A DNA stretch of 64,000 nt from Parcubacteria group bacterium LiPW_30 (GTDB taxonomy: Bacteria > Patescibacteriota > Minisyncoccia > Phycocordibacterales > VMEP01), in NCBI GenBank assembly GCA_007375595.1, contig VMEP01000001.1, positions 10,061 to 74,060 of the forward strand. The letters run 5' to 3'. The notes beneath the pieces are model-generated. The model was not told where the DNA came from. It worked only from the letters and a program-made list of their open reading frames with translations, and made no database searches. This document shows positions 1-64,000 of this stretch, piece by piece (positions within the stretch are counted from its first letter, which is position 1; each line of letters begins with the position of its first letter). The position numbers were made by a program, and so were the translations under genes.

Positions 1-1711
1 TCTCCGGGGTCTCCCTGTCGTCCTGCGCGACCACGCAACTGATTATCAATTCGGCGCGCTTCGTGGCGTTCCGTACCAATGACAGCAAGCCCACCTAAAT
101 CACGCACCGCTTCATATGTTTCTTTAGTATGAGGATTCCCTCCGAGCTTAATATCAACTCCACGACCAGCCATGTTTGTTGCAATAACAACATTACCCTT
201 CTTTCCAGCCTGAGCAATAATCTCTCCTTCACGTTCGTGATTTTTTGCGTTCAACACTTCGTGCGGAATACCTTCGTGCTTAAAATACTCCGAAAGAATT
301 TCGTTCTTATCAATAGAAGCCGTGCCAATAAGCACCGGTTGCCCTCTTTGATTTAATTCTTTAACACGCGCCGTAAGTGCCTTCCATTTCCCAGTCTCTG
401 TTTGAAAAATTAAATCATTTCTATCTAGTCGCTTAATATCACGATGTGTAGGAATTGCTATAACTTCAAGTCCATAAACCTTGAAAAATTCTTCTGTACT
501 CGTCATCGCGGTTCCTGTCATACCTGAAAGTTTGCCGTATAGTCTGAAGTAATTTTGGAATGAAACAGAAGCTAGCGTCCTTGATTCACGCTCTATATGC
601 ACCCCTTCTTTTGCCTCAATAGCCTGATGTAGGCCCTCTGACCAACGACGACCTGGCTGAAGACGGCCAGTAAACTCATCAACAATAACAATCGCATTAT
701 CTTTAACCACATACTCCTTATCCTTTTCAAAAAGCGCCTTAGCACGAACGGCCGTCTCTAAATGGTGAACGTACTTAATACCTTTTTCTGTGTATAAATT
801 ATCTATTTTTAAGGTCTTTTCTGCCTTTGTAATGCCGGAATCAGTCATTGCAATAGACTTACTCTTCTCATCGACGGTATAATCCTCATCTTTCTTCATC
901 TGAGAGGCGATACGAGCAAAAGTACGGTATAAATCCTCTGATTCTGCCGCTTGTCCGGAAATAATAAGAGGGGTGCGAGCTTCATCAATTAAAATAGAGT
1001 CGATTTCATCAACAATCGCATAAGCATGCCCCCTTTGAACCAACGTTTCTTTTTCATAAGCAAGATGGTCGCGCAAATAATCAAAACCAAACTCATTATT
1101 TGTTCCGTAAGTTATATCTGCGTGATACGCCTCACGTCTTGTACATGGGCGCAAAAATTCATGAACAACATGAAATGACCCAATCAAATCTCGCTCCGCA
1201 TCTTCATCTTTGTGATTAGGATCATAAATAAAAGATGATTCATGGTTGATGATACCAATAGTTAAACCAAGCGCTGAATAAATTTGTCCCATCCACACAC
1301 CATCACGTCGCGCGAGATAATCATTCACGGTAACAATATGCACACCTTCACCGGTTAATGCGTTTAGATATGCCGGCAATGTTGCAACAAGTGTCTTTCC
1401 TTCTCCTGTTCTCATCTCAGCAATGTTGCCATTATGCAAAACGAGGCCACCGATTATTTGTACATCGTAATGACGTTCACCTAAAGTTCTCTTTGAAGCT
1501 TCACGAACCAAAGCAAAAGCCTCCGGCATAATATCATCGAGCGTCTCCCCTTCTGACAAACGTTTTTTAAACTGTTCTGTTTTTTGACGCATCTCATCAA
1601 AAGAAAGTTTCTCTACTTCTTTTTCAAATTCCGCAATTTTTAAAACAGAAGAATTAAGGGCTTTTACAGCCTTTTCACTCGTCGTTCCTAGTATTTTTTC
1701 CAAGAAAAGCA
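1..1711 (-). CDS. secA: Preprotein translocase ATPase SecA. The 5' portion (about 570 N-terminal codons) is in the window; the 3' end lies beyond position 1. The ORF track does not list it because no stop falls in the window.
   Basis: Reverse-strand translation from the ATG at 1711 reads [22 protein letters not shown]...[59 protein letters not shown], the canonical SecA N-terminal DEAD motor region. The frame stays open to position 1. Confidence 0.9.
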
Positions 1712-1907
1712 TGGTGAGTATTCTAGCATTTAGGCCCTTTGTGGGCTAATTGGCCATGATTATAATAATACCTAAGGATTCAAAGAAATGAGTACAGTTC
1801 TAGGAGCGCAAACAAAAAAGAACGAGATGTACTAAGCCGTACATTGAGTGATTTTTTGTGTAGGGCGACAACGAAATGTGCCATTTCTTTTAATCCTTAT
1901 ACAAAAT

Positions 1908-1944
1908 AACAAAAACCTCTCGCGAGAGAGGTTTTGTTATTTTA
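1908..1944. terminator. Bidirectional intrinsic terminator between secA and murB.
   Basis: Perfect palindrome aacctctcgcgagagaggtt (1914-1933) flanked by A-runs upstream and T-runs downstream (ttttgttatttt). Confidence 0.6.
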
Positions 1945-1965
1945 CAGCACGAGCAATTATGAGCG

Positions 1966-2036
1966 CTTTGCTTTCTTTGCTTTCTTTGCTGGCTTCTTCT
2001 TTGCTGCTGCCTTCTTTTTTTTTGCTGCCATTTTAT
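1966..2036. repeat. CTTT/CTTTG-rich low-complexity microsatellite-like tract.
   Basis: ctttgctttctttgctttctttgctggcttcttctttgctgctgccttcttttttttt read directly from the sequence. Confidence 0.5.
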
Positions 2037-2233
2037 TAAGGTACGATTATTTTTTAAAGTTGCAGAGTCATCGACCATTCAAAAAAATTAAAAAACTTTT
2101 TTGAAACAAAACGACTACTGCAGTACTGGTATCATTATCATATGCAAACAAAACGCATGCAATATTTTTTTAGAGAAAAGTGTGGATAACTTTTCTTTGA
2201 AAAAATATTTTCTTTTTAAAGAAAAAAAATAAA

Positions 2234-3280
2234 TTATTTTTTAAAAAAATTTCCAACAAAACAAACCTCAAATTGAAGCCTTACACCAAAAATTTCAAAA
2301 ACTTTTTCCTGTATTAACGAAGCTAAAGAAAATATTTCATCCGAACTACCACCACTGTAATTAACTAAAACAAGAGCGTGCTTTTCATATATACCAACGC
2401 CACCATGACGTAATCCTTTTTTATTCCCCGCATGTTCAATCAACCAACCTGCAGAAAGTTTTTTTAAATCATTATTATCCGTCGAGAAAACTGGCATATC
2501 AGGATATTTTTCGATTAAATAGTCTGCTTGTTTTTTGTCTACCACAGGATTTTTAAAAAACGAACCAGCTGTCCCGTAAACATTTAAATCTGACAATTTT
2601 AGAGCCCGAACAAGTAAAACGGCGTCGCGTACATCTTTCGCCTTCGCTTCTTCAATGGTGATTCCCCTCTTTAAAAGCTCCTCAGAAATTTCTTTGTGGT
2701 TTATTTGTGTTTGATAATTCTTAGAAAGATTAAATGCAACCTCTGTAATTATTAAATTTTTACCAAAATCTTTTTTAAAAATACTATCTCGATAACCAAA
2801 AACGCATTCATTATTAAAAAATTTTTTATTTTCTTTAGTCTTAATATCAAAAACATCCACCCATTCTATAAACTGTGATATTTCTTTTCCGTAAGCTCCA
2901 ATATTTTGAACAGGAGATGCTCCCACTGTCCCTGGAATACCTGAGAGCAACTCCAAGCCAAAAAAATTATTTTTGATTAAATAATTTACAAAACCATCCC
3001 ATGATTCTCCAGCCGAAGCTTTCGCTATTATTTTTCCATCTTTCTCTTCAATTGAAATACCGCGTAAAGAAATTTTTATTACCAAACCAAAAAATCCATC
3101 GTCAGAAATTAAAACATTAGATCCACCTCCTAAAATATAAATTGGTAATTTATTTTTTTCAGAAAAAGAAATAGCCTCTTTAATATCATCTATTGATTCT
3201 GCTTCGCAAAAATAACGAGCCGTACCTCCAATACGAAAAGTTGTTAAGTCTTTAAGTAAAATATTTTCTTCTATTTTCAT
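2234..3280 (-). CDS. murB: UDP-N-acetylenolpyruvoylglucosamine reductase MurB.
   Basis: MKIEENILLKDLTTFRIGGTARYF...ILGGGSNVL...GLELLSGIPGTVGASPVQNIGAYG, typical FAD-binding MurB motifs. The ORF-track start (3319) runs into a GC-rich structured region encoding an implausible MGAGLAPCG; the start is more likely the ATG at 3280 (MKIEEN) or 3292. Confidence 0.85.
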   Translation of the reverse strand: MKIEENILLKDLTTFRIGGTARYFCEAESIDDIKEAISFSEKNKLPIYILGGGSNVLISDDGFFGLVIKISLRGISIEEKDGKIIAKASAGESWDGFVNYLIKNNFFGLELLSGIPGTVGASPVQNIGAYGKEISQFIEWVDVFDIKTKENKKFFNNECVFGYRDSIFKKDFGKNLIITEVAFNLSKNYQTQINHKEISEELLKRGITIEEAKAKDVRDAVLLVRALKLSDLNVYGTAGSFFKNPVVDKKQADYLIEKYPDMPVFSTDNNDLKKLSAGWLIEHAGNKKGLRHGGVGIYEKHALVLVNYSGGSSDEIFSLASLIQEKVFEIFGVRLQFEVCFVGNFFKK

Positions 3281-3289
3281 AAAAGGTAT

Positions 3290-3990
3290 CATACCGCAGG
3301 GGGCAAGCCCTGCACCCAAAGCGTGTTCGCTTCGCTCACGCTTTGGCGCGGCAAGTCGCGCGGTATTTTAATCCCTTATATTGCTCTCCTCGGCTCGGAA
3401 ATGAGAAAGATTACTTTCTCATTTCACTCGCTCTACGTCGGCAATAAAAAAATTACCCGCAATCTTGGCTGGTAAGTGTTGGCTCCAAAAACAAATGTCT
3501 TATATGAGTGCGTTCACCAGCCAAGGTTACGGGCAACATAAAATAAGTATAGCAGTGGTTTTTATCTTTGTCTTTAAAATGTTTTTTGCACACACTACTA
3601 AAATACACGCGTAAAATTCTGCTGAATTTTCGCTCTGCTCGATTCGTCAATCTGCGCAAGGTATTTTAGTAGTGTGTGCGAGAAGCGGAAATACTTAAAT
3701 GTGCATCTAATTTATCTCTCTAAAGGGTGGGGTGGCAACGCAAACTCACAAGTCAATCCGAATACGGACTGCTCGCGAGCCCACCTCGCCTCCCAGCAAG
3801 AGAAGCCTTGCTGGGGCCCGGCTCCGGTTGTTTTGCGATTCTGCTCTTTCGTAACCAATGCTCCGCATTGGTAAACGAGCAGAAACGCAAAACCCCGCCG
3901 AGGCGGGGGCTTACGCAGACATTCGTGCTTTTAAGAACTAACACAAAAGCACTCATACGAAGATACTATCAGAAATAACTTAAAAAGTCA
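3290..3990. ncRNA. GC-rich (about 50%), hairpin-dense 700-nt non-coding island. Candidate large structured ncRNA and/or cluster of palindromic (MITE-like) elements; class not identified.
   Basis: No credible ORF (only 66-83 aa overlapping frames). Many perfect stems: gcaggg-ggcaag-ccctgc (3296-3313); ccaaagcgtg/cacgctttgg (about 3317-3347); a 12-bp perfect hairpin gaaatgagaaag-atta-ctttctcatttc (about 3400-3427); a 19-20 bp imperfect stem acccgcaatcttggctggtaa/ttcaccagccaaggttacggg (about 3453-3530); a 19-bp perfect inverted repeat gcacacactactaaaatac...gtattttagtagtgtgtgc (about 3577-3690) with a nested hairpin; ccccgcc-ga-ggcgggg at about 3891-3908. Confidence 0.35.
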
Positions 3991-3995
3991 AGTTT

Positions 3996-6365
3996 TTATG
4001 GGTTTCTTCCGGCTTTAATTTCTCTAATATAGTATTCTCCTTGATCTTTAAATTGTGGATTTATCTCAATTATTCTCTCTAGTAGACCGACAGCCTTGAG
4101 CCTATCTCCTATTTGAAGATAAGCTGCTGCAAGGGTTAGAAGGGTCTGTGGATCATTTGGATTGCTATTCAATTTTCTTTCTAGAAGAGAAGCTAATTTG
4201 CCGTAATTACCTGTTGTCGCATAAGCATTAATAAGTCGATTGTCTAAATTGTTATCACCCAAAAGTACCTCTGCTTCATCTACTTTTCCACCATAAATTA
4301 AAGATATCGCATATATAACCCTAGCTTCATTGTATGTCTGATCGCCGTCATAAGCTTTCTTCAAAACTTCAATTGCTTTATCAAACTCTTTTCTGTTTAT
4401 GTAAGCTGTCCCAAGTTCAAATAAAACTTGTTGTTTTTGAGGGGAAAGAGTTTGCGCTTTTTCTAGATACGTCACCGCTTCACTAAACTGAGAATAATTA
4501 TTTAACAAACCACCTAAGAATAACGGATAACGTACATCAAGGGGACTTTCTTCGGACTGCTTAATCATTTCGTTACGAGCTAGATTAACAAATTTTTGTT
4601 TTACTTCTACTGGAACGTTTGCTTGATTAATTTTAAGTGACACTTGTATTAATTGTTCTCGCGCTTCCCCACTTCCGAAAGTGTTGTAAGCAAAAGTCTT
4701 TTCAAAATATTCGAGGTTCTTATTAAAACCGCCTTCTACTTCTGAGTGCGGGGAAATTGCCTGTATCAAAGACATCGACGCAGAAATTGGTTTAATGTTA
4801 GCGAAGTACATAACGAGCACAAACCCAATAAACACGGACGGAACAAAAACATAACTAAGTAAGCTCTCTTCATTTTTTTTGTTTGGAGTAATTTGCTTGT
4901 TTTGAGAATTAAATTCATCTTCCCCAAATACCATCACGTTAATAAAACCAATTAACGAAAAGAATAGTATATAACTCACAAGATTATCAAAAACAAAAAG
5001 ATTGTGAAAAAAATATGCGCCAAACAAACCAGTTAAAATACTTTTCTCTGTAACAGTGAGTGACGAAGTAAGTCTCCACAAAGAGTAGAGAGCCGTAGCA
5101 AACATAGAGAGATACGCGAGAAGACCAAGAAAACCCGCGGCTATCAACCAGTCAAAGAAAACATTATGTGATCGATCAAACCATGGTTCCTGACTCCACA
5201 TTTTAGGATTGTAGTGTTTTGCAAATACGGCGATAAAGTTATCCTGTCCCCAGCCCAACAATGGGTTTTCTTTAACTCCCTGCCAGCTCATATTCCAAAT
5301 CATAGCGCGCGATTTAACTGTTTGTTCGGTAAACGAAATAGTTGAAAACCTGCTCAATACTGGACTATCAATAACGACTTGGGAATCTTTGAGTGCGACA
5401 AAAAGTCCAACAAAAAGCACAATTGTGGCGATTACCCCAACCGCAATATTTTTAACAAATCTGTTTTCGCGATTAAACCAAGCAATTAATAAAGCGGACA
5501 AGGCTGCGCCAGCGATGAGTCCTAAAATAGCCCCACGAGTTGCTGTGTAATAAAGAGCAATTAAATCAAGGACGAAGATGAAACAATAGAGCCCGCGATG
5601 AATTAAAACATTTTCATTTTTCACAAAATACAAATATCCAATTGTTGGTAGGCCAATCATGGAAAGCCCGAGGAGTAATTTTCCATAAAAACCTAAGGAT
5701 GCCGTATCACTTGCGACAATGTTTAAACCAAAAATTGCAAACAAAATAAGCCCGATTACCCATGAGTAAAAAATATCAAAGGAACCCTTTCCTTTATTTC
5801 TTACAAACCAAAAAACCATCAAGAAAATATTTATAAGAAGGAAAACAGCAAAATAAGTGGCGTTGCCTAAGGTTGCATCAGCACGAACACTCCCCTGGTT
5901 TATTGTTAACTCGCCGTGCACTTGCATCACTGAATAAAGGGTAAGGAAAAAATTTACTCCGAACAAAACGTGAAAAAATTTACTCCACAATTTTTCTGTC
6001 ACAACAACAGTCGTCACTACAAAGAAATATGCCACAACATGAAGAAGAGAAATTAACCCTTCCATTCTTTCGTAGTTTGACCAAAAACTGCGATAAGGAT
6101 TTATTCCAAAAATATCAGCAATGGCTACAATCCCAAGAAAAGAACCAACCGCAATCGTTATCCAGTTCTTTTTAGGACGATAGGAGGCATCGTAATAAGA
6201 GAGTAAAAGCCAAGCAGCAAAAATGATTTCAACAATAATACGGAATGTGAAATTTTTCCCTGTTATAAACGGGAAAAATAATGGCGTTGAAATTATAAGC
6301 GGAATAAAAGGAACTAGAAAAATACCGCTAATGATAAGACCTCTTAGAAAATTTTTTGTTAACAT
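3996..6365 (-). CDS. Polytopic membrane protein of the O-antigen ligase/polymerase (Wzy_C-like) type with a C-terminal TPR-repeat domain.
   Basis: 789 aa. The N-terminal two thirds hold about 10-12 hydrophobic helices (e.g. WQGVKENPLLGWGQDNF, a loop typical of Wzy_C). The C-terminal third is TPR-like (AYLQIGDRLKAVGLLERIIEINP, YINRKEFDKAIEVLKKA). This fusion is common in small-genome bacteria. Confidence 0.6.
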   Translation of the reverse strand: MLTKNFLRGLIISGIFLVPFIPLIISTPLFFPFITGKNFTFRIIVEIIFAAWLLLSYYDASYRPKKNWITIAVGSFLGIVAIADIFGINPYRSFWSNYERMEGLISLLHVVAYFFVVTTVVVTEKLWSKFFHVLFGVNFFLTLYSVMQVHGELTINQGSVRADATLGNATYFAVFLLINIFLMVFWFVRNKGKGSFDIFYSWVIGLILFAIFGLNIVASDTASLGFYGKLLLGLSMIGLPTIGYLYFVKNENVLIHRGLYCFIFVLDLIALYYTATRGAILGLIAGAALSALLIAWFNRENRFVKNIAVGVIATIVLFVGLFVALKDSQVVIDSPVLSRFSTISFTEQTVKSRAMIWNMSWQGVKENPLLGWGQDNFIAVFAKHYNPKMWSQEPWFDRSHNVFFDWLIAAGFLGLLAYLSMFATALYSLWRLTSSLTVTEKSILTGLFGAYFFHNLFVFDNLVSYILFFSLIGFINVMVFGEDEFNSQNKQITPNKKNEESLLSYVFVPSVFIGFVLVMYFANIKPISASMSLIQAISPHSEVEGGFNKNLEYFEKTFAYNTFGSGEAREQLIQVSLKINQANVPVEVKQKFVNLARNEMIKQSEESPLDVRYPLFLGGLLNNYSQFSEAVTYLEKAQTLSPQKQQVLFELGTAYINRKEFDKAIEVLKKAYDGDQTYNEARVIYAISLIYGGKVDEAEVLLGDNNLDNRLINAYATTGNYGKLASLLERKLNSNPNDPQTLLTLAAAYLQIGDRLKAVGLLERIIEINPQFKDQGEYYIREIKAGRNP

Positions 6366-6449
6366 GAATTATTTTAAATTATTAATCTGCCTCCTAATTT
6401 ATTCGTTAGATTTTAGCATAATTTTAAACTTTCCCCCCAAAAAGTCGTT

Positions 6450-9400
6450 TTATGGAGCAACGCCATATACCCAATTCAAAACACCATATCTTTGGTGTGG
6501 AGGAGTTGCTGACGTTCCAATGAAAAAATTATTAAAGGCTATTCTTTCTGTAATATTTACCGAACCGCCATTTATAAGTGGATTTTCGTAAATAACAGCA
6601 AAATAATTTTCGCCAGAAACGAAGTTGGTTGGATTTATATTAAACAACTGCCCATATTCAGAATTTGTTCCCATGTCCAACCCATAAATACTAGTTGAAC
6701 TACCAACTACCCCACGATACAAGCCGGCAACCTTATATCCGGTTAGAGAATCTGTCAAAAAGCGACAGTTATAATAAGATGAACCAGAAAGCGCGGGAGT
6801 ATAGTATTCATTCTCCAAAAAACTCGAGGTATAAGAATCACAGTAAAAACCAACACGCCCCATACTTATGCTATTTCGCGCTTTTGGTGTTCCATTAATA
6901 GCATTTCCATCTTTGTCGTGTCCGGTCAAATAAGACCCATCGTTTTGTCCCCAATTATTTTTATCACTTCCAATAGTGTCAGAAGGTTTTCTTTCCATCG
7001 TTTTGTAATCAGGAGAAGATCCACCACCACACCAACCACCGCATTCTGATAAAATTGGTGTTTGGTCGACAGTTGAAGTTGACACGCCACCACCAAAAAT
7101 TAAACTCAAAACTTCGCCGTCGTTTGAAAGACCGGCGCCACCACTTAACCCACTAAAAGGAACAGCTAAATCAACTACAACATCTGAAAATATATCTCCA
7201 GAAGCGCCACGTCCAATCAAAAAATATCCATTGGGTGGAATGGTACCAGAAAGCGGAATATGCGGAGTGCCGTCTTCGGCGGATATATAAAGTCCTGATA
7301 AATTAAGTGAGTAGATAGTTCTATTTTTTAGTTCAATCCATTCAGCATAAGGTGAAGCTATATTCCCTGCCCACGCAACTTCGTTGATAATTATCGGCAT
7401 ATGACTTGCCGTGAAGTAAGTTGTATTGCCACTGGTTGAAAGATCACTGTTTCCAAAAATACTAACAGCAACAACTTTCAAGTCATATGGCCCTTCTGTG
7501 GTTGGAACAACAACAGAAGTCTCACTTGTTGTTGCAATAGTTGAAAACCCTGTCAAATTTGTTCCTTTAATTATTTCAAAATAACTGTAATTGGGTGTAT
7601 TAACTGACCAAGAAATGGTAGCTTGCCCAGCTGGAATAAAACACGACTGCGGTGGTGACTGCAAAGAATAAGCACACTCAGCAACACTCACTCCTGTTGC
7701 TCTAGGCTGTACCGTGTAAACATTAAAAACGGCGTCGCTTGAATCGGAGATGTTGTTGTTTTGATCAACAACAAAAAATTTTATTGTTGTTGTCCCTTCC
7801 GGTAAATCAGAAAATGGAATTGACCACACAGTGGAGGAAGCTATCACCGTGGTCACGCTATTAAAATTATTCGTTACCGTAAATCCTGGTGTTGCAGTCC
7901 CGGAAAAAGTAACAGACTTTTCCCGAAGCTGTAGTGGAAAGGTGTGTGAAGTAATCGCGGGTGGCGAGACGACAGGAATATCAACCGTTAATGTAACTTC
8001 TTGTTGACCAATATTTTCATTACCCAAAACTCTCGCAAAAAATTGTATCGTGCTCGCCCCTTGTGGAAAGAGAGATACAGAGAATGACCAATTCCCTTCT
8101 CCTGAAGAGGTCGTGGTAGCTTGCGAAAAAGAATTTGAGATAACTGCGCCAGGAGTCGAGGTGCCAGAGAATATTATCGTTGTCGTTGCGAACGTTTGAG
8201 AAAAATCAACTGGTGATGTTACGGAAATTAAAACTTGTTCTGGTTCGCTTGAGACATCGGCGACATTAAGCGTCTCCTCAACAGAAGATGTTTGTGTTTG
8301 TTCTTGTGTTTGTGTTACAGCGGGCGCACTACCGCCACCAAACCCAGGAGAAAAACCACTACCAAAATTTATCTTTGGTTCTGAAATATTATTTACAGCT
8401 GGCTCTGGTGCGGTTGTTTCTTTCGCAATTATTGTATTTACTACTGATTCTGTTGGGTTACCCTCATTCTGCGCTTCGCCTTGAGACACCACTTCCGTTT
8501 GTTGAATCGTTTGATTTGATTCGGCAATTACAACAGGAGTATTTTGATTAGTAGTTTTTATTTGTGTTTGTGTTTGTCCGTTTGTACTACTATTTTCTGT
8601 AGCTAAAACTACTGCCGCGCCACTATTTGAGTTACTAAAAGCAAAATTGGTAACAACCTGTATACCAGACCCAATAGCCGAAGCAATATTTTTTGTCGCG
8701 CCATAAACACCGCTCGCTACCGCAAGCGTCCCGTCTAATGTAGTTTCCGCTACTGGATCGACAACGGCAAAAATCGCACCCTCGACCTTATGCGCGGTAG
8801 TAAGTTTCGGTGGCGCAATACAAGGTAAATTTTCACTATTATTAGCCTTCAAATTATCGAGTGATCCTTTAATATCGGAAACAATTTGATTGGCGCGATA
8901 TTTTATATAAACATCTGAAAAATTATGTCCAAGTTTATCATCCCCTTCTTTTAATTCGATGTTCGTGTTTGCTGGCATAATTTTCCTAAACGGCACGCTA
9001 GCGACAAAATCAGAAATAACTTTATCGGTACTTGAGGTAAGCCACTTTCCACCGCCCGCAACGCGACTAGCTGGAGTGGCAACGGAATAAACAGCAATAG
9101 AGTTTGCAGAAGCATTTTCTTGATTCCCGTAAACTTTGTCGTGAAAACTGTTAGCGTAAAAATTGCCCTGTGAATGGGCAACGAGGAGCACTTTTTTAGT
9201 TTTAACTTTTTCACTGGCCGATTGAAGCATTTCAACCAGATCGTAATCTTCTACTGTTTCTTCATCAAAAACTTTTTGATATAGAGCCTTTAACCCATCA
9301 CCAATGCCAGCGAGGTGGGAGGGATTGTGAAGATAATCTACGATTAGCGGTTCATTGTTGTGAGTTGCCCGCAATCTACTTTTTAATCTATCTTTATTCT

Positions 9401-9563
9401 TGATAGCATCGATCTCATCAGTAAATACTCCATTTATAGCAAATACACTGTACCCTTCTGACAAGCACTTATCAGCACCTTGGGCGTAACCAAAAAATGG
9501 AAAAAGGAATATCGCTATCGTAAATATAAATAATTTATATTCCAATAAGATGTATTTCTTCAT
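6450..9563 (-). CDS. Large secreted multidomain protein: signal peptide, alpha/beta-hydrolase (lipase/esterase-like, AHSQGN nucleophile elbow), S/T/Q-rich linker, two Ig-like repeats, C-terminal lamin-tail domain (LTD).
   Basis: N-terminus MKKYILLEYKLFIFTIAIFLFPFFGYAQG; VLLVAHSQGNFYAN; about 200 aa of T/S/Q/N low complexity; repeated FSGT(A/S)TPG Ig-like units; LTD signature IINEVAWAGNIASPYAEWIELKNRTIYSLNLSGLYISAEDG...PPNGYFLIG. Confidence 0.6.
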   Translation of the reverse strand: MKKYILLEYKLFIFTIAIFLFPFFGYAQGADKCLSEGYSVFAINGVFTDEIDAIKNKDRLKSRLRATHNNEPLIVDYLHNPSHLAGIGDGLKALYQKVFDEETVEDYDLVEMLQSASEKVKTKKVLLVAHSQGNFYANSFHDKVYGNQENASANSIAVYSVATPASRVAGGGKWLTSSTDKVISDFVASVPFRKIMPANTNIELKEGDDKLGHNFSDVYIKYRANQIVSDIKGSLDNLKANNSENLPCIAPPKLTTAHKVEGAIFAVVDPVAETTLDGTLAVASGVYGATKNIASAIGSGIQVVTNFAFSNSNSGAAVVLATENSSTNGQTQTQIKTTNQNTPVVIAESNQTIQQTEVVSQGEAQNEGNPTESVVNTIIAKETTAPEPAVNNISEPKINFGSGFSPGFGGGSAPAVTQTQEQTQTSSVEETLNVADVSSEPEQVLISVTSPVDFSQTFATTTIIFSGTSTPGAVISNSFSQATTTSSGEGNWSFSVSLFPQGASTIQFFARVLGNENIGQQEVTLTVDIPVVSPPAITSHTFPLQLREKSVTFSGTATPGFTVTNNFNSVTTVIASSTVWSIPFSDLPEGTTTIKFFVVDQNNNISDSSDAVFNVYTVQPRATGVSVAECAYSLQSPPQSCFIPAGQATISWSVNTPNYSYFEIIKGTNLTGFSTIATTSETSVVVPTTEGPYDLKVVAVSIFGNSDLSTSGNTTYFTASHMPIIINEVAWAGNIASPYAEWIELKNRTIYSLNLSGLYISAEDGTPHIPLSGTIPPNGYFLIGRGASGDIFSDVVVDLAVPFSGLSGGAGLSNDGEVLSLIFGGGVSTSTVDQTPILSECGGWCGGGSSPDYKTMERKPSDTIGSDKNNWGQNDGSYLTGHDKDGNAINGTPKARNSISMGRVGFYCDSYTSSFLENEYYTPALSGSSYYNCRFLTDSLTGYKVAGLYRGVVGSSTSIYGLDMGTNSEYGQLFNINPTNFVSGENYFAVIYENPLINGGSVNITERIAFNNFFIGTSATPPHQRYGVLNWVYGVAP

Positions 9564-9567
9564 TCTT

Positions 9568-10215
9568 TTAGTTAGACAGTTGTGAATAATCTATATCGCA
9601 CTCCTCATCTTTTACTGAATTAGCAAAGTTTCCAATATTTTTATAAAAATCTTTTCGTGCCTTTTCCCGAGTATCGGTATTAAATTGCCTATCTTCAATA
9701 AAATCAATAAATGTATCTATTTTTTCAACATCTGTATTACTTCTGTCAGATTCAGGGGTTTCCCTTGGCACAAGACTATCAGCAATACAAAAACCTGCCC
9801 TACTCTGTTCCCCAATCACTTTGTCTACTACGGTTGTATTAACTATTGACTGCGTAACCCCCATTTGCAAAGCGAGTGCATACTGCAAAAGAGCTGCCCT
9901 TGTTTTAGCCGAGTTTGGATATTCTTTAAAAATTGCGAGTTCTACGTCATCGCGAATTCCATTTGTGTTAGCATCAATTCCCACAACCGTCTTATCAGCT
10001 TCCGCCCCTGGGTCGGGTGGCAAGTTTCTACCAAAAACATCATCTAGTGTAAGTTTGGTTGAATGTATTTTTTCAACCTGTTTATTTGTTTTCTCTAAAT
10101 TCCAAAAATGAAAAGCTCGATAAATTACCAATGCAACATAAATAATAAAAATAACGGCGAGCGCCCGTAATAAAATCTTCTTCCACCCCCAAGTTAAAAT
10201 GGACATATTCCCCAA
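9568..10215 (-). CDS. Hypothetical membrane-anchored protein (single N-terminal TM). Its start is 4 nt from the stop of the large LTD protein gene, so they are probably co-transcribed.
   Basis: 215 aa; N-terminal hydrophobic helix ILLRALAVIFIIYVALVIYRAF followed by a hydrophilic acidic domain; no recognisable family. Confidence 0.45.
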   Translation of the reverse strand: MGNMSILTWGWKKILLRALAVIFIIYVALVIYRAFHFWNLEKTNKQVEKIHSTKLTLDDVFGRNLPPDPGAEADKTVVGIDANTNGIRDDVELAIFKEYPNSAKTRAALLQYALALQMGVTQSIVNTTVVDKVIGEQSRAGFCIADSLVPRETPESDRSNTDVEKIDTFIDFIEDRQFNTDTREKARKDFYKNIGNFANSVKDEECDIDYSQLSN

Positions 10216-10294
10216 ATTTTAACAAACACTGCTCAAACTTTCCCCTCTTCCACAGCAAATCTGTGGATAACTCCCTTCTTATCATTTTCCCCTG

Positions 10295-10332
10295 CCCACC
10301 TATAATTACGCGGTCGCGTAATTATAGGTGGG
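10295..10332. promoter_or_regulatory. 38-bp palindrome (18-bp arms, 2-nt spacer): candidate operator, copy 1. It lies upstream of the membrane-protein/LTD operon and downstream of the regulator gene.
   Basis: cccacctataattacgcg-gt-cgcgtaattataggtggg, a perfect inverted repeat containing a TATAAT-like core. Confidence 0.55.
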
Positions 10333-10349
10333 CTAGAAAATTAAATTAT

Positions 10350-10919
10350 TTAAAAAATACCAAATTCTTTTTTGAGAAATTTATCGTTCTCTACTTTATC
10401 GGCAATTATATAAAGAACGTCCTTCCCTATTTTAAAATCAGCCTTCATAAGAGTAATCAAGTCTTCACAATCGTATGGATACACCCAAACACTGTTCTGT
10501 AATTTTAAAAAACCAAAGCTTTCTATTGTTCTTTTGAGTTTCTCTCTAAGCGTTTTATTTTCTTCTTTAATATCATAAATAACAATTCTCCATTTACCAT
10601 CCCATTTTTTTGGTTTAGGTAATACTCCATTATCATACATTTGATATAAACGTCTTTCGCCTTCAGTGGTAAGGCGAACAAAATTCCCCTTTTCTATTTT
10701 TTCAAACTTTATTAATCCTTTTTCAACAAGCCGATCAACCGAACGTTTTACCCAGTAGTTGTCTCTTCTAATAATCCCTAATTTATTAAATGCGCCAACA
10801 ACACTCGGCGAAATTAACGCAACACTTAATATTCCAGCCCCTTTAATGATAGACAAAATAGTTTTCTGGACGTCTTCCTTTCGTGCTCTCTTTTTTGATT
10901 CTTTTTCAAGTATCCCCAT
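10350..10919 (-). CDS. Winged-helix DNA-binding protein with a C-terminal ferredoxin-like domain of PaaX_C / Cas2-like architecture; putative transcriptional regulator.
   Basis: N-terminal wHTH-like segment ...LVEKGLIKFEKIEKGNFVRLTTEGERRL...; C-terminal WDGKWRIVIYDIKEENKTLREKLKRTIESFGFLKLQNSVWVYPYD parallels the Cas2/PaaX pattern (VLVxYDV...GQRVQNSVFEC). Flanked on both sides by near-identical palindromes. Confidence 0.5.
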   Translation of the reverse strand: MGILEKESKKRARKEDVQKTILSIIKGAGILSVALISPSVVGAFNKLGIIRRDNYWVKRSVDRLVEKGLIKFEKIEKGNFVRLTTEGERRLYQMYDNGVLPKPKKWDGKWRIVIYDIKEENKTLREKLKRTIESFGFLKLQNSVWVYPYDCEDLITLMKADFKIGKDVLYIIADKVENDKFLKKEFGIF

Positions 10920-10970
10920 AACTTAAATATTAGCAGTAATCTAATGACTTAACGTTTTAAGCCATTTTAT

Positions 10971-11014
10971 CACCCCATCTATAATTACGCGACCGCGTAA
11001 TTATAGATGGGGTG
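10971..11014. promoter_or_regulatory. 44-bp palindrome: candidate operator, copy 2. It sits immediately upstream of the regulator gene and probably mediates autoregulation.
   Basis: caccccatctataattacgcg-ac-cgcgtaattatagatggggtg; shares the core CTATAATTACGCG-NN-CGCGTAATTATAG with copy 1. Confidence 0.55.
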
Positions 11015-11099
11015 AATTACTACCAAATTATTCCAGAATTATTTCTGAATAATGTATTTTTATATAAAACACTAAAACAATGTAGTTCAACGCAATCTT

Positions 11100-11978
11100 C
11101 TATACGTTTTTTTGCCAAGAAAAATCTCCGCGTACAGTTTTTTTACCATCCCTTTTTATATAATCTTCCAAAAGTTCTGAGCTTGAACGGACCTTTCCGC
11201 TTTTTCCAATATTAAAAACCATCTCCACTCCTAATTCTTTACAAATCTTCGCTTCTGGTATTGCGTTCTCATCTTTTCTGTCACCTCCGTTAGCAAAAAT
11301 GTGTGGGCGTATTTTTTCAATTGCCTCACCAACATCATCACGGTCAGTTTCCAAAATAAAAACATCATCTACGTGTTTAATTCCTTTTATAAGTGTTGCG
11401 CGATCATTTTGATTCATGAAATATTTTCCTTTTTTACGAATGAGCCACGCATCACAATTAATCACCACGATAAGCTTATTTCCCAAAGCTTTCGCTTCTT
11501 CAAACATCTCCAGGTGACCTACGTGTATAGGGTCAAACCCCCCGCTCACCACAACTATTTTTTCTTTCTCGTTTATTTGTTCGCTGTCTTCCCCTGTTCT
11601 ACCGTAATCATCTTCATATCGAACAATATCTCCTTCGTCGGCAGCGCTACCGTGTACAAATTCAACGTAGACACCACGAAGCAAGCGGTGTTTTTCTCTA
11701 GGCTTCACTCTATAAAAACCAACATGCCATTCGTGATGCTTGTCGTCTTCCTCGGTTCCTTGAATCCCCTTGCCACGAACTATTCTAAAATATGCGCCCG
11801 GAAGCACGTAGTGTTTATTTTTAGGAGTAACCTTAAAAACCCCAAGTTGCCACTCAGTACGATGATTATGACTCTTAAGACTTGTCTGCCCACCAACCAC
11901 AAGAAATTTAACCCAAAAATTTTTGTGGTGAACAAGTTTCCACATTCTCCCCCATGGTCGTCTCATATAAAAAGCCAT
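11100..11978 (-). CDS. Cytidylyl/adenylyl-transferase (HIGH-motif nucleotidyltransferase, RfaE domain II / glycerol-3-phosphate cytidylyltransferase-like) with a novel internally duplicated N-terminal domain.
   Basis: C-terminal half: IVVVSGGFDPIHVGHLEMFEEAKALGNKLIVVINCDAWL...RATLIKGIKHVDDVFIL (HxGH motif). N-terminal about 140 aa contain two copies of a W-x-L/VG-F-x-V-x-P-x-xKH-x-L-x-G-x-Y motif (EWQLGVFKVTPKNKHYVLPGAYFRIVRGKG / EWHVGFYRVKPREKHRLLRGVYVEFVHGS). Confidence 0.6.
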   Translation of the reverse strand: MAFYMRRPWGRMWKLVHHKNFWVKFLVVGGQTSLKSHNHRTEWQLGVFKVTPKNKHYVLPGAYFRIVRGKGIQGTEEDDKHHEWHVGFYRVKPREKHRLLRGVYVEFVHGSAADEGDIVRYEDDYGRTGEDSEQINEKEKIVVVSGGFDPIHVGHLEMFEEAKALGNKLIVVINCDAWLIRKKGKYFMNQNDRATLIKGIKHVDDVFILETDRDDVGEAIEKIRPHIFANGGDRKDENAIPEAKICKELGVEMVFNIGKSGKVRSSSELLEDYIKRDGKKTVRGDFSWQKNV

Positions 11979-12104
11979 TTTGTCTTTTGCAGTATAAGTT
12001 AAGTTTGAGTTATTTCTATCATTAAATACCTAGTAAACCAAGGAACACCTTATTTAAGGTAACTTTTTGTCTCTAAGAGTTGTTATATAGTAGAGTCGAC
12101 AAAA

Positions 12105-12153
12105 TGACACCTTTTGACACTTATTGACACTTACCCACTTTTTACTAATACTT
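12105..12153 (+). promoter_or_regulatory. Putative sigma70-type promoter (TTGACA-17-AATACT) overlapped by three TGACAC direct repeats phased at 10 bp.
   Basis: atgacacc-ttttgacac-ttattgacac at 12105-12130; the third copy is also the -35 hexamer TTGACA (12124-12129). The -10-like aatact/tactaat sits about 10 nt upstream of the ATG at 12162. Confidence 0.4.
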
Positions 12154-12161
12154 AACAAATT

Positions 12162-12410
12162 ATGAATCAGGAGATACACCCAAATGCTGTATATACCACA
12201 GCGGAAACACAAACAATTCTTAAAATAAGTGATAGTACTGTAAAACGTATGCTTAAAAACGGTCTCATTCGTGCCAACAAAGTCGGTGGTCAATACAGAA
12301 TCATGGGAAAAGAACTTCTCCGTATCCTCTCCCCCGACCTAGAAAAAGAAGCAACGCAATCTTATTTAAAAATTAAAAAGAAAGTGGTTGCCAAAATAAA
12401 CCGATGGTGA
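12162..12410 (+). CDS. Small helix-turn-helix DNA-binding protein (excisionase/MerR-like HTH_17 family), first gene of the glycan locus.
   Basis: TAETQTILKISDSTVKRMLKNGLIRANKVGGQYRIMGKELLRIL, a classic excisionase-family HTH. Confidence 0.6.
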   Translation: MNQEIHPNAVYTTAETQTILKISDSTVKRMLKNGLIRANKVGGQYRIMGKELLRILSPDLEKEATQSYLKIKKKVVAKINRW

Positions 12411-12499
12411 GAATAGTTGAAAGTTCGTAAAGTAGAAAAAATAGTCGAAAGTTCATAAAGTTTATAAAGTGAAAAGTTAAATAAAGAAATTCTTAAAAA

Positions 12500-13588
12500 A
12501 TGAAAAAAATAGCAAATAAAAAAAATAGTAATAAAGTGTCAACAAAAAATAAAGTAGCTCTTATCACTGGTATCACCGGACAAGATGGTTCGTATTTAGC
12601 TGAATTACTTTTAGAAAAAGGATATGAAGTGCACGGGCTTATTCGTCGCGCTAGCAACTTCAACACACAAAAAATAGATCATATCTATAGCGACCCACAT
12701 AAACACAATGGAAAATTTTTTCTTCATTTTGGAGATCTTTCAGACTCGAGCAACTTAAACCGCGTTTTAAATAAAATAAAACCTGATGAAATTTATCACC
12801 TTGGAGCACAGAGTCACGTACGCGTTAGTTTTGATATTCCAGAATACACGGGCGACGTCACGGGCCTTGGAACAATCCGTCTTCTTGATGCAATGAGAGA
12901 AGCTGGTTTGAGTAAAACAAAATTTTACCAAGCATCTTCAAGTGAAATGTTTGGCAAAGTAAAAGAATTACCTCTCACCGAAAACACCCCTTTCCATCCA
13001 CGCTCACCGTACGGTGTGGCAAAAGTTTACGCATACTGGATAACAAAAAACTATCGTGAGAGCTATGGAATGTTTGCCTCAAATGGAATTCTGTTTAACC
13101 ACGAAAGTGAAAGGCGCGGAGAAACTTTTGTTACAAGAAAAATCACCCAAGGTCTTTCTCGTATCAAACTCGGCAAAGAACAAAAATTATATCTTGGAAA
13201 CCTTGATGCTATGCGTGATTGGGGTCACGCAAAAGATTATGTTTACGGAATGTGGCTTATGTTGCAACACAAAGAACCAGATGATTTTATTTTAGCTACC
13301 AACGAATCGCACAGCGTTAGAGAATTTGTTGAAGAGGCCGGAAAAATCCTTGGAATGGATATTATATGGAAAGGAAAAGGACTAAACGAAAAAGGTATTG
13401 ATAAAAAAACTGGAAAAATAATAATTGAAATCGACCCAAGATACTTCCGCCCAGCAGAGGTTGATGTTCTCAATGGAGATTATTCAAAAGCAAAAAACAA
13501 GCTCGGGTGGAAACCAAAAATAAAGTTCAAAGAGCTTGTTAAATTAATGACTGAGTCGGATTTAGAAAAAGAACGTATGGTAATGTAG
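12500..13588 (+). CDS. gmd: GDP-mannose 4,6-dehydratase.
   Basis: [44 protein letters not shown]...[37 protein letters not shown], full-length Gmd motifs. Confidence 0.9.
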
Positions 13589-13604
13589 AATTAACTTACA
13601 AAGA

Positions 13605-14588
13605 ATGAAAAAAACATCAAAAATTTATGTAGCTGGACACAATGGGCTTGTTGGTTCAGCCATCGTAAGACTGTTAAATAAGAAGGGTTATAAAAACCTA
13701 GTTCTCAAAACGCGAAAGGAATTAGATTTGATGAACCAAAAAAAGGTTACTGAATTCTTTAAAAAAGAAAAGCCAGAATATGTATTTTTGGCGGCGGCAA
13801 AAGTCGGTGGAATCGTTGCAAACCAAAACATGCCGGCAGATTTTATACATGATAATCTTTCTGTTCAAAATAATGTAATACACGAAGCATATAAAGCTAG
13901 AGTAAAAAAACTTCTCTTTCTTGGAAGCTCCTGTATATATCCAAAACTTGCACCACAACCAATTAAAGAGGAGTACTTAATGACCGGACCACTCGAGCCC
14001 ACTAACCGCAATTATGCTCTCGCTAAAATTGCAGGAATTTTTATGTGCCAAGCATATAACAAGCAATACGGCACAAACTTTATCTCTGTTATGCCAACGA
14101 ATCTATATGGCCCAAACGACAACTTTGACCCAATAAACTCGCATGTTCTTCCCGCGCTAATAAGAAGATTCCATGAAGCAAAAGAGAGTAATAGTGAAGA
14201 AATAACTATGTGGGGTACAGGGTCACCAAAAAGAGAATTTTTACATGTGGATGATTTGGCCGACGCTTGTTTATTCCTTATGCAAAACTATGATGAATCA
14301 GGGATAATAAATATTGGTACTGGTGTTGATTTGTCGATAAAATCTTTAACAGAGAAAGCAAAAAAAATAATAGGTTACTCTGGAAAAATTGTTTGGGATA
14401 AATCAAAACCAGATGGCACACCAAGAAAACTCCTAGATGTTTCTAAATTGCATAAACTTGGCTGGAAACATAAAGTAGACTTAGATGATGGAATTAAAAA
14501 AACATACGAATGGTATAAAGATAGTTTAAAGTCCGTAAAGTTCGTAAAGTCAAAAGTTAGCAAAAAGAAACCAATTAAAACTTTATAA
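13605..14588 (+). CDS. fcl: GDP-L-fucose synthase (GDP-4-keto-6-deoxymannose 3,5-epimerase/4-reductase).
   Basis: [19 protein letters not shown]...[25 protein letters not shown]...[39 protein letters not shown]. Confidence 0.9.
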
Positions 14589-14609
14589 ACCTTCTACTTT
14601 ATAAACTTT

Positions 14610-15431
14610 ATGACTAATGTAACAATTATAAAACCTAAAAAAGTTCTCAGCTTGAGAGATTTTAAAGAGCTCTGGGATTATAAAGAGCTTCTATATTTTT
14701 TCGTATGGCGTGATTTTAAAGTACGATACAAGCAAACTATTATTGGAATTGGTTGGGCGATATTTCAACCATTTATGACGATGGTTGTTTTTAGTATTTT
14801 CTTTGGGAAGTTATTAAAAATTCCTTCCGATGGCGTTCCTTATCCAATTTTCGTATATACAGGACTTCTTTTTTGGCAATTTTTCTCTAGTGCACTTTCA
14901 GAGACGAGTAACGTGCTTATAAGTAACCAAGCAATCATTACCAAGGTGTACTTTCCACGCCTAATTCTTCCCTTGTCTTCGGTTGCGACAAAGCTAGTTG
15001 ATTTTGCTATAGCATCCGTGATTCTTGCCGGAATGATGGTTTACTATGGATACACACCACATCTTTCAGGTTTATTTATTCTCCCTCTCCTCCTCGCAAT
15101 AACCTTTATGGCTTCGGTTGGTGGCGGATTATTTCTCGCCGCGATTAATGTGAAGTATCGCGACGTGCGCTATGTTTTACCGTTCTTTATTCAAATACTA
15201 ATGTTCTTAACTCCAGTAATTTATCCAGCAAGTATCGCCGGAAAATATTCATGGATTCTTGCCTTCAACCCTATGATGGGTGTCATTCAGTCAGCACGTG
15301 CAGGAATTTTAGGAACTGCACCAATCAACTGGACGCTTATTGGAATATCATTTATGGCTTGCGCTGTATTACTTGCCATAGGAGTTATTTATTTTAAAAA
15401 AGTGGAAAGATATTTTGCTGATATCGCATAA
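14610..15431 (+). CDS. wzm: ABC-2 type polysaccharide exporter permease (Wzm/TagG-like).
   Basis: Six TM helices; WRDFKVRYKQTIIGIGWAIFQPFMTMVVFSIFFG and the NPM motif typical of Wzm. Confidence 0.8.
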   Translation: MTNVTIIKPKKVLSLRDFKELWDYKELLYFFVWRDFKVRYKQTIIGIGWAIFQPFMTMVVFSIFFGKLLKIPSDGVPYPIFVYTGLLFWQFFSSALSETSNVLISNQAIITKVYFPRLILPLSSVATKLVDFAIASVILAGMMVYYGYTPHLSGLFILPLLLAITFMASVGGGLFLAAINVKYRDVRYVLPFFIQILMFLTPVIYPASIAGKYSWILAFNPMMGVIQSARAGILGTAPINWTLIGISFMACAVLLAIGVIYFKKVERYFADIA

Positions 15432-16701
15432 AAACATGAATAATAATATTATCGAAGTAAAAAATTTAGGGAAAAAATACACAATAAACCATCACCGTGG
15501 TAATTACGTGGCGCTACGGGATGTGCTTACCGCTATTATCAAACGTCCTTTATTTTTCTTAAAAAAGAAAGCGAAAGAAATTGCTGGTATTGACACAAAA
15601 GAAGATTTTTGGGCTCTTAAAGACGTCAGCTTTAATATTGAACCAGGAGAGGTTGTTGGAGTTATCGGACGCAACGGTGCCGGCAAATCAACACTTCTAA
15701 AAATTCTCACGGGAATAACTCCACCAACCACGGGAGAAATTAAAATGAAAGGTAAAGTAGCTTCCCTACTTGAAGTTGGTACTGGTTTTCACCCAGAACT
15801 TACCGGTAGAGAGAATATTTTTCTCAACGGTGCAATACTGGGAATGACAAAGAGGGAAATTTTAAGAAACTTCGATTCGATTGTTAAATTTGCCGAAATA
15901 GAAAAATTTCTAGATACTCCAGTTAAATATTATTCAAGTGGTATGTATGTTCGTCTTGCTTTCTCTGTTGCTTCACATATGGAACCAGACGTATTACTTG
16001 TCGATGAAGTCTTAGCTGTCGGAGATACTGAATTCCAAAAAAAATGTTTGGGTAAAATGGAAGAAGTGACAAATAAACAAGGGAGGACTATTTTGTTCGT
16101 AAGCCACAACCTGTCGGCAATAAAAAGACTTTGTAAAAAAACGATTCTACTGGAAAAAGGAATGGTAAAAATGTTCGACACAACAGAAAAAGTGATAGGC
16201 CACTATCTTTCGATATCTACACAAAATGCAGTAAATAATTTTGAATTTGACCAAAACAAAAAGGCACAAGTTACTAGAGTTAGTATAAAAAACAAAAACG
16301 ACAATTTTAACTCCCAGATACCAATTGAAGAGAAATTCTATATAGAAATAGATTTTGAGGTACTAAAACAAACAAAAGCAATCCTCTCGATTTTATTCTT
16401 CTCAGAAGGAGACATCCTCCTACTCTCTTCGGAGTCTGACAAAGACGCCACCATTCGTGAATATCTACCAGGAAAATATAAAACTAAAGTTACCGTTCCA
16501 TCACACCTATTTAACGTCGGTATGTATTTTTTTGAAATACGTATACACCGCCCAGGGGTAGAGCTTATAGATTTTAAACAAAATATTAATTTTGAAATAA
16601 AAGATTCAAACGATAACCCCCATTCAATTATTTTTAACGGGGAACATTCAGGAAAAATTGCAACAATACTTGATTATCAAACAAAAAAAATAAACGACTA
16701 A
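15415..16701 (+). CDS. wzt: ABC exporter ATP-binding protein (Wzt/TagH-like) with a roughly 170-aa C-terminal extension (putative glycan-terminus-binding domain).
   Basis: Walker A GRNGAGKST, signature YSSGMYVRLAF, Walker B LLVDEVLAVGD. The non-ABC tail after about residue 260 resembles the Wzt architecture. The start may be the ATG at 15436 (MNNNIIEVKNLGKKY). Confidence 0.8.
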   Translation: MLISHKNMNNNIIEVKNLGKKYTINHHRGNYVALRDVLTAIIKRPLFFLKKKAKEIAGIDTKEDFWALKDVSFNIEPGEVVGVIGRNGAGKSTLLKILTGITPPTTGEIKMKGKVASLLEVGTGFHPELTGRENIFLNGAILGMTKREILRNFDSIVKFAEIEKFLDTPVKYYSSGMYVRLAFSVASHMEPDVLLVDEVLAVGDTEFQKKCLGKMEEVTNKQGRTILFVSHNLSAIKRLCKKTILLEKGMVKMFDTTEKVIGHYLSISTQNAVNNFEFDQNKKAQVTRVSIKNKNDNFNSQIPIEEKFYIEIDFEVLKQTKAILSILFFSEGDILLLSSESDKDATIREYLPGKYKTKVTVPSHLFNVGMYFFEIRIHRPGVELIDFKQNINFEIKDSNDNPHSIIFNGEHSGKIATILDYQTKKIND

Positions 16702-16709
16702 ATATAATT

Positions 16710-18485
16710 ATGTGTGGAATAATAAGCATTACTGGAGAAAAGGTAACTGACTACAAAAATACTGACGTAGATAAAGCGCTTCTTTCCTTAAAGAAGCGTG
16801 GGCCAGACGATTGTGGAATTTTAAAATTTCCAAAATGTATTTTGGGGCAAACCCGCCTTTCTATTGTCGACCTTAATGGCGGACACCAACCAATGAGGGA
16901 TAACAAAAAAAATATCGCCATTACCTTTAATGGAGAGATTTATAATTATCGTGAGTTAAAAAAAGACCTGATGGAAAAGGGTCACCTATTTTCCACAAAC
17001 TCCGACACAGAGGTAATTCTTAAATCATACATAGAATACGGCTTGGAATGCCCGAAACACTTAGATGGCATGTTTGCTTTCGTTATTTGGGACGAAGAAA
17101 AACAAGTACTTTTTATAACAAGAGACCGTTTTGGAAAAAAACCTTTATATTACGCCTTTGATGAAAATAAAAATCTAATACTTGCTTCAGAAATAAAAGC
17201 TATTTTTGAGACTGGAAAAGTAATGGGTATTGTTGACAATAAAACTATCGATAATTATTTAACGCTTATGTACGTTCCACCATGGAAAACAGTTTATGAA
17301 AACATAAAAATAATCCCCCCAGCCTCCTGCGCGATATTTGAAAAAGGTGAGATTAAAATCAAAAAATATTGGCGTCTAGAAAAAAAGACTATTGATATAA
17401 CATATAGTGAGGCGAGAGAGAAGGTGAAAAAACTTATCGTTGATTCTGTAAAAAAAAGAATGGTTGCCGACGTGGAAATTGGTTCATTCTTATCTGGCGG
17501 TGTCGACTCAACGCTTGTTTCTATATTGGCTCAGTCTTTTTCAAAATCACCAATTAAAACTTTCTCTATTGGTTATCAAAACTACATAAATGAACTACCG
17601 TACGCCCAAAAGGCTGCAGAAAAAATTAGCTCTGAACATTACACAATGGAAGCAAAATCAGATATGGTTTCTGAACTCCATGAAGTTATTCAGTACCTCG
17701 ATGAACCACATGCTGACTCATCTGATTTCCCACAAGCAATACTTTCCAAATTTACCTCCCAAAAAGTGAAGGTTGCACTATCGGGAGACGGTGCTGATGA
17801 GTTATTCCTCGGCTATGGGTGGTACACAAAACACCAAAACCTTTCTTATAGAGCACACTTTATCGAAAAAATTTTAGGGAATCCTTTTTCTGGTTTTATA
17901 AAAAATATTCAAATATTTTCCACGCAAGATAGGAAAAAGCTTTGGGTAAATAACTGTGTAGTGAATGACGGTTATTTGAGTAGTGAAATAAAAAACTCAA
18001 AACTCTCCCCTGTCGACAAAATAAACTTATTTGATATAACTACTTACCTACCAGGGCAACTACTAACAAAATCGGATCGAACAGGAATGATGAACTCCCT
18101 TGAGATTAGGTCTCCATTTCTTGATTATAAACTAGCCGAGTTTGTTTATAATTTACCAACGAGCTTCAAGGCGAACAAAAACGAAAATAAAATTATACTA
18201 AAAAACATACTTAGTGAGTACATGCCAAAAGAATTTGTTTATAGAAGAAAACAGGGATTTGGAGCTCCGGTAAAAAACTGGCTCAAAGAAGATAATTTTA
18301 AAAAAGACATTCATGAAAAAATATATGCAAATGATGCAAATATTTTTAAAATCCTAAAAAAAGAAGCGGTAAAAGGAATAATTGATGAATTTTATAAAAA
18401 AAATAAAGACCATTATGCTTACAAAATATGGGTTCTTTACTGCCTAGAACTGTGGTTCATTAAACACAAAAAATACCACATATAA
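16710..18485 (+). CDS. asnB: Asparagine synthase (glutamine-hydrolysing) family amidotransferase, probably a glycan-amidating enzyme.
   Basis: MCGII N-terminal nucleophile, SGGVDS PP-loop. Confidence 0.85.
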   Translation: MCGIISITGEKVTDYKNTDVDKALLSLKKRGPDDCGILKFPKCILGQTRLSIVDLNGGHQPMRDNKKNIAITFNGEIYNYRELKKDLMEKGHLFSTNSDTEVILKSYIEYGLECPKHLDGMFAFVIWDEEKQVLFITRDRFGKKPLYYAFDENKNLILASEIKAIFETGKVMGIVDNKTIDNYLTLMYVPPWKTVYENIKIIPPASCAIFEKGEIKIKKYWRLEKKTIDITYSEAREKVKKLIVDSVKKRMVADVEIGSFLSGGVDSTLVSILAQSFSKSPIKTFSIGYQNYINELPYAQKAAEKISSEHYTMEAKSDMVSELHEVIQYLDEPHADSSDFPQAILSKFTSQKVKVALSGDGADELFLGYGWYTKHQNLSYRAHFIEKILGNPFSGFIKNIQIFSTQDRKKLWVNNCVVNDGYLSSEIKNSKLSPVDKINLFDITTYLPGQLLTKSDRTGMMNSLEIRSPFLDYKLAEFVYNLPTSFKANKNENKIILKNILSEYMPKEFVYRRKQGFGAPVKNWLKEDNFKKDIHEKIYANDANIFKILKKEAVKGIIDEFYKKNKDHYAYKIWVLYCLELWFIKHKKYHI

Positions 18486-18490
18486 ATAAC

Positions 18491-19027
18491 ATGAAAAATT
18501 ACATAAACAATTTACTTAAAAAACTTACGGGTTACCAAATTTCAAAATTTGATAAATCTCCATATAAATTTAGGGAAAAATTAATTGATTTTATAGAACA
18601 AAATTCACCAAGTGGAAAAATTTTAGATATCGGTTCGGCTAGGTGGAATTATCCAAAAAATCGGTTTGGAAAAGACAACGTTACAACGTTAGATCTAGAA
18701 CCACCAGCTGATGTAATCGGAAATGTTATGAATATGCCTTTTGCTGATAATTCGTTTGATTGCGTAATTTGTCTCGAAACCCTTGAGCATGTAGAAAATC
18801 CATTCACTGCGTTAAAAGAAATACACCGGGTCCTTAAACCAAATGGTAAATTTATTGGCTCAACACCATTTATGAATAAAATTCACGGCGAAGAATATGG
18901 TGATTTTTGGAGGTTCACCAGACAAGGCTGGAAAAAATTACTTACGGGGTTTAAAAATGTTAATATTTTACCATTCTCTGGGACAGAACTCTCTCCGGGA
19001 TGGTATTTAGTAGTAGCTCAAAAATAA
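18491..19027 (+). CDS. Class I SAM-dependent methyltransferase (Methyltransf_11-like).
   Basis: ILDIGSARW...VICLETLEHVENPFTALKEIHRVLKPNGKF. Confidence 0.7.
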   Translation: MKNYINNLLKKLTGYQISKFDKSPYKFREKLIDFIEQNSPSGKILDIGSARWNYPKNRFGKDNVTTLDLEPPADVIGNVMNMPFADNSFDCVICLETLEHVENPFTALKEIHRVLKPNGKFIGSTPFMNKIHGEEYGDFWRFTRQGWKKLLTGFKNVNILPFSGTELSPGWYLVVAQK

Positions 19028-19031
19028 ACCT

Positions 19032-19775
19032 ATGATAAAAATAATAGAAAAAATAAATATAATCCTCGAAAAAATTTTTGGTATTAGAATTATGCCGGCA
19101 AGGAAAAGCGAAGGTTTATATGGGTTACTTAAAAAAATATTAAAAAAACAAAATAAAAAACCAAACCCAAAAGAATACTCTACGATTGTTGGTAAGGGAT
19201 CAATTGTGGCTTGCCAACAAGAAGGTTACTTCTTGGCACTCAATAAATACGTAAATACAGGTGATAAAATTCTTGATGTTGGTTTTGGGCTTGGTTACGG
19301 AATGAACATCCTCTCCATTAAAGCTGAAGAAATTTATGGAATCGATGTTGATCAAAAAGTTTATGACTATTGCAAAGAAACACTACTCAATAAAAACCCA
19401 AAAATTAAAGAACTTTCGATATATGATGGCTATAACATAAAATACCCCGATAATTATTTCGACGTTGTCACGTGTATGGATGTTATAGAACACGTTGAAG
19501 ATTATGACCGTTTAATCCGAGAGATGCTTCGTGTGTCAAAAAAGGGAGTATTCTTAAATACACCAAACCGCAGACCAGAATACACAAACGAAGACGGTAC
19601 TCCAAAAAATTTTTGGCACTTAAGAGAGTGGAGTTACGAAGAATTTGATAAAATTATAAAAAAACACGGCACTCCTGATTGGAACTTTATAAATGGGCCA
19701 TATGATGGACCATTTACTATTTCGTCAACAATAAAGGATGACACTTTGGCCCTTTCTCCTTTTCTTAAAAAATAG
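19032..19775 (+). CDS. Class I SAM-dependent methyltransferase.
   Basis: ILDVGFGLGYGMNIL...VVTCMDVIEHVEDYDRLIREMLRVSKKGVF. Confidence 0.65.
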   Translation: MIKIIEKINIILEKIFGIRIMPARKSEGLYGLLKKILKKQNKKPNPKEYSTIVGKGSIVACQQEGYFLALNKYVNTGDKILDVGFGLGYGMNILSIKAEEIYGIDVDQKVYDYCKETLLNKNPKIKELSIYDGYNIKYPDNYFDVVTCMDVIEHVEDYDRLIREMLRVSKKGVFLNTPNRRPEYTNEDGTPKNFWHLREWSYEEFDKIIKKHGTPDWNFINGPYDGPFTISSTIKDDTLALSPFLKK

Positions 19776-19779
19776 ATAC

Positions 19780-20919
19780 ATGTTGAGTCTCTATAGAATA
19801 TATTTAAACAAGATACTTAATAAACTTTTTGGAGTTGTGCAGTTCCCCGCAAAAAGAAAGAAAAAAGGTGATATTTTAATATCTTATATTACGGAGCCGT
19901 TCACAAAAAAACTGGAGTCTTTCTCAAACCTACACACAAACTATTGGGAATGTTATGAAATTGCAAGACTTTTCTCTGTGCGTGGTTACACCGTAGATAT
20001 AATTAACTGGGATAACCATAAATTTATCCCCAAAAAAAATTATAAAATATGTATTGACACTCAAAATAACCTTGAACATCTATCTAAATTCTTACCAAAA
20101 AGTTGTATTAAAGTTATGCACGTCGTGACTTCTCATGGTGATTTCCAAAACAATGCCGAATTAAAAAGATTGGAAGAATTAAAAAAAAGAAGAAAAATAG
20201 TGCTATCACCCCAGCGCCAGATGCTAACGACAAAAAATCTTAAGTACGTAGATTTTCTTGAGGGATTTGGGAACAAATCCGTGCATAAAACTTATAACCT
20301 TTTAGATAAACAGATATTCCCTATCCCAATCTCTGCTGTAAAACTTTTTAATTTTCCAGAAAATAAAGATTTTAAATCTGCCCGTACTAAATTTTTATGG
20401 CTTGGTGGAGGCGGGGCAATTCTTAAGGGATTAGACCTAGTACTTGAAGTCTTTGCCAAAAACCCAAGCTTGGAACTCCATATCTGTGGGCCAATAGTCG
20501 CAGAAAAAGATTTTGCCTTAGCTTATAAAAAAGAACTTTATGAAACTCCAAATATACACTTTTATGGCAGAATTGATGTTACTTCTGATTTATTTGGCGA
20601 GATAAGCAATAAGTGTGGAGCACTTATTTACCCTGCTTTTTCAGAAGGAACCTCTGGGGCTATTGTTCAAGCAATGCACGCTGGAATTATTCCAATAATT
20701 ACACCGCAGTGTGGAGTCTATGAAGACGCCAATGCAATAATTATCCAAGATCCAAGTATCAATTCAATAAATGAGTCAGTAAACTCATTTTCAAAACTAG
20801 ACCCAGAAACCGTTAAAAACATGGCACGAAATATTTGGGCTTATGCGCAAAAACATTATACGCGCGAATCCTTTAGCGCTACATATTCGAAATTTATTGA
20901 TACCATTCTTAAGATATGA
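19780..20919 (+). CDS. Glycosyltransferase (GT4/GT1-like). The start is moved to the internal ATG to remove overlap with the upstream gene.
   Basis: LWLGGGGAILKGLDLVLEVFAK...GEISNKCGALIYPAFSEGTSGAIVQAMHAGIIPII, a retaining-GT C-terminal domain pattern. ATG at 19780 (MLSLYRIYLNK). Confidence 0.6.
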   Translation: MLSLYRIYLNKILNKLFGVVQFPAKRKKKGDILISYITEPFTKKLESFSNLHTNYWECYEIARLFSVRGYTVDIINWDNHKFIPKKNYKICIDTQNNLEHLSKFLPKSCIKVMHVVTSHGDFQNNAELKRLEELKKRRKIVLSPQRQMLTTKNLKYVDFLEGFGNKSVHKTYNLLDKQIFPIPISAVKLFNFPENKDFKSARTKFLWLGGGGAILKGLDLVLEVFAKNPSLELHICGPIVAEKDFALAYKKELYETPNIHFYGRIDVTSDLFGEISNKCGALIYPAFSEGTSGAIVQAMHAGIIPIITPQCGVYEDANAIIIQDPSINSINESVNSFSKLDPETVKNMARNIWAYAQKHYTRESFSATYSKFIDTILKI

Positions 20920-21710
20920 ACCAATTAATAAGTGTTATTATTCCGGCACACAATAACGCAACCACCCTAGAGGAAGCCGTTAATTCCATAATAAATCAGA
21001 CTTATAAAAATTTGGAGATATTAATTATCAATGACAACAGTACAGATAACACAGAAGCCATTGCTAAATCACTAGAAAAAAGAGACGAACGTATTAAATA
21101 TTTTAAGCTCGAAAAAAATGACACCGAACGGGTTGATAATTTACTTAATAGAAACATAAACGCCGGTTATTCTGCTAGGAATTTTGGTTTTACTAAATCA
21201 AGTGGCGAATTAATAACGTTTCAGGACGGCGATGATGCTTCTCTTTTAAACCGTATCGAAATACAATACGACCTTTTGTTAAAAAACAACGCAACACACA
21301 TAACAACAGATTGGATTCCTTTCTCAGAAGAACTCTTAAACACCTGTGGCGATATTAAAACTACCACACCATTACTAAACCCAAATCAAATATATGAAAT
21401 TTCTCAACACAACAAAGGTATAATTGCAAAAATTTCTCCAACCATTAATTCGCTGGTGCCTTTTAAATACAAACGTTTACGTGTAATAAATAAATTATTT
21501 TTTGGGGGCCTTGATCCTTATCCCGGTGCCGGCAATAGCCCTCTGTTTAAAAAAGAAGTTATCAAAAAAGTCCAATTTAGAAATCTAAAAAATAGAATCT
21601 GGCCATCGTTTATGGGTCGTGGTGCCGATCGGGATTTTAATTTCCAGGTCGCCGAAACTTTCAAAAATAGTTATTTTTTTTCAATACCGCTATACCTTTG
21701 GAGAAAATGA
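20916..21710 (+). CDS. Glycosyltransferase family 2.
   Basis: ISVIIPAHNNATTLEEAVNSIINQTYKNLEILIINDNSTDNT...FQDGDD; 4-nt overlap with the upstream gene. Confidence 0.75.
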   Translation: MNQLISVIIPAHNNATTLEEAVNSIINQTYKNLEILIINDNSTDNTEAIAKSLEKRDERIKYFKLEKNDTERVDNLLNRNINAGYSARNFGFTKSSGELITFQDGDDASLLNRIEIQYDLLLKNNATHITTDWIPFSEELLNTCGDIKTTTPLLNPNQIYEISQHNKGIIAKISPTINSLVPFKYKRLRVINKLFFGGLDPYPGAGNSPLFKKEVIKKVQFRNLKNRIWPSFMGRGADRDFNFQVAETFKNSYFFSIPLYLWRK

Positions 21711-21718
21711 TTTTTCTC

Positions 21719-22459
21719 TTACCTCCTCTTAATTACACTGACCCCTTTATGTTTAACAACCTCAACGGCGCACTCGTTAGCAAACTTAATAGATTCTTCT
21801 ATATCCCCCGTTTCAGCGTATTTAACGATTAAGGCTGCAAAAAAACTATCCCCCGCGCCGGAAACATCCTTAACTTCAACCGTTTCTACGGGGTATATTT
21901 TACCGTTAAAAATAGCACCCTGCCCGCCTTTTGTATGAATTATTTTACTCTTTAGTGTCTCTGTTATGTATGGCTCTGAATGTTCATATTCATAATTATT
22001 TATTTTAATGAACCTTGCTTTTTCTATCCAATCACCAAGTATTTTTTTGGTATCAATAAAAACATTGTCGTGATTATCGGTGATATAAACTATATCCTCT
22101 TTAGTTAAAAATCCTTTGTTATAATCAGAAATTGCAATAATATCGTATTTCGAAAATGGAATATCTTTTACTTTTACCCTAGGAATATTATGATCCGTAT
22201 CAACACGAATAAACATATGATTCGTATCATTATGTATATATCTTGTTTTTGTGACCTCTTCCCATCTATCGTTTGTATGCAACTCAACATTAGAAAAAAG
22301 TTCTTTGATGTTGCGTAAAACATTTGCTGCCATACCAGGATTTTCCTTTTGCTCAACAACACCAAGTACTGGAATTGGCATGTCTGGGGCCAGGCGGTCA
22401 GCCTTACAATACACAAAAACATCTCTACAGCTCTCTCCTATTACCAGAATTTTTTTCAT
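21719..22459 (-). CDS. PfkB-family sugar kinase (RfaE domain I / heptose-7-phosphate kinase-like).
   Basis: MKKILVIGESCRDVFVY...SGAGDSFFAALIVKYAETGD...ANECAVEVVKHKGVSVI. Confidence 0.7.
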   Translation of the reverse strand: MKKILVIGESCRDVFVYCKADRLAPDMPIPVLGVVEQKENPGMAANVLRNIKELFSNVELHTNDRWEEVTKTRYIHNDTNHMFIRVDTDHNIPRVKVKDIPFSKYDIIAISDYNKGFLTKEDIVYITDNHDNVFIDTKKILGDWIEKARFIKINNYEYEHSEPYITETLKSKIIHTKGGQGAIFNGKIYPVETVEVKDVSGAGDSFFAALIVKYAETGDIEESIKFANECAVEVVKHKGVSVIKRR

Positions 22460-23496
22460 AAAATAGTTAACCCTGGAGCTAAGTGAAGTTCTTCAAAACT
22501 CAACTTTTTATCGATCTTAGGCTTATTAAACTGCTTCAGTATTAGGTTTGCTATATCTACCTTTGTGGGATAATAAAATTCAGTTAAAGCTGTTGATGTA
22601 GGGCAAGGAACATTTGGACAAGAAATAGAAGTTGGTCTCTCTTTTAAATCTATCGAACTATTCTGCACCACCTTAGATATTATTTCTGAACCAATATTAA
22701 ATGCTTCGTGCGTCGTATCAACACACATCAATCTGCCAGTTTTTTTAACGGAGTTAAAAATCGTTTCGTAATCAATTGGATTAATACTAACTAAATCAAT
22801 CAACTCAACACTTACGTCATTATTTAAAAAATCCAAAGCTTCCAATGAAGCTATGAACCCATCTCCATAGGCGACCACAGTTATATCCTTTCCCTCTTTA
22901 AATACTTTGGCCTTGTCTAATGACTCTTCGTAAACCTCAGCCGGGACTTCTTGTTTAGTATTATATAGCCACCTTGATTCCAAAAAAATAACGGGGTTTT
23001 TATCTTTAACAGCAGATATTAGTAATCCTTTTGCCATTTTTGGTGTTGATGGTATTACAACCTTAAGGCCCATTGCACCACCAAATAACGCATAAGGCGA
23101 TTGGGTGTGTTGCGGGCCATTACCCCATTGCCTACCAACAGCAATTCGCAAAACAATCGGGACTCCATTGTCCCCACCAAACATGTAATTCCACTTAGCG
23201 GCCTGCGTAAATATTTGATCGGCAGCAAAATAAGCGAATTCAACCCTTCCGTGATGCACTATGGGCTTTAGTCCATTTATAGCTGCTCCGACAGACATAC
23301 CCGTAAAAGAAGCTTCTGACACGGGAACGTCAAAAACTCTATTTTCATATTTAAGCTTTAGTCCTGAAGTGGTTCCATCAGCGCCATTTTTATAAGCCAC
23401 CCCAAGACCAATAACAAAAACACTAGGATCAATTTCCATTATCTGGTCTGTTGCTTCTTTTATTGCTTCTGTGTATTTAATTATTCTAGGAGGCAT
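22456..23496 (-). CDS. Thiamine-diphosphate enzyme, E1 beta-like (transketolase-like pyrimidine-binding + C-terminal domains).
   Basis: MPPRIIKYTEAIKEATDQIMEIDPSVFVIGLGV...VPVSEASFTGMSVGAAINGLKPIV...PIVLRIAVG. Start taken at the internal ATG at 23496; overlaps the E1 alpha gene by 11 nt. Confidence 0.75.
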   Translation of the reverse strand: MPPRIIKYTEAIKEATDQIMEIDPSVFVIGLGVAYKNGADGTTSGLKLKYENRVFDVPVSEASFTGMSVGAAINGLKPIVHHGRVEFAYFAADQIFTQAAKWNYMFGGDNGVPIVLRIAVGRQWGNGPQHTQSPYALFGGAMGLKVVIPSTPKMAKGLLISAVKDKNPVIFLESRWLYNTKQEVPAEVYEESLDKAKVFKEGKDITVVAYGDGFIASLEALDFLNNDVSVELIDLVSINPIDYETIFNSVKKTGRLMCVDTTHEAFNIGSEIISKVVQNSSIDLKERPTSISCPNVPCPTSTALTEFYYPTKVDIANLILKQFNKPKIDKKLSFEELHLAPGLTIL

Positions 23497-24439
23497 ATAA
23501 ATCAGTATATAAACTTTCTTTTGGCGGATAATTTGAATCGACTGCAAATTTAATACTATCTAAAACAATCTTCTTTGTATCCTCTTCAATTATAACTAAC
23601 TCTTCCTCCTTAATACCGCTGTCTAAAAGAGATTGTTTTACCTTCTTTATAGGGTCCTTTTCCTGTCTTTTTTCTAAAATATCTTCCTCTCTGTATCCCT
23701 CATCAAAAATCGGAGCGCTGTGTGCCATGTGTCTATAAGCAATACACTCCAAAACAGCTGGTTTACCAGTTCGAACTGTTTCTATTATTTTTTTCGTCTT
23801 ATTAAAAACATCTTCATAGTCATTTCCATCAGCCTTAACGTAACTGACACCAAAACCAGAAACAATTTTTTCAATATCATATTCTGGCGATCTTCTGTCG
23901 CTTAATTTTGAATTAACGGCGAATAGATTATTTTCAACCACCAACATAAGTGGCAGTTTAAAAAGATTAGCAAGGTTGAGTGTTTCATAAACAATCCCTT
24001 CTTCAAAAGCCCCGTCCCCAAAAAAAGCAACTGTTATCCCATCTTTCTTATTATATTTTTGCTCAAAAGCAGAGCCACAAGACAACGGGACAACGCTTCC
24101 AAGAATTGGAGTTGTTCCAATAAAGTTAACTGACTTATCAATCATATGCATAGAACCACCCTTACCACGAGCAAGTCCATTCTCCTTTCCCAGAAGCTCC
24201 GAAACCATTTTATTCAAGTCACCACCTTTCGCCAAATAGTGACCGTGTGACCTATGATTACCCATAACCTTATCTTCTTTACCCAATGCGTCACAAACAC
24301 CAACAGCAACAGCCTCTTGTCCAACATAAAAATGAACGAAGCTCATAATCTTGTTTTGTAAATAATGATCAGCAATCTCTTGCTCAGCGATTCTAATGAG
24401 AATCATTTTTTTATACGCTTGTAAAAAATTAATTTCCAT
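23486..24439 (-). CDS. Thiamine-diphosphate enzyme, E1 alpha-like subunit.
   Basis: FVHFYVGQEAVAVGVCDAL...GNHRSHGHYLAKGGD...GSMHM...GIVYETLNLANLFKLPLMLVVENNLFAVNS. Confidence 0.75.
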   Translation of the reverse strand: MEINFLQAYKKMILIRIAEQEIADHYLQNKIMSFVHFYVGQEAVAVGVCDALGKEDKVMGNHRSHGHYLAKGGDLNKMVSELLGKENGLARGKGGSMHMIDKSVNFIGTTPILGSVVPLSCGSAFEQKYNKKDGITVAFFGDGAFEEGIVYETLNLANLFKLPLMLVVENNLFAVNSKLSDRRSPEYDIEKIVSGFGVSYVKADGNDYEDVFNKTKKIIETVRTGKPAVLECIAYRHMAHSAPIFDEGYREEDILEKRQEKDPIKKVKQSLLDSGIKEEELVIIEEDTKKIVLDSIKFAVDSNYPPKESLYTDLYAS

Positions 24440-24444
24440 AAAAT

Positions 24445-25479
24445 TTACATTTCTATCAAGATGCGTCCGGCCTGTCCTTTTCTAATGAGACCTATTGCTT
24501 CGTTTATTTGGTCTAATTTCATCCTATGGGTAATAATTCCATCAATATTTAAAACTCCAGCTTTGTGTAATTTTATATATTTCGGAATATCTCTGCTTGG
24601 AGAAAACTTTCCACCCTGTGTTGCTTTTATTGTTTTTCCTTCTCCTCCAAAAAGGTGGTGGGCGTTAATAATACCAACAGTCTCGCCTGGTTTTGGTTGA
24701 CCAACCAGTATAAACCTACCAACACCGGAAAGAAGCGGTAATGTCTCTTCTATTGCCTGCTTATTTCCGGACGTTTCTATTATCACATCGACGTCTTTTA
24801 TTCCAAATTTTTTAATTATTTCTTCTTTTGTGTCACTGTTTTGTGTGTTAATAAATAGATCCGCCCCCATTGATTCACATACCTCTTTCTTGTTTTCATG
24901 TACATCTAAAACAATAATTGGGAAAGCACTAGCTAATCTTGCAGCTTTTATTAAGTTAACACCAAGGCCACCAGCTCCAACAATCATTACACTTTCTCCA
25001 AACTTCACGTTCGCTTCTTCGTTTATAGTCCCAAGGGCAGTAGATAAACCACAACCAAGAAGTGACGCTAGGTCGTCGGGAGTATCAGCCGGGACGGGTG
25101 TAATTCTGTTTTCCGAAGCTATTGTGTACTCGCTTAGTGTTGTGATTTTCCCGCTTTTCATTATTTTCCCGTTATACAGATATGAAGGAAAATCAGCTTC
25201 TACTCCGTCACCCTTACGCCAGTGCATAACTACTTTATCGCCAACTTTTACCTTAGTAACCCCAGGACCAATGCTTTCAACAATTCCACACCCCTCATGC
25301 CCAAGTAGGTGTGGAACAAAATTGGCGTTATTTTTATTGCCCGCAATTTCCTGTAATTGTGAGCCACAAATACCGCTAACAATAACCTTTACTAAAACCT
25401 GGCCAAAAGTTAAGTCTGTTAATTCAACCTCGCCAACAACAACATCCCCATCTATTTTTTCTAGTATCACAGCTTTCAT
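24445..25479 (-). CDS. Zinc-dependent medium-chain alcohol/sugar dehydrogenase.
   Basis: VSGICGSQL...GHEGCGIVESIGPGVTKVKVGDKVV...VMIVGAGGLGVNLIKAARL. Confidence 0.8.
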   Translation of the reverse strand: MKAVILEKIDGDVVVGEVELTDLTFGQVLVKVIVSGICGSQLQEIAGNKNNANFVPHLLGHEGCGIVESIGPGVTKVKVGDKVVMHWRKGDGVEADFPSYLYNGKIMKSGKITTLSEYTIASENRITPVPADTPDDLASLLGCGLSTALGTINEEANVKFGESVMIVGAGGLGVNLIKAARLASAFPIIVLDVHENKKEVCESMGADLFINTQNSDTKEEIIKKFGIKDVDVIIETSGNKQAIEETLPLLSGVGRFILVGQPKPGETVGIINAHHLFGGEGKTIKATQGGKFSPSRDIPKYIKLHKAGVLNIDGIITHRMKLDQINEAIGLIRKGQAGRILIEM

Positions 25480-25532
25480 TTTTTCACTTTATCACATTAG
25501 TACATTAACGCAAAAATTTACTATAATGAATC

Positions 25533-26861
25533 GTGTTTCTGAACAAAAAAACCGTAAAAACAATGATTTCCAACACTAAACTTAGGACAAAAAATACGTC
25601 GAGTATCCTTATATATCATCACCTTGGATTAGGCGACCACATAATGTGTCACGGTATAGTCCGAGAATACTGTAAAAAATACAATAGAGTCACTATATTT
25701 TCGCGACCAAATAATTACCCATCGGTGTCTTTTATGTTTAGGGATCTAGAGAATCTTACAATCATTAAAGGAAATGATGATTTTGCAGTTAAATTTATAT
25801 CAAAAAATTCCTCCGCGGTTGGCGCAGAAAAATACGATGAAATAAAAATTATAGGATTTCAGAATCTAAACAGAAGTAGTGGGGTTCCACTTGAAAAACA
25901 ATTCTACGATACTGCCGGACTAAGTATCTCAAAAAAATGGGACAGCTTTTATGTTGAAAGGGGTTTCGAAAAAGAAAAGAGTGTATTTAGTAAATACGCA
26001 CCAAAAGAAGATTATGTTTTTGTGCATGAAGACACCAGTAGAAAATACATAATCAAAAGAAAATATATTAATAAAAATTATAAGATATTTTTACCTGATA
26101 ATAAAATAGCAGAAAATATTTTTGATTACTGCACTATAATTGAAAAAGCAAAAGAGATACACGTTATTGATTCTTCCTTTATGTTTCTGGTCGATTGCCT
26201 AAACTATAATAATCCAAATCAAAAACTTTATATCCATCGATATTCAAGAGAAAACAATGAGTGGCAGCTACCAATTCTTAAAAAAAACTGGTATATCATA
26301 ACACCAGAAAGTACAATCCTTGACCCAATAAAAAGAATATTGGAATCTCTTTATCATTCAAAAATAATATTTTTTAATAATTCTATATATCGAAGAGTTA
26401 TCCGTAAATTTTTTAGGGATATGGGATGGATAATGGGAAGACCACAAAAACCAGACTTAGTAGCCCTAATAAGGCGACATGTTCCGGAAAAATCGTTTTC
26501 AGAAGTTAGTCACCAAAAAAACGGAGGTGGGCAAAACTTACTAATCGCAAAAGAAGCTGGTGCAACAAAAACCATGATGGTAAAAATTGACGCGCTAAAC
26601 AACGCAGAGCCGTCAGATATAGTATTTTATCATGAGATCATTAAAGAAAACTCGATTTCCATAGAACTTCTTGAGAAGATACGTCAGGTAACAAAAGAGT
26701 TGCTAATAATCAATGTCCCAACTGTATTAGGATATTCAAACAAAAAAAATAATCGCCTTACCCCAAAAGAAGTTGAGTCTATGTTGGTGCAAAAAGGATT
26801 CGTAATCAAAGAAAAGCACATCTTCCCCCTTGAAACGTGCTTTGTATGTAAAACATCATGA
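25533..26861 (+). CDS. Hypothetical protein; the N-terminal region is weakly GT9 (heptosyltransferase)-like and the C-terminal domain is unknown.
   Basis: ILIYHHLGLGDHIMCHGIVREY and EIHVIDSSFMFLVDCLN recall GT9 motifs, but the similarity is weak. Confidence 0.35.
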   Translation: MFLNKKTVKTMISNTKLRTKNTSSILIYHHLGLGDHIMCHGIVREYCKKYNRVTIFSRPNNYPSVSFMFRDLENLTIIKGNDDFAVKFISKNSSAVGAEKYDEIKIIGFQNLNRSSGVPLEKQFYDTAGLSISKKWDSFYVERGFEKEKSVFSKYAPKEDYVFVHEDTSRKYIIKRKYINKNYKIFLPDNKIAENIFDYCTIIEKAKEIHVIDSSFMFLVDCLNYNNPNQKLYIHRYSRENNEWQLPILKKNWYIITPESTILDPIKRILESLYHSKIIFFNNSIYRRVIRKFFRDMGWIMGRPQKPDLVALIRRHVPEKSFSEVSHQKNGGGQNLLIAKEAGATKTMMVKIDALNNAEPSDIVFYHEIIKENSISIELLEKIRQVTKELLIINVPTVLGYSNKKNNRLTPKEVESMLVQKGFVIKEKHIFPLETCFVCKTS

Positions 26862-27772
26862 AATTTTCAATTGTAACCCCTGTATACAACGGCGAAAAAT
26901 ATATTGCCCAAACGATAGAAAGTGTACTTTCGCAGGAAGGCAATTTTGAAATTGAATACATAATACAAGATGGAGGCTCTACGGATAACACACTTTTCAT
27001 TATCAAAAAATACGAGGAGATGATTAAAAAAAATACATTTCCAATTAAGTGTCATTCTGTTGAACTTAAGTATTGCTCCGAAAAAGACTCTGGAATGTAC
27101 GATGCAATCAACAAAGGGTTTGGTAAGGCTACTGGTGAAATTTTTGCATATATAAATAGTGATGATTTATATCTTCCAGGGGCTTTCTATTCTGTGGTAA
27201 AAATTTTAAATTATTACCCGGAAATAGACTGGTTAAAGGGTATAAATAGTACAATTAAGGAAGGTAGTAATGAAGTAACAAAAGGGGAATGTTTTATCTA
27301 TAGAAGAAAATGGCTAAGGTCTGGAATCTATGGACGTAGTGCGTATTTTATACAACAAGATAGTGTGTTTTGGAAAAAATCTTTATGGAACAAAAGAAAA
27401 ATAAATATTGATTCCTTCCGTCTTGCTGGTGATTATGCTCTCTGGGTAGAATTTGCTAAACACACACCTTTGTTTTCATTTAATAAGCAAGTTAGTATTT
27501 TTAGGAAACACTATGGCCAATTGAGTGAATCTATGGATGAATACAGGAAAGAACAAGAAAAAATAGCCCCTCATTTATATTTATTAGAAAAAAAAGTAGT
27601 TTTATTTTTCTCCTTAATAAGATTATTTAAAATACCAGCAAACAACATTTCGTCAAAAATTCTATTTTTTTGCATGTTCCCTTTATACAAAAAAGAATGG
27701 TATATTGATTTCGACAAAGAAGATAAGCCAGTAAAAAAACTAGCGGAAACTTTTACTGTTACAGAAGAATAA
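26858..27772 (+). CDS. Glycosyltransferase family 2.
   Basis: MKFSIVTPVYNGEKYIAQTIESVLSQ...IIQDGGSTDNT...YINSDD. Confidence 0.75.
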   Translation: MKFSIVTPVYNGEKYIAQTIESVLSQEGNFEIEYIIQDGGSTDNTLFIIKKYEEMIKKNTFPIKCHSVELKYCSEKDSGMYDAINKGFGKATGEIFAYINSDDLYLPGAFYSVVKILNYYPEIDWLKGINSTIKEGSNEVTKGECFIYRRKWLRSGIYGRSAYFIQQDSVFWKKSLWNKRKINIDSFRLAGDYALWVEFAKHTPLFSFNKQVSIFRKHYGQLSESMDEYRKEQEKIAPHLYLLEKKVVLFFSLIRLFKIPANNISSKILFFCMFPLYKKEWYIDFDKEDKPVKKLAETFTVTEE

Positions 27773-27781
27773 AAAGCGTTT

Positions 27782-28735
27782 ATGTTAAATATATTTAAAA
27801 AAACACCAAAAAACACCAACAATAAAAAAAACGTTGTGGTGGTTGGGGGCGCCGGTTTTATTGGATCGCATCTTTCTTTGGGCTTAATAAAAGATGGTTT
27901 TAATGTTCATGTTATTGATAACCTTGTAAGTGGTAAAAAAGAAAATATTCCAAAAGAAGCAATATTTCATTTATGCGATATCCGCCACCTAAAAGACTTA
28001 CGCAAAACATTCAAAAAAATAGGGTCCGTAGAATGTGTTTTTCATCTAGCGGCAATACCGGAAATAGAGTTGTCTAAAGAAAACCCGTTTAAAACAAACG
28101 AGACTAACGTAACTGGAACTGAATATGTTCTAGGTGTGAGTTACGAAGCTAAGGTAAAAAAAGTAATTTTTTCATCATCCTGTGCGGTTTATGGGAATCA
28201 AGGTAACTTACCAATAAAAGAAACTGCACCCCTTATGCCAATGAACCCATACGCTTTTCATAAACAAATTGGGGAACTTTATTGTATTTTATATAGCCAG
28301 TCTTGTTCACTTCCAACAGTATCTCTTCGATATTTTAATGTTTACGGACCAAATCAACCGTTTAAAAGTGCTTATTCTGGGGCAATAAGTATCTTTTTGA
28401 ACCAAGCAAAAAACAAGCAACCACTTACAATAACAGGAGATGGGTCCCAGACTCGTGATTTTATTAACGTGCAAGATGTCGTAAGGGCAAATATCGCAGC
28501 AATGAAAAGTAACCTTGTTGGAAAAGGAGAGGTAATAAATATTGGTAGTGGGAAAGAATACTCTATCAACGACATTGCTTCCATAATTGGTAGTGAAAAA
28601 AAACATGTACAGGAAAGAGATGAGGTGAAGAAGTCTAAGGCTGATATTACAAAAGCAAAAGAACTACTTAAGTGGGAACCAACAATCACAATCAATGATG
28701 GCCTCACTGAATTAAAAAAATTTAACTCTCTTTAA
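27782..28735 (+). CDS. NAD-dependent nucleotide-sugar epimerase/dehydratase (UDP-glucose 4-epimerase-like SDR).
   Basis: VVVVGGAGFIGSHLSLGLIKDGFNVHVIDNLVSG...YAFHK catalytic YxxxK. Confidence 0.8.
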   Translation: MLNIFKKTPKNTNNKKNVVVVGGAGFIGSHLSLGLIKDGFNVHVIDNLVSGKKENIPKEAIFHLCDIRHLKDLRKTFKKIGSVECVFHLAAIPEIELSKENPFKTNETNVTGTEYVLGVSYEAKVKKVIFSSSCAVYGNQGNLPIKETAPLMPMNPYAFHKQIGELYCILYSQSCSLPTVSLRYFNVYGPNQPFKSAYSGAISIFLNQAKNKQPLTITGDGSQTRDFINVQDVVRANIAAMKSNLVGKGEVINIGSGKEYSINDIASIIGSEKKHVQERDEVKKSKADITKAKELLKWEPTITINDGLTELKKFNSL

Positions 28736-28750
28736 ATTAGTCTTTAAACA

Positions 28751-29539
28751 ATGAAAATCGCTTGGAAAGTAAGAAATTTTTTAAAACAAATTCCAATATT
28801 TAAGTGGGCTTTTATATTTTTAAAAACAGTTAGAAGAAAACATAAAATATCATTAACAATTAAAGAATTTATAAGATTTTACCAAGAATGGATGGTGTAT
28901 AAAAAACTCCCTAAAAATTTTTCTTTTACCAACGAGACAAAAGACCTGTATCCACGCCTTTTTGATAATACCCAAGAGACAACAACTGATCCTGTCTATT
29001 TTTACCAAGATACATGGTGTGCTAAAAAAATATTCGAAAGTAAGCCACGTCATCATTACGACGTTGGTTCAAAAGCAGAAATGGTAGGAATAATTTCCCA
29101 ATTTACTCCAACAACAATGATTGATATCCGTCCATTAAAGGTAAAAATTTCTGGGCTATCTTTTCTTGAGGGAAGTATCCTTTCTCTTCCACTTAAGGAT
29201 GGTGAAGTTGATTCACTTAGTTCCATCTGTGTAATAGAACATATCGGTCTTGGTCGATACGGAGATCCACTTAATCAATTTGGGTCAGAAAAAGCTACTG
29301 CCGAGCTAAAACGAGTATTAGCAATAAACGGCAATTTATACATATCTGTCCCAGTAGACGACAAAAATAAGGTTTATTTCAATGCTCATAGGGCTTTCGC
29401 GCGTGATTATGTTTTGAAGTTATTTAAACCACTAAAATTAATAGAAGAAAAATATATTTATGGAAATAATTTAGTCGATGAGTACTCCCCCACCAGTAGC
29501 TTCGGGACTGGGTTGTATCACTTTAAAAAAAATGGATAA
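28751..29539 (+). CDS. Hypothetical protein, possibly a divergent SAM methyltransferase-fold protein (DUF268-like).
   Basis: SICVIEHIGLGRYGDPLNQFGSEKATAELKRVLAINGNLYISVPV resembles the MTase motif II/post-II region; weak. Confidence 0.35.
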   Translation: MKIAWKVRNFLKQIPIFKWAFIFLKTVRRKHKISLTIKEFIRFYQEWMVYKKLPKNFSFTNETKDLYPRLFDNTQETTTDPVYFYQDTWCAKKIFESKPRHHYDVGSKAEMVGIISQFTPTTMIDIRPLKVKISGLSFLEGSILSLPLKDGEVDSLSSICVIEHIGLGRYGDPLNQFGSEKATAELKRVLAINGNLYISVPVDDKNKVYFNAHRAFARDYVLKLFKPLKLIEEKYIYGNNLVDEYSPTSSFGTGLYHFKKNG

Positions 29540-30308
29540 CTTTATCCGAAAAATTAAAAATTACTTAGTTGAAAAGCTATTATTTTTTAATTTTTTTCAA
29601 AGAATAATAGGTAAGAGATGGTTTAAGAGATGGGAGAATAAATATATTTTAGCAGAAAAAGAACTCTCTTTATTACCCATAATGATGCCTAGTAATCCAG
29701 TAATCTTTGATATCGGGGCAAACAGAGGAGAGTTAGGTTATTTTTTTGCAAACATCTGTAAAGCGGATACTGTATATTCTTTTGAACCTCAAAACAGAAT
29801 GTTTGGAGTTCTTCTTGGTGTAGCAGAAAATACTAAAAACATTAAGCCTTTCAACATTGCTTTTTCTAACTCAAACGGAGAAAAAACGTTAAAAATACCA
29901 ATTCAATCGAACCACCAGTACACACAAGCCGCCTCCCTGGAAGAAACTTGTGTTGTTGACTACAAAAAAGAGATAGTAAAAATTAAAACACTCGATAGTT
30001 TTGTAAATGAAAACAAAATAGATAAACTAGATTTTATAAAATGCGACACAGAAGGTCATGAATTATTGGTATTTGAGGGAGCAAAAAAAACCATAACTTC
30101 TTTACGCCCCTTAATATACGTCGAAATAAAAGACACGAACTTAAAAAAAATGTTTGAATTATTTAAAGAAACGAATTATAAAGCTTATACTTATAACAAT
30201 TACACAAATAAAATAGTCCCTTTTACGGAAGAACCAAAAACAAAATCAGAAAATTATTATTTTGTCCCAATAGAAAAAGAGCAACAGTTCTTAGCTTCAA
30301 TAAGATGA
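29532..30308 (+). CDS. FkbM-family methyltransferase.
   Basis: VIFDIGANRGELGYFFA...YSFEPQNRMF...FIKCDTEGHELLVFEGA. The internal ATG at 29532 is chosen; it overlaps the upstream stop by 8 nt. Confidence 0.7.
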   Translation: MDNFIRKIKNYLVEKLLFFNFFQRIIGKRWFKRWENKYILAEKELSLLPIMMPSNPVIFDIGANRGELGYFFANICKADTVYSFEPQNRMFGVLLGVAENTKNIKPFNIAFSNSNGEKTLKIPIQSNHQYTQAASLEETCVVDYKKEIVKIKTLDSFVNENKIDKLDFIKCDTEGHELLVFEGAKKTITSLRPLIYVEIKDTNLKKMFELFKETNYKAYTYNNYTNKIVPFTEEPKTKSENYYFVPIEKEQQFLASIR

Positions 30309-31237
30309 AAAAAATAAAAATTCTTAAAACAACTGGAAGTGAACTCTCAAACCAGCTCTGGAACTACGTAAGCATTTACGCTTATACTCTTGAACGAAAA
30401 TTTACAATTCAAAATTATTCTTTTTTTGAGTATGGAAATTACTTCACAATGTCTGCACCAAATCTTTTTTTTAGATTATTTTTCTTTCTTCCTTTTACTA
30501 ATTACACAAAAAGGAAAACTTCTTTCAAACGCAGATTGTGGAGAAAATTATACGAATATTATACAAAAATAATTATTTCAATAAACAAACAGTCTGTAAT
30601 TACATCCGATAATAGTGAAAATAAGCCATTTTATCTTCCACCAACAAATGAGAATTTAAAACTTTCAGAATTTGAGAAATCAAATGATGATATTTATTTC
30701 GATGGGTGGCTTTTCCGTAACCCTATAGGAATAAAAAAATATAGGGAAGAAATAATTGAATACTTTAAACCACGACAAGATATTGAGAAAAAAGTATCTA
30801 CACAAATAAAAACCTTGAGAAGTAATTACAAGAATCTTATAGGAGTACATGTTCGCCAGGGCGATTATAAGGAGTGGCGAAACGGCGCTTATTTTGTTCC
30901 ACAAATAATGGTTAAAGAAATTATTTTGGAATATTTAAAAACATCAGGCCTTAGTGCTTCGGAAACCTGTTTTGTTATTACCTCTGACGGACCAATTGAA
31001 ACACTGCTATATAGCGATTTAAATCTCTATATAAGCAAGGAAAACGCAGTTCATGACTTATTCCTACTTTCATCAACTGACCTCATTTTAGGGGCAAATA
31101 GCACATTTGGGGCCTTTGCGTCCTACTATGGAGATATACCTTTTGTTGTTATGCAAAAAGAACAAATAGACTGGGGCTACTATTCGGACAAAAAATCGTA
31201 TTTTGAAAACAAATACTGCACAATGGTGCACTTTTAA
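30305..31237 (+). CDS. Glycosyltransferase family 11-like (alpha-1,2-fucosyltransferase-like).
   Basis: IGVHVRQGDYKEW matches GT11 motif I (HxRRGD, here RQ). The C-terminal LLSSTDLILGANSTFGAFASYYG matches the GT11 SxFSwWaa motif. This is consistent with gmd/fcl in the same locus. Confidence 0.55.
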   Translation: MKKIKILKTTGSELSNQLWNYVSIYAYTLERKFTIQNYSFFEYGNYFTMSAPNLFFRLFFFLPFTNYTKRKTSFKRRLWRKLYEYYTKIIISINKQSVITSDNSENKPFYLPPTNENLKLSEFEKSNDDIYFDGWLFRNPIGIKKYREEIIEYFKPRQDIEKKVSTQIKTLRSNYKNLIGVHVRQGDYKEWRNGAYFVPQIMVKEIILEYLKTSGLSASETCFVITSDGPIETLLYSDLNLYISKENAVHDLFLLSSTDLILGANSTFGAFASYYGDIPFVVMQKEQIDWGYYSDKKSYFENKYCTMVHF

Positions 31238-32469
31238 GGCTCTATCTTTCCGCCAACAAAATCTAATATCCTCTTGGCTCTTCTTTCCCATGTATGGAAC
31301 AAAACATCAGAATAAGCCTTCTCTGTTATTTCTCCTACAAGATTTTTGTCACTAGTAGCTTTCTTAATCCCCTCTGCCAAATCATTTGGATTATCTGGCA
31401 AAACAATAATGGCATTCTCATTATTTGCTATTTCTCTCACGGATGGAATATCTGTCGCCACGATTGGGCGCCTACTTACCATGTACTCAAAAAGTTTCAT
31501 TGGGGAGGTGTAATATTTTGAAATATCCTCTTTTGCGGTGTTTGGTAAAACTAAAACATCAGCAGATTTTTGCCACAATGGAATCTCTCCACGCTCCTTG
31601 TGTCCTACAATCAATATATTCTCAACACCACCATACTTACCCTTAAAACTATCAACATCATCCTTTGTGCCACCAACAAAAACTGTTAAGTAATCTTTTG
31701 GAAGTATTTTTGTGGCTTCCGCTAAAACATCTGTTCCCTTCCAAGAATACAGATGTCCAGTATATACAATTATTTTTTTGTCTCCCGGCAAATTTAATTT
31801 ATCTCTGGCTTCTTCTTTCCCTATTGGAATATTAAAATCTTTCACCTCGACGGCATTACGTTCGCATATAATTTTTTCTCTATTTACTCCAAACAATCGA
31901 ATCACCTCTTCTGTTTTCCAAATATTTGTTACTAAAAGATATTTTACTCTCCGAAAAAGTAATTTATAAAAAAACTTTTTTCCTTCTGGAAAATCGTGTA
32001 ATTCATACAAAGTATTTGGAAAATAAAAAGTTAAGAAAAGCGTGGGGAGAGATTCATTTGAATAAATTAGGTCTTGCTTGCTAGCTTTAAAAATAAGGTA
32101 GATAAAACTTACCAACGAAAACAAGAGGAAACTTAATTTAAAAGAAAAGCCTTTCAAGAAACCGATATTTAATATATCTATGGTCGGCAAATACCTTACC
32201 TCAAAGTTATTTTCCAACTTATAGTAATTTTGTGGATCTGCTTTGAACCTCCCTAGGCGACGTGGAACAAGAATAGTCGTCAAAAAGCCCATTTTCCCAA
32301 ATGCCTCACATTCCTTAGCCGCAAAAAGAGAAGCCGCTTTTTCACTAGGAAAACGGCCATGAAAAATGACGAACACCCTTTTTATACCTGATTTCATGTG
32401 ATAATGATTGTAACAAATAAGATGATATACTTGAAGCCAATCCCGGACGAAATCGCGGACACTAGACAC
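31234..32469 (-). CDS. Glycosyltransferase family 4.
   Basis: ILIVGHKERGEIPLWQKSADVLVLPNTAKEDISKYYTSPMKLFEYMVSRRPIVATDIPSVREI (the EX7E region). Confidence 0.75.
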   Translation of the reverse strand: MSSVRDFVRDWLQVYHLICYNHYHMKSGIKRVFVIFHGRFPSEKAASLFAAKECEAFGKMGFLTTILVPRRLGRFKADPQNYYKLENNFEVRYLPTIDILNIGFLKGFSFKLSFLLFSLVSFIYLIFKASKQDLIYSNESLPTLFLTFYFPNTLYELHDFPEGKKFFYKLLFRRVKYLLVTNIWKTEEVIRLFGVNREKIICERNAVEVKDFNIPIGKEEARDKLNLPGDKKIIVYTGHLYSWKGTDVLAEATKILPKDYLTVFVGGTKDDVDSFKGKYGGVENILIVGHKERGEIPLWQKSADVLVLPNTAKEDISKYYTSPMKLFEYMVSRRPIVATDIPSVREIANNENAIIVLPDNPNDLAEGIKKATSDKNLVGEITEKAYSDVLFHTWERRAKRILDFVGGKIEP

Positions 32470-32548
32470 AAAAAATGGCCTTTCAAAGTAATCAAAAAAT
32501 TATTAACAACAATAACTTAAGACTCGGACTTATCTAGTCTGCGTCCTA

Positions 32549-32968
32549 TTTCGTACGGGATGACCCCAAACAAAGTAATTTAAGTATGTTCTATACATAT
32601 ATACTAAAAAGCAAGAAAGATGGTAAGTTGTACACGGGATATACGAGTAATTTACGAAAACGTTTTAAAGATCACAACGATGGAAAATCAACATATACTA
32701 AAGGAAAGGGTCCTTACGAATTAATTTATTACGAAGCATGTCTCGCGGAAGAAGATGCAAAGTCGAGAGAATTATATTTAAAAGCTGGAAGGGGTAAGCG
32801 TTTTATAAAGTCTCGTTTAAAATGTTTCTTTTTGAAAAACTTGTCCCGTACAAAATAGCCTAGTTATGTTTTACGCTTATATAATGAAAAGTAGCTATAA
32901 TGATAATGTATACCAAATTTATAAATAATTTATGGAAATGTAATCATTTCTAATTTTGTACGGGATGA
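32549..32968 (+). mobile_element. GIY-YIG gene cassette bounded by 16-17 bp direct repeats (aTTTYGTACGGGATGA), a putative target-site duplication of the 5' end of the downstream GT gene.
   Basis: Repeat copies at 32549-32563 (tttcgtacgggatga) and 32954-32968 (ttttgtacgggatga). The first copy retains a remnant MYGM-like start (tac ggg atg) that runs into a stop; the second copy is the real start of the GT gene at 32956/32965. Confidence 0.5.
32586..32858 (+). CDS. Small GIY-YIG nuclease family protein (YhbQ/COG2827-like, catalytic domain only).
   Basis: MFYTYILKSKKDGKLYTGYTSNLRKRFKDHNDGKSTYTKGKGPYELIYYEACLAEEDAKSRELYLK (GIY...YTG, R, E, H-N residues). Confidence 0.8.
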   Translation: MFYTYILKSKKDGKLYTGYTSNLRKRFKDHNDGKSTYTKGKGPYELIYYEACLAEEDAKSRELYLKAGRGKRFIKSRLKCFFLKNLSRTK

Positions 32969-34020
32969 AGTTTTTATACATAAATACTGGCAATAAATAC
33001 GCCCCAGATAAACACCTAATTGATGGGCTAAGGGAAAATAGTCATGAGGTTTTTGAATTAATTGAAAACGGGCATGGTATTAGTAAATATGTTTATTTTA
33101 TTAACCGCTTCTTAAAAAACAAAAATCAATTTGATGTAATTATTATTGGCTATGGTTTGCCGTTTTTAATACCAGTAATCCGCCTTCTATCAATCAAAAA
33201 GTTAATTTTCAATGCTATTTCTTCCCAATATGAAGCAAATATAATATCAAGAAATATTGCTAAAAATTTTTCTTTTACGGGGATAAGATGGTTCCTTGTA
33301 GATTTAATTTCTTTTCATCTTTCCTCAAAAGTTTTACTTGAAAGCAACGCTCAAGTTAGTTTTGTAAATAAAAAATTCTTTGTCCCAAAAAACAAACTTA
33401 TCCTTGGAAGAATGGGGGTTGATGAAGAAATTTTTTTTCGAGACCAATCTATACAAAAAAATAAAGACTTCACTGTTTTATTCAGGGGAAGGTTTTTACC
33501 AGAATCTGGAATACTTACCGTAATAGAAACGGCAAAAAAACTAGAGGATAAAAAAATTAAATTCCTCGTTATAGGTCATGGGTTTATGTATAGAGAAGTT
33601 AATGCGTTAATAGCAAAACTCAAACCAACTAATTTAAAAATATTATCGGAAAGATTATCAGAAGATGAGCTTCGAAAAATGATGCTCTCTTGTCATATAA
33701 GTTTGGGGCAACTCGCGGACCACCCTCGCCTTATTCGCACACTTCCAGCTAAACTGTATGAGAGCCTCGCTCTTGGTCTCCCCTACCTTACCGGAAGAAA
33801 CGCTGGTGTACTTGAAGTTTTAACAGAGAATAATAATTGTATTGCAGTAGAGCCTGGTAACTCTCTAGAACTAGCAGAAAAAATAACTTACTTGCAGGAC
33901 AACCCAGAAATACTTAGCAACATCGGTGAAAATGGTTATAACCTTTACCTAAAAGAATTCACTTCAAAAAAACTGGCGAAAGATTTTATTCGCGACTGTT
34001 TTGGCTATAAACTTTCCTAG
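32956..34020 (+). CDS. Glycosyltransferase (GT4/GT1-like). The true start may be the ATG at 32965.
   Basis: C-terminal TVLFRGRFLPESGILTVIE...GLPYLTGRNAGVLEVLTENNNCIAVEPGNSLELAEKI. Confidence 0.6.
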   Translation: MYGMKFLYINTGNKYAPDKHLIDGLRENSHEVFELIENGHGISKYVYFINRFLKNKNQFDVIIIGYGLPFLIPVIRLLSIKKLIFNAISSQYEANIISRNIAKNFSFTGIRWFLVDLISFHLSSKVLLESNAQVSFVNKKFFVPKNKLILGRMGVDEEIFFRDQSIQKNKDFTVLFRGRFLPESGILTVIETAKKLEDKKIKFLVIGHGFMYREVNALIAKLKPTNLKILSERLSEDELRKMMLSCHISLGQLADHPRLIRTLPAKLYESLALGLPYLTGRNAGVLEVLTENNNCIAVEPGNSLELAEKITYLQDNPEILSNIGENGYNLYLKEFTSKKLAKDFIRDCFGYKLS

Positions 34021-34627
34021 CTATAACAAAATAACCCAAAGGTATTCTTTTACTTACATTTCGATATCTCTTAGATATTTTAAAAAATATTGAATCTATA
34101 AAAACTGCGAGATTTTTAAAAAAGCCCTTAAGAAAGCTCGGGAACATTCCGGAGGCAGATTGGTAAAATACAGAGAATAAACCTAATCCTATTTCCTCTA
34201 TTTCTATATTTTCAAACTTATTCTCCTTGAGCATTTCTTCTATTGCCGAACGGGTATATCTAAAATAATCATCGGGGCTACCGTGAATATGGTGCATGAA
34301 CGGAACTGCAAAAATAAAAGATCCGCCATGTCTTAAGACACGAAACGTCTCTTCTATCACATTATTAAATTTATAAACATGCTCCAAAACATTCATACAA
34401 ATAACTGCATCAAATTTTTCATCTTCAATTGGAAAAGATTTCTGTATATCAAAAACCATGTCGCACCCGTACTGGGCACTAATATTAACCGAAGTAAATG
34501 TATGATTACCCTTAATTATGTCATGGTACTCAGAATTAAAATTTCCACCTAAATCAAGAATCAAACCATCTACAGAAATAGTTTTTAACTTTTTATACTC
34601 CCCATCTCTAATTATTGAATAAGTCAT
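33986..34627 (-). CDS. Class I SAM-dependent methyltransferase.
   Basis: ILDLGGNFNS...AVICMNVLEHVYKFNNVIEETFRVLRHGGSF. Confidence 0.7.
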   Translation of the reverse strand: MTYSIIRDGEYKKLKTISVDGLILDLGGNFNSEYHDIIKGNHTFTSVNISAQYGCDMVFDIQKSFPIEDEKFDAVICMNVLEHVYKFNNVIEETFRVLRHGGSFIFAVPFMHHIHGSPDDYFRYTRSAIEEMLKENKFENIEIEEIGLGLFSVFYQSASGMFPSFLKGFFKNLAVFIDSIFFKISKRYRNVSKRIPLGYFVIARKVYSQNSRE

Positions 34628-35265
34628 TTCTTTTCTAACTTAACAACAAAAGATAAAGCAAATAAAGATGGCCAAATTTTTGTCATAAATTTTGAAATTA
34701 ATCCAATCAAAAAATAATCCTGCCAAAAAGTATTCATTCGTATCTCAACTAAACGAAGCCCGCAATTATCAGTAATTCTTCTTAAAACAGAATAGTTGAA
34801 CCAGTATACATGTCCTTTATTTGGCCTATTGTTTTCCGGAACCTTTCCTAAAAAAGTCTGAATCCTGGCTGGCAAAGAACTGAAGTTAGGCACACTTATT
34901 ATTACGATTTTTTTAGAAACACGGGTGGCTTCAATTAAAAGGTCTTGAGGGGTATAAAGATGTTCTAAAAGATCGAGCATTGAAACGTAATCAAACGTGT
35001 TGTCTTCAAATGGAATCTTGTCGTTAAAATCAAAAACTGATGCTTCTATCCCCTTCTCCCTTGTCCTCAAAACACCCTCTTCGGAAATATCTAAGCCACT
35101 TCCCTTTATTCCTTTTTTCTTCAAAAGTGAAAGAAAAAGACCGTCACCAGAACCAAGGTCAAGAACTACCCCTTTATCAATCATCGCAAGAGAAGCCATG
35201 TGTCGGAAGCAAACAACTTGTTCATCTTTCGCCCAGCGATTATTTTCGAATTGTTTTACGTTCAT
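34624..35265 (-). CDS. Class I SAM-dependent methyltransferase.
   Basis: VLDLGSGDGLFLSLLKKKGIKGSGLDISEEGV...YVSMLDLLEHLYTPQDLLIEATRVSKKIVIISVPN. Confidence 0.7.
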   Translation of the reverse strand: MNVKQFENNRWAKDEQVVCFRHMASLAMIDKGVVLDLGSGDGLFLSLLKKKGIKGSGLDISEEGVLRTREKGIEASVFDFNDKIPFEDNTFDYVSMLDLLEHLYTPQDLLIEATRVSKKIVIISVPNFSSLPARIQTFLGKVPENNRPNKGHVYWFNYSVLRRITDNCGLRLVEIRMNTFWQDYFLIGLISKFMTKIWPSLFALSFVVKLEKK

Positions 35266-36380
35266 TAGTTTTTTAATAACTTAACAAATATTTCTGAAAC
35301 CGAGGACACGTCATAATTAACCACATGAGTCTTTAATTTTTCTGCCACCAAGCCACGCGTTATTGAATCTTGATTTAGGAACAAACATATTCTATCAGCA
35401 AAACTATCTACATTATTTAGTGGTATAACATTCTCCATCATACTACCAGGAATAATATCACGCACAGCGCCGACATCACTTGCGACAAATGGCACACCCA
35501 TAGCCATTGATTCAAGAAGAACGCGAGGAAAACCCTCTTCTTCCGACGGCATGAAAAATACATCTGAGGCTATAAAATAATCAGGTAGTTCTCGGTTTGC
35601 CACTGCGCCAACTAAACGAATATTTTTATTAAGACCCAAACGAACTACCTCGTCACGTAAAAAATTTTCATCAGGTCCGGATCCAACAACAATAAAAATA
35701 GTATCTGGAAACGAGTCAATAACTTTTTTAGCCACAGGTAAAATAATACGGGAACCTTTTCTTCTAGAAAGGTGGTGTACAAATAAAACAACTTTTGATT
35801 CTTGTGAAATATTTAATTTAGCACGAGCGTCTTCGCGAGAAAGTGTGTTTTTAAAACGCTCCAAATCTATCCAATTTGGCATTACCAAAACTGAATCTCT
35901 TTTTATCCCGTAATGCTTCACATATTCATCCGCAAGCAACGGTGCTCCGGTTACTAAATGTGTAACCATTTTATAGACCAATCTTTCAAAAATTTCTCGA
36001 AAAACATTGCGTTTGTATTTCCACGGCTCACCACAATTCCAATAAAAAACACGACCTCCGAAAACCCTAACAATAATTGAAGAAAAAAATGCAGAGAAAA
36101 AAGAATAATGAATATAGAAATCTTTATAGCCAGAAAGGCGCGCTCTTAAGAGAATTATTTTAGTTTCAATAATTCTAAAAAAAATAAATTTTGACTTAAT
36201 TAAGTATGCTTTTGTATAGCCAACGGAAATAGGCGGTTTTGAGCCTTTTTCAACGATAAGGTATATATCAAAAATAACCCCTATTTTGCTTAAAAAATCG
36301 TGTATATGCGAAAAATGAGACGCATCTTTGGTCTCATAGCGAGGGAGGACATAACATAGTTTTGGCTTCATATAACGCAT
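35265..36380 (-). CDS. Glycosyltransferase family 4.
   Basis: VVLFVHHLSRRKGSRIIL...DVFFMPSEEEGFPRVLLESMAMGVPFVASDVGAVRDII. Confidence 0.7.
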   Translation of the reverse strand: MRYMKPKLCYVLPRYETKDASHFSHIHDFLSKIGVIFDIYLIVEKGSKPPISVGYTKAYLIKSKFIFFRIIETKIILLRARLSGYKDFYIHYSFFSAFFSSIIVRVFGGRVFYWNCGEPWKYKRNVFREIFERLVYKMVTHLVTGAPLLADEYVKHYGIKRDSVLVMPNWIDLERFKNTLSREDARAKLNISQESKVVLFVHHLSRRKGSRIILPVAKKVIDSFPDTIFIVVGSGPDENFLRDEVVRLGLNKNIRLVGAVANRELPDYFIASDVFFMPSEEEGFPRVLLESMAMGVPFVASDVGAVRDIIPGSMMENVIPLNNVDSFADRICLFLNQDSITRGLVAEKLKTHVVNYDVSSVSEIFVKLLKN

Positions 36381-36418
36381 TATGGGGTTCTATTTGGTTG
36401 TGTCAAAGCATGATTTTG

Positions 36419-37591
36419 TTAACCAAAACACACTTCCCATGATTCTTTCATTCTGTTCAAATAATCGTCTTTGCCACGAAAAACCCCGAGAGCAGTTTGC
36501 GCCCTCATTGTGAATTCTTTTCTAACATCTTTGTGTTCAATAAACCTGCCCATATTACCGACAAAACAATTAATATCTTCACTTGAACAAACCAAAACGT
36601 CTTCGTTTTTTATTAAAATATTTCCAACAATACCAACATCACTAGAAATAACTGGGCAATCAGAAGCTATCGCCTCAACTAAGGTCATTCCAAAACCTTC
36701 ATATTTTGAAGTTAAAAGAAAAGCGTCGGCGGTCTTGTAATAAGAAGTTAAATCACTTTGCCATGGTTCAAAAATCACACTAACCCCTAGTTCATGGTTT
36801 TTAACTTTTAGCTTAAGTTTTTGTTCCTCTGAGCCTGAACCAACAATAATGAGGCCGACTTTTAGATATTTTTTACTAACCTCTTTCATTGCATCAATTG
36901 CCATTTCAATATTTTTTTCGCGAGTTAAACGCGAAGCCATCAGGAAAATAAAATCAAATTGAGGATATTTTTTATGTAAATCGACAGTTGGAATAGCCTT
37001 TCTTATTTTTTCTATGTCAACAAAAATAGGGAGAACAAACGGAACAGCCTTTAGTTTATAGTTGTTAGCCTTCAAAGAAGAAGTAATTCGCTCGGAAACA
37101 ACACGAACTCCATCTGCTTTTGGAAGTAAGAACTTTGCGATTATTATCCGAATTTTATTTAAAAAAGATTCTCTGGAAAAATATGGACTTAAAAAATCCG
37201 TGTGAATTTGGAGTTGTAGTTTTGATTTTGTTTTTTTGGATATACACCAAGCAATAAAGCCTGTTTCAAAAGGATCCTGGGCGGTAATCAGCCAGCTTTC
37301 AGCTTCCAGCTTATGGCTTTTAGACAATACGCTAGTACCAACGCTATATGCTTTATATAAAGAACTTAGTTTGAAGCTGGCGTTTGCTGTATAAACAAAA
37401 ATATTTTCACCGATTTTTATACCCTTATTGTCTTCGTGAGAATTTACCGATTTTCTACTTTCTACTTTCAACTTTCCAACCACCAATATATAAAGTTCGT
37501 CGCAAATAGTTCCATAAGAAACCATGCGCTCGCGAACGACGCTTCCCTCTTCCAGAATATTCTTATCAGTTGAAATCATTAAGACCTTCAT
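36419..37591 (-). CDS. Glycosyltransferase family 4.
   Basis: FLMASRLTREKNIEMAIDAM...DAFLLTSKYEGFGMTLVEAIASDCPVISSDVGIVGNIL. Confidence 0.7.
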   Translation of the reverse strand: MKVLMISTDKNILEEGSVVRERMVSYGTICDELYILVVGKLKVESRKSVNSHEDNKGIKIGENIFVYTANASFKLSSLYKAYSVGTSVLSKSHKLEAESWLITAQDPFETGFIAWCISKKTKSKLQLQIHTDFLSPYFSRESFLNKIRIIIAKFLLPKADGVRVVSERITSSLKANNYKLKAVPFVLPIFVDIEKIRKAIPTVDLHKKYPQFDFIFLMASRLTREKNIEMAIDAMKEVSKKYLKVGLIIVGSGSEEQKLKLKVKNHELGVSVIFEPWQSDLTSYYKTADAFLLTSKYEGFGMTLVEAIASDCPVISSDVGIVGNILIKNEDVLVCSSEDINCFVGNMGRFIEHKDVRKEFTMRAQTALGVFRGKDDYLNRMKESWEVCFG

Positions 37592-38691
37592 AATTGTAGT
37601 GCTTTAATTGTCTCATTAATCATTCGTTCGCGATTAAATAATTCTACTGTCTTTCTTGCGTTTTGTGCCAACTCATTAGAAAAATCTTCATTTAACAAAA
37701 TTCTTTCAACAGAGTGTACAATCGCATCCCTATCATCAAGCTCTACTAATAGGCCGTTTTTCTCATTTTCTATGACTTCGGGATTGCCCCCAATATTGGT
37801 TGTTATTATTGGTGTCCCCAGAGCCATAACCTCAAGTAATTGATGAGAAAAGCCCTCATAGGCCGTATTTAAAACAAAAACTGAGGCACTCTTAATATAT
37901 TTAAAAAGCCTCTCCTGAGGAAGCGCTCCGGCTAAAAACACGTTTGATTCTAAACTAAGTTCTTTAATAGCGCTTTCAAGCTTCCTTCGTTCACTGCCCT
38001 CCCCTGCGATAATTAACTTAATATCTGGAAAATGTTTAACAAGCCTCGGCATAAGAGCCACAAGTGTTAAAAAACCTTTCCATGGAACAAGCCGGCCAGC
38101 CGATAAAATTATTCTTTCTCTTTTGTTATCGTCTGGTAAATTTTGAACCTCCCCGTCAAAAGAATTATAAACAACCGTTATTTTATTTTTTTCTATCCCC
38201 CAATTAGAAACGATGTGTTTCAAATATTCACTTGGTACGATAATTTTATCCGCCTTTTTAGCAACACAAGTTTCAACGTGTTTTAAAAACAAAACCAATA
38301 AACGATATCCTTTTCTATTTTTTGAAAATTCATCTAATAAATCTTTCACACCAAATCGAGAAACGCCCTGTTCCCATGCATAATCGCCAACAATTTTTAA
38401 AATAAATTTCTTGCGTAATATTTTTGAAGCAATCATCGCCGGCAAACCAACCGATACTGGGTCTTGAGCATAAATGACATCGCACCCACGAGCGCGAAAA
38501 ATTGTTTTTAAAAAATAAAAAATGTGTCGAATAATTTTAGGCAGAAAGCGAACCTCCCCGAAACTTAAAATCTCCACACTAATCCCCTTCTTTGGAAACT
38601 CTTCGAAAAGAGCTTTGCTATACGAAGCAGGCCCCCCAATATCTGGCGGATAAATTCCTGTCGCGATAAGTATTTTCTTGTTCGTGTTCAT
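37588..38691 (-). CDS. Glycosyltransferase family 4.
   Basis: ILSAGRLVPWKGFLTLV...SVFVLNTAYEGFSHQLLEVMALGTPIITTNIGGNPEVI. Confidence 0.75.
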   Translation of the reverse strand: MNTNKKILIATGIYPPDIGGPASYSKALFEEFPKKGISVEILSFGEVRFLPKIIRHIFYFLKTIFRARGCDVIYAQDPVSVGLPAMIASKILRKKFILKIVGDYAWEQGVSRFGVKDLLDEFSKNRKGYRLLVLFLKHVETCVAKKADKIIVPSEYLKHIVSNWGIEKNKITVVYNSFDGEVQNLPDDNKRERIILSAGRLVPWKGFLTLVALMPRLVKHFPDIKLIIAGEGSERRKLESAIKELSLESNVFLAGALPQERLFKYIKSASVFVLNTAYEGFSHQLLEVMALGTPIITTNIGGNPEVIENEKNGLLVELDDRDAIVHSVERILLNEDFSNELAQNARKTVELFNRERMINETIKALQL

Positions 38692-39885
38692 TTATTTTTT
38701 ATCAACAAAAAGCCTATCAAAAACATTTTCTTTCATCATTTTTGAAATCAAATTCCAGTCATATCTCTCCATCGCCATTTTCATTCCACCCTCAATAACG
38801 TGCTCACGTAAACTTTTGTCTTCAAATAATAAATTAACTTTATCTGCAATACTCTTTGGGTTACGAACTTCACAAAAAAGCCCAGTTTCTTTGTCTACCA
38901 AAAAGTCTGTAATTCCCCCAACCGGTGTTGCAATAACAGGTAGCCCAGCAACCATTCCTTCAATAAAAGATATTCCGAACCCTTCAGAAAGAGACGGGCG
39001 AATAAAAACATCTGATATTTTTAAATATTTTGGCATCTCGGTGTGGCTTATTTGTCCCAAAAATATAACTCTGTCGGAAACACTATTATCAGATGCTAGT
39101 TTTTTTAACATCATTTCATCTGGCCCAACACCAAGTATTAAAAATTTAATATTGCCTTTAAGGAGTGGTAGCGCTTTAATAACATCATCACATGCATTCT
39201 TGGTCACTAATCTTGATGTTGTAATTAAATAAAAATCATCATCTTTTTTTCCTAATTTTTGTTTTAAGGCGTCTAGCTCTTCAACTGAGTACATTTTTGA
39301 AAAATGTTTAGCATTTACACCGTTTGGCACGATTGATATTTCTTTTTTATAACCCATTTCTTTTGCCACCCCAGAAAGATATGACGATGTGGTAATTATA
39401 AAATCTGCTTTAGTAAAAAGTTTTTTAAAAAGCGGGGCAATGATTTTTGTTCTTTTTTTATAATATTCAAACGGGTCACCATCATCTAATCTTGCAATGT
39501 ATGGAATATTGGGAAACAAAAATTTAAAAAACAAAGCACCAAAAGAAGCGTAGCTTGTCATCACAGTAACAACAGCGTCATATGGTTTCCTTTTATGTAA
39601 AACAACAGCGTAAAATAACGCCCAAAATGGGTACAAATATTTCATTACTACTAAGGGGAATCTTTTAAAATCTTGTATTTTTGCATTTTTATACCCAAAG
39701 CCAATACGGAAAATATCAATATTTCCAAAGCGCTCAAACTTAGGAAGATTAGTGTCGAAACGAAGAGTTATCATGTCAAACTTATAGTCTTCGGATGAAA
39801 TTCTGTCAGTGGTCTCTTTGATAGCAACTTCTGCCCCACCTATAAATGGGTAGTAAGTTAGAGAGAAAAAAAGTATTCGTTTCAT
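38692..39885 (-). CDS. Glycosyltransferase family 4.
   Basis: LITTSRLVTKNACDDVIKAL...DVFIRPSLSEGFGISFIEGMVAGLPVIATPVGGITDFL. Confidence 0.75.
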   Translation of the reverse strand: MKRILFFSLTYYPFIGGAEVAIKETTDRISSEDYKFDMITLRFDTNLPKFERFGNIDIFRIGFGYKNAKIQDFKRFPLVVMKYLYPFWALFYAVVLHKRKPYDAVVTVMTSYASFGALFFKFLFPNIPYIARLDDGDPFEYYKKRTKIIAPLFKKLFTKADFIITTSSYLSGVAKEMGYKKEISIVPNGVNAKHFSKMYSVEELDALKQKLGKKDDDFYLITTSRLVTKNACDDVIKALPLLKGNIKFLILGVGPDEMMLKKLASDNSVSDRVIFLGQISHTEMPKYLKISDVFIRPSLSEGFGISFIEGMVAGLPVIATPVGGITDFLVDKETGLFCEVRNPKSIADKVNLLFEDKSLREHVIEGGMKMAMERYDWNLISKMMKENVFDRLFVDKK

Positions 39886-39891
39886 GGTTTA

Positions 39892-40398
39892 TTAGTGAAT
39901 CCAATCAGTAACTAAATTTATTCCAGTTTTTTTGGCTGACTGTATCGTTATCATTCGTGCATATTTTTTAGAAAAGTTAGCAATGGTATGGCGCTTAATT
40001 TTATCGTCGATTACTAAATCACCCTCAACAAGCTTAGTTCCATTTTTTTTAATTTCACTCTTACTTGTATTTATTTCAGATAATTTATTACTTTCAATGT
40101 AAAAAATTTCCCCAGAAATAACTATCGTTATTTCATGTAGCGATTTATGTGTATGAAATGGTTGAATATGCCTTGGAGGAATATCGGTAACTATAAAACG
40201 AAATGGTAATTTTTTTCCCATCACCTTAATAAGGTCGTAGTCGTGACGAACTTCAAAATTCTTTTTTTTAGCATTAACTAAAATATTTTTTAACCCAAAA
40301 GAAGAAGAGGAAAAAAGTTTATATTGCCCTTTTTCTCCGTATTTTTTCGTAGTATCAATAACAGCTGCTTTTGAAAAACCAGGATGAGTAATTTTCAT
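39892..40398 (-). CDS. Cupin-fold protein, possibly a sugar 3,4-ketoisomerase (FdtA/WxcM C-domain-like).
   Basis: HIQPFHTHKSLHEITIVISGEIFYIE fits the cupin G(x)5HxH(x)3-4E(x)6G motif. Confidence 0.4.
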   Translation of the reverse strand: MKITHPGFSKAAVIDTTKKYGEKGQYKLFSSSSFGLKNILVNAKKKNFEVRHDYDLIKVMGKKLPFRFIVTDIPPRHIQPFHTHKSLHEITIVISGEIFYIESNKLSEINTSKSEIKKNGTKLVEGDLVIDDKIKRHTIANFSKKYARMITIQSAKKTGINLVTDWIH

Positions 40399-40450
40399 AG
40401 TATGCGCTTTACTTTATCAAAAATTAAGATAATTACTACCTATAACAACA

Positions 40451-40492
40451 GAAAAGGGGCTAGCGTGACAACGCTTAGCCCCTTTCTTTTTT
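40451..40492 (-). terminator. Intrinsic terminator downstream of the 81-aa GC-rich ORF (structure also plausible on the + strand).
   Basis: ggggctagcgtgacaacgcttagcccc (40457-40483) flanked by T runs on both strands. Confidence 0.6.
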
Positions 40493-40496
40493 GGCA

Positions 40497-40742
40497 CTAC
40501 TCGGCCAACGACGACTCGGCTGTTTGTGGCGCCTTGTCATGGCCGTGCTTGTGGCGCCATGCATCTTGGTCGGTTGCATAAAGCTGCCCATCCTCGATTG
40601 CTTCGTGAAATGCCCGTGCGGCCATTTCTCCAGCTTCGTCGTTCGTAAACGCTACCGTCACGACCCATGGGCAGGAACCGTTTCTTTTCTGCTCCACCGT
40701 CGCTTTGGTGAAATTGCGAAGACCAACAACTGATGTCACCAT
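40497..40742 (-). CDS. Hypothetical 81-aa protein encoded in a GC-rich (about 55%) islet; probable horizontally acquired gene.
   Basis: MVTSVVGLRNFTKATVEQKRNGSCPWVVTVAFTNDEAGEMAARAFHEAIEDGQLYATDQDAWRHKHGHDKAPQTAESSLAE; strong SD AAGGAGGAAGTTCATCATG; terminator directly downstream; local GC far above the backbone. Confidence 0.5.
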   Translation of the reverse strand: MVTSVVGLRNFTKATVEQKRNGSCPWVVTVAFTNDEAGEMAARAFHEAIEDGQLYATDQDAWRHKHGHDKAPQTAESSLAE

Positions 40743-40785
40743 GATGAACTTCCTCCTTGTGAACTTGCTGCTTGATAAACTAACA

Positions 40786-41667
40786 CTAATTGCCGATTAT
40801 GTCAATAAAATTTCTGGTATATTTTTCAGCCACTAACCATATTTTTTCCCGTAAAACTGTGTCTTCGGTTGAAGCGTGTGCATTATTTATTTCTTTATTT
40901 ACAAAATATTTCCCCGTAACATCTACCAATAGTGGTGAACTCGCAAGATAAACACTGGTTTCAGCTCCCTCCTTTGAAGAAATTAGTGTCCTTTTAAAAA
41001 AGAAAGATGCTATTGGATTCATTTTGCGAACATTTTTCATAGTCATTTCTGTATCAACTACTCCTGGATGAAGCGCATTTACCGTAACCCCACTTCCCCT
41101 CAAATCTTTGGCTAATTTTTTAGTAAATAAAATTAAAGCTAGTTTTGACTGAGAATAAGCTTTGTACTTATCAAAACTTTTTGCGCTTTCTAAGTCTTCA
41201 AAATCTATCTCCCCCTCCGTATGCATCGAGGACGAGACATTTATTACCCGCGATGGTGAACTTTGTTTTAATAAAGGAAGGAGTAATTTGGTCAATAAAA
41301 ATGGTGCTAAAAAATTTACCGCAAAATTTAATTCAATTCCATCTTTAGAAACCTCCCTTTCTTGTGGCAAAACTCCAGCGTTGTTTATTAGAACATCAAG
41401 TCTTTCGTATTTCTTCTTAAATTCTTCTGTAAGCTCCCTAATTGAACGAAACGACGACAGATCGCAAATCAGATAATTAACATTACTATTTTTAGTTTCA
41501 TTAACTATATCCATCTTTGTCTTCTCCCCATTTTTTTCATCACGACTCGTGAAAATAACATTAGCCCCCATCCGCGCTAACGAAAGTGCCGTTTCTTTAC
41601 CAATACCAGAGGTGGCACCAGTAATCAAACAATTTTTACCAACTATATTCCAATCTTTATTATTCAT
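40786..41667 (-). CDS. Short-chain dehydrogenase/reductase (SDR).
   Basis: NCLITGATSGIGKETALSLARMGANVIFTSRD...LDVLINNAGV...YSQSKLALILFTKKL. The start is moved to the ATG at 41667 (MNNKDWNIVGK), because the ORF-track start would overlap the upstream gene. Confidence 0.8.
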   Translation of the reverse strand: MNNKDWNIVGKNCLITGATSGIGKETALSLARMGANVIFTSRDEKNGEKTKMDIVNETKNSNVNYLICDLSSFRSIRELTEEFKKKYERLDVLINNAGVLPQEREVSKDGIELNFAVNFLAPFLLTKLLLPLLKQSSPSRVINVSSSMHTEGEIDFEDLESAKSFDKYKAYSQSKLALILFTKKLAKDLRGSGVTVNALHPGVVDTEMTMKNVRKMNPIASFFFKRTLISSKEGAETSVYLASSPLLVDVTGKYFVNKEINNAHASTEDTVLREKIWLVAEKYTRNFIDIIGN

Positions 41668-41680
41668 TATTTTTATTAAT

Positions 41681-43099
41681 TTACTCCGCTTCCTCAATCT
41701 CAAAATCATCCGCGGAAAGTTCGTCTTTTCCCTCGCCAACCCCCCGAGCATTAAACATAACACCAAAAATCGCCAAAGCCGACAAGACCACAACAGAAAG
41801 GAGCCATTTTATGGGAAATGCTTGGTTTTGTTTTATTGGTGCATTCTCACCCCCACTAGAAGCTAGAGCGACTGATGCTGCTATATCTTTACCGGAAAAA
41901 CCTTTCTCTTCCCCTTCTTTAACTTCCACAAAAGCACTTGTGTTAGATGACTCGCTTACTTCTTCTTTTGTAACCTCAGTAACCGTTAGATCTCCAAAAG
42001 TCGCTGCTGTCGCGCCACTCGGATATAAAAGAGACGGTTTGTCGTTTTGTTTAAATGACAACCTTGTTGTAAGTGAAGAAAAAGTTATTTTACCCTGCGG
42101 TGTAATTATTGTATTTTGGGGAATAAAAAATTGTTCCTTTTGAGATTTCAATATCCAACCAGACAAATCAAGTTCGTTTTTTGAATTATTTGTAATCTCA
42201 ATAAAATAATCGGTAACATCACCAATTTTTGAAACAACGATTTCAGGTTTTACTACTGAAACCTTAAGACGATCTGATCCCGAAAAATAACCGGACGAGA
42301 CTTCAAGCACTGCGATATATTCTCCTGGATAAAGATATGTATGTGTTATTTTTTTACCTTCTTTTAAAATACCATCGCCAAAACTCCACATATATCGAGC
42401 GTTTTCGAGTGGCTCTTTTTTCAAACCAAGAGCTATGCCATCAAAAGTAATTAGCGCACCAGCAACTGCTATTTTATTGTTTCCAGCTTCAACAATCATT
42501 TGTGGTTCAACTGGAAAATTTGAAACAATATTATTTGTTGTAGAAACAGAAGATTGTTCGGTGGTTTCACTGTTTATACTCCCTACTGAAGACAAATCAG
42601 AACCTGGTGTTGGGGTGGCAGGAACCCAACCACCCGATGAATCTTTTTGGAGTGAGTTTCCATCATTTTTTGCCCCTTGGCTTGATGTGTACTCTACGGA
42701 ATTATCACTTGTAACAGCCTCTTCTTTATTATTTTTTATAGCTAGTTTTTCGCCGTCGTTTAAAGAAAAAGATGATTTAAAGAGTAACCCTGAAAAATTC
42801 GTAAAGTAATTTTTAAAAACGGTTGGATCTTTTGAAACTATCGCGTATCCACTAGGTGGAATTTCTGAAGCGCCGATAGCAGTAATGCTGTGATTGGTGT
42901 CGTTTTCAAAGAAAAATAATTTGGTAAGGTCAACAGAAACAGAGCCGGTATTTTGAACTTCAAACCACTCCCCACCAGAGCTTGCATCAGCATCTTTTGG
43001 GTCATACATTATTTCTGAAAAATAAATCTGCGCGCTGGTGAAAAGCGGTATAAAAAATAAAATTGTTAAAAATTTTAAACTACTTCTCATCGTGACCAA
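41681..43099 (-). CDS. Cell-surface protein: signal peptide, LTD, PKD domain, second LTD-like domain, C-terminal TM anchor.
   Basis: AQIYFSEIMYDPKDADASSGGEWFEVQNTGSVSVDLTKLFF...IPPSGYAIV (LTD); MWSFGDGILKEGKKITHTYLYPGEYIAVLEVSSG (PKD); IEITNNSKNELDLSGWILKS (LTD-like); C-terminal WLLSVVVLSALAIFGVMF. Confidence 0.65.
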   Translation of the reverse strand: MVTMRSSLKFLTILFFIPLFTSAQIYFSEIMYDPKDADASSGGEWFEVQNTGSVSVDLTKLFFFENDTNHSITAIGASEIPPSGYAIVSKDPTVFKNYFTNFSGLLFKSSFSLNDGEKLAIKNNKEEAVTSDNSVEYTSSQGAKNDGNSLQKDSSGGWVPATPTPGSDLSSVGSINSETTEQSSVSTTNNIVSNFPVEPQMIVEAGNNKIAVAGALITFDGIALGLKKEPLENARYMWSFGDGILKEGKKITHTYLYPGEYIAVLEVSSGYFSGSDRLKVSVVKPEIVVSKIGDVTDYFIEITNNSKNELDLSGWILKSQKEQFFIPQNTIITPQGKITFSSLTTRLSFKQNDKPSLLYPSGATAATFGDLTVTEVTKEEVSESSNTSAFVEVKEGEEKGFSGKDIAASVALASSGGENAPIKQNQAFPIKWLLSVVVLSALAIFGVMFNARGVGEGKDELSADDFEIEEAE

Positions 43100-44969
43100 A
43101 AAGTTTTCGTAAAACTTCCTCTGATATTTCTTTGGGGCGAGGGGTTGTCTCTTCTCTTTTTACAAAAACTTCTTTTTTCTCTGGTAATTTATCTTCTGTT
43201 TTATCGCTTTGTTTATGGCTCTCCGGAACAACAACCTTACCGGCTATCTTTCCTTCCGTCATTGCCTTATCAAGCATATTTTTTAAAGCGGAAACATTAC
43301 GAGAAACATTATCGATATCTTTTTTCTTAAGCTCGCTAAGAGAAACCCGCTCTGTTCCATTTTTTGCTTCACGATTATCTACATCATTAAATTTATGCAA
43401 ACGCTCAACGTGGTTATCTTGTTTTTTGTTTTCTGTTTCAATTGGGGTTAATTTAATATCCGCAAAAGCTTTTGCAAAAGCCTTATTTTCTTCTTGTTTT
43501 TTATTAACGACAACACTAGCAACTTCTTTTGCTTTGCTAATATTTTCTTGTGGCTTATTTACACCTACACGAGATAGAAGTGATGGTTTTTCGATATTTT
43601 TATTATCACTACTGTGCCCACTTGAAGTTAAGGGTGCAATTGACAGTGATTTTGGCTTCTTATCTTTCGGTGTAGATGGAACAGGTTCGTACCATTTGGC
43701 GGTTGCACTTTCAACTAAAGCTCGTGGCGATGCATATGTTTTCCTTGTTTCTTCAACAACTTGTTTGGCGAAGGAAACACTCGGTTCTGCAATTGGTGGT
43801 AAAGTTATCGCAGAAAAAGGCTTAGAGCCAATGCCATTAATCATGAGCCTTAGGTATATTTCAGCAAAACCTAAATTAACAATATCTTCAGCGGTAAATT
43901 CTGGAGCAAATTCCTTCTCAAAAACTTCGGCATCGGTTGAACCGACCCTAAAAACAATCATTGTACCAACGTTACCAAACACGGCAGCCTGCACTTCTTC
44001 TGGCATCTGTTCTATATATTGATGGGCAATCGTTAGATTTAATTTATATTTACGGGCCTCTGAAAGAATCTCTGCAAAAGATTCGTTAGCAAACGACTGA
44101 AATTCATCAACGTAAAAATAGAAGTTTGGGAGTCGCGCAAGGTCGTGAGCCGAAACATCAGCGCGCGACATAGCAGCAAGATAAATTTTAGTAACAAGCA
44201 TATTTCCCAAGAGCGCAGAGTTTTCAATACCCATTCTTCCTTTTGAGAGATTCAGTATCAAAATCTTTTTTTCATCCATCATCTTTCTGATATCAAAAGA
44301 TGATTTTGGTTGCCCAATAATATTTCTAATTAAAGGGTTAGAAACAAACTGACCAATTTTATTTTGGATAGCAGCGCCGGCTTCCTGCATATATCTATCG
44401 CCGTATTTAGCAAACTCATCAACCCAAAAAGCCCGCACCGAAGCATCTTTAACATTAGCAACAACAAGGTCGCGATAATCTTTATCCGAAAGCATTCTGT
44501 TAACCCCAAGAAGTGTTGAATCTGGATATTCCAAAAGTGCCAAAAGAATATTGTTCAAAATATATTCCATTCTGGCGGACCAAGCGTCTACCCAAATCTT
44601 TTTAAAAGCGTTCATCAAACCGTTGGCAACTAAGTATCGTTTACTAGGATCAACGTCTTCCATCACATTAAATGAAATCGGATAATCAGTATCAAATGGC
44701 GCAAAATAAACAACATCTTTAATCCGATGCTCTGGAATATAATTTAAAAGTTTTTCTGCGGTACCGCCGTGTGGGTCAATAAAAGCAAGACCTTCTCCGT
44801 TTTCAATATCCTGCACAGCCATGTTCTCAAGAAGGGTCGATTTACCCATACCTGTCTTTCCAATTACGTAAACGTGGCGGGTACGATCTATTGCTTGAAT
44901 ACCAAATTTAAGCCGACGATTGCGGGCGTTGGTTTCAGCAAGATAATTTATTTTTTTGTTATCATCCAC
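43080..44969 (-). CDS. FtsK/HerA-superfamily P-loop ATPase (TraG/TraD/VirD4- or HerA-like 'type IV secretion DNA-binding domain' family). It is cytoplasmic and has a roughly 200-aa K/E-rich disordered tail.
   Basis: VYVIGKTGMGKSTLLENM (Walker A), FIDPHGG, FYFYVDEFQSF (Walker B-like), LTIAHQY. No N-terminal TM segments. Overlaps the downstream LTD gene by 20 nt, which suggests an operon. Confidence 0.55.
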   Translation of the reverse strand: MDDNKKINYLAETNARNRRLKFGIQAIDRTRHVYVIGKTGMGKSTLLENMAVQDIENGEGLAFIDPHGGTAEKLLNYIPEHRIKDVVYFAPFDTDYPISFNVMEDVDPSKRYLVANGLMNAFKKIWVDAWSARMEYILNNILLALLEYPDSTLLGVNRMLSDKDYRDLVVANVKDASVRAFWVDEFAKYGDRYMQEAGAAIQNKIGQFVSNPLIRNIIGQPKSSFDIRKMMDEKKILILNLSKGRMGIENSALLGNMLVTKIYLAAMSRADVSAHDLARLPNFYFYVDEFQSFANESFAEILSEARKYKLNLTIAHQYIEQMPEEVQAAVFGNVGTMIVFRVGSTDAEVFEKEFAPEFTAEDIVNLGFAEIYLRLMINGIGSKPFSAITLPPIAEPSVSFAKQVVEETRKTYASPRALVESATAKWYEPVPSTPKDKKPKSLSIAPLTSSGHSSDNKNIEKPSLLSRVGVNKPQENISKAKEVASVVVNKKQEENKAFAKAFADIKLTPIETENKKQDNHVERLHKFNDVDNREAKNGTERVSLSELKKKDIDNVSRNVSALKNMLDKAMTEGKIAGKVVVPESHKQSDKTEDKLPEKKEVFVKREETTPRPKEISEEVLRKLFGHDEK

Positions 44970-45000
44970 GGCTTTCTTTAAAGTATACTAAAATATGCGC

Positions 45001-45040
45001 CAAACAAAAAACCCTGAGCCACTATCATAGTGACCCAGGG
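45001..45040 (-). terminator. Intrinsic terminator on the minus strand after the small Cys-rich ORF.
   Basis: Minus-strand RNA ccctgggtcact-atgat-agtggctcaggg (12-bp stem including two G-U pairs) followed by UUUUUUU. Confidence 0.55.
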
Positions 45041-45061
45041 TCGTTAGGACGACGCTATTTG

Positions 45062-45235
45062 CTATTCGTCCCCCATCTTTTTTTCAGGGGTGCCATCTTG
45101 AACCATCTTCTTGTTGGCACCCCCGCCATTTTTTTGCGCCATAAGATCAGCGCCCTGTTTCATTCGGCAAAGCGAACGCTCCTCCCATGGAGTATTGCTA
45201 TCGCATTCACCAGCACAATCTTTTTTACACTTCAA
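45062..45235 (-). CDS. Candidate 57-aa cysteine-rich small protein (TTG start) in a GC-rich islet.
   Basis: SD-like aggagaaatagcc upstream of TTG; LKCKKDCAGECDSNTPWEERSLCRMKQGADLMAQKNGGGANKKMVQDGTPEKKMGDE; terminator immediately downstream. The + strand ORF 45059..45283 looks non-protein-like. Confidence 0.3.
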   Translation of the reverse strand: MKCKKDCAGECDSNTPWEERSLCRMKQGADLMAQKNGGGANKKMVQDGTPEKKMGDE

Positions 45236-45343
45236 GGCTATTTCTCCTATCTTTTAGGTTATGGAAACAAAAACGTCGCGTAAAAATATCGCGACTCGTG
45301 TATATTAACACATCTTATTAAAAAAGCAAGTATCCAAATACCC

Positions 45344-46591
45344 CTACTTCTCTAGGGCTCCTAAGGTGTATTTATTAGCTGGATCCCATAAAATCCACGA
45401 GGTAAGACCGGCGTCATAAGTTGCCCTAATTTGTGCGCGAACCTCCGTTGCGCCATATGTTCCTCCATACTGGAAATCTTGTAGCCATGGCCTTAATTTC
45501 AAGCGATTTTCTGGTTTTTTAGTGTATTTAGGAGGGGTTGATGTACCAATGCGACTTTCCCCCATTAAATATATTGGTGTAGTTGTTGCCTCCGCGCGCG
45601 AAACGGCGTGAGACATTGAAAAATTAACGACGCCATAAACCTGTAAATTGGGATTTTTCCAACCATTAAAATATGGTGGATAATGTGATGGGTAAACCAT
45701 TGGCATTACATAATCAAAATATGGAAGAGTTCTCTCAAGAACCTGTCCGATATTTAAATCATCGGTGTTTGTTGTCGTCATCCCAAAAAGATCAGCGGAA
45801 AGCTTGGCTCCTGTCGGTGAAAGTTTTTCATGTAAATATGCAAAAAATTCCTCTAGCGCTACAGCTTTATTTTTTCCTCTACTCCAAGTGAAATCAATAT
45901 CCTTCATGTCCCCGTCTGAAGGAAACCTGATGTAATCAAAATTTAATTCATCAAACCCGAGTTTATATGACTCCTCACCGAGCGCAACGATATAATCCCA
46001 GTATGGCTTAGCTCCGACGTCTATAAACGAAAGTCCTTTTCTGTCTTTCCAAACAGCACCATCACTCAAACGCTTAACAGCAAGCTCTGGGTGAATCTTG
46101 GAATAATATGGATCTTGAAAAACTGTTATGCGGGCAATCGTGTAAATATTTTTTTCGTGAAGAACCTCAACAAACTCCCGAAGGTCTGATATTTTACAAC
46201 CAGTACCGCCATTATCTTTAAAAAGAGGATTGTCTGATTTGAACGAAATTGTTCCGCTATAATCTTTAACATCAATAATAATAGAATTTATCTCGGTATC
46301 ATCTGCAATTTTCGCTAACCTATTACGAAAAGACGGCATACTCCCCGCGCAAGCTGTCATATAAATTCCTTTTAATGGTTCCGGAGTTTTAAGATGAGTA
46401 GAGACTGGCTCTGTTTTTTTAGATGACCCAATTTCTGCTGAAGCAAGAGCTTTTTCCTCTACTTTTGTATTTTGAGAAGCATCTGAATAAACGTTTTGCG
46501 TTATCTGAGAAACTCCAAAGTAAGAAACTGCGAAAAATCCTGCCAACAAACTTCCAACTAAAAACGGTTTCTTGGTTTTATTTTTTAACAT
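45344..46591 (-). CDS. Putative glycoside-hydrolase-like TIM-barrel protein (DUF4015/GHL-type), N-terminally anchored or secreted.
   Basis: N-terminal TM LVGSLLAGFFAVSYFGV; GIYMTACAG...INSIIIDVKDYSG...GFDELNFDYIRFP motifs typical of this uncharacterised GH-like family. Confidence 0.5.
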   Translation of the reverse strand: MLKNKTKKPFLVGSLLAGFFAVSYFGVSQITQNVYSDASQNTKVEEKALASAEIGSSKKTEPVSTHLKTPEPLKGIYMTACAGSMPSFRNRLAKIADDTEINSIIIDVKDYSGTISFKSDNPLFKDNGGTGCKISDLREFVEVLHEKNIYTIARITVFQDPYYSKIHPELAVKRLSDGAVWKDRKGLSFIDVGAKPYWDYIVALGEESYKLGFDELNFDYIRFPSDGDMKDIDFTWSRGKNKAVALEEFFAYLHEKLSPTGAKLSADLFGMTTTNTDDLNIGQVLERTLPYFDYVMPMVYPSHYPPYFNGWKNPNLQVYGVVNFSMSHAVSRAEATTTPIYLMGESRIGTSTPPKYTKKPENRLKLRPWLQDFQYGGTYGATEVRAQIRATYDAGLTSWILWDPANKYTLGALEK

Positions 46592-46594
46592 TAT

Positions 46595-46885
46595 TTATAT
46601 AGAACTTATAACTTCTGGTGTTTTCTCAGTAGAGTTGGCTGGTACTTCTTCTGGCAGAGAAGGGTTATTTGCAGAAAAAAGAGGGGCTGTGTTTTCCGTA
46701 AAAGAGTCTTCTTTCTTTTCTACCGGACCACCAACATCTTTGTTTTTATATGCAACAAAAGCTAATCCTGTAATTGCTACACCAAAAACGAAGGTGAAAA
46801 ATGAGCGCCAAGTAGAGGGAAAACCAGATAGTGGCAAAAGGGTTGTTAAGACACCGAGCAGTATGATTATTCTCTTTTTTGACAT
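46595..46885 (-). CDS. Small membrane protein (2 TM), hypothetical.
   Basis: IIILLGVLTTLLPLSGF and FTFVFGVAITGLAFVAY hydrophobic helices. Confidence 0.4.
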   Translation of the reverse strand: MSKKRIIILLGVLTTLLPLSGFPSTWRSFFTFVFGVAITGLAFVAYKNKDVGGPVEKKEDSFTENTAPLFSANNPSLPEEVPANSTEKTPEVISSI

Positions 46886-46936
46886 ACGGCTATTATAGCG
46901 TAATGTTTTCTCTCGACAAAATTAAAAATCTTTAAG

Positions 46937-47614
46937 CTAGCTAACAATCACCACAAACTCTCCACGAATCTTCTCGTTATTTTCCTCAAAAAAGACTAGT
47001 AATTCTGAAGCTGTTCCAAAAAGCATTTCCTCGTGAATTTTTGTAAGCTCTCTGCCTATTGCAATTTTCTTTTCTGGACAAAACTTATTTAAACTTTGAA
47101 GCGCTTTCAAGATTCGATGTGGTGACTCATAAAAAACTACTGGTCTTTTTGTCTCAACAATTTCTTTGAAGATTGTTTCTCTTCCTTTTTTATGTGGTAA
47201 AAATCCCAAAAATAAAAACTCAGATGAAGGAACCCCTGAAATTGATAAAGCAGAAGTTAAAGCTGATGCCCCTGGAATAGCGACGATAGAAAGATCTTCT
47301 CTAGAAAAATTTTCACGAAGTTTTTGTACTAAATGTGAACCTGGGTCAGAGATAGACGGAGTCCCCGCATCTGAAACAAGGACTAATGATTTCCCTTCCT
47401 CGATTAAAGTGAAGATTTTTTTTAATGTCGTGTCGGTTGAATGCGCATCATAGCGGATGAGTGATTTTTTTATTTCATATTTAGAAAGTAGCTTTGCCGT
47501 TACTCTCGTGTCTTCGCAAAGAATCACGTCGACTTCATTAAGAACACGAATAGCCCGAAGGGTTATATCTTCAAGGTTTCCAATTGGTGTCGCAACAACA
47601 TAAAGTGTGGTCAT
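46937..47614 (-). CDS. rsmI: 16S rRNA (cytidine1402-2'-O)-methyltransferase.
   Basis: MTTLYVVATPIGNLEDITLRAIRVLNEVDVILCEDTRVTAKLL...SDAGTPSISDPG. Confidence 0.85.
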   Translation of the reverse strand: MTTLYVVATPIGNLEDITLRAIRVLNEVDVILCEDTRVTAKLLSKYEIKKSLIRYDAHSTDTTLKKIFTLIEEGKSLVLVSDAGTPSISDPGSHLVQKLRENFSREDLSIVAIPGASALTSALSISGVPSSEFLFLGFLPHKKGRETIFKEIVETKRPVVFYESPHRILKALQSLNKFCPEKKIAIGRELTKIHEEMLFGTASELLVFFEENNEKIRGEFVVIVS

Positions 47615-47629
47615 ATTTGAATCCTAAAC

Positions 47630-47672
47630 GAAATATATAAAAAAGTGAACCGGATGCGAATACATCCGGTTC
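47630..47672 (-). terminator. Intrinsic terminator (minus strand) after the GC-rich 183-aa ORF.
   Basis: gaaccggatg-cgaata-catccggttc, a 10-bp perfect stem; followed on the minus strand by ACUUUUUUAUAUAUUU. Confidence 0.6.
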
Positions 47673-47684
47673 GTAGCGCCCGTG

Positions 47685-48236
47685 TCAGTAATAGGCATAC
47701 ACCCTTGGGGTATCTTCTTCTCCTTCAAACAAAAGGTGTTCTCGTGGAGTACCAAGATAAAGAACGACCCAGCCACCCTCGAAAAAAAACCAGACATTGC
47801 CGACAGCACGATTGTCTCCGCTGTCTCCCTTGATGAGATGTGGTTCGCCGAAGTGCGAGAGAATAAAGCTACGCGAACCGGAATACGCGAAGTATCCCCC
47901 CCACTCAGTTCCCTCCGCAACCCAGTTCATGCTGAGGACAAGTTTATCCCCGTTGGTAAACTGGCGATACGTGGCGTAAAGAGGGCCTCGATAAACAAAC
48001 CCATCCATGTGTATTTCCGCGTCGACCATATGGGCTCTCCGCAAAAGATCCGTCGTCCATCGGGGTGTCTCAACCGACCCCCAATTAACAAGGATCTTTC
48101 CAATGGACCTCATTCCTCGGCCAACGAAAACGGCGCTTTTATGTATCGTATTCATCAGTATCGCAAGTACGATAATCTGACAAAACGAAAAATTTTTACG
48201 CATGCGCTCACAAAACAAGCATGTTATTGCTTTCAT
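47685..48236 (-). CDS. Hypothetical secreted protein (signal peptide, W/Y/G-rich beta-type sequence) encoded in a GC-rich (about 50%) islet.
   Basis: The 183-aa minus-strand ORF is protein-like (…GPLYATYRQFTNGDKLVLSMNWVAEGTEWGGYFAYSGSRSF…), has the SD-like GGGGGTGAAAAATG and its own terminator. The overlapping + strand ORF (47682..48326) is R/S/P/K-rich and looks spurious. Confidence 0.45.
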   Translation of the reverse strand: MKAITCLFCERMRKNFSFCQIIVLAILMNTIHKSAVFVGRGMRSIGKILVNWGSVETPRWTTDLLRRAHMVDAEIHMDGFVYRGPLYATYRQFTNGDKLVLSMNWVAEGTEWGGYFAYSGSRSFILSHFGEPHLIKGDSGDNRAVGNVWFFFEGGWVVLYLGTPREHLLFEGEEDTPRVYAYY

Positions 48237-48314
48237 TTTTCACCCCCACACGAAATAGCCACAAACCTCGGCAATGTTAAAAATCAAGAGTTCCTAAAGG
48301 ACCATTATAGCAGA

Positions 48315-49640
48315 CTATTTAAGTAAATTCTCCCCCACTTTATAAACATCTCCCGCCCCCATAGTTATCAAAATATCACTTTCTTTTAGATTGTTTTTTA
48401 GATAATTTTCAACATCAGAAAAATTTAAAAATGACTTAGCTTTATCGCCGATTTTTTCTACGAGCATCTCGCTCTTAATACTTCCATCAAACGGCTCCCG
48501 GGCTGCATAAATCGGTAAAAGTAAAACTTCATCAGCATCATCAAAAGATTTCACAAAATCACCTAAAAGAAGTTTTGTTCGCGAATAAAGATGTGGTTGA
48601 AAAACTACCGTAATTTTTTTGTCGGGAAATTTTTCACGAGCCCCTACGAGTGTCGCCTTAACTTCAGTTGGGTGGTGACCGTAATCGTCGTACACAAAAA
48701 CTCCGCTGTTTGTTTTTCCTTTATTTTCAAATCTGCGCCACGTTCCCTTAAATTCTTTTAGCGCTTTTTTTGATTCAGAAACATCAATTCCACAAACACT
48801 TCCGACGGCAATAGCAACTGCAGCATTTTTTCTGTTGTGTTCCCCTGAAACAGAAATTTCCATGTTCTCCTCATAAAAATCCATGTAATCAATAATCGTA
48901 CAATTGAGTCCTTCTATTACGCTCTTTAATCTTTCGTCGCTACGATCACAAATCAATACTCCTTCTTTAGGGATTAATTCTGCGAAAGACTTGAAGGCAC
49001 TTTGTATGTCTTCTAGGTCTTTGTAGTAATCAAGATGATCATTATCAATGTTTGTTATAACCCCTATAGTTGGGTGAATATTTAAAAACGAACGACGATA
49101 TTCACACGCCTCCACTATAAAATATTCCCCTTCTCCTGCAACAAAATTACTTCTCAAATTGTCAGATCCTTCTAACAACTTGCTCCCAACTACAACTGTC
49201 GGTTCTTTTCCACTATCGATAAAAATTCTCGCAATCATTGCGGTGGTTGTGGTTTTGCCATGAGTACCAGAAACAGCAATTGTTTTTTTATTTTTAGAAA
49301 TTAAGCCTAAGATTTCTGGGTATGATAGACACTTAATTCCCTGTTCTTTTGCCGAAACAAATTCTGGGTTATCCTCCAAAACAGCTACAGTGTAAACAAC
49401 CAAATCAATATTCTCTTTTATATTCTCCTTGTTGTGTCCCGAGAAAATAGTCGCCCCCAAAAGACTGAGCTCATTTGTAATTTCAGAATCTTTTGTGTCC
49501 GAACCGGAAACATTTTTCCCCTCCAAAAGCATCATTCTTGCAATAGCAGAAACACCTATTCCGCCAATCCCGAGAAAATGTATGTTTTGGTATTTTTTTA
49601 AATCTATATTATTTTCCAGAACTAATTTAGTGTTATTCAT
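48315..49640 (-). CDS. murC: UDP-N-acetylmuramate--L-alanine ligase.
   Basis: IHFLGIGGIGVSAIARMMLLEGKNVSGSD...AVSGTHGKTTTTAMIARIF. Confidence 0.9.
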   Translation of the reverse strand: MNNTKLVLENNIDLKKYQNIHFLGIGGIGVSAIARMMLLEGKNVSGSDTKDSEITNELSLLGATIFSGHNKENIKENIDLVVYTVAVLEDNPEFVSAKEQGIKCLSYPEILGLISKNKKTIAVSGTHGKTTTTAMIARIFIDSGKEPTVVVGSKLLEGSDNLRSNFVAGEGEYFIVEACEYRRSFLNIHPTIGVITNIDNDHLDYYKDLEDIQSAFKSFAELIPKEGVLICDRSDERLKSVIEGLNCTIIDYMDFYEENMEISVSGEHNRKNAAVAIAVGSVCGIDVSESKKALKEFKGTWRRFENKGKTNSGVFVYDDYGHHPTEVKATLVGAREKFPDKKITVVFQPHLYSRTKLLLGDFVKSFDDADEVLLLPIYAAREPFDGSIKSEMLVEKIGDKAKSFLNFSDVENYLKNNLKESDILITMGAGDVYKVGENLLK

Positions 49641-49648
49641 ATACGGGA

Positions 49649-50404
49649 TTATTTTAACACGTCGATTATATAACCATCGGAACCAAAAATCTCACTTACT
49701 TTTTGTCGGAAAAATTGCGAATCTTTTGAAATAACAAACCTCACCTTAGATTCTCCGTTTCCCTCAAAACGTTTAGACACTTCTTCCGCAACAACTACAG
49801 CTGGATTAAATATTTCAATACCGCCACCAACAACATCACTAAAAATATCCCAAATAAGCGGATAGTGTGTGCAAGCAAGAACAATTACATCAAACTCCCC
49901 TTTGTGTTTTTCTAAAACATTACTAATCATTCCTTTCATCCCAGCCTCTGTTGTTCCCTCTTCTATCGCACCGGCAAGGTATGGTATCGGCACCGCAATA
50001 ACATCCATCCCAAGCGCAAGAAAACCATTTTGATAAATCCCAGAACGAAGCGTTGCGGTTGTTCCAACAATTAAAACTTTTTTGTCTCTCTTTTCCCTAA
50101 AAGCGCGCACTGTCGGCCCAACCATTTCAATAATATCAATCGGCTTAATATCTAAAATATCAAACATTGGCATAACAATATTAGAAGAAACACTATTACA
50201 TGCGCTAACAATTTGTGTTGCCCCTTCATTGAGCAATCTCTCCATTCCCAAAACAGTAAGCGCGCCGAGCTCTTCTGGAGTTTTTTCTCCATATGGAGCG
50301 TTCCTTAAATCACCAAAATAAACAAAATCGGCCTTTGGTAAGCGGGCAATAATTTCCTTAAAGACGGTAAGACCGCCAGACCCAGAATCAAAAATACCAA
50401 TCAT
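49649..50404 (-). CDS. murI: Glutamate racemase.
   Basis: MIGIFDSGSGGLTVFKEI...ACNSVS...LACTHYPLI. Confidence 0.9.
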   Translation of the reverse strand: MIGIFDSGSGGLTVFKEIIARLPKADFVYFGDLRNAPYGEKTPEELGALTVLGMERLLNEGATQIVSACNSVSSNIVMPMFDILDIKPIDIIEMVGPTVRAFREKRDKKVLIVGTTATLRSGIYQNGFLALGMDVIAVPIPYLAGAIEEGTTEAGMKGMISNVLEKHKGEFDVIVLACTHYPLIWDIFSDVVGGGIEIFNPAVVVAEEVSKRFEGNGESKVRFVISKDSQFFRQKVSEIFGSDGYIIDVLK

Positions 50405-50412
50405 TTATTTAT

Positions 50413-51066
50413 TTATTTTACCTGAGAATCGGCGTGAACAAGTTTGTTATACACAAAAGCATAGGCGATTAAACTCACAGGGACAGTTACAAATAAACCA
50501 ACACCCAAAGCAAGCGCCCCTAAAATATTAAGTCCGATAATTGCGAGAAAAATCTTAACCAAACCAAGACTTTGTCCTTTTGTCATATTCCAGCTTTTTG
50601 AAAAAGCTTCGAGTGGATTCATTTCTTTTTCAACAATCAAGAATCTGTAAAATTGGAGTCTTATCATAAGGATAATCCCGGGAACAACAAGTAAAATCAA
50701 ACCAACAACAATCGCCGCAAAATAAAGTAACGTACCAATAATATAATTCAAAAAGAGATATGATTTATCAAAAAAATTATTGAACTTAATTGCCCTGTCA
50801 TTAATAAGCATCAAACTCATGTGAATGATTCCAATATTTACCAGTGCGTTAAAAACCCAACCAAAGAAAGAAAAAATAAAACGCCCAAAATAATAACCGC
50901 TATTCTTGTAAGAAAAAGAGAGGGCTTCAAATATTGATGACACCACAAAAGAAAAAATCATTACAGAAAAAATTAACCAAAAATGTTTTTTTGTTTTCTC
51001 CCATCCAAATCTAAATGCTTTTTCTATATCAATATGAAATGTTGTCATGTGCTTAATTATACGCAA
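50413..51066 (-). CDS. Polytopic membrane protein, hypothetical.
   Basis: 217 aa with about 5 hydrophobic helices; no recognised catalytic motif. Confidence 0.45.
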   Translation of the reverse strand: MRIIKHMTTFHIDIEKAFRFGWEKTKKHFWLIFSVMIFSFVVSSIFEALSFSYKNSGYYFGRFIFSFFGWVFNALVNIGIIHMSLMLINDRAIKFNNFFDKSYLFLNYIIGTLLYFAAIVVGLILLVVPGIILMIRLQFYRFLIVEKEMNPLEAFSKSWNMTKGQSLGLVKIFLAIIGLNILGALALGVGLFVTVPVSLIAYAFVYNKLVHADSQVK

Positions 51067-51088
51067 AAACGGCCAACAAAAAACTATG

Positions 51089-51160
51089 TGCGAGTGGAAG
51101 GAATCGGACCTTCGACCTCTGTCTTATCAGGACAGCGTTCTACCACTGAACTACACTCGC
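51089..51160 (-). tRNA. tRNA-Ile (anticodon GAU).
   Basis: Minus strand GCGAGTG-TA-GTTC-AGTGGTA-GAAC-G-CTGTC-CTGATAA-GACAG-AGGTC-GAAGG-TCCGATT-CCTTC-CACTCGC-A; cloverleaf with 7-bp acceptor, U33, anticodon GAT; CCA not encoded. Confidence 0.85.
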
Positions 51161-51234
51161 AAGGGAAAAGTAACGACGAAACTATAACAAAAAGCGCGGT
51201 TATGGGCAACAAAATCTTTTTTTAAACAAACATA

Positions 51235-51272
51235 CTAAAAATTAAAAGCCGCCCCGGTGAAACCGGGACGGC
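51235..51272 (-). terminator. Intrinsic terminator (minus strand) after the 73-aa ORF.
   Basis: gccgccccgg-tgaaa-ccgggacggc imperfect stem; followed on the minus strand by UUUUAAUUUUU. Confidence 0.5.
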
Positions 51273-51286
51273 TTTGTTCTGGTCTT

Positions 51287-51508
51287 TCACCAGTGTACGT
51301 GCAGTATGCTCGCCAACTTGAACGGGGCGAGCCAGAACCAAGCAAGCGGTACGTACTCCCCATTCAGCGCATTGAAGAAAGCCAAAGTGCTGAACGTCAT
51401 GTAAAAAAGAAGCAATACCGCCGTCGCCCCCCAGAAATACTCGGAGGCAGTGCCGTTATTTTCCGGCCGAAAAACGATATCCTTCACATCTCTGCCGAAG
51501 TACAGCAT
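51287..51508 (-). CDS. Small membrane protein (2 TM), hypothetical, in the GC-rich islet next to tRNA-Ile.
   Basis: SD AAGGAGAGGATCATG; ...WGATAVLLLFYMTFSTLAFF...WFWLAPFKLASIL; terminator downstream. Confidence 0.45.
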   Translation of the reverse strand: MLYFGRDVKDIVFRPENNGTASEYFWGATAVLLLFYMTFSTLAFFNALNGEYVPLAWFWLAPFKLASILHVHW

Positions 51509-51584
51509 GATCCTCTCCTTGAGTTATGATACTGATTTGCCTGACTAATTCACATACCGCAGAGCTGGGGCGAATTCAAATTAC

Positions 51585-51749
51585 TTACCCCATCCACAAA
51601 ACGAACAACGTCAGCAAGACAACGACTCCGGTAACAATCGCCACCAAACTAAAATGCCTTTCCCTCTCGTGTAATTCAGGCGATACCGGATCATAGAAAC
51701 GAGGAGGGACCTTGTGCGCTCTCATTTGCCACCACTCATGTGATTTCAT
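51585..51749 (-). CDS. Small (54 aa) membrane protein with a C-terminal TM, hypothetical, in the GC-rich islet.
   Basis: SD CGGAGGTTGAAACCATG; MKSHEWWQMRAHKVPPRFYDPVSPELHERERHFSLVAIVTGVVVLLTLFVLWMG. Confidence 0.4.
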   Translation of the reverse strand: MKSHEWWQMRAHKVPPRFYDPVSPELHERERHFSLVAIVTGVVVLLTLFVLWMG

Positions 51750-51937
51750 GGTTTCAACCTCCGAAACGAGTGTTGTGATTCACAAAGAACCTCTCAGTTT
51801 GTTATCCTAACTCCTATTGAATCACACAATGGCTTAAAAGTCAATACCCCGTACTAGAACAAAGTTCAGTACGGGGTAAGCCTAAAATAATCGCTTTTTG
51901 AGCTACATTATTTTTTTGTTTCTCTCGCTCTCTCTAC

Positions 51938-54235
51938 TTATATCTCACAAATTCCTGCCACACATGCGAGTTCTGCTTTGTTTTCCGTTTCATCAACTTT
52001 CTCATAAGTTACAATCTTTGAGAAATCAATATGTTCCCATCGCTTTGCTAACTCAATATATTTCTTTTCATCTATTTCTTCGTAAGGTGCAAGCTGATAG
52101 ACGTGATTATCTCGTGGCAAGAACGAAAGTCCACCAACTATATCCCAATTTTTATATACCCAATGTCCAACATCAATCCACTCTGTATCGCCGACAGAAA
52201 TTGTCGTCGATGGGTTATGTTCTGTGTAATGTGTTTTATACATCTTCCAATATTCCAATTGATCAATCGCCGTTAAATCATTCTTGAAAATCGAACCCTT
52301 TGGAGCACGTACTGGAAAATCAATAACAAAGGTTGTTGCTGAATCAGCGGTTTGTCCAACTTCAGGATGATATGGCACTCCCTGGTCTTTCAACATTTTA
52401 AAAAGAGAATCTGTCGAAGCGATACGCACGCGACGAATATAAAATGGTGCAAAACGTGGATGCATCCCAGAAGAAGAATCAACTGTCTGCGAAAGATTTC
52501 CTGACGGTTTAACTGCTGTTATAGCAGTTGAAGGATTTATTCCAAACCTCTTGGCGTATTGTTGGTTCACTTTTATTGTCTCATTGCGAAGTTTATCCAA
52601 GACATCTGCTTTACGCGCTGTTGGACAGTCCCACTGTCCTGTAACAGAAACTCCAAGCAACCTTTCCGTATCACAATTTTCTTTCCACTCTTTTGAAAGA
52701 TACGGAAAGTTCGTGAGTGTTGATTGGTATGTCCCAATGATTGTCGCGATTCGGATTTTCTTAAGAAGTTTTTCAACAGTATCTCCCGGACGAGCAATAA
52801 CCTCTGAAAGATTACAAAACTGTTTTGATTGTAGGATTATTTCTCCACATGGGTTTACTCCAACAGAACCAGTCATACGTCCATTTGTTATATGTTGGTC
52901 CATAAACTTAAGACGTCTCTCTGGAAGTGTCGTTGCCAAAGAACCACGGTTGAATATTCCACGCTCCCCTGATTTTGATTTCATCAAAGCAATCCACTCA
53001 TCCAAAAATTCTTCGGTTGTTGGTTTGTCTACATAAACAGCAGAATTGTTGGCAAGTGCACGCTGTGGATCTGTGTAGTAAAATGGGCCCTTTTTAGAGT
53101 CTCTCATCTCTACGTCACCCAAATCTGACAAGGAAATCATGGCGCTTCTTCTCACCCCTCCAGAAACCACACATTCACCAATTTTGCATAAAATATCGTG
53201 TGCGTCGAGCGGAGAAAGCTTACGTCCTTGTTTCTTCAACATCCTCTCACGAGTAAAATCGATAACAGAACGAATCGGATCAGGTCCTGATGATTTTCCA
53301 CCCATTGTTTTTAAACGAGCGCCAGCTGGACGAAGTGCAGAATAATCAAACTCAATATCTTTTCCTTCAGACCAAGTCTTCATTCCAAGAACAATCGCAT
53401 CTGCCCATCCCTCCTTACTATCATCAATAACATGCTTTGGTGATTTTTTTCCTGTCTGATATTTGATTGAAGGAAGTTTGTCGATGTTTTGATTTTCTAC
53501 AGCATAACCAACACCAGTACCACACATTAATATGTACATGACCTCTCCGAAATCTTGCCATGCAGTTGGAGCAATGAATGAACAATTATATGCGCAGATA
53601 TTTGTTTTACGTGCAGCAAGACCAGCAAACTGGAAAAGTCGCATTGATGGCATCGCTTCTTGTTTTAAGATTGCTTCTCTTATTTCTTTATACTCTTCTT
53701 CTTTTAATTTCTTACCAAGATTCTCGCGCATAAAATCGACATAACGATCAACCGTTTCAACCCAAGTCTCTCGTCGTCCTTCACCATCAATCCATCTTGA
53801 ATATGTGCGGTAGTAAATAAATTCTCCTAATACATTTCTAAAATATTTTTTACTTTCCTCTGAAAGCTTTCGCACCTTCTCTGGAACCTCTCCAACTTCA
53901 CGGCGTAAACGAGAACGTTCCTCTCTATAAAGAATATATGCCTTTGCTGTCTTTACGTAGTCTTCTGTGATGAGCTGTGCTTCAACGAAATCTTGAATTC
54001 CTTCCACTGTTGGAACAAAATTCTTTACAAGTTTATTCACTCGCAAAAGCTCAGAATAAACTTTGCGAGAAATATATTCCGCTTCCTTCTCGCTTCCCTC
54101 TCCTGTCGCAACCATTGCCTTGTTTACTGCACTCGTAACTCTGTCAATATCAAAATCAACTATCGTACCATCACGTTTTTGAATTTTTTTGATTAGTAAT
54201 GGTAATTTCTGTGCAACTTTTGCGACTTTCGACAT
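51938..54235 (-). CDS. nrdJ: Adenosylcobalamin-dependent (class II) ribonucleotide reductase with an N-terminal ATP-cone.
   Basis: ATP-cone KRDGTIVDFDIDRVTSAVNKAM; catalytic region ...GSVGVNPCGEIILQSKQFCNLSE (NPCGE), a single 765-aa chain. Confidence 0.85.
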   Translation of the reverse strand: MSKVAKVAQKLPLLIKKIQKRDGTIVDFDIDRVTSAVNKAMVATGEGSEKEAEYISRKVYSELLRVNKLVKNFVPTVEGIQDFVEAQLITEDYVKTAKAYILYREERSRLRREVGEVPEKVRKLSEESKKYFRNVLGEFIYYRTYSRWIDGEGRRETWVETVDRYVDFMRENLGKKLKEEEYKEIREAILKQEAMPSMRLFQFAGLAARKTNICAYNCSFIAPTAWQDFGEVMYILMCGTGVGYAVENQNIDKLPSIKYQTGKKSPKHVIDDSKEGWADAIVLGMKTWSEGKDIEFDYSALRPAGARLKTMGGKSSGPDPIRSVIDFTRERMLKKQGRKLSPLDAHDILCKIGECVVSGGVRRSAMISLSDLGDVEMRDSKKGPFYYTDPQRALANNSAVYVDKPTTEEFLDEWIALMKSKSGERGIFNRGSLATTLPERRLKFMDQHITNGRMTGSVGVNPCGEIILQSKQFCNLSEVIARPGDTVEKLLKKIRIATIIGTYQSTLTNFPYLSKEWKENCDTERLLGVSVTGQWDCPTARKADVLDKLRNETIKVNQQYAKRFGINPSTAITAVKPSGNLSQTVDSSSGMHPRFAPFYIRRVRIASTDSLFKMLKDQGVPYHPEVGQTADSATTFVIDFPVRAPKGSIFKNDLTAIDQLEYWKMYKTHYTEHNPSTTISVGDTEWIDVGHWVYKNWDIVGGLSFLPRDNHVYQLAPYEEIDEKKYIELAKRWEHIDFSKIVTYEKVDETENKAELACVAGICEI

Positions 54236-54523
54236 ATTTTTATTAAAAAATTAAAAAAACTGGTAAAAATTAGCTCATCACGAGCTTGTAAAGTTCATTT
54301 TACAGTAAATTCATCCCACCGGCACTGTGGATTGCCATAAAATTAATAAACAAAAACATAAAATCTTTCTTGTAAACCCCGCGTCAAATTTACCGCTTCA
54401 AACTAAGGCTAAATAGATACCCTTTTCTATTTATGACAAACAATTTCCCAAAAAAATATCAAACTTTTCAAAGAAAACTGCCCTTTACTATCTCTTCCAA
54501 AGAGTCAGAAAATTAACTACCTA

Positions 54524-55078
54524 TTAGATGGAGAAATTAACTTTGTCACCAACTTTAAGTTTGTTTTTTGAAAAAAATCCAGATGAAACCTCTAATACGT
54601 AGGTCGCATTAGAAGCTGGTTGAAAAATACCAGGGTATGTTTCTGGTAAAACATTTTCCTCTGCATAAATAATTTCTTTATTTTCGTTAATCCAAATGAT
54701 ATCTAATGCGAATTTCATACCTTCCATCCAAAAACCGTAGATATCTGGTTCTTCAAAAACAAAAAACATACCTTCGTTTGGTAAAAGTGAATCACGACCA
54801 GAAAGACCAATGGTTCTCTCTTCTTCTGTACTAGCGACGATAACGTTTATTGTTGCGTCACCGATAGAAACTTGGGTATTTTTTTTATTTTCTCCCACCA
54901 AGGAAGTTGGTGCTTGATTTAAAGACTTACTATCTTTATCTTCTGAAAAAAACTTTTCTGTTCTTGTGGAATTTCCCAAATAAGAAAGTATTAAAAGCAA
55001 ACCAACGAAAGCGACAACAAAGCGTAACCATTTTGGAATCAAACCACAGATTGAGCAATTTATTTTTTTGAAATTCAT
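54524..55078 (-). CDS. DUF192 family protein (membrane-anchored).
   Basis: N-terminal TM; C-terminal GMKFALDIIWINENKEIIYAEENVLPE typical of DUF192/COG1430. Confidence 0.6.
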   Translation of the reverse strand: MNFKKINCSICGLIPKWLRFVVAFVGLLLILSYLGNSTRTEKFFSEDKDSKSLNQAPTSLVGENKKNTQVSIGDATINVIVASTEEERTIGLSGRDSLLPNEGMFFVFEEPDIYGFWMEGMKFALDIIWINENKEIIYAEENVLPETYPGIFQPASNATYVLEVSSGFFSKNKLKVGDKVNFSI

Positions 55079-55102
55079 TTTATTATTTTTTAATTTTAAA
55101 TG

Positions 55103-55606
55103 TTACTGACCTTTGTAAAGATTAATATTTGGATTATCCCAACCTGAGTATACCGGGTTGGAACTATTTTCTAACCTAGTTCCAACTATATAATTTTGAT
55201 CACTACCAGTATATATGTATGGTGGAGTACTTCCAGTTGGTTTATATCTTCTCGCATAATAATAACCATATTGAGCAGCGATGTTGGTTGGATCAACTGG
55301 TGTAGCGCTAAGATAATTTGGTTTTACGCCCAAAGTATTTAAATTCACATAACCTCCAGAAGCAGTAGAGTTACAATAATCAGCAACGCCACACGCAGGA
55401 TAAAATCCATTGTCAGTGTGATACATCTCAATTGCTTTAATTAACTGATTCATGTCAGCCAATCTTCTTGTATCCCTCGCCTTCACTCGCGCGGTATTTA
55501 ATGAAGCAATGACGATAGATGACAAAATCCCAATAATGGCGATGACCACCAAAAGTTCAATAAGTGTAAAACCTTTTTTATCTTTAATTAGGTTCTTGGA
55601 AATCAT
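55103..55606 (-). CDS. Prepilin-type N-terminal cleavage/methylation domain pilin (type IV pilin/pseudopilin).
   Basis: KGFTLIELLVVIAIIGILSSIVIASL class III signal peptide with the G-F-T-L-I-E motif. Confidence 0.75.
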   Translation of the reverse strand: MISKNLIKDKKGFTLIELLVVIAIIGILSSIVIASLNTARVKARDTRRLADMNQLIKAIEMYHTDNGFYPACGVADYCNSTASGGYVNLNTLGVKPNYLSATPVDPTNIAAQYGYYYARRYKPTGSTPPYIYTGSDQNYIVGTRLENSSNPVYSGWDNPNINLYKGQ

Positions 55607-55683
55607 AGGGTGCTGATACTTGCCCCGAATTATAACAAATCAATGTATTTTTATACATATTTAGCCTTGTTTTTAGGGAGTTT

Positions 55684-55706
55684 TAGAGGCGGAGAGATTC
55701 GGCTCC
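55684..55706 (-). other. Degenerate tRNA 3'-end fragment (T-arm/acceptor-like).
   Basis: Minus strand GGAGCCGAATCTCTCCGCCTC resembles GAGAGTTCGAATCTCTCCGCCTCC of the tRNA-Ser below; no full cloverleaf. Confidence 0.3.
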
Positions 55707-55855
55707 ACATAAAATTTTGTCGTCACAAAATTTTTGCTAGCCGCGCCTCGCGATTTTTGTTGCTACAAAAATATCGCTCCGGCGTTCAAATCTCTCGCGC
55801 AATGTGTGCAGACACATTGCTCGCCTCCGCAGTTTTTCACTGCGTTTCAAAACTG

Positions 55856-56009
55856 CGGAGGCGGAGAGATTCGAACTCTCGGTGGGTTGCCCCACACAGA
55901 CTTTCCAGGTCTGCGCACTAGACCGCCCACCGCTAAAGCGGGGTCCCGCCTCATCGCATCCTGCGAGATCCCGCCAAAGGCGGTGAAAAGGCGGTGATAT
56001 GCGACCTTA
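55856..56009 (-). pseudogene. tRNA-Ser(GGA)-derived pseudo-copy. Its 3' 70 nt (D-loop to 3' end) are identical to the intact gene; about 75 nt of unrelated GC-rich sequence are inserted in the D-loop, and the 5' acceptor strand is replaced.
   Basis: 55856-55925 matches 56019-56088 of the intact tRNA exactly, then diverges (cccaccgctaaagcggggtcccgcc...ggcggtgatatgcgacc). The 5' end reads TATAAGGTCGCATA instead of GGAGGCGTCGCATA and cannot pair with the 3' CGCCTCC. Confidence 0.5.
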
Positions 56010-56018
56010 TATACAAAG

Positions 56019-56103
56019 CGGAGGCGGAGAGATTCGAACTCTCGGTGGGTTGCCCCACACAGACTTTCCAGGTCTGCGCACTAGACCGCTATGCGACGCC
56101 TCC
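56019..56103 (-). tRNA. tRNA-Ser (anticodon GGA), intact, with a long variable arm.
   Basis: Minus strand GGAGGCG-TC-GCA-TAGCGGTCTAG-TGC-G-CAGAC-CTGGAAA-GTCTG-TGTGGGGCAACCCACC-GAGAG-TTCGAAT-CTCTC-CGCCTCC-G; anticodon loop CU-GGA-AA; class II variable arm GTGGG/CCCAC. Confidence 0.8.
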
Positions 56104-56124
56104 GCTTTGTATATAAATAAAAAA

Positions 56125-56382
56125 CTAAGAAATTAACTTTTTAAATGCTTCCCCTCCTTTGTATGACTTTATTTTTTTCTCTCTCAGCCAAGCTTCCTTC
56201 TTAGAATCAAAAACTTCTTTGTACACTAATCTCCATGGGCTACCACTTTTTGTTGAACGGTTCGCTCCAGAATTATGATGTTTCAACCTATCATCAATAT
56301 TTGATGTAAATCCAATATAATATCTACTTGTTACTTCGCTTTGAATTATATATACGCTGTACATTTTTACTAGACCGCCCAC
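56125..56382 (-). CDS. Small GIY-YIG nuclease family protein (second copy of this family in the window).
   Basis: MYSVYIIQSEVTSRYYIGFTSNIDDRLKHHNSGANRSTKSGSPWRLVYKEVFDSKKEAWLREKKIKSYKG. Confidence 0.75.
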   Translation of the reverse strand: MGGLVKMYSVYIIQSEVTSRYYIGFTSNIDDRLKHHNSGANRSTKSGSPWRLVYKEVFDSKKEAWLREKKIKSYKGGEAFKKLIS

Positions 56383-56441
56383 CGCTAAAGCGGGATCCCG
56401 CCAACGGCGGTGACCCAGAGGCGGTGATATGCGACGCCTCC
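56370..56441 (-). other. tRNA-Ser 5' fragment (positions 1-14 plus D-loop) split by a 50-nt insert. It overlaps the start of the GIY-YIG gene.
   Basis: Minus strand GGAGGCGTCGCATA + TCACCGCCTCTGGGTCACCGCCGTTGGCGGGATCCCGCTTTAGCGGTGGG + CGGTCTAG, followed 5 nt later by the ATG of the GIY-YIG ORF. The insert is related to the insert in the pseudo-copy at 55926-56000. Confidence 0.45.
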
Positions 56442-56482
56442 GTGAAAAAGCATTGTTGCAGAAAAAAACTAATAACGCAAAA

Positions 56483-57103
56483 CTAAATTGAGCGATAAAT
56501 AAAAAGACTTATAAGCGCGAGGACAATACTGATATACAAAAACAAGGACGAAGCAAAAAGAAGAATTGGTATTTGAGAGATAGCATAAATCCCCAACAGG
56601 CCTACCCCAAAAGACTGACAAACCATTTTTATTTTTCCTACCCCACGCGCCTCAACAACTTCCCCTCGAAATTTTTTACGATAATAAGCGTTCAAAATAA
56701 GAAGTATCTCAATTGAAATAACCATCGCAATAATAAATGGGGACAAAAAACGCGAGACCAAAATAAACCCAGCAACACCTATTAAAAGTTTATCTGCAAG
56801 TGGATCAAATAATTTCCCCCAATCTGTAACTTGCCCGCGAGTGCGCGCAATAGCGCCATCAAGAGCATCACTAAAAGCAGATACGGCAAACAACATAAAA
56901 CCTGTTGCGTAATATTCATAAAACAAAAGAAAAGTGACGAATGGAATAGAAACAAAACGAAAGACGGTAATGTGGTTTGGCACTACATAAATAGGTATTA
57001 GTGGTTCAAAGATAAAACTTATCGCTCTATCTTTAATACCAACTTTTACTTTTGTTTCTGTTACTTCACTCCAGAGAGAACTTTTTGTTTTAAAGATAGC
57101 CAT
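56483..57103 (-). CDS. CDP-alcohol phosphatidyltransferase family protein (PgsA-like).
   Basis: SDALDGAIARTRGQVTDWGKLFDPLADKLL = D-G-x2-A-R-x8-G-x3-D-x3-D signature; multiple TM helices. Confidence 0.8.
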   Translation of the reverse strand: MAIFKTKSSLWSEVTETKVKVGIKDRAISFIFEPLIPIYVVPNHITVFRFVSIPFVTFLLFYEYYATGFMLFAVSAFSDALDGAIARTRGQVTDWGKLFDPLADKLLIGVAGFILVSRFLSPFIIAMVISIEILLILNAYYRKKFRGEVVEARGVGKIKMVCQSFGVGLLGIYAISQIPILLFASSLFLYISIVLALISLFIYRSI

Positions 57104-57115
57104 GTGTTTAGTATT

Positions 57116-58015
57116 CTACCCTACCAAAGCATTAACACGTTCATTAATCGGTGGATGGGTTGAAAAAATTTTTACTAAAAACGGAGTCTTGTTGTCGGAA
57201 TTATTATTCGCCCCAAATGGATTCGAAATAAAAAGGTGCGCCGTCGCGTTATTGGCCTTCACCATTGGACGGTTATATCCCCCAATTTTCTTAAGTGCAT
57301 TTGCAAGACCTTCTGGATATCTAGTCAAAAGTACCCCTGAAGCATCCGCCAAGAACTCCCGCTTACGAGAAACGGCAAGCTGAAGAAGTGTTGCGGCAAT
57401 TGGAGCCAGTATCATTAAAACAATTCCAATAGCCATGATTACCCCACTTGCCTTATTGTCACGGTCATTATTACCACCAAAAAAAGAAGCACGCATTGCC
57501 ATATCTGAAATAATAGTAATAAAACCAACAAGCACCACAGCGACAGTAGAAACCAACATGTCTCTATTCCCAATATGAGAAAGCTCATGAGCTATCACTC
57601 CCTCAAGCTCATTCTTATCTAAAATTTGAAGAAGTCCTGTTGTCACCGCAACAACTGAATGTTCTTTATTTCTTCCTGTTGCAAAAGCATTCGGGGCTTG
57701 ATCATCAATCACATAAAGTTTTGGCATTGGAAGTCCGGCTGTAATTGAAAGATTTTCTACTATTGTGTAGAAGTTGAAAAACTCAGCTCTCGTTGCCTCT
57801 CTCGCGCCGGTCATAGAAAGAACTATCTTGTCCGAAAACCAATAGCTTGTGATGTTCATTCCAATACTGAAAGCAATGGCGATATACAAAATACTTTGAT
57901 TCCCAAAATACAAACTAGCAAACCACCCCACACCAATCACCACAGCGAAAAACACTGTCATGATGAACCAAGTTTTCAGTATATTTTGAGTTTGATGAGT
58001 ATATGGATTGGTCAT
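57116..58015 (-). CDS. htpX: Zinc metalloprotease HtpX (M48).
   Basis: N-terminal TM helices; HELSHIGNRD zinc-binding motif. Confidence 0.85.
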   Translation of the reverse strand: MTNPYTHQTQNILKTWFIMTVFFAVVIGVGWFASLYFGNQSILYIAIAFSIGMNITSYWFSDKIVLSMTGAREATRAEFFNFYTIVENLSITAGLPMPKLYVIDDQAPNAFATGRNKEHSVVAVTTGLLQILDKNELEGVIAHELSHIGNRDMLVSTVAVVLVGFITIISDMAMRASFFGGNNDRDNKASGVIMAIGIVLMILAPIAATLLQLAVSRKREFLADASGVLLTRYPEGLANALKKIGGYNRPMVKANNATAHLFISNPFGANNNSDNKTPFLVKIFSTHPPINERVNALVG

Positions 58016-58073
58016 TAAAATAATAGATTTAGTAAATTAAGTTAATTATTTTTACAAAAGAAAAACAAAAAAT

Positions 58074-58634
58074 CTAGAACTTTACTTCAACTGGATTGCG
58101 AGCACTAGCATCAGCCTCATCTAGTTCAAAGAATTCCATTTTTCCAAAATGAAAAATTGAAGCAATAAGATTTCCTGGGAATGACTCAATTCCGATTGAT
58201 AAATCACGAGCATTCATATTATAGAACCTTCGTGCTGCTTGAATTTTGTTTTCTGTGTCTGCTAATTCATTTTGAAGAGCAAGAAAATTCTGATTTGCTT
58301 TAAGTTCTGGGTACGCTTCCGCTATTGCGAAAATTGATTTCAATGCACCGGAAAGCATATTTTCTGCTGCCGCCTTATCGGCAACACCACCTGCTCCCAT
58401 CGCTTTCGCGCGAGCATCAGATACTTTTTCAAAGGCAGAGCTTTCGTGAGTAGCATAACCTTTAACAGTGTTCACTAAATTAGGAATAAGATCATAGCGA
58501 CGTTTCAATTGAACATCAATATCAGACCAAGCCTCCTTTGTGCGATTAACCAAAGCAACAAAACTGTTGTAAGCAAATATACCCCAAACTACAACCACGG
58601 CGACGACTGCTAAAATAATGTTTATTGGTGTCAT
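58074..58634 (-). CDS. lemA: LemA family protein.
   Basis: N-terminal TM plus NSFVALVNRTKEAWSDIDVQLKRRYDLIPNLVNTVKGYATHE, the conserved LemA core. Confidence 0.85.
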   Translation of the reverse strand: MTPINIILAVVAVVVVWGIFAYNSFVALVNRTKEAWSDIDVQLKRRYDLIPNLVNTVKGYATHESSAFEKVSDARAKAMGAGGVADKAAAENMLSGALKSIFAIAEAYPELKANQNFLALQNELADTENKIQAARRFYNMNARDLSIGIESFPGNLIASIFHFGKMEFFELDEADASARNPVEVKF

Positions 58635-58784
58635 AAAAAAATGAGTTAAAAAAAATTAATAACGATAAATAATATTAGTCGAATTATGACAGGACCACAC
58701 CTAAAATCAAGCAACGAAAAAACTCCCTAAAACATTTTGACTACAAAATGTTCGGGCTAGCCTAGGTGTACCAAAAACCCTAAG

Positions 58785-60428
58785 TTAGTAGCCCATGCTT
58801 GGTGCAGGTGCTTCTTTTTCTTCCTTTGGCTCATCGGCGATCGCGACTTCGGTCGTAAGTAAAACAGCAGCGGCTGAAGCAGCATTTTGAACACCGCTTC
58901 TTGTCACCTTTAGTGGATCAATAATTCCAGCCAAAATCATATCGGGAACTATTTCATCGTTTGCCGCATCATATCCAGAAAAACCTTTTGCGTTTTTAAC
59001 TTTATCAACGATAACAGAACCATCATCCTTACCGGCATTGATTGCAATCTGGCGAAGTGGCGCTTCAAGAGCTTTCAAAAGAATACTAACGCCAACCATG
59101 AATTCCGACTCAAAACTTTTCGCAAATGCCGGTGCGTGTTTTAATGTTGCTTCAACAGACTTCGCGGCCTTAATGAGCGCGACCCCACCGCCAGGGACAA
59201 TTCCTTCTTCGACAGCAGCCTTCGTCGCATTAACCGCATCTTCTATTTTTAATTTCAAATACTTCATTTCTGTCTCTGTTGCTGCTCCAACTTTTATAAC
59301 AGCAACTCCGCCAGTTAATTTTGCGAGTCGTTCTTCAATTTTCTCAACATCAAACTTAGATTCTGTTTTTTCGCGAATTTTTTTCAATTGAGATACTCGT
59401 GCTTCAATATCTGCTTTCTTTCCCTTCCCACCAACAATAGTTGTGCTGTCTTTTGTGGAAATTATTTTATTAGCATGACCCAAAACAGAAACATCAACAT
59501 TTTCAAGTTTAATACCAAGCTCGTCGGAAACAACTTTTGCTCCGGTCAAAACAGCAATATCTTGAAGTAGCTCTTTTTTTCTATCTCCGTACCCTGGCGC
59601 CTTAATTGCAAGCACTGAAAAAGCTCCACGGATTTTATTAACCACAAAAGTAGCCAGTGCTTCGCCGTCAACATCATCAGCAATAATCACAATCTCCTTC
59701 TTGCCGGTTTGGGCGAGTTTTTCAAGCAACGGTAAAATCTCCTTTATACTTGAAATCTTTTTATCGGTAATAAAAATAGGAGCATCTCTATATTCTGCCT
59801 CCATTCTATCGCCATTGGTTATCATATAAGGAGAAATGTACCCTTTATCAAACTGCATTCCTTCAACTATCTCAGATTCAATACCAAACGACTGTGATTC
59901 TTCCACTGTTACCACTCCGTCTTTGCCAACCTTGCCAATTGTGTCTGCAATAATTTTCCCAATCTCTTTAGATTCAGCAGATATAGAAGCCACCTGCATT
60001 ATTTCTTCTTTACTTTTTATCTCCTTACCAATCTTCTTCAAGGCAATCACTACTTCCCCTGCCGCGCTTTCAATCCCCAAACGAATTCCCATAGCGTTCA
60101 CACCCATAGTTGTCTGCTTGATACCTTCAGAGACAATGGCTTGGGTCAAAATAACGGCTGTCGTTGTGCCGTCCCCTGCGTTTTCATTTGTTTTAGTTGC
60201 AACCTCTTTCACAATCTCCGCACCCATGTTTTCAAATTTATCAGAAAGAGTAATTTCTTTTGCGATTGAAACTCCATCGTTTGTGATTGTTGGAGCGCCA
60301 TAGCCCTTATCGAAAACAACATTTCGCCCACGAGGACCAATTGTTATCTTTACTGCGTTTGCAACCTTATCAACTCCATTTTTTAAAAGTTGACGAGCAT
60401 TCTCATTGAAAATTATTTGTTTTGCCAT
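58785..60428 (-). CDS. groL: Chaperonin GroEL.
   Basis: MAKQIIFNENARQLLKNGVDKVANAVKITIGPRGRNVV...AVEEGIVPGGGVALI...C-terminal GGM-like tail. Confidence 0.95.
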   Translation of the reverse strand: MAKQIIFNENARQLLKNGVDKVANAVKITIGPRGRNVVFDKGYGAPTITNDGVSIAKEITLSDKFENMGAEIVKEVATKTNENAGDGTTTAVILTQAIVSEGIKQTTMGVNAMGIRLGIESAAGEVVIALKKIGKEIKSKEEIMQVASISAESKEIGKIIADTIGKVGKDGVVTVEESQSFGIESEIVEGMQFDKGYISPYMITNGDRMEAEYRDAPIFITDKKISSIKEILPLLEKLAQTGKKEIVIIADDVDGEALATFVVNKIRGAFSVLAIKAPGYGDRKKELLQDIAVLTGAKVVSDELGIKLENVDVSVLGHANKIISTKDSTTIVGGKGKKADIEARVSQLKKIREKTESKFDVEKIEERLAKLTGGVAVIKVGAATETEMKYLKLKIEDAVNATKAAVEEGIVPGGGVALIKAAKSVEATLKHAPAFAKSFESEFMVGVSILLKALEAPLRQIAINAGKDDGSVIVDKVKNAKGFSGYDAANDEIVPDMILAGIIDPLKVTRSGVQNAASAAAVLLTTEVAIADEPKEEKEAPAPSMGY

Positions 60429-60440
60429 ATTTTAAAAAAA

Positions 60441-60749
60441 TTATTTGATAATCGCTAAAATATTTTCTTCTTTTAACATGAAGTATTCATCTCCCTCAAC
60501 CTTTACTTCATCTGGTCCGTATTTAGAAAAGATAACCATATCTCCAACTTTAACCTTCATTGGTAAAATTTTTCCTTCATTATTCATACGACCCTCACCA
60601 ACAGCTATAACTTTCCCCTGCTCTGGTCTTTCTTGATCAACTGTTTCTGGAATAATAATTCCACTTTTAGTTTTTTTAGCGTCTTCTTTAGTGAATGGTT
60701 TAACTAAAACTCTGTCTCCGAGTGGAATAATTTTTGTTTCTTTTTTCAT
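60441..60749 (-). CDS. groS: Co-chaperonin GroES.
   Basis: IIPLGDRVLVKP...GIIIPETVDQERPEQGKVIAVGEGR. Confidence 0.95.
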   Translation of the reverse strand: MKKETKIIPLGDRVLVKPFTKEDAKKTKSGIIIPETVDQERPEQGKVIAVGEGRMNNEGKILPMKVKVGDMVIFSKYGPDEVKVEGDEYFMLKEENILAIIK

Positions 60750-60896
60750 ATTTTTGTTTAGTTATTAATAAAATGAATTAATTAATAGAAGCCCTTGAAA
60801 CAACAATCATACACTACTTTATAACAAATACGGCAATATAATATTCCATCTGTATATAGCTGTCAAAATAACTTTTTTTTATTAAATTAATCTGGT

Positions 60897-60925
60897 TTGA
60901 CATAATTATTATTACGTTGTAATAT
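60897..60925 (+). promoter_or_regulatory. Near-consensus sigma70 promoter for the alpha-CTD-like gene (TTGACA-17-TAATAT).
   Basis: ttgaca (60897-60902), 17-nt spacer, taatat (60920-60925), about 50 nt upstream of the ATG at 60976. Confidence 0.5.
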
Positions 60926-60975
60926 CTCAAGAGCAGACCTTTCCTAGTTAATACCACTAAACGGAGGAACACGAA

Positions 60976-61500
60976 ATGGCAGGAATCTCTCACGAGTTAA
61001 GTAAGCTCGCCGACGAACTGAGCAAGATCGAGTCCCAAACCAACGCGGCACACGTGCGCCTCGGTGGTGCGAAAACGAAGCTCAATTCCGCGCAATTGCA
61101 CCTCGATACGATGCAAGCCGCATTCCAATCGGCAGAAAAGCAACTGGCAGATGTGAACGATCGCAAGGCAGCTTTACTGAAGCAAGTCACCGATCTCGTC
61201 AAAGCCGAGATTCCTCCCGTCCGGGATGATTCAATCTCGGCAATGAGAATCGTCAACGCCGCCGAGTTTCCAGTGCTGACACTAACCGTGAGCGATCTCG
61301 AACTCAATGTACGCCCTGAAAATTGCCTCAAAGGGGCTTCCATCTATTACCTCGGTGACTTAGTTCAACTTACCGAAGCCGAGGTCTTGGAAATTCCGAA
61401 CTTCGGCCCCAAATGCCTGCAAGAAACACTGGAAGCCCTTTCTTTTCGTGGCCTCACTCTCGGCATGAAGGTCACGGGCTGGTCACCCCCTCAGCCTTGA
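60976..61500 (+). CDS. Standalone RNA polymerase alpha-subunit C-terminal domain (alpha-CTD) homologue fused to an N-terminal coiled coil; encoded in a GC-rich (about 52%) islet.
   Basis: C-terminal SDLELNVRPENCLKGASIYYLGDLVQLTEAEVLEIPNFGPKCLQETLEALSFRGLTLGMKVTGWSPP aligns residue-for-residue with RpoA alpha-CTD (E. coli [66 protein letters not shown]). N-terminal 90 aa are heptad-rich. Strong SD ACGGAGGAACACGAAATG and a strong terminator follow. Confidence 0.7.
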   Translation: MAGISHELSKLADELSKIESQTNAAHVRLGGAKTKLNSAQLHLDTMQAAFQSAEKQLADVNDRKAALLKQVTDLVKAEIPPVRDDSISAMRIVNAAEFPVLTLTVSDLELNVRPENCLKGASIYYLGDLVQLTEAEVLEIPNFGPKCLQETLEALSFRGLTLGMKVTGWSPPQP

Positions 61501-61528
61501 ACATTCGCATTTGGTGGCCTTAGACACC

Positions 61529-61562
61529 AACCCCCGCATGACATGCGGGGTTCTTCTTTTTT
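61529..61562 (+). terminator. Intrinsic terminator of the alpha-CTD-like gene.
   Basis: aacccccgcatgacatgcggggtt + cttctttttt. Confidence 0.7.
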
Positions 61563-61729
61563 AAAAGAGTAATTTACTACGTTGGATTTCCGAATTTTAA
61601 TACTCTTAAAATACTTTTTTAAAACATTGCGCAGTGCGACGGCACGAGCATAGTAAATTTTTAGCAAAAAATTATACGTGTTTTAAAAAAGTATTTTAAA
61701 AAGATAGATGTTGCATTTTTTACTACCCT

Positions 61730-61981
61730 TTGGTAGAGTTTTTACATATGGAACTTATCGCTACTGCCCTACCGTGGGCCCAAGTTGCGCTTTCCGCTCT
61801 ACTCATTGCCGCAATACTGCTTCAGCAGTCCGGTACTGATACAGGCGGGGCCTTAGGTGGAGGAGAAGGATCAAGCTGGCAAAACAGCAAAAGAGGAGTA
61901 GAAAAAATACTCTTTAATGCAACGATAATAATCGCTCTTTTGTTTGCTGTCTCTTCTTTTCTTGCTCTCGTCGTCCGATAA
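61730..61981 (+). CDS. secG: Preprotein translocase subunit SecG.
   Basis: ALSALLIAAILLQQSGTDTGGALGGGEGSSWQNSKRGVEKILFNATIIIALLFAVSSFLAL, the SecG two-TM pattern with a Gly-rich loop. The start may be the ATG at 61748. Confidence 0.75.
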   Translation: MVEFLHMELIATALPWAQVALSALLIAAILLQQSGTDTGGALGGGEGSSWQNSKRGVEKILFNATIIIALLFAVSSFLALVVR

Positions 61982-62054
61982 AGCTCCAAAAGCCAAACTG
62001 TATTAATTCTACATACAGGCCGATTGGCTATTAAATTAAACAAAAATAACTCTA

Positions 62055-63818
62055 GTGAACGAAGAGAATAGTATAAAGGGAAGCAATATCCCTTCAAAAA
62101 AAGAAGTTATCCGAGCAATCGGCTCTTTTTCGTGTAAAGAAAAGAAGGCTCTATTAATACTCGCGGGATTGTTTGTTGTTAGTTTTCTTTGGTTTGTACA
62201 GTCGGTTAATCAAGAGTTTAAAGTTAATGTTCCAGCCCACGGCGGAACATTAACGGAAGGAATTATTGGTACACCAAGACTAATCAATCCGGTTCTTGCA
62301 ATATCAGATGCCGATCGAGACATTACTGAATTAGTTTACTCTGGACTCATCAGGAAGATGCCTGATGGAGAAATTGTGCCTGATTTAGCTTCTAGTTATG
62401 AAATTTCAAACGACGGACTTTCTTATACTTTCACACTAAAAGATGATCTAACTTTCCACGACGGCAAACCGCTTACAACAGACGATGTTCTCTTTACAAT
62501 AGAAAAAGCACAGGACCAAGTTTTAAAAAGTCCAAAGCGTTTAAACTGGGAGGGTGTGACTGTACAAAAAATAGATGACAAGAAAATTCGTTTTATTTTA
62601 AAACAGCCATACTCCCCTTTTATTGAAAACGCTACGATAGGAATATTACCAAAACATATCTGGAAAAACATAAGTTCAGAACAAATGAGCTTGAGTGACT
62701 TCAACACAAATGGAGTTGGCTCTGGTCCTTACAAAATAGAATCTATAAAAAAAGATTCCTCTGGAATACCTTCCTACTATAAATTAAATTCTTTTAAAAA
62801 ATTCGCACTTGGTAAACCATATATAGACACAATAGTGGTTCGTTTTTACGCAAACGAAAAAGAACTCGTTCAAGCCCTAAAGAACGGGGCCGTGGATAAT
62901 ATAAATGCCATAGACCCAGAATACGCCAAGGATATCTCTAAAGATTTCCAAATAATTACAACTCCGCTTCCTAGAATATTTGGTGTATTCTTCAACCAAA
63001 ATCAATCTCCTGCCCTATCTGATATAGCTGTACGCCGAGCTTTAAATAACACCGTTAATAGAAAAGAAATTATTGATTCAGTTCTCTATGGTTATGGGAT
63101 ACCAGCCTATAGCCCAATACCAAAAACGGGCAAAGATTATGTCCCTGTCTATCAAAGTTCTGAAGCCACAGATCAAGATAAAAAAATAACGGAAGCAAGA
63201 GCTTCCCTCGAAAAAGCTGGGTGGAAATGGAACGAAGAAAAAAAAGTTCTTGAGAAAAAAGATAAAAAAAATACCGTTGCACTTTCCTTCTCGATAACAA
63301 CAGCGGACACCCCAGAATTAAAAGCGGCAGCGATGTTGATTGAGAATCAATGGGAAAAACTAGGAGCAAATGTTGAAATAAGAATATTTGAATCAGGAGA
63401 CTTAAACCAAAATATAATACGACCAAGAAAATATGACGCTCTTTTGTTCGGAGAAATAATAAGACAAAATTCCGACCCGTATGCTTTCTGGCATTCATCT
63501 CAAAGAAACGACCCAGGACTAAATATTGCGATGTACGCAAACTCGTCTGTCGATAAACTATTAGAGACAGCTCGAACAACCACCGATGAAAAAAAGAGAC
63601 AAGAGTCATACCGTTTGTTTGAAAATGAAATATCAAGTGACGTTCCCGCAATCTTCCTTTACTCGCCTGATTTTATTTACGTATTAGGCAAGAAATTGAA
63701 AGGCGTTGATTTCGGAGAAACGACAATAACCTCAGAAAGGTTTACGGTTGTTTACAAATGGTATTTAAAGACAGAAAACGTTTGGAAGATTTTTACTAAA
63801 GAAGAAAACATTATCTAA
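62055..63818 (+). CDS. ABC transporter substrate-binding protein, family 5 (Opp/Dpp-like), membrane-anchored.
   Basis: N-terminal TM anchor; GTLTEGIIGTPRLINPVLA...LIRKMPDGEIVPDLASSYEISNDGLSYTFTLKDDLTFHDGKPLTTDDV, typical SBP_bac_5. Confidence 0.8.
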   Translation: MNEENSIKGSNIPSKKEVIRAIGSFSCKEKKALLILAGLFVVSFLWFVQSVNQEFKVNVPAHGGTLTEGIIGTPRLINPVLAISDADRDITELVYSGLIRKMPDGEIVPDLASSYEISNDGLSYTFTLKDDLTFHDGKPLTTDDVLFTIEKAQDQVLKSPKRLNWEGVTVQKIDDKKIRFILKQPYSPFIENATIGILPKHIWKNISSEQMSLSDFNTNGVGSGPYKIESIKKDSSGIPSYYKLNSFKKFALGKPYIDTIVVRFYANEKELVQALKNGAVDNINAIDPEYAKDISKDFQIITTPLPRIFGVFFNQNQSPALSDIAVRRALNNTVNRKEIIDSVLYGYGIPAYSPIPKTGKDYVPVYQSSEATDQDKKITEARASLEKAGWKWNEEKKVLEKKDKKNTVALSFSITTADTPELKAAAMLIENQWEKLGANVEIRIFESGDLNQNIIRPRKYDALLFGEIIRQNSDPYAFWHSSQRNDPGLNIAMYANSSVDKLLETARTTTDEKKRQESYRLFENEISSDVPAIFLYSPDFIYVLGKKLKGVDFGETTITSERFTVVYKWYLKTENVWKIFTKEENII

Positions 63819-63835
63819 AAAAATAATTAAAAAAC

Positions 63836-64000
63836 ATGACTGATAAAACAGAAAAACCAACAGGAAAAGACGGAGCAAAACCAACGTCACATGTACGACG
63901 TGCAACTAGAACATTTCCAAATCTACAAAGTGGCACAAGCACCGGAAACATCTCTGCTCGGGGAGCTGTAAGTAGTGCTCGATTTACTAGCACTCCTGGA
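63836..64000 (+). CDS. Possible 5' end of a further gene (partial, runs off the window).
   Basis: MTDKTEKPTGKDGAKPTSHVRRATRTFPNLQSGTSTGNISARGAVSSARFTSTPG; open to the window end; no recognisable domain. Confidence 0.2.
   Translation, partial: MTDKTEKPTGKDGAKPTSHVRRATRTFPNLQSGTSTGNISARGAVSSARFTSTPG

Follow-up and report, generated by a model that had tools for sequence, protein, structure and literature searches.

A candidate cluster of small structured RNA elements upstream of murB in a Parcubacteria group bacterium

Introduction

The gene murB of the groundwater bacterium Parcubacteria group bacterium LiPW_30 is preceded by a gap of ~700 nt (3281-3995 of the 64,000-nt stretch of DNA analysed here, hereafter the window) that is free of ORFs, dense in hairpins, and higher in G+C than its surroundings. 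This raises the question of what the gap encodes. The genomes of CPR/Patescibacteria are tiny and encode few recognisable regulators, and, to our knowledge, the regulatory RNAs of these bacteria are almost undescribed. An earlier note on this DNA proposed a large ornate RNA, a divergent housekeeping RNA, or a pile-up of palindromic elements. Our search of the literature on Patescibacteria or Saccharibacteria sRNAs found no description of this murB-upstream locus. In the present study, the locus was compared with 13 related loci from Patescibacteria metagenomes (designated by L numbers), and a metagenome scan contributed one murB-linked contig (L013).

Results

Features of the gap and its neighbours are listed in Table 1. 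The flanking genes encode an O-antigen-ligase-like membrane protein (Wzy_C/TPR) and UDP-N-acetylenolpyruvoylglucosamine reductase (MurB). The start codon of murB is probably the ATG at 3280 (MKIEE), which matches the starts in relatives. The order Wzy_C/TPR, gap, murB, secA was kept in the full-length related loci, and the locus was syntenic across lineages with MurB identity down to 66%. G+C was 45.6% over 3280-4010 and 36.6% over the whole window; 200-nt sections of the gap peaked at 0.46-0.55 and dipped to 0.37. Thus, the value of about 50% given previously applies to local peaks and the gap does stand above its surroundings, but the overall figure is lower.

Table 1. Elements of the gap and flanking genes, in window coordinates
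Feature	Position	Strand	Description
murB	2234-3280/3292	minus	Pfam MurB_C + FAD_binding_4; downstream of gap
Strain-specific 165-nt insertion	3281..3445	minus	Between module B and murB ATG
Additional stem	3316-3325/3337-3346		
Perfect 12-bp hairpin	3398-3409/3414-3425		
Module B, candidate murB leader hairpin	3446..3539	minus	~93 nt
B 3' arm	3453-3475		Followed by U7
21-bp stem	3453-3473/3516-3536		86%; 42 nt between arms
B apical loop	3476-3513		
B 5' arm	3514-3537		
P_B, promoter-like	3546..3574	minus	AAGACA, 17 nt, TG-TATACT; consensus scan
Mosaic spacer	3581..3736	minus	Contains 19-bp-stem hairpin (3588-3679)
Perfect 19-bp inverted repeat	3588-3606/3661-3679		54 nt between arms
Conserved small hairpin	3611-3631		Loop AGCA; enclosed by 19-bp-stem hairpin
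Three-hairpin repeat unit	3737..3892	minus	Period ~147 nt; one copy in window
Unit H3	3742-3782		15-18-bp hairpin, then UUUGCGUU
Unit H2	3783-3828		Hairpin with basal helix
Additional stem	3792-3800/3807-3815		
Unit H1	3831-3892		Long variable hairpin
Additional stem	3830-3849/3874-3893		
Module A, candidate sRNA	3883..3956	minus	~74 nt; 5' end AUGAGUGC
A terminator (predicted)	3883-3909	minus	GC hairpin + U-tract
Additional stem	3893-3908		
A seed	~3917-3925	minus	Single-stranded; CGAAUGUCU
A hairpin 1	3925-3952	minus	
P_A, promoter-like	3963..3991	minus	TTGACT, 17 nt, TG-TAGTAT; consensus scan
Wzy_C/TPR gene	3996-6365	minus	Pfam; upstream of gap

All of the stems named in the earlier note (12-bp, 19-bp and ~20-bp imperfect) were found, and its description of an ORF-free, hairpin-dense island upstream of murB is correct: the island is real, structured, conserved and non-coding. 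On the minus strand, fold z-scores against 200 dinucleotide shuffles were -6.9 for 3725-3957, -6.3 for 3440-3545, -7.1 for 3555-3745, and -5.9 for 3281-3450. Since z-scores reached about -6 to -7, folding exceeds chance. Fold energies were lower on the minus than on the plus strand (-118.3 vs -103.3 and -40.1 vs -32.3 kcal/mol), the G.U pairs in the B stem and the 147-nt unit form on the minus strand only, and covariance models of B (R1) and of the unit (R2) scored 3-5 times higher on that strand (121.7 vs 39 bits and 176 vs 36 bits, respectively). By these measures, the RNA strand of the locus is the minus strand, as for both flanking genes. Covariation, which had been suggested as a check, was present, with 7 compensatory pairs in the B stem and 10 in the unit. 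Because these pairs are strand-specific and include G.U, they argue for selection on RNA rather than on DNA.

Read in this manner, the gap is modular, consisting of A, the 147-nt unit(s), a mosaic spacer, B and the strain-specific 165-nt insertion. Across lineages, sequence conservation was higher in A and B than in the adjoining coding genes. Identity to relatives was 97-100% for A, against 71-92% for the flanking genes; for B it was 93.5-98%, against 72-85% for the Wzy gene and 71-92% for murB. Both modules carry conserved promoter-like and terminator-like sites, which are candidate signals of stand-alone sRNA genes.

P_A immediately follows the Wzy_C/TPR stop codon, and the site recurs in L003 and L006. 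Its hexamers are invariant in murB-linked relatives, with variation in the spacer and in the 6-7 nt past the -10. The predicted terminator of A, CCCCGCC-UCG-GCGGGG followed by UUUUGCGUUU (3908-3883, minus), has the form of an intrinsic (Rho-independent) terminator and was also predicted in L003, L006 and L020, with a different loop in L020. In this distant locus, the seed and terminator of A are kept, and hairpin 1 has been swapped for a different hairpin. Module A is non-coding because relatives carry 1-nt indels and early stops.

In P_B, the TATACT is invariant in murB-linked loci and reads TATAAT in L020. The 23-bp stem of B was 97.3% paired, with five of the pairs G.U on the minus strand, and none of 500 shuffles equalled its covariation. 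Its 42-nt loop is nearly invariant, L020 included. In seven loci (L003, L004, L005, L006, L009, L013 and L017), the murB ATG lies 6-12 nt past the B hairpin; this spacing leaves no space for a promoter between B and the ATG. In L020, B lacks the following U-run and murB is not adjacent to B in the sequence examined, and so the terminator and the murB link of B are not universal.

Strains that share 99-100% identity in the flanking proteins differ in the content of the gap interior and in the number of its copies. Full copies of the three-hairpin unit number 1-2 by strain, with two in tandem in L003, L011 and L018 and degeneration in one lineage. Across nine distinct copies, 96.1% of the alignment cells were paired; none of 500 shuffles was as good, and slid controls reached 34-43%. 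H3 contains five invariant G.U pairs, which are compatible with the minus strand alone. Decay of H3 and of a portion of H2 is seen in L005 and in L003 copy 2, and the latter has an internal terminator. Each copy ends in a terminator-like hairpin and a U-rich tail. The U-tracts of the terminator-like hairpins double as the 5' arm of the next H1, and this pairing, which covaries, can form in read-through transcripts only. Two further observations on the unit were made by eye: GCGAG/CUCGC can form a small hairpin as an alternative to pairing at the H3 base, and H1 contains GTTTTGCG...CGCAAAAC, which is the reverse order of the core sites of an integron attC, R''(RYYYAAC)...R'(GTTRRRY), the units being without ORFs.

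The spacer was 93% identical to L013/L017 and is missing from the closest strain, L011. The UUC-AGCA-GAA hairpin within it also occurs in L004, L005, L006, L009, L018 and L020 on different A/U stems. Besides the perfect 12-bp hairpin, the 165-nt insertion contains three that are GC-rich, and the helix that closes these covers the upstream ATG at 3292. The insertion is confined to the window and its closest strains, L001, L011 and L012, at ~96% identity, and substitutions among the copies disrupt pairs instead of compensating.

A is complementary to the loop of B over 31 bp (-30.9 kcal/mol, including 4 G.U pairs and bulges), a value reached by 5 of 1000 loop shuffles. The two complementary stretches lie inside conserved modules that resemble transcription units. 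By raw duplex energy, a few other sites match A about equally (about 20 of the 32,000 subwindows of the 64 kb). Duplexes of A and B from the same locus had energies of -16.2 (window), -19.6 (L005) and -12.0 kcal/mol (L020), whereas mismatched duplexes had -6.5 (window A with L020 B) and -9.9 (L020 A with window B). Thus, matched modules paired better than mismatched modules, with L005 and L020 as the two informative lineages. Net binding was estimated as duplex energy plus opening energy. Net of opening cost, the sub-contacts gave -4.9 (loop-loop), -2.9 (seed) and -6.0 (5' end), and the full extended duplex gave -3 to -6 kcal/mol, and +5 in L020. RNAcofold predicted zero intermolecular pairs between A and B; since it cannot represent loop-loop contacts, this outcome is uninformative. 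A and B appear to base-pair with each other on these figures. The unit and the AGCA hairpin were no more complementary to A or B than shuffles, and no mRNA targets of the A seed or the B loop were found within the 64-kb window.

Known RNAs and coding sequences were also sought. Rfam 15 gave no match at the gap at the gathering score (64 kb), no real match at E<=10 on 3150-4150 on both strands, and no real match at E<=1 on seven homologous loci; the sole matches at permissive thresholds were to chance miRNA or terminator-like models. Therefore, the Infernal scan that the earlier note had recommended returned no known family. RNase P (RNaseP_bact_a/b), 6S and SRP RNA had no covariance-model match, and neither did OLE, GOLLD, ROOL, HEARO or raiA in the window or homologous loci. 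tmRNA, which had previously been left unconfirmed, is absent by ARAGORN and Rfam; ARAGORN found none at the gap and two tRNAs elsewhere in the window. The P4-like pairing reported between CGUAACC and GGCUUACG is a plus-strand reading at a locus with its RNA on the minus strand, and joins part of H1 to the antisense of the single-stranded region of A. The small ORFs had been judged not to be real, and we agree. Against Pfam, they gave one sub-threshold match (E 0.006, below the family cut-off), and the two that were followed are broken in relatives: a 67-aa same-strand ORF shrinks to 38, 36, 14 and 5 codons, and the ATG of a 28-codon frame in module B becomes ACG in one lineage.

Recurrence as a simple repeat family, which would have counted against an RNA, was not observed: a BLAST search of the region against the 64-kb window, which was the part of the source genome covered by the repeat search, returned only the self-match. 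Models R1 and R2 found no other copy in the window and 17 related loci (184 kb in total, ~120 kb of it beyond the window). BLAST revealed no similarity of the gap to neighbouring genes of the kind expected for DGR template/variable repeats, and the alignments contained no direct repeats flanking the locus. A metagenome scan with the H3 core yielded one real locus (L013) and three chance matches in high-GC contigs; the scanned collection is incomplete for this lineage because it missed the pattern-bearing JGI contigs of L006 and L017. Two scans of viral contigs gave no matches. Some distant relatives are without the element, namely, L008 (MurB, 56%) and L021 and L023 (Wzy, ~49%), and in L024 (Wzy, ~49%) no element was present in the ~190 nt between the gene and the contig end.

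Discussion

Our leading, still tentative reading is that small structured RNA elements, specific to this lineage, are clustered at the locus and transcribed from the minus strand, and that the murB leader B is the target of sRNA A. In addition to the observed conservation, strand, secondary structures, synteny and complementarity, we infer transcription, contact between A and B in vivo, and an effect on murB. A would be made as a ~74-nt RNA from its own promoter just past the Wzy_C/TPR gene, may additionally arise as the 3' end of the Wzy_C/TPR transcript, and would end at its intrinsic terminator. B would be the 5' leader of murB, in which a second promoter is followed by the 23-bp hairpin and a U-run beside the start codon. 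The loop of hairpin 1, the seed CGAAUGUCU and the 5' end of A are complementary to adjoining parts of the B loop, and A may contact the leader at several sites in a kissing-type interaction, either during or after synthesis of the leader. Binding may then alter termination at the B hairpin or the stability or translatability of the murB message; the effect on termination is conjecture because the site for A is the loop of B, not the terminator stem. In this manner, the A-B pair may control a cell-wall gene, and the circuit would couple a cell-surface glycan gene to peptidoglycan precursor synthesis. The fast-changing interval between A and B most probably restricts or adjusts transcription that reads through from the one into the other.

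A bolder version, which we consider doubtful, is a Patescibacteria-specific, RNA-only circuit in which a co-evolving sRNA A docks on the invariant B loop and sets termination or translation of murB, an essential cell-wall gene, while the copy-variable 147-nt unit, of a new class, tunes the coupling or senses a signal. If true, it would rank with the first sRNA-target pairs and new cis-regulatory RNA classes to be reported from CPR bacteria.

Several other explanations share part of this evidence. All parts lie on the same strand with no gene between them and A is complementary to the B loop, as may be expected if a single transcript ran from P_A to murB, forming one long structured ncRNA or leader in which A and the B loop pair intramolecularly and close a large domain with variable inner hairpins. 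The covarying U-tract/H1 pairing, possible only in read-through transcripts, also favours such an RNA. However, it is unlikely: a strong GC terminator follows A, one to three more terminator-like hairpins precede B, and B has its own conserved -10 box. The interior differs between near-identical strains, unlike the folded core of a large RNA, and no large-RNA family of Rfam matched. On the same grounds (no Rfam match, promoter-like sites, terminator-like hairpins and a variable middle), we do not retain the previous proposal of one ornate RNA of the OLE/GOLLD/ROOL type. B may instead act by itself, as a murB leader of the attenuator or riboswitch-like kind whose loop binds a protein or small ligand, with A as an unrelated sRNA or the Wzy 3' end and the complementarity incidental. 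The hairpin and U-run immediately ahead of the murB ATG in seven loci, the modest net binding energy of A and B, and a loop conservation far exceeding the need of pairing with A are consistent with this. We nevertheless regard it as improbable, since matched A/B modules pair better than mismatched modules in both informative lineages, A and B co-occur in L020 without murB adjacent in the sequence examined, and B shows no within-loop covariation, known aptamer or Rfam match.

Selection at the DNA level or coincidence may also be considered, namely, a terminator stack after the Wzy gene, a murB promoter and a pile-up of palindromic MITE/BOX-like elements at a recombination hot spot. Units, spacer and insertions vary despite 99-100% identical flanking proteins, changes in the 165-nt insertion are non-compensatory, and the arrangement A-(unit)n-B, whose ends are complementary, resembles pneumococcal BOX elements. 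Set against this are the lack of a second copy of any module across the 64 kb and ~120 kb from related loci, the higher conservation of A and B than of the coding flanks, the strand-specific compensatory pairs with G.U, which indicate RNA selection, and a position that is syntenic even at 66% MurB identity. This explanation is quite improbable for the locus as a whole; the palindromic pile-up suggested in the earlier note fits the 165-nt insertion and the mosaic spacer, but not the remainder. The hairpin and U-rich tail that end each unit, the tandem copies, the GCGAG/CUCGC hairpin competing with the H3 base, and GGUGG-GCU-CGCG, which we take to resemble a T-box sequence, may suggest that the units are tandem riboswitch- or T-box-like attenuators that sense a ligand or tRNA and gate read-through to murB. 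We give this little weight: the T-box and all Rfam riboswitch models were unmatched at E<=10, H1 lacks distal Stem I motifs, and murB is neither an aminoacyl-tRNA synthetase nor an amino-acid gene. Units are also dispensable or decayed in L005 and in L003 copy 2, with its internal terminator, and the identical duplicates of L011 suggest recent unequal crossing-over, not selected tandem sensors. A divergent housekeeping RNA (RNase P, tmRNA, SRP RNA or 6S) or small protein genes are very improbable. Housekeeping RNAs typically are G+C-rich, densely structured and very highly conserved, and several overlapping ORFs of 40-83 codons exist. However, no housekeeping RNA matched in Rfam at E<=10 in the region or at E<=1 in relatives, ARAGORN detected no tmRNA, the modular, copy-variable layout does not fit, and the ORFs had no significant Pfam match, with both of those followed being broken in relatives.

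Returning to the cluster of small RNAs, its RNA families are new and Rfam does not contain them. If the pairing of A with B is confirmed, the locus would provide new RNA families for CPR bacteria, a concrete, testable example, from an episymbiont lineage, of RNA-controlled synthesis of peptidoglycan precursors, and a regulatory RNA locus with a middle that is remodelled at the strain level. If the pairing is incidental, several well-supported RNA motifs that are missing from current databases remain.

Among known systems, TIGR arrays of TIGR-Tas systems also occur in CPR bacteria; their unit has a 36-nt period made of two 8-12-nt repeats and two ~9-nt spacers, and arrays usually hold 5-15 copies beside a Nop-domain tas gene (PMC12045711). 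The present locus likewise places structured RNA units in tandem, and in a member of the Patescibacteria, but is not a TIGR array: the period is 147 nt, copies number 1-2, and the neighbours are Wzy_C/TPR and murB. With OLE, GOLLD, ROOL, HEARO and raiA, it shares a long, G+C-rich, hairpin-dense and ORF-free stretch in an A+T-rich genome; in contrast to these RNAs, conservation is concentrated in two short end modules and the interior lacks a single conserved fold. Pneumococcal BOX elements are laid out as boxA-(boxB)n-boxC, and, together with REP/BIME and MITEs, resemble the locus in their complementary end modules, copy-variable middle, richness in hairpins, and intergenic position. The locus differs from them in being single and syntenic in the DNA searched, with ends that are more conserved than the neighbouring genes and borders that do not appear to carry target-site duplications or terminal inverted repeats. 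Tandem riboswitches and T-boxes are similar in having repeated units with terminator-like ends before a biosynthetic gene, and in GGUGG...CGCG; the absence of an Rfam match, variable unit number, decay by lineage, and atypical gene class set the locus apart.

Closer parallels are found among small RNAs. Enterobacterial sRNAs derived from 3' UTRs and sponge pairs include CpxQ and SroC-GcvB. Similar to this type, A starts after a stop codon, shares the terminator of the gene, and has a short conserved seed, and a second conserved RNA carries the matching sequence. Differences are that no mRNA target of the candidate sRNA A was found within 64 kb and that we know of no Hfq- or ProQ-type context in the Patescibacteria lineages concerned. 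Kissing-loop antisense RNAs include CopA/CopT of plasmid R1 and Inc RNA/repZ, and countertranscript-driven attenuation, as in pT181 and pIP501, is read out as termination of transcription within the leader. The likeness to the present locus is a terminator-bearing hairpin RNA whose loop and adjacent single strand match the apical loop of a target leader. However, A and B follow one another on one strand, ~400 nt apart and non-overlapping, and their complementarity is imperfect because they are not overlapping antisense genes. In contrast to the plasmid systems, the locus is chromosomal and its candidate target is the housekeeping gene murB.

Results

Composition of the gap and its modules

The gap, flanked by murB and the Wzy_C/TPR gene on the minus strand, had a G+C content of 45.6% versus 36.6% for the window, and RNA folding z-scores against shuffled sequence were −5.9 to −7.1 in four sub-regions. 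The earlier note had described a hairpin-saturated, ORF-free island; this was confirmed, and all of its stems were found at the positions reported. The features are listed in the table.

Features of the gap and neighboring sites (window coordinates)
Feature	Position	Strand	Remarks
Promoter-like site TTGACT-17-TGnTAGTAT	3991-3963	minus	directly 3′ of the Wzy stop codon
Module A (candidate small RNA)	3956-3883	minus	
Unit (hairpins H1, H2, and H3)	3892-3737	minus	period 147 nt
Spacer	3736-3581	minus	19-bp hairpin
−10 box TGnTATACT	3554-3546	minus	5′ of the module B stem
Module B (hairpin)	3539-3446	minus	23-bp stem, 42-nt loop, U-run
Insertion, 165 nt	3445-3281	minus	12-bp hairpin and three GC hairpins
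DnaA-box-like 9-mer TTATCCACA, perfect	2181-2189	minus	closely downstream of murB; kept in relatives
DnaA-box-like 9-mer TTATCCACA, perfect	10262-10270	minus	
Promoter-like TTGCAT-17-TATGATAAT	2162-2134	minus	upstream of the 24-codon ORF
Leader with long hairpin	2133-2032	minus	~100 nt, before the 24-codon ORF
Conserved 24-codon ORF MAAKKKKAAAKKKPAKKAKKAKRS	2031-1957	minus	murB-secA gap
Clean terminator	1935-1903	minus	after the 24-codon ORF
Long-stem inverted-repeat element, 121 nt	1776-1896	minus	between this terminator and the secA promoter
Gap, G+C 0.49	40414-40785		
Gap, G+C 0.45	51124-51937		

In module A, a variable stretch follows the −10 box and conservation resumes at AUGAGUGC, followed by hairpin 1, the single-stranded CGAAUGUCU (the seed), and a GC hairpin with UUUUGCGUUU. 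The distant locus L020 retains the seed and the terminator (with another loop) and has a different hairpin 1. The module B stem was 97.3% paired, with seven compensatory pairs and five G.U pairs (0/500 shuffles equal), and its loop was almost unchanged among loci, including L020. The murB ATG lies 6-12 nt past this hairpin in seven loci, and module B must therefore, as judged from its position, be the murB 5′ leader there. In L020, a further, partial module B (5′ arm and loop start; locus positions 5840-5900), preceded or accompanied by a separate TGTTATAAT promoter-like box, lies directly 5′ of the complete module.

Only the window, L001, L011, and L012 carry the insertion, in which substitutions are non-compensatory. 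MurB is called as 352 aa in window-type strains (start MIPFMKIE at 3292) and begins with MKIE in all other lineages (345-348 aa). Since the four extra codons (3281-3292) are part of this strain-specific insertion and lie within a predicted helix, a murB start at 3280 is likelier.

Distribution and selection

Thirteen element-bearing loci were reached through MurB and Wzy homologues. L001 is a GTDB MAG labeled Ca. Saccharibacteria; L003-L006, L009-L012, and L017-L019 are ENA, JGI, and Logan contigs, in part from groundwater samples; L013 is a single JGI contig recovered by a DNA-pattern scan; and the Wzy protein of L020 shares just 50% identity. The order Wzy_C/TPR, gap, murB, and secA was found in the murB-linked loci with visible neighbors. 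The element was absent from L008 (MurB identity 56%) and from L021 and L023 (Wzy identity ~49%), and was not seen in L024 (Wzy identity ~49%), the contig of which stops ~190 nt past the gene. Slightly more distant relatives thus lack the element, which restricts it to a narrow lineage within the Patescibacteria. Only six to nine distinct sequences represent each module, and L020 is the sole distant homologue. An AbiEii gene is located 5′ of Wzy in L020 and L021.

Identity to relatives was 97-100% for module A and 93.5-98% for module B, above the 71-92% of their Wzy and murB genes, which indicates strong purifying selection on these non-coding sequences.

The stretch between the modules changes rapidly through duplication, decay, and replacement. 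One unit copy is present in the window, L001, L006, L012, L013, and L017, two in L003, L011, and L018, and a degenerate copy in L005. Across nine distinct copies, 96.1% of alignment cells were paired, with compensatory changes at 10 pairs; 0/500 shuffles were equal, and slid controls gave 34-43%. The spacer is 93% identical to that of L013/L017; L011 lacks it despite Wzy and MurB identities of 100 and 99%, respectively, to the window proteins. Its small UUC-AGCA-GAA hairpin also occurs in six other loci, including L020, with differing A/U stems. L003 and L004/L018 encode an identical MurB protein (P0002); however, their stretches from the units to module B differ entirely, which shows spacer replacement at the strain level. 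This stretch is A+T-rich in L003, where a 58-aa ORF was annotated on the other strand, and contains GC-rich hairpins and the AGCA hairpin in L004 and L018. In L011, a 172-aa "gene" (4282-4800, locus minus strand) with no Pfam hit on record lies opposite the RNA elements, over the duplicated units; this call is probably an artefact produced by repeats that lack stops.

Neighboring sites

The 24-codon ORF of the murB-secA gap, its promoter-like site, leader, and terminator are all kept in L003, L005, L006, L009, and L011. The 121-nt element (predicted MFE −31.6 kcal/mol) is a second copy-variable structured element near the gap; it is a tandem double in L005 (about 6380-6590) and strongly diverged in L006 and L009. 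The two DnaA-box-like 9-mers are not significant alone (at least two in 12/100 shuffles). The gaps at 40 and 51 kb, which were picked out by a coarse filter for ORFs of 100 codons, apparently hold short minus-strand protein genes with Shine-Dalgarno sequences (for example, AAGGAGGAAGTTCATCATG near 40745, minus strand) rather than structured RNA.

Complementarity of modules A and B

A repeat search of the region detected two short inverted matches joining modules A and B. RNAduplex predicted positions 12-50 of module A to be colinearly complementary to the entire module B loop, through the helices GUGUU:AACAC, GUUC:GAGC, UAAAAGCA:UGUUUUUG, AAUGUC:GACAUU, UGCGU:ACGCA, and GCC:GGU (31 bp in total, −30.9 kcal/mol; 5/1000 loop shuffles equal). 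The CUCAU bulge of module B is also complementary to the 5′ AUGAG of module A. Equally good partners for module A were found in ~20/32,000 windows of the 64 kb; therefore, the match is unusual, not unique.

Matched pairs had better duplex energies than mismatched pairs. Values (kcal/mol, A with B) were −16.2 for window/window, −19.6 for L005/L005, −15.8 for window/L005, and −16.2 for L005/window; with L020, they were −12.0 for L020/L020, −6.5 for window/L020, and −9.9 for L020/window. In L005, a U-to-G change in module B corresponds to the loss of one A in module A, and in L020, an A-to-G change in module A matches U-to-C in the module B CUCAU. Net of the intramolecular opening cost, the full duplex was predicted at only −3 to −6 kcal/mol (+5 in L020); the three sub-contacts were each predicted to be favourable, at −4.9 (loop-loop), −2.9 (seed), and −6.0 (5′ end), with hairpin 1 not fully melted. 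We consider an A-B contact plausible, with the chances roughly even.

Discussion

One rival explanation for the gap is that it holds small protein genes or a housekeeping RNA that has diverged, and another is that the units are T-box-like. A scan of both strands with Rfam 15 returned nothing meaningful at E≤10 on 3150-4150; in the whole window, it matched two tRNAs only, both outside the gap, and seven homologous loci had no match at E≤1. ARAGORN detected no tmRNA. Because of these negatives, RNase P, tmRNA, 6S, and SRP are unsupported, as are OLE, GOLLD, ROOL, HEARO, T-box, and riboswitch families, several of which the earlier note had proposed. Its dismissal of the small overlapping ORFs was borne out: none had a significant Pfam match, the two traced in relatives were truncated or had lost the start, and the gap contains no credible ORF. 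A palindrome pile-up at the DNA level is a further rival; as a simple repeat family it found no support, since a BLAST search of the 64 kb of this genome with the region as query recovered nothing beyond the region and the inverted repeats within it. Folds were more stable on the minus strand than on the plus strand, G.U pairs in the module B stem and the unit become A.C mismatches if read on the plus strand, and covariance-model scores were 122 bits (minus) versus 39 (plus) for module B and 176 versus 36 for the unit. These results point to a predicted RNA on the minus strand.

In the best-supported reading, module A, either a small RNA or the 3′-terminal part of the Wzy transcript, would dock onto the loop of the murB leader, module B, where the likely read-out would be altered termination, stability, or translation. 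The stretch between the two modules carries several terminator-like hairpins on the same strand (seven in L003 versus 1.4 expected) and changes quickly; it may therefore serve as a stack of insulators or attenuators that can be adjusted, the suggestion we hold least firmly. Alternatively, the entire gap may be a single long RNA, or module B may be a self-contained attenuator.

Literature searches turned up no account of the locus. Kissing-loop antisense regulators and 3′-UTR sRNAs are nearest in function, and the proposed docking resembles antisense-RNA systems acting on leader hairpins; however, modules A and B differ from cis-antisense regulators. In layout, the BOX element, arranged as A-(B)n-C, comes nearest, whereas this locus is single-copy (in the 64 kb searched) and syntenic. 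TIGR arrays likewise occur in CPR bacteria, but have another period, another number of copies, and other associated genes (PMC12045711). The locus belongs to none of the systems compared: family models are unmatched, modules A and B are not a cis-antisense pair, and a single copy of the element occupies a syntenic position. We class it with bacterial regulation by a small RNA and a leader, built of RNA families absent from Rfam.

Follow-up and report, generated by a model that had tools for sequence, protein, structure and literature searches.

The window, a 64,000-nt stretch of DNA from Parcubacteria group bacterium LiPW_30 (GCA_007375595.1, contig VMEP01000001.1, positions 10,061-74,060, forward strand; GTDB lineage Bacteria; Patescibacteriota; Minisyncoccia; Phycocordibacterales; VMEP01), contains a gene for a 189-aa protein (10350-10919, minus strand) that is bracketed by two long palindromes. 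The source organism is an ultra-small bacterium from groundwater. The upstream palindrome (10970-11015) is 46 nt long, with perfect 22-nt arms and a plus-strand centre of AC, and the downstream palindrome (10294-10333) is 40 nt long, with perfect 19-nt arms and a plus-strand centre of GT. These are the two longest palindromes of the whole window, and they lie 641 nt apart. A previous sequence-only reading had placed two palindromes around a winged helix-turn-helix gene at this locus; both are present, and the coordinates that it gave were right to within 1-4 nt. The upstream palindrome is located 84 nt past the stop codon of a cytidylyltransferase-like gene (11100-11978), which is on the same strand as the regulator gene, and stops 50 nt short of the regulator ATG. 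The downstream palindrome begins 16 nt past the regulator stop codon, and 87 nt separate its far end from the ATG (10206) of the next gene.

The genes that follow on the regulator strand encode a 212-aa protein that matches no Pfam family (9568-10206) and had been called a small membrane protein, a 1037-aa protein (6450-9563) and a 789-aa protein (3996-6365). The last of these matches Wzy_C (O-antigen ligase-like) and TPR models, in agreement with its earlier description as a Wzy-like/TPR protein. The 1037-aa protein had been described as a combination of an alpha/beta-hydrolase and a lamin-tail domain; the lamin-tail part persists as a weak match (E 1e-6) under the Pfam cutoff, and sequence searches gave no support for the hydrolase part. 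We treat both the 1037-aa and the 789-aa genes as local context only.

The core shared by the two palindromes, CTATAATTACGCG-NN-CGCGTAATTATAG, has exactly two matches in the window, at 10300-10327 and 10979-11006, and none in 100 shuffles, and no third palindrome copy occurs in the 64 kb. Across the whole metagenome collection, the core was found in just 22 contigs, and, as far as these data reach, there is no sign of the hundreds of genome-wide copies that would mark a generic repeat; with two copies in 64 kb and related palindromes rare away from homolog genes, we rejected a generic genome-wide repeat. Solo copies away from any such regulator gene do occur. The two copies are 89% identical when compared directly and 95% identical as reverse complements; the higher second value reflects a central dinucleotide that is inverted between them. 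Their sole internal difference is a C/T change at the fifth base that is matched on the opposite arm, so each copy stays a perfect palindrome.

Other identities for these sequences were considered and discarded. Neither palindrome was picked by a terminator scan and neither has a T-run; the canonical GC-stem/T-run terminators present in related loci look different from the palindromes. A known RNA family was rejected as well, given no Rfam match and just sub-threshold hairpin-like matches. A perfect DnaA-box-like 9-mer is located at 10262-10270, but there is no cluster of boxes (22 near-matches vs 17.8 expected) that would indicate a replication origin. A consensus scan for -35/-10 promoters in the palindromes gave no convincing -35, and the only good consensus match, TTATCA-16-TATAAT at 10279-10306 on the plus strand, reads into the regulator gene in the antisense direction and does not exceed chance expectation. 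An extended -10-like motif, TGATAAAAT (10964-10972, minus strand), which we read as a putative promoter element, straddles the promoter-proximal edge of the upstream palindrome; the consensus scan missed it because it has no -35 match. This motif is conserved in loci L088 and L089, where it also occurs beside their third palindrome copy. Between the upstream palindrome and the regulator ATG, the leader includes a small 10-bp hairpin or palindrome (10943-10966, minus strand) with one G.T pair on the sense strand, which has a counterpart in L088-L091.

The regulator protein and its family

The 189-aa protein is a winged helix joined to a Cas2-like PaaX_M fold, as the sequence-only reading had anticipated. 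The central Cas2-like domain of PaaX (PaaX_M, PF20803) matches residues 104-177 with an E value of 2.1e-20 (73 bits vs a cutoff of 24), the cas2 model TIGR01573 matches residues 110-150 (29.8 bits vs a cutoff of 24.5), and PADLOC Cas2 models match at E 1e-7. In the Pfam search (E <= 0.01), only PaaX_M and CRISPR_Cas2 were matched, and no family was assigned to the N-terminal domain. The AF2 model shows a helix, a helix and a beta-wing at residues 54-83, i.e., a winged helix, with pLDDT below 50 for residues 29-53. The suggested comparison of the predicted structure with PaaX and Cas2 returned E. coli PaaX (8a39) as the best Foldseek match (E 1e-6, 179 aligned columns), followed by Rv0674 and 3l09; when the domains were searched separately, the N-terminal domain matched MarR/PadR proteins and the C-terminal domain matched Cas2/VapD. 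The PaaX C-terminal effector domain is absent, as the protein stops at residue 189, and the full-length PaaX model TIGR02277 is matched with 52 bits vs a cutoff of 264.55, covering model positions 33-138 of 279. The WDGKW motif is common to the regulator and PaaX.

The C-terminal domain keeps the Cas2 sequence hallmarks YDI...R...G..LQ.SVW, and the Cas2 beta1 aspartate is retained as D116. This residue is not diagnostic, because PaaX has an acidic residue at the equivalent position too. Among family members, 24 positions are invariant in the Cas2-like domain vs 5 in the DNA-binding domain, and this far stronger conservation hints at an activity beyond dimerisation. No HUH/Y1 transposase, recombinase or transposase domain was found in Pfam, NCBIfam, PHROGs or the fold search, which gave PaaX, Cas2 and winged-helix matches only. 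A Cas2-like domain outside a CRISPR context had been called unusual; this is not supported, PF20803 being the standard middle domain of PaaX. We also rejected a CRISPR remnant: the loci around this gene and its close orthologs (L001-L006 and L087-L091; called genes to a distance of up to ~10 kb in either direction) have no cas1, no other cas gene and no CRISPR array, and the two palindromes are the only repeats.

Short-form relatives are numerous (more than 1,500 clustered; at least 562 matches in species-representative genomes). The family was found in Patescibacteria only, with several paralogs per small genome, and public annotation often labels its members 'Cas2'. A candidate second member at ~25.7 kb of the window proved to be spurious, resting on a weak match within a 442-aa gene. 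A phage or defence context was likewise discarded, with one distant match to the protein and no palindrome match in 2.9 million viral contigs, and only weak Cas2 models from PADLOC.

Palindromes in orthologous and homologous loci

Based on a sample of 80 homolog loci from other Patescibacteria species, in which palindromes were sought within 250 nt of the homolog gene, a similar palindrome is present at 24 loci and on each side of the gene at 13; the other 56 of the 80 have no long family-type palindrome within this distance. The association with the gene is specific, with 39 family-type palindromes near homolog genes (86 kb) vs 4 in the remaining 524 kb, an enrichment of ~59-fold. Twenty loci have an upstream palindrome (the window lineage plus 19 homolog loci); in 18 of them, the distance from its end to the ATG is between -4 and +59 nt, the palindrome in some cases covering the ATG, and in 14 of the 20 the upstream neighbour is on the same strand with a short gap. 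At 12 of the 16 loci with a downstream palindrome, the gene that it faces is convergent, and this palindrome is thus part of the regulator gene unit itself.

The 39 sites follow the consensus CA(-14/-13)...GC(-2/-1)-centre, their common features being a GC-(TATA/GRYC)-GC centre and CA/TG ~30 bp apart. Most have a fully symmetric TATA centre, and other centres, e.g., GATC and GGCC, are likewise self-complementary. The arms vary between loci, and paralogs within one genome carry different arms, whereas the copies at one gene are alike, perfectly symmetrical and changing together, such that perfect palindromes of 40-58 bp stay perfect while their sequence turns over. Between the two copies at one gene, 37 differences are symmetric (present in both arms) and 10 are asymmetric, a count with a bias, as the collection was limited to near-perfect palindromes. 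Mismatches include just 3 G.T pairs in 1068 arm positions, no commoner than other mismatch types. Five of the six copy pairs with an asymmetric centre are in inverted relative orientation. A 26-nt core is identical beside proteins that are only 41-48% identical and differ in their recognition helices, and half-site similarity does not correlate with protein similarity below 70% protein identity; since all half-sites share one consensus, this lack of covariation speaks neither for nor against specific recognition.

Solo sites adjoin unrelated housekeeping genes (gatB, an aminoacyl-tRNA synthetase gene, rpsF and recR), at least one lies between convergent genes, and in locus L037 a tRNA gene is bracketed by palindrome copies. 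We found no clean empty site, the shared neighbours not being cleanly syntenic, and no conserved functional partner gene across the 80 loci, where the neighbours are diverse housekeeping genes. Genes of paa catabolism were found neither near the regulator in the window nor at any sampled homolog locus.

In the closer relatives, the position of the gene is stable, both in orthologs and in wider synteny groups, and its orientation is identical in all of the at least 10 independent assemblies of the lineage. The upstream palindrome of L087-L091 is conserved in position and changed in sequence. The centres, GGTC/GACC in the window, are TATA/TATA in the 95% ortholog, both copies having switched together. 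Compared with this ortholog, the stretch containing the upstream palindrome has a windowed identity of 0.88 vs 0.34-0.74 for the surrounding intergenic DNA. The closest orthologs have an extra palindrome copy that includes ~45 nt of similar flank, and a tract of ~100% identity shared with another strain stops at the downstream palindrome. The regulator marks a boundary between conserved genes (91-97% identity, as for the cytidylyltransferase-like gene, compared with which the regulator and the downstream genes are much less conserved) and fast-evolving surface genes (50-90%), among which the 212-aa protein is hypervariable between strains (50-83% identity).

Interpretation of the palindrome-bracketed gene

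The reading that we favour, with a probability of about 0.5, is that of a short PaaX-type repressor that regulates its own gene and has the flanking palindromes as putative operators. E. coli PaaX is an autorepressor with the site TGATTC-N27-GAATCA, 39 bp in total (PMC9493321). Judging from the sequences, the span of the palindromes (38-46 bp) and their CA...GC-centre pattern resemble this 6-N27-6 operator geometry. A repressor dimer would most likely bind the flanking palindromes as double-stranded operators, with its two winged helices touching the conserved CA/TG ~30 bp apart and the GC-(TATA or GRYC)-GC centre lying under the dimer core. The Cas2-like domain would serve for dimerisation, with no effector-binding C-terminal domain. 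The upstream site, which presumably overlaps or abuts the promoter and start region of the regulator gene, would mediate autorepression, and the autoregulation through this copy proposed previously is plausible given its location. The downstream site may be a second operator of the regulator unit, acting as an auxiliary looping site or an insulating roadblock; an additional influence on transcripts reading through into the surface-protein genes is possible, but for the window lineage alone. Quasipalindrome template switching, superimposed on selection at only a few contact positions, best explains why the palindromes are perfectly symmetrical and why both arms change in concert. Template switching is a documented replication error that perfects imperfect inverted repeats, or quasipalindromes (PMC7202029).

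The PaaX fold, the operator geometry, the ~59-fold association, the different arms of paralogs within one genome, the higher conservation of the stretch with the upstream palindrome and the upstream position near the ATG argue for the operator reading; the scarcity of G.T pairs and the self-palindromic centres favour it over a role in RNA, and the near absence of the family from viral contigs favours it further. Several observations fit it poorly. A homodimer does not predict symmetric both-arm differences between the copies at one gene, and 12 of the 16 downstream copies, like one or more of the solo sites, are located between convergent genes, where no promoter is available for regulation. 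Other points against it are the 26-nt core shared beside divergent proteins, the solo sites beside unrelated housekeeping genes, the 56 loci with no long palindrome, the 24 vs 5 invariant positions in the two domains and the lack of a -35.

A rival reading is a REP/RAYT-like or cassette-type element, which we consider unlikely. Here, the palindromes would be DNA hairpins or cruciforms that mark where a selfish or domesticated unit begins and ends, and the winged-helix/Cas2-like protein would recognise and perhaps nick them, so as to copy, move or maintain palindromes around the genome. RAYT genes are always flanked by two inverted palindromic repeats very near the stop codon, and the palindromy of the repeats is preserved via complementary changes (Nunvar et al. 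2010, PMC2817692). The anatomy of our locus agrees with this description: palindromes lie tight against both gene ends and are inverted in five of the six informative pairs, solo copies occupy unrelated intergenic regions, including at least one between convergent genes, the closest orthologs have an extra copy with its ~45-nt flank, copies bracket a tRNA gene in L037, an identical core recurs beside distant paralogs, and the Cas2-like domain is strongly conserved with D116 kept. Yet no HUH/Y1 transposase or known recombinase domain is present, D116 is matched by an acidic residue in PaaX, the gene position is stable across orthologs and synteny groups, long palindromes are lacking at most homologs, empty-site comparisons gave no clean case, and the loop sequences are self-palindromic, which hairpins do not need. 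Copy number is also low in the sequence covered, at 2 in the 64-kb window and ~4 family-type solo sites in 524 kb of related genomes; REP repeats typically exceed 100 copies per genome. A more specific version, in which a previously unrecognised palindrome-associated Patescibacteria system would be a REP/RAYT analogue built on a Cas2-type domain in place of an HUH transposase, with hairpin or cruciform recognition, possible nicking and seeding of solo copies, appears to us distinctly unlikely. If true, the coupling of a Cas2-derived protein to palindromic repeats outside CRISPR would be relevant to the origin of the link between Cas2 and such repeats.

It is improbable that the palindromes act instead as RNA hairpins, either insulating, terminating, stabilising or processing (e.g., through RNase III) the regulator mRNA in read-through transcripts, or hiding the ribosome-binding site and start codon with no need for protein binding. 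The very stable folds predicted if the palindromes are transcribed (-36 and -34 kcal/mol; z = -10 and -9) are consistent with such a role, as are the upstream neighbours, mostly on the same strand with short gaps (14/20), the outer right arm, which often has a Shine-Dalgarno-like G-run or ATGGG start with its complement in the left arm, and the 3'-end location of the downstream copies, often opposite a convergent gene. However, wobble pairs are nearly absent (the 3 G.T in 1068 positions noted above), and RNA folding does not require loop tetranucleotides, such as TATA, GATC and GGCC, to be self-complementary. Additionally, the palindromes have no T-run and were not detected as terminators, canonical terminators being present in the same loci, they match no Rfam family, and ~59-fold enrichment next to a single protein family would not be expected of a generic RNA element.

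The sequence-only reading had viewed the regulator as a dedicated switch for the module of the 212-aa, lamin-tail-domain (LTD) and Wzy-TPR proteins, with the downstream palindrome as the operon operator, and this we regard as quite improbable. In the window lineage, the downstream copy is indeed 87 nt upstream of the next same-strand gene, orthologs of 78-95% identity retain the gene order, and the regulator is exactly at the boundary between conserved and fast-evolving genes. Nevertheless, orthologs have to be at least 78% identical to have the LTD/Wzy genes as neighbours, the other 80 homologs have no such module next to them, and most downstream palindromes have a convergent next gene (12/16). 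The varied neighbours and the convergent-facing palindromes thus make the surface-operon link local, not general. About a third of the relatives sampled from other Patescibacteria species carry such a palindrome on one or both sides, so that the bracketed gene is more probably a self-regulating unit than a switch for the surface-protein genes beside it; the arrangement belongs to the regulator unit, and the surface genes would be affected, if at all, as a local side effect.

Finally, an invertible or excisable segment, in which the inverted 2-bp cores (GT vs AC) would be hixL/hixR-like crossover sites for flipping or removing the regulator gene, is very improbable: the joint switch of both centres is expected if cores must match and the ~100%-identity tract ends at the downstream palindrome, but neither the regulator nor the adjacent genes encode a recombinase domain, all of the at least 10 independent lineage assemblies have one orientation, the mostly symmetric TATA centres give no directionality, and assemblers are expected to break contigs artefactually at the palindromes.

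Full-text literature searches found no published description of a palindrome-bracketed PaaX/Cas2-like gene. Patescibacteria have tiny genomes with few recognisable regulators, and the short PaaX/Cas2-like family may be one of their main families of DNA-binding proteins; the bracketing palindromes provide candidate binding sites for dozens of its members, whose specificity is testable in vitro. Perfect palindromes with sequence turnover also offer a natural case for palindrome maintenance, in which template switching can be set against hairpin selection. If the protein acts on hairpins and not on duplex operators, it would represent a new kind of repeat-associated element on a Cas2 fold. For genome surveys, short PaaX/Cas2-like genes, usually mislabelled 'Cas2', should not count as CRISPR evidence.

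Among known systems, Hin/hix resembles the present locus in having a ~190-aa gene between palindromic sites with an inverted 2-bp core, beside surface-protein genes; it differs in that our locus has no serine-recombinase domain and no alternative orientation in any assembly. With Cas2 and VapD, the regulator shares the C-terminal domain, which keeps the Cas2 hallmarks, passes TIGR01573 and matches Cas2/VapD structures. Unlike CRISPR Cas2, this domain is fused to a DNA-binding domain, with no cas1, array or other cas genes, and unlike CRISPR repeats, the sites are full palindromes 641 nt apart and not direct repeats with short spacers.

The likeness to REP/RAYT is in the gene bracketed by two cognate inverted palindromic repeats near its ends, in palindromy kept through paired changes, in the mostly vertical inheritance of repeat and gene, and in the solo intergenic repeats. 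The regulator fold is unrelated to that of RAYT, an IS200/IS605-like HUH tyrosine transposase, and our palindromes have no GTAG/GGAG head, are perfect rather than imperfect, occur at very low copy number and accompany just about a third of the family members.

PaaX is the phenylacetyl-CoA-responsive repressor of the paa operon. The regulator is shorter than PaaX (189 vs ~316 aa) in having no C-terminal effector-binding domain, its sites are perfect palindromes throughout, located on both sides of the gene and with no paa genes nearby, and its family, which has several paralogs in each small genome, is restricted to Patescibacteria. In common with PaaX (8a39, TIGR02277), it has an N-terminal winged helix followed by the Cas2-like PF20803 domain and the WDGKW motif; PaaX represses its own promoter, and its site consists of inverted hexamers 27 bp apart, whose span and symmetry are like those of the palindromes described here.

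Paired palindromes around a PaaX-like gene

A search of the window for the core CTATAATTACGCG-NN-CGCGTAATTATAG returned two sites, at 10300-10327 and 10979-11006, with no third site in the window even at 3 mismatches and no match in any of 100 shuffled sequences. When extended outward, both sites are perfectly symmetric, over 40 nt downstream (10294-10333) and 46 nt upstream (10970-11015) of the 189-aa regulator ORF on the minus strand (10350-10919), and they rank as the two longest palindromes of the 64 kb window. The near-identical palindromes that the sequence-only reading had placed on both sides of this winged-helix gene are thus confirmed. At its centre, one copy has the dinucleotide GT and the other has AC; thus, the two align better as reverse complements (95% identity) than as direct repeats (89%). 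A single internal C/T difference between them recurs in mirror image on the other arm. The upstream copy starts 84 nt after the stop codon of a cytidylyltransferase-like gene and ends 50 nt before the regulator ATG, while the downstream copy runs from 16 nt past the regulator stop codon to 87 nt short of the ATG (10206) of the next same-strand gene.

The best promoter-like match of the region, TTATCA-16-TATAAT (10/12; 10279-10306, plus strand), takes its TATAAT from the downstream palindrome and is directed antisense into the regulator gene; promoter-like matches in the region are no more numerous than in shuffles. The DNA separating the downstream palindrome from the next gene contains a perfect DnaA-box-like 9-mer, TTATCCACA (10262-10270, minus strand; also at 2181-2189), which is kept in four related loci (L001 and L087-L089) and is followed in the window by the short inverted repeat CCACAG-N5-CTGTGG. 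A replication origin at 10262-10270 was rejected, since the boxes are not clustered (22 near-matches against 17.8 expected). Elsewhere in the window, most of a tRNA-Ser(gga) gene (56018-56103, minus strand) is duplicated as an exact 72-nt copy 163 nt away (55855-55926 and 56018-56089), with a second, 34-nt repeat pair nearby (55917-55950 and 56369-56402); these repeats resemble an attachment-site duplication at a tRNA gene.

The protein matches the Pfam family PaaX_M ("PaaX central Cas2-like domain", E 2e-20). Its match to the NCBIfam PaaX model is partial, covering positions 33-138 of 279 and scoring 52 bits (cutoff 264); the score with the NCBIfam cas2 model is just over the cutoff. In the AlphaFold model (mean pLDDT 68.7, C-terminal domain 80-90), the best solved-structure match is E. 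coli PaaX (8a39, E 1e-6), followed by Rv0674 and 3l09; the predicted N-terminal domain resembles MarR/PadR proteins, and the predicted C-terminal domain resembles Cas2/VapD, in agreement with the fold first proposed. By its two domains, the regulator is a member of the PaaX superfamily; the lack of the PaaX C-terminal domain and of a paa context excludes it from the full-length PaaX definition, and its function is not that of a CRISPR Cas2. A 36-member alignment has 24 invariant residues in the Cas2-like half and 5 in the DNA-binding half. The former include D116, at the Cas2 beta1 position, where PaaX also has an acidic residue; therefore, D116 is no proof of catalysis.

Recurrence in Patescibacteria

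Our search identified 1,596 clustered relatives. All those with a taxon name belong to Patescibacteria (Paceibacteria, Nomura-, Taylor-, Zambryski-, Kaiser- and Adlerbacteria), and many are annotated as "CRISPR-associated endonuclease Cas2". Relatives occur in at least 562 stretches of one-genome-per-species contigs, with up to three per genome; 2.9 million viral contigs contained one distant relative only.

Long perfect palindromes adjoin many family genes among 80 homolog loci from other species. Our count took in palindromes whose arms measure 14 nt or more and whose centre, closed by G/C, is TATA, GGTC/GACC, GATC or GGCC. Of these, 39 are located no more than 250 nt from the genes, in 86 kb of sequence, and 4 in the other 524 kb, which makes them about 59-fold denser near the genes. 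At least one such palindrome was present in 24 of the 80 loci and one on each side in 13, both lower bounds because contig ends cut some loci. In 18 of 20 loci, the end of the upstream copy falls between -4 and +59 nt relative to the ATG. Its right arm contains the ATGGG start in five loci (L015, L037, L044, L078 and L100), and downstream copies start 13-118 nt after the stop codon.

In three upstream palindromes (L007, L019 and L052), the outer right arm is a Shine-Dalgarno-like run (GGAGGAGG, GGGGGAGG and GGGAGGTG, respectively) just before the ATG, exactly complemented by the outer left arm; therefore, a read-through transcript would hide the ribosome-binding site. Locus L037 has one palindrome in three copies (1000-1043, ~1405-1448 and ~2048-2093), with a tRNA-Leu(cag) gene (1177-1259, minus strand) between the first two and the family gene between the last two; the right flank GGTTTTTTG is common to copies 1 and 3. 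Five independent contigs break off inside or at a palindrome, one ending 46 nt after the stop codon (L002) and four starting 50-71 nt before the ATG (L005, L006, L004 and L090), which probably reflects assembler breakage at long perfect palindromes or at the strain-variable region rather than biology.

Sites also occur away from family genes. In a scan of a metagenome collection, TATAATTACGC-N4-GCGTAATTATA was found in 22 contigs, with outer motifs varying from site to site. A family gene adjoins the site in five, three of these genes encoding proteins only 41-48% identical to that of the window, and in ten contigs (seven distinct sites) the flanking sequence, 1 kb or more on each side, contains none. 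Neighbours of the solo sites include gatB, an aminoacyl-tRNA synthetase gene, rpsF, recR and a PHP-domain gene, and one solo site lies between convergent genes. In the 84% and 95% identical orthologs, the intergenic region between the HTH_17 and cytidylyltransferase genes contains a third copy (L088, ~3010-3060; L089, ~2060-2110, equal to L095, 3235-3260), with a ~45 nt flank like the regulator leader, inside ~300 nt missing from L001, L087 and the window (equivalent position ~12000-12060). Between gatB and a small MerR/HTH_17 gene, contig L109 has a solo palindrome of the window's type (2250-2303; GACC centre, outer motif CACCCACC) and, ~75 nt away, a different family-type palindrome, CTACAATTATAACGC-GATA-GCGTTATAATTGTAG (~2362-2405). 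The core search also found another palindromic arrangement of the same words, (CG)n-TAATTATAATTA-(CG)n, in two contigs without a family gene (L110, 941-966; L112, 1503-1528 and 4310-4335).

Site plan and evolution

The arms vary from locus to locus and also among paralogs of a single genome (e.g., L015 and L050, L019 and L026), and half-site similarity does not track protein similarity below 70% identity. Nevertheless, the 39 sites share a plan: beside the 4-nt centre, C at -1 (38/39) and G at -2 (30/39), then an AT-rich stretch, A at -13 (32/39) preceded by C, and a C-rich outer end. Arm mismatches are 18 among 1068 positions, three of them G.T.

We compared the sites with those of orthologs that keep this gene order. 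The 95% identical ortholog has a TATA centre in both copies, where the window has GGTC/GACC; the upstream copy of the 84% ortholog has a different outer motif (CACGAC); and in the 78% ortholog, 4 of the 13 core positions of the arms are changed and a 2-3 nt insertion is present in all four arms. Across 16 two-copy loci, 37 between-copy differences are symmetric, affecting both arms, and 10 are not, a ratio biased by the collection of near-perfect palindromes only. Windowed identity to the 95% ortholog is 0.88 in the upstream-palindrome stretch and 0.34-0.74 in the surrounding intergenic DNA.

Operator and alternative readings

The most economical reading, to which we give a probability of about one half, is that the palindromes are duplex-DNA operators. 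It is based on their specific association with a single protein family, on that family's homology to an autorepressor whose site spans a similar length, on the position of the palindromes at gene starts and on the absence of RNA-type signatures. Perfect symmetry at positions that the protein probably does not read could be explained by quasipalindrome template switching, which turns imperfect inverted repeats perfect (PMC7202029) and would also account for the mirrored indels and for arms extending over the start codon. The operator model accounts poorly for downstream copies located in convergent gaps, for solo sites scattered elsewhere, for an identical core next to dissimilar proteins and for the very strong conservation of the Cas2-like domain. 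Together with the overall anatomy, these features agree with what has been published on RAYT genes and their REP repeats (PMC2817692), but a RAYT-like reading is unlikely, since the protein lacks a transposase fold and the copies are few. A role as RNA hairpins, lacking the expected RNA-type signatures, seems quite improbable.

The proposal, made from sequence, of a dedicated switch for the downstream surface-protein operon is now very doubtful. The genes of the 1037-aa lamin-tail-domain (LTD) protein and the Wzy_C+TPR protein adjoin close orthologs only; the 80 homologs have various housekeeping genes next to them (aminoacyl-tRNA synthetase, NUDIX, M16 peptidase, RecJ, RNase H, ComEC, LigA, TopA and tRNAs). 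Of 16 loci with a downstream palindrome, 12 have a convergent gene next, and therefore the downstream copy belongs to the regulator unit and does not generally serve as operator for an operon beyond it. The regulator of this lineage is located at the border between conserved and fast-evolving genes: identity between the window and related loci is 91-97% for the proteins of the upstream genes, 78-100% for the regulator, 50-83% for the downstream 212-aa protein and 68-90% for the LTD protein. A ~100% identity tract shared with strain L001 (11124-10286) stops at the downstream palindrome. At 9300-10290, both the 212-aa protein and the LTD protein in its N-terminal part are hypervariable relative to L001 and L087-L089, with DNA identity down to 30-60%. 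That the palindromes bound an invertible segment is scarcely credible.

Our literature searches found no account of the palindrome-bracketed arrangement, its recurrence in Patescibacteria or concerted symmetric evolution. The arrangement, recurring in about a third of the sampled family members, appears to be new, with a modest chance of something more unusual. The published PaaX site, TGATTC-N27-GAATCA (PMC9493321), is like the palindromes in span and symmetry, and the ~30 bp spacing of their conserved CA and TG suggests that the two may share the same geometry.

Follow-up and report, generated by a model that had tools for sequence, protein, structure and literature searches.

Five short GC-rich islets (I1, I2, I3, I4 and I6, with six ORFs, including I4a and I4b in I4) form a class apart in the genome of an ultra-small, AT-rich groundwater bacterium of the Parcubacteria/Paceibacterota: their genes are led by Shine-Dalgarno (SD) sequences and have a GC content of ~50-55%, whereas the native genes lack SD sequences and have a GC3 of 0.29. 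They encode small lineage-restricted proteins of the groundwater Parcubacteria (Paceibacterota) clade, and we give about an even chance to the explanation that they represent an old SD-dependent class of accessory genes whose composition is held by transcript-level selection and allele exchange. The analysis covers one 64-kb window, i.e., the whole stretch of DNA analyzed (GC 36.6%), and a handful of relatives; W designates the window allele, and L-numbers (L006, L093, L100, etc.) are loci or contigs of relatives. Each of the five islets is an autonomous transcription unit in which a sigma-70-type promoter and an SD-bearing leader precede one or two short ORFs, with an intrinsic terminator at the end. 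The complete expression units proposed in an earlier sequence-only reading were thus recovered, together with its ORF sizes of 81, 57, 183, 54+73 and 174 aa.

3290..3990, minus strand: non-coding GC-rich segment (3.29-3.99 kb, GC 0.462), long near-perfect hairpins in the gap between an O-antigen-ligase-like gene and murB
40447..40805, minus strand: I1 (segment 40.44-40.75 kb, GC 0.531), promoter, SD, ORF and terminator by sequence reading
40805-40800 (TTGACA) and 40782-40777 (TAGTTT), minus strand: I1 promoter, 17-nt spacer
40758-40752, minus strand: I1 SD AAGGAGG
40742-40497, minus strand: I1 ORF, 81 aa
40485-40447, minus strand: I1 terminator hairpin
45000..45329, minus strand: I2 (segment 45.00-45.30 kb, GC 0.462), promoter-like elements (TTGCTT/TAATAT), 5' hairpin, SD (AGGAGA), ORF and terminator
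45294-45262, minus strand: conserved I2 5' hairpin with U-run
45235-45062, minus strand: I2 ORF, 57 aa, TTG start
45042-45010, minus strand: I2 terminator
47638..48335, minus strand: I3 (segment 47.62-48.30 kb, GC 0.471), promoter, leader (~60 nt, with a covarying hairpin), SD (GGGGGTGA), ORF and terminator
48309-48304, minus strand: I3 extended -10 promoter TGCTATAAT, overlapping the Mur-ligase gene end
48236-47685, minus strand: I3 ORF, 183 aa, N-terminal hydrophobic helix and beta-rich domain
47672-47647, minus strand: I3 terminator
51238..51844, minus strand: I4 (segment 51.23-51.78 kb, GC 0.486), flanked by the RNR terminator and the tRNA-Ile promoter
51844-51839 (TTGACT) and 51821-51816 (TTCAAT), minus strand: I4 promoter
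51749-51585, minus strand: I4a ORF, 54 aa, SD GGAGGT, C-terminal TM segment
51508-51287, minus strand: I4b ORF, 73 aa, SD AAGGAGAGGA, two TM segments
51275-51245, minus strand: I4 terminator
51088..51160, minus strand: tRNA-Ile(GAU) (ARAGORN and Rfam), directly downstream of I4
55610..56435, minus strand: tRNA-Ser region, outside the SD-led islet class
55690-55850, minus strand: GC-rich hairpins of the tRNA-Ser region
55853-55926, minus strand: partial tRNA-Ser copy
56018-56103, minus strand: tRNA-Ser(GGA)
56125-56382, minus strand: GIY-YIG ORF
55917-55950 and 56369-56402: direct repeats of the tRNA-Ser region
60897..61563, plus strand: I6 (segment 60.94-61.56 kb, GC 0.523), promoter, leader, SD, ORF and terminator
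60897-60902 (TTGACA) and 60920-60925 (TAATAT), plus strand: I6 promoter, 17-nt spacer
60939-60944, plus strand: CUUUCC of the conserved I6 leader
60963-60967, plus strand: I6 SD GGAGG
60976-61500, plus strand: I6 ORF, 174 aa, N-terminal coiled coil and RNA polymerase alpha C-terminal domain (alpha-CTD)
61531-61563, plus strand: I6 terminator

All six segments of the sequence-only reading deviate in GC (z = 2.5-5.0 versus same-size windows from the remainder of the window), and five of the six lie above all background windows; the 500-bp flanks have a GC of 0.32-0.39. The segments themselves are at 46-53% GC, not the 50-55% originally given, and a seventh at 55.68-56.11 kb (GC 0.545), comprising tRNA-Ser, its partial copy and hairpins, had been missed. 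GC3 is 0.48-0.69 in the six islet ORFs versus a mean of 0.285 (sd 0.028, maximum 0.347) in 49 native ORFs, and C3 and G3 are each doubled. The islets do look foreign in codon usage, as had been suspected: their RSCU correlates with that of native genes at r = -0.05 and with that of genes from a 54% GC contig at r = 0.47. The GC excess ends at the transcript boundaries, with values of 0.21-0.31 in promoters, 0.43-0.46 in leaders, 0.48-0.55 in the CDS and 0.48-0.53 in terminators; adjacent native genes have a GC3 of 0.30 in the ~40-60 codons nearest the islet versus 0.28 elsewhere. An assembly artefact was rejected, because the same islets recur in the same context in assemblies made independently (ENA, JGI and Logan).

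An SD of GGAGG, AGGAG or GGGGGTGA is located 3-9 nt upstream of the start in all six islet ORFs, whereas none of the 49 native ORFs has a match of at least 5 nt, which bears out the claimed rarity of strong SDs among native genes; the leaders of GroEL, GroES, RNR and others consist of A and T only. When all 64 kb were scanned without bias, no convincing intergenic units of SD, start and ORF emerged except the islet ORFs; every other match fell in the tRNA-Ser region or overlapped a larger ORF, either inside it or on the opposite strand. A clean hairpin with a T-run closes all five islets, one more than initially counted, and the terminators of I2, I3 and I4 are the three longest-stemmed between 39.5 and 59.4 kb. 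The anti-SD motif has been found in just 48% of Parcubacteria 16S rRNAs (PMC9297842). Conservation of the SDs across relatives is the basis on which we infer SD-dependent translation of the islet genes.

Orthologues of I1, I2, I3, I4b and I6 were found at the same intergenic loci, with a GC of 0.48-0.56, in every syntenic relative that was recovered (L006, L100, L101 and L102/L103 for the islets at 40-52 kb; L093, the fifth contig, for I6), and islet GC stays the same from lineage to lineage despite a 7-point difference in background. In the core genes of W and L006, four-fold-site identity is 0.36-0.47 and dS at least 1.7, which indicates that the islets' occupancy of their present sites predates divergence of the clade to synonymous saturation. 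All five ORF-bearing islets preserve the reading frame, the ORF length and the distance from SD to start, and dN/dS values of 0.13-0.35 (versus 0.01-0.12 in core genes) point to purifying selection on the islet genes, with amino-acid change several-fold to >10-fold faster than in the neighbours. In L016, L018 and L006, the corresponding gaps contain other ORFs.

These comparisons largely overturn the proposed repeated and recent import of cassettes, not yet ameliorated, from a high-GC host or phage donor. Foreign-looking codon usage, strong SDs and terminators would fit such an origin, as would an I6 homologue adjoining an IS30-type transposase on a 52% GC contig and the site between RNR and tRNA-Ile, whose content differs by genome. 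This most variable islet site carries I4a and I4b in W, only I4b in L100 (75% identity, dN/dS 0.28) and an unrelated SD-led 91-aa TM ORF in L006, and half-tRNA copies flank tRNA-Ile in L100 and L006, W being clean; to that extent the suggested tRNA-Ile integration hotspot stands. However, no integrase or other mobility gene, att-type repeat or convincing target duplication was found to bound the islets, the substitution spectrum is balanced (see below), no phage relatives were found in PHROGs, IMG/VR and INPHARED, and I1-I4 have no homologues beyond the groundwater Parcubacteria clade; the last two results leave a host donor unsupported. On present data, recent import is contradicted for I1, I2, I3, I4b and I6, and we consider it very unlikely; of the acquisition claim, the lineage restriction and foreign look remain. 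I4b homologues share 66-80% identity. A homologue search with I4a found none, and this ORF is putatively coding, judging from its own SD and reading frame; both I4 products are likely small membrane proteins.

Polarised GC-to-AT and AT-to-GC changes, counted by parsimony with divergent outgroups and non-synonymous sites included, and blurred by recombination, numbered 196:189 over all islet positions (expected GC-to-AT fraction 0.655, i.e., ~2:1; p = 4e-9), 47:41 at third positions (expected fraction 0.77; p = 1.5e-6) and 190:196 in core genes. Islet GC thus appears to be at equilibrium and not decaying. One ancient transfer, with amelioration still incomplete, is conceivable if the donor was very GC-rich (GC3 about 0.9): an estimated divergence of at least roughly 0.85 substitutions per synonymous site per lineage might have taken GC3 from ~0.9 to ~0.5, and I6 alone has a slight GC-to-AT excess (44:31; deviation not significant, p = 0.14). 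Nevertheless, I1, I2 and I3 show no net flux (152:158), islet GC does not follow the lineage backgrounds, and I6 homologues in GC-rich contigs reach just 51-57% GC, so that we regard this scenario as improbable.

Sequence comparison indicates that islet alleles recombine between lineages. I3 has orthologues in L100 (91%), L007 (81%), L101 (60%) and L006 (58%), in each case flanked by Mur ligase and RsmI. The window allele is mosaic: it is 95% identical to L007 at 48385-48090 and 92-100% identical to L100 at 48085-47665, the breakpoint falling near 48090. I2 shares 59% identity with L100 between flanks of 95-99%, its dS being 1.73 versus 0.24 in the adjacent DUF4015 gene, and I6 has a dS of 0.50 versus 0.10-0.26 in its flanks. 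At tRNA-Ser, a recombination boundary separates 89% from 98% identity, and the sister strains L001, L010 and L100 lack a ~450-500-bp segment with the GIY-YIG gene and the full tRNA copy. Recombination hot spots that import divergent alleles, with biased repair raising GC, would account for these patterns and for the equal rise of G- and C-ending codons. Such GC-biased gene conversion is still a rather unlikely explanation: GC is limited to the transcript with no spill-over into adjacent coding ends, the Mur-ligase 3' end has normal GC within the I3 conversion tract, and neither the conserved SD nor the position of I6 slightly below host GC in 54-57% GC contigs is explained.

Despite great sequence divergence, the 57-codon I2 ORF is preserved in W, L100, L101 and L006 (dN/dS 0.17); its peptide, Cys-rich in W and L100 and His-rich in L101 and L006, is possibly metal-binding. 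I1 (GC 0.55, GC3 0.585) has orthologues between SDR and cupin/GT4 in L006 (56%), L101 (69%) and L102/L103 (57%), in which its leader GGAGGAAGTTCA is conserved and the terminator stems covary (dN/dS 0.17-0.26). A family search with the I1 protein gave no match, nor did a fold search with its low-confidence AlphaFold model (pLDDT 64). The I3 family (dN/dS 0.13) comprises just 7 clusters in 5.8 billion proteins and is absent from the more distant relatives L018 and L029, where Mur ligase directly abuts RsmI. A long N-terminal hydrophobic helix is predicted in the low-confidence I3 model (pLDDT 61; weak Sm-like barrel matches), which does not establish the 183-aa protein as secreted, as had been stated. 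An imperfect 25-nt repeat (47611-47635 and 48233-48257) brackets the I3 unit.

GC islands in AT-rich genomes are usually structured non-coding RNA genes, and the islet ORFs could be incidental to such RNAs. The 3.29-3.99 kb segment indeed has no credible ORF and is packed with hairpins, as first described (MFE -216.7 versus -140.5 ± 6.2 in shuffles, z = -12.4), the tRNA-Ser region is GC-rich, and the islet mRNAs have a somewhat more stable fold than shuffled sequences (z -1.5 to -3.8, modest and with the terminator included). No Rfam family was matched, however, and the segment occurs only once in the window and in none of the fetched loci. For I1, I2, I3, I4b and I6, the non-coding reading is refuted by the dN/dS values, the preserved frames, lengths and spacing, and the clear protein domain in I6; it is hardly credible for the islets and remains a description of 3.29-3.99 kb.

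The identification of I6 as an alpha-CTD protein was confirmed (Pfam RNA_pol_A_CTD at residues 99-155, 2.7e-16; residues 97-171 versus solved alpha-CTDs, E about 1e-20); it has no alpha-NTD. The full-length family (~170 aa) comprises at least 13 clusters at 50% identity, with an orthologue between groES and secG in L093 (73%) and members at different loci in other lineages. Homologues have a GC of 0.51-0.57 across contigs of ~36% to 57% GC, and those in the 52-57% GC contigs L096-L099 share the leader ACGGAGGAACACGAAATG and the terminator although protein identity is just 46-57%; with RNAalifold, the I6 mRNA showed no net covariation (covariation term +1.04). A possible I6 donor looks like the GC-richer organisms of the same sequencing project, whose native genes also lack SDs.

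According to our preferred explanation, an old SD-dependent accessory gene class, the islets would have arrived long ago as small cassettes, because the same gaps hold different ORFs across clades and because the alpha-CTD family is found at other loci elsewhere, once adjoining a transposase. Their composition would since have been held by selection on the transcript itself, most likely linked to SD-dependent, probably regulated translation; the cell's default initiation would need only an unstructured A/U-rich leader. Allele turnover through homologous recombination may contribute too. The speed at which the islet genes evolve and the exchange of their alleles suggest that they act in interaction or conflict and not in housekeeping. 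For I6, a free alpha-CTD carried by a coiled-coil stalk, a likely role is that of an adaptor or a decoy, as it could share DNA elements or activators with the alpha-CTD of RNA polymerase.

Five of the GC-rich segments in the window (36.6% GC overall) are compact islets, each with its own promoter, a short open reading frame (ORF) led by a Shine-Dalgarno (SD) sequence, and its own terminator; one of them, I4, carries two such ORFs, I4a and I4b.

I1, 40447 to 40805, minus strand, SD-led islet with one ORF
I2, 45000 to 45329, minus strand, SD-led islet with one ORF
I3, 47638 to 48335, minus strand, SD-led islet with one ORF
I4, 51238 to 51844, minus strand, SD-led islet with ORFs I4a and I4b
I6, 60897 to 61563, plus strand, SD-led islet with one ORF

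Their gene neighbors are ordinary housekeeping genes, i.e., genes for glycosyltransferases, an SDR, an LTD/PKD protein, a TrwB-like coupling protein, DUF4015, an RsmI-type methylase, Mur ligase, a racemase, class II RNR, a pilin, a CDP-alcohol phosphatidyltransferase, an M48 peptidase, LemA, GroEL/ES, SecG, and a solute-binding protein, and a glycan-synthesis cluster fills the first 38 kb of the window. The sequence-only reading had described six GC-rich segments of about 50 to 55% GC; the excess is real (46 to 53%, flanks of 32 to 39%, z of 2.5 to 5.0), but the figure itself was slightly too high. Codon usage deviates from the genome together with composition, as third-position GC (GC3) amounts to 0.48 to 0.69 in the six ORFs of the five islets versus 0.285 ± 0.028 in 49 native ORFs (maximum, 0.347), and the codon preferences (RSCU) of islet and native genes correlate with an r of -0.05. 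G-ending and C-ending codons are elevated equally, which indicates a general shift in composition and not NNC codon selection; translational selection for C-ending codons was also ruled out by the fact that GroEL/ES is not GC-rich.

The islets differ from their surroundings in translation initiation as well. All six ORFs possess a GGAGG-type SD, and an SD of at least 5 nt precedes none of the 49 native ORFs, in line with the rarity of strong SDs among housekeeping genes noticed before; the leaders of GroEL/ES and RNR are pure A/T. The same dichotomy of native genes without and few genes with a strong SD is repeated in the related contig L006, and the SD is kept in all islet orthologues. When the entire window was scanned blindly for SD, start, and ORF, no convincing intergenic unit emerged beyond the islet ORFs; the other hits either overlap larger ORFs, inside them or on the opposite strand, or belong to the tRNA-Ser region. 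A generic test at 40 loci, asking whether SD-led ORFs in SD-poor genomes are rich in GC3, was noisy, with many hits representing spurious out-of-frame ORFs. Strong terminators are present, and four had been too low a count, since all five islets end in one. The GC excess ends at the transcript boundaries without spilling into the adjacent native genes: GC is 0.21 to 0.31 in the promoters, 0.43 to 0.46 in the leaders, 0.48 to 0.55 in the coding sequences, and 0.48 to 0.53 in the terminators, and the native-gene ends adjoining islets have a GC3 of 0.30 versus 0.28 in the remainder of those genes. An assembly chimera was ruled out by the presence of the same islet units in independent assemblies.

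Such anomalies of composition are routinely taken as recent horizontal transfer, and the sequence-only reading had proposed repeated acquisition of small cassettes from a high-GC donor. Islet homologues are, however, encoded on contigs of syntenic relatives (L006, L100, L101, L102/L103, and L093), where I1, I2, I3, I4b, and I6 occupy the same loci and are likewise GC-rich, the genes next to them having a GC of 0.32 to 0.47. Synonymous divergence between the window and L006 is saturated, with a four-fold-site identity of 0.36 to 0.47 in core genes and a dS of 1.7 for RNR although the protein is 96% identical. Orthologues with the same loci and the same composition across a divergence of this depth largely overturn, within the clade, the idea of recent acquisition.

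Table. Orthologues of islet ORFs in syntenic relatives, with dN/dS (columns separated by semicolons; T4CP, T4SS coupling protein)
Gene; location of orthologues; identity to the window; GC of orthologues; dN/dS
I1; SDR / cupin-GT4 gap; 56-69%; 0.51-0.56; 0.17-0.26
I2; DUF4015/T4CP gap; 57-codon ORF retained, 60% to L100; 0.49 (L100); 0.17
I3; Mur ligase / RsmI gap; 58-91%; 0.48-0.51; 0.13
I4b; RNR / tRNA-Ile gap; 75% (L100); 0.54; 0.28
I6; groES / secG gap; 73% (L093); 0.53; 0.35
Core genes; dN/dS only; 0.01-0.12

Close relatives offered no empty sites for I1, I2, I3, I4b, or I6, and only I4a was missing, namely, from L100. The families are small, comprising 7 clusters among 5.8 billion proteins for I3 and 4 clusters each for I1 and I4b; the homologue search returned none for I2 and I4a, and no homologues of I1 to I4 were found outside the clade. 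In more distant genomes (RsmI identity of 55 to 60%) the same gaps look different: the Mur ligase and RsmI genes abut in L018 and L029, which lack I3, an unrelated 248-aa ORF lies between them in L016, and other ORFs occupy the DUF4015/T4CP gap in L018. L006 contains an additional SD-led 91-aa ORF that was not found in the window. Among the matches listed in a metagenome scan, only distant relatives appeared (RsmI identity of at most 65%), and sites without I3 were seen there. The occurrence of other ORFs or of no ORF in the same gaps further out argues that, over longer times, the units are insertions specific to lineages. A GC-rich, SD-led unit for a protein of the transcription machinery, comparable to I6, was observed in the Paceibacterota relative L011 (RNR 61% identical), where a 274-aa sigma-70-family gene (positions 12261 to 13085; GC of 0.50, GC3 of 0.65, SD GGAGGAG, own terminator) is located beside the RNR gene.

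The composition of the islets is not fading but at equilibrium. Polarized substitutions at all positions comprise 196 GC→AT and 189 AT→GC changes, compared with a GC→AT fraction of 0.655 expected from the core-gene equilibrium (p = 4e-9), and those at third positions amount to 47:41, where a fraction of 0.77 is expected (p = 1.5e-6); the core genes are at their own equilibrium (190:196). The view that the islets are recent imports not yet ameliorated is disfavored, as no decay of GC is seen. In the Lawrence-Ochman model, horizontally acquired ORFan islets are said to ameliorate towards the composition of the host. The islets of this study resemble them in atypical composition and codon usage, narrow distribution, fast protein evolution, and the presence of other ORFs in the same gaps of other clades, but they are GC-richer instead of AT-richer than the genome, lack mobility signatures, and show a balanced substitution spectrum, which disfavors slow amelioration as an explanation.

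All islet comparisons gave a dN/dS below 1 (see the table), and the proteins nevertheless change fast: identity between the window and L100 is 91% for I3, 75% for I4b, and 60% for I2, versus 92 to 99% for core proteins. Promoters, terminators, and the regions from the SD via the spacer to the start are conserved in the orthologues, and the terminator stems stay paired despite changes on both sides. A reading of the islets as non-coding RNA is disfavored by these coding signatures and the kept ORF length; as structured non-coding RNAs, the ORF-bearing islets were rejected because of a dN/dS of 0.13 to 0.35, conserved ORF length, and the lack of an Rfam match. Folding analyses did not demonstrate selection on mRNA structure in the islets; the covariation term for the I6 mRNA was +1.04.

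Recombination has left its traces. The I3 allele of the window is a mosaic: identity over the Mur-ligase end, the promoter, and the first ~50 codons is 95% to L007 and 70 to 80% to L100, and the remainder matches L100 at 92 to 100% and L007 at 58 to 85%. The dS of I2 is 1.73 versus 0.24 in the flanking gene and that of I6 0.50 versus 0.10 to 0.26 in its flanks; islet alleles are clearly exchanged between lineages. The main rival explanation, i.e., that GC-biased gene conversion (gBGC) drives islet GC, fits this evidence of recombination but not the sharp GC boundaries at the transcript ends.

Signatures of mobility are scarce. Neither integrase nor transposase genes were found in the 64 kb, the sole mobility-type gene being a GIY-YIG ORF at tRNA-Ser, and a search for att or target-site repeats at the islet borders yielded only one weak repeat (25 nt, 76%) around I3. 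It comprises positions 47611 to 47635 and 48233 to 48257, 622 bp apart, where the 25 nt up to and including the RsmI start resemble the I3 start region, and it could represent a remnant target duplication of the original insertion or shared constraints on start regions. Integron cassettes were rejected, as the islets are scattered singly with plain terminators and no integrase-type domain occurs among the ORFs scanned. With old same-locus orthologues and balanced substitutions, this lack of mobility signatures disfavors recent horizontal transfer. The suggested phage origin found no backing either, since PHROGs (I1 to I4), IMG/VR (I1, I3, and I6), and INPHARED (I3 and I6) contained no phage relatives; an INPHARED tblastn gave no match for I3 and matched I6 only to rpoA of bacterial or contaminated records. 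With regard to a plausible donor, the I6 family occurs in contigs with 52 to 57% GC from the same sequencing project, and homologues of I1 to I4 were seen in the clade only.

One of the closest known designs is that of phage morons, which in the work of Hendrix and Juhala are reportedly autonomous promoter-ORF-terminator units of deviant composition between conserved phage genes. The islets share this architecture of promoter, short ORF, and terminator, are wedged between conserved syntenic genes with a composition unlike that of their flanks, and are replaced by different ORFs in the same gap across lineages. Unlike morons, they reside in the chromosome of a cell, where housekeeping genes and no phage genes surround them, have no PHROG or IMG/VR relatives, and are stably inherited over saturated divergence with a composition at equilibrium.

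The I6 family is the clearest case of a composition that is independent of the host. The ORF (60976 to 61500, plus strand, 174 aa) is identical to TSC54602.1, which is named "DNA-directed RNA polymerase subunit alpha" in the public record. PF03118, the C-terminal domain (CTD) of alpha, matches residues 99 to 155 (2.7e-16), and residues 97 to 171 align over the whole domain (E of about 1e-20) with solved alpha-CTDs (solved structures of this domain include 1COO and 1LB2); the alignment contains the R-x-x-N-C-L and G-x-K motifs and the NW(S/P)P tail. No N-terminal domain (NTD) of alpha was detected in I6, whose residues 1 to 80 match coiled-coil families only, and the NCBIfam rpoA equivalogs scored 31 to 81 bits with cutoffs of 228 to 523. 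Without an alpha-NTD and with 174 aa instead of about 310 to 340 aa, I6 is not RpoA despite its name; it is a coiled coil of ~80 residues, in place of the alpha-NTD, joined to a complete alpha-CTD, and it is encoded by a free-standing, fast-evolving gene. Large proteins of up to 1788 aa with 4 to 10 tandem alpha-CTD-like domains (P0011, P0018, P0035, and others) were among the best matches to I6.

Homologues of I6 in the contigs with 52 to 57% GC (L096 to L099) have a GC of 0.51 to 0.57, at or slightly below that of their neighbors, which indicates that the gene retains a composition independent of the genome in which it resides. One of these contigs exhibits a chromosomal context (gyrB and pheST), and its native genes also lack an SD. 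Leader (ACGGAGGAACACGAAATG) and terminator stay conserved even at a protein identity of only 46 to 57%. The leader also contains a CUUUCC that does not vary among 6/6 homologues (window 60939 to 60967, L093, and L096 to L099) and is complementary to the GGAGG of the SD, 20 to 35 nt downstream; this pairing could sequester the SD, but the helix is short and invariant and hence proves nothing.

The products of I1 to I4 had no match in Pfam, PHROGs, PADLOC, and NCBIfam, and low-confidence AlphaFold models of I1 and I3 gave no Foldseek hit against the PDB at an E of ≤0.001. From hydrophobic segments in their translations, I4a and I4b are predicted to be small membrane proteins; with regard to a possible type I or small membrane toxin, PADLOC returned no hit for them. 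In the 57-residue peptide of I2, Cys ligands (window and L100) are swapped for His (L101 and L006) around an invariant Trp, from which we infer that the peptide binds metal. A hairpin with a U-run (AGTCGCGATATTTTTACGCGACGTTTTTGTTTCC; 45262 to 45294, minus strand) lies between promoter-like hexamers and the SD of I2 and is kept in the window, L100, L101, and L006; it could act as a 5' attenuator or stabilizer or as the terminator of the upstream DUF4015 gene.

Elements near tRNA genes follow another pattern. An integration hot spot had been proposed at tRNA-Ile; the RNR/tRNA-Ile site is variable, but no integrase is present, and tRNA-Ile is clean in the window, without the duplication expected of tRNA-targeting elements. 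Half-tRNA copies occur at tRNA-Ile in L100 and L006 and at tRNA-Ser in the window, and none of them bounds I4. In L100 (~10300 to 10800) and L006 (~6180 to 6550), tRNA-Ile is bordered by a 5'-half pseudo-copy and by a 3'-half copy together with flank, and GC-rich palindromes, e.g., CCCGCCCGTACCGAAGTACGTTCGGGCGGG, interrupt the 5'-half copy of L100, as though the anticodon loop had received a small element that brought along a tRNA copy. A further GC-rich segment, missed previously, is located at tRNA-Ser (55.68 to 56.11 kb), in a region with the following features:

55853 to 56435, tRNA-Ser cassette with a full tRNA-Ser copy, then a partial copy
56125 to 56382, GIY-YIG ORF of the cassette
55853 to 55926, partial tRNA-Ser copy of 72 nt
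55917 to 55950 and 56369 to 56402, identical direct repeats bracketing the cassette

The segment of ~450 to 500 bp with the GIY-YIG ORF and the full tRNA copy is absent from the sister strains L001, L010, and L100, and identity between the window and L001 changes from 89% to 98% across it. Its GIY-YIG ORF, tRNA copies, and direct repeats give it the appearance of a mobile cassette of the homing type with a target duplication; unlike the SD-led islets, to which it is unrelated, the insert is AT-rich and has no SD.

The segment at 3290 to 3990 (minus strand) bears out its initial description, as it has no credible ORF and forms a chain of long, near-perfect GC-rich hairpins (RNA MFE z = -12.4) behind a promoter-like TTGACT-17-TAGTAT. 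Here a structured non-coding element is an adequate description, without a known family: Rfam revealed two tRNAs only, both in the whole window at gathering scores and in the permissive search of 3.0 to 4.3 kb, and no second copy was found in the window or any locus compared. Possibilities are an array of palindromic elements or a novel RNA.

Rare SD-led genes in a genome that initiates translation otherwise without SD are known from Bacteroidia, e.g., rpsU. The islets resemble them as a small strong-SD set in a genome essentially without SDs, and the UUUCC of the I6 leader is able to pair with the SD; the gene identities are unrelated. We know of no description that connects SD use with GC-rich coding sequence. 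An anti-SD motif was found in only 48% of Parcubacteria 16S rRNAs (PMC9297842); the window and the loci compared contain no 16S rRNA gene.

Overall, the original observation is accurate, but to interpret these units as high-GC segments imported recently at tRNA hot spots is mostly wrong, although they were gained like cassettes long ago and the RNR/tRNA-Ile site does vary. What remains is a compositionally stable class of SD-led genes within an SD-less, AT-rich genome, which is less ordinary than plain horizontal transfer. The units would be ancient cassette insertions, whose composition may be held by selection on the transcript that is tied to SD-dependent, probably regulated translation in an otherwise SD-less cell, and allele exchange may help to hold it. 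A bolder and rather improbable extension is that small fast-evolving accessory genes are kept SD-led and at ~50 to 55% GC in hosts with 36% to 57% GC as a regulon, "orthogonal" in composition and translation, that is read only with the anti-SD available or by a specialized ribosome state. In a more extreme version, the signals of islet genes might be "standard bacterial" ones because expression takes place in the cell of the episymbiont's host; the gene for a T4SS coupling protein is a conserved neighbor of islet genes.

The anomaly described here is old, syntenic, and at equilibrium, and hence a genome of <1 Mb contains two base-composition equilibria within a few hundred bases of each other, coinciding with two modes of translation initiation. 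If this is true genome-wide, it would call for caution in the detection of horizontal transfer in bacteria of the candidate phyla radiation (CPR) and provide a handle on the organization of translation in lineages for which loss of the anti-SD has been reported. It would also point to a few small proteins, fast-evolving and recombining, as candidates for interactions of the episymbiont with its host or with phages, including a free alpha-CTD that could rewire transcription.
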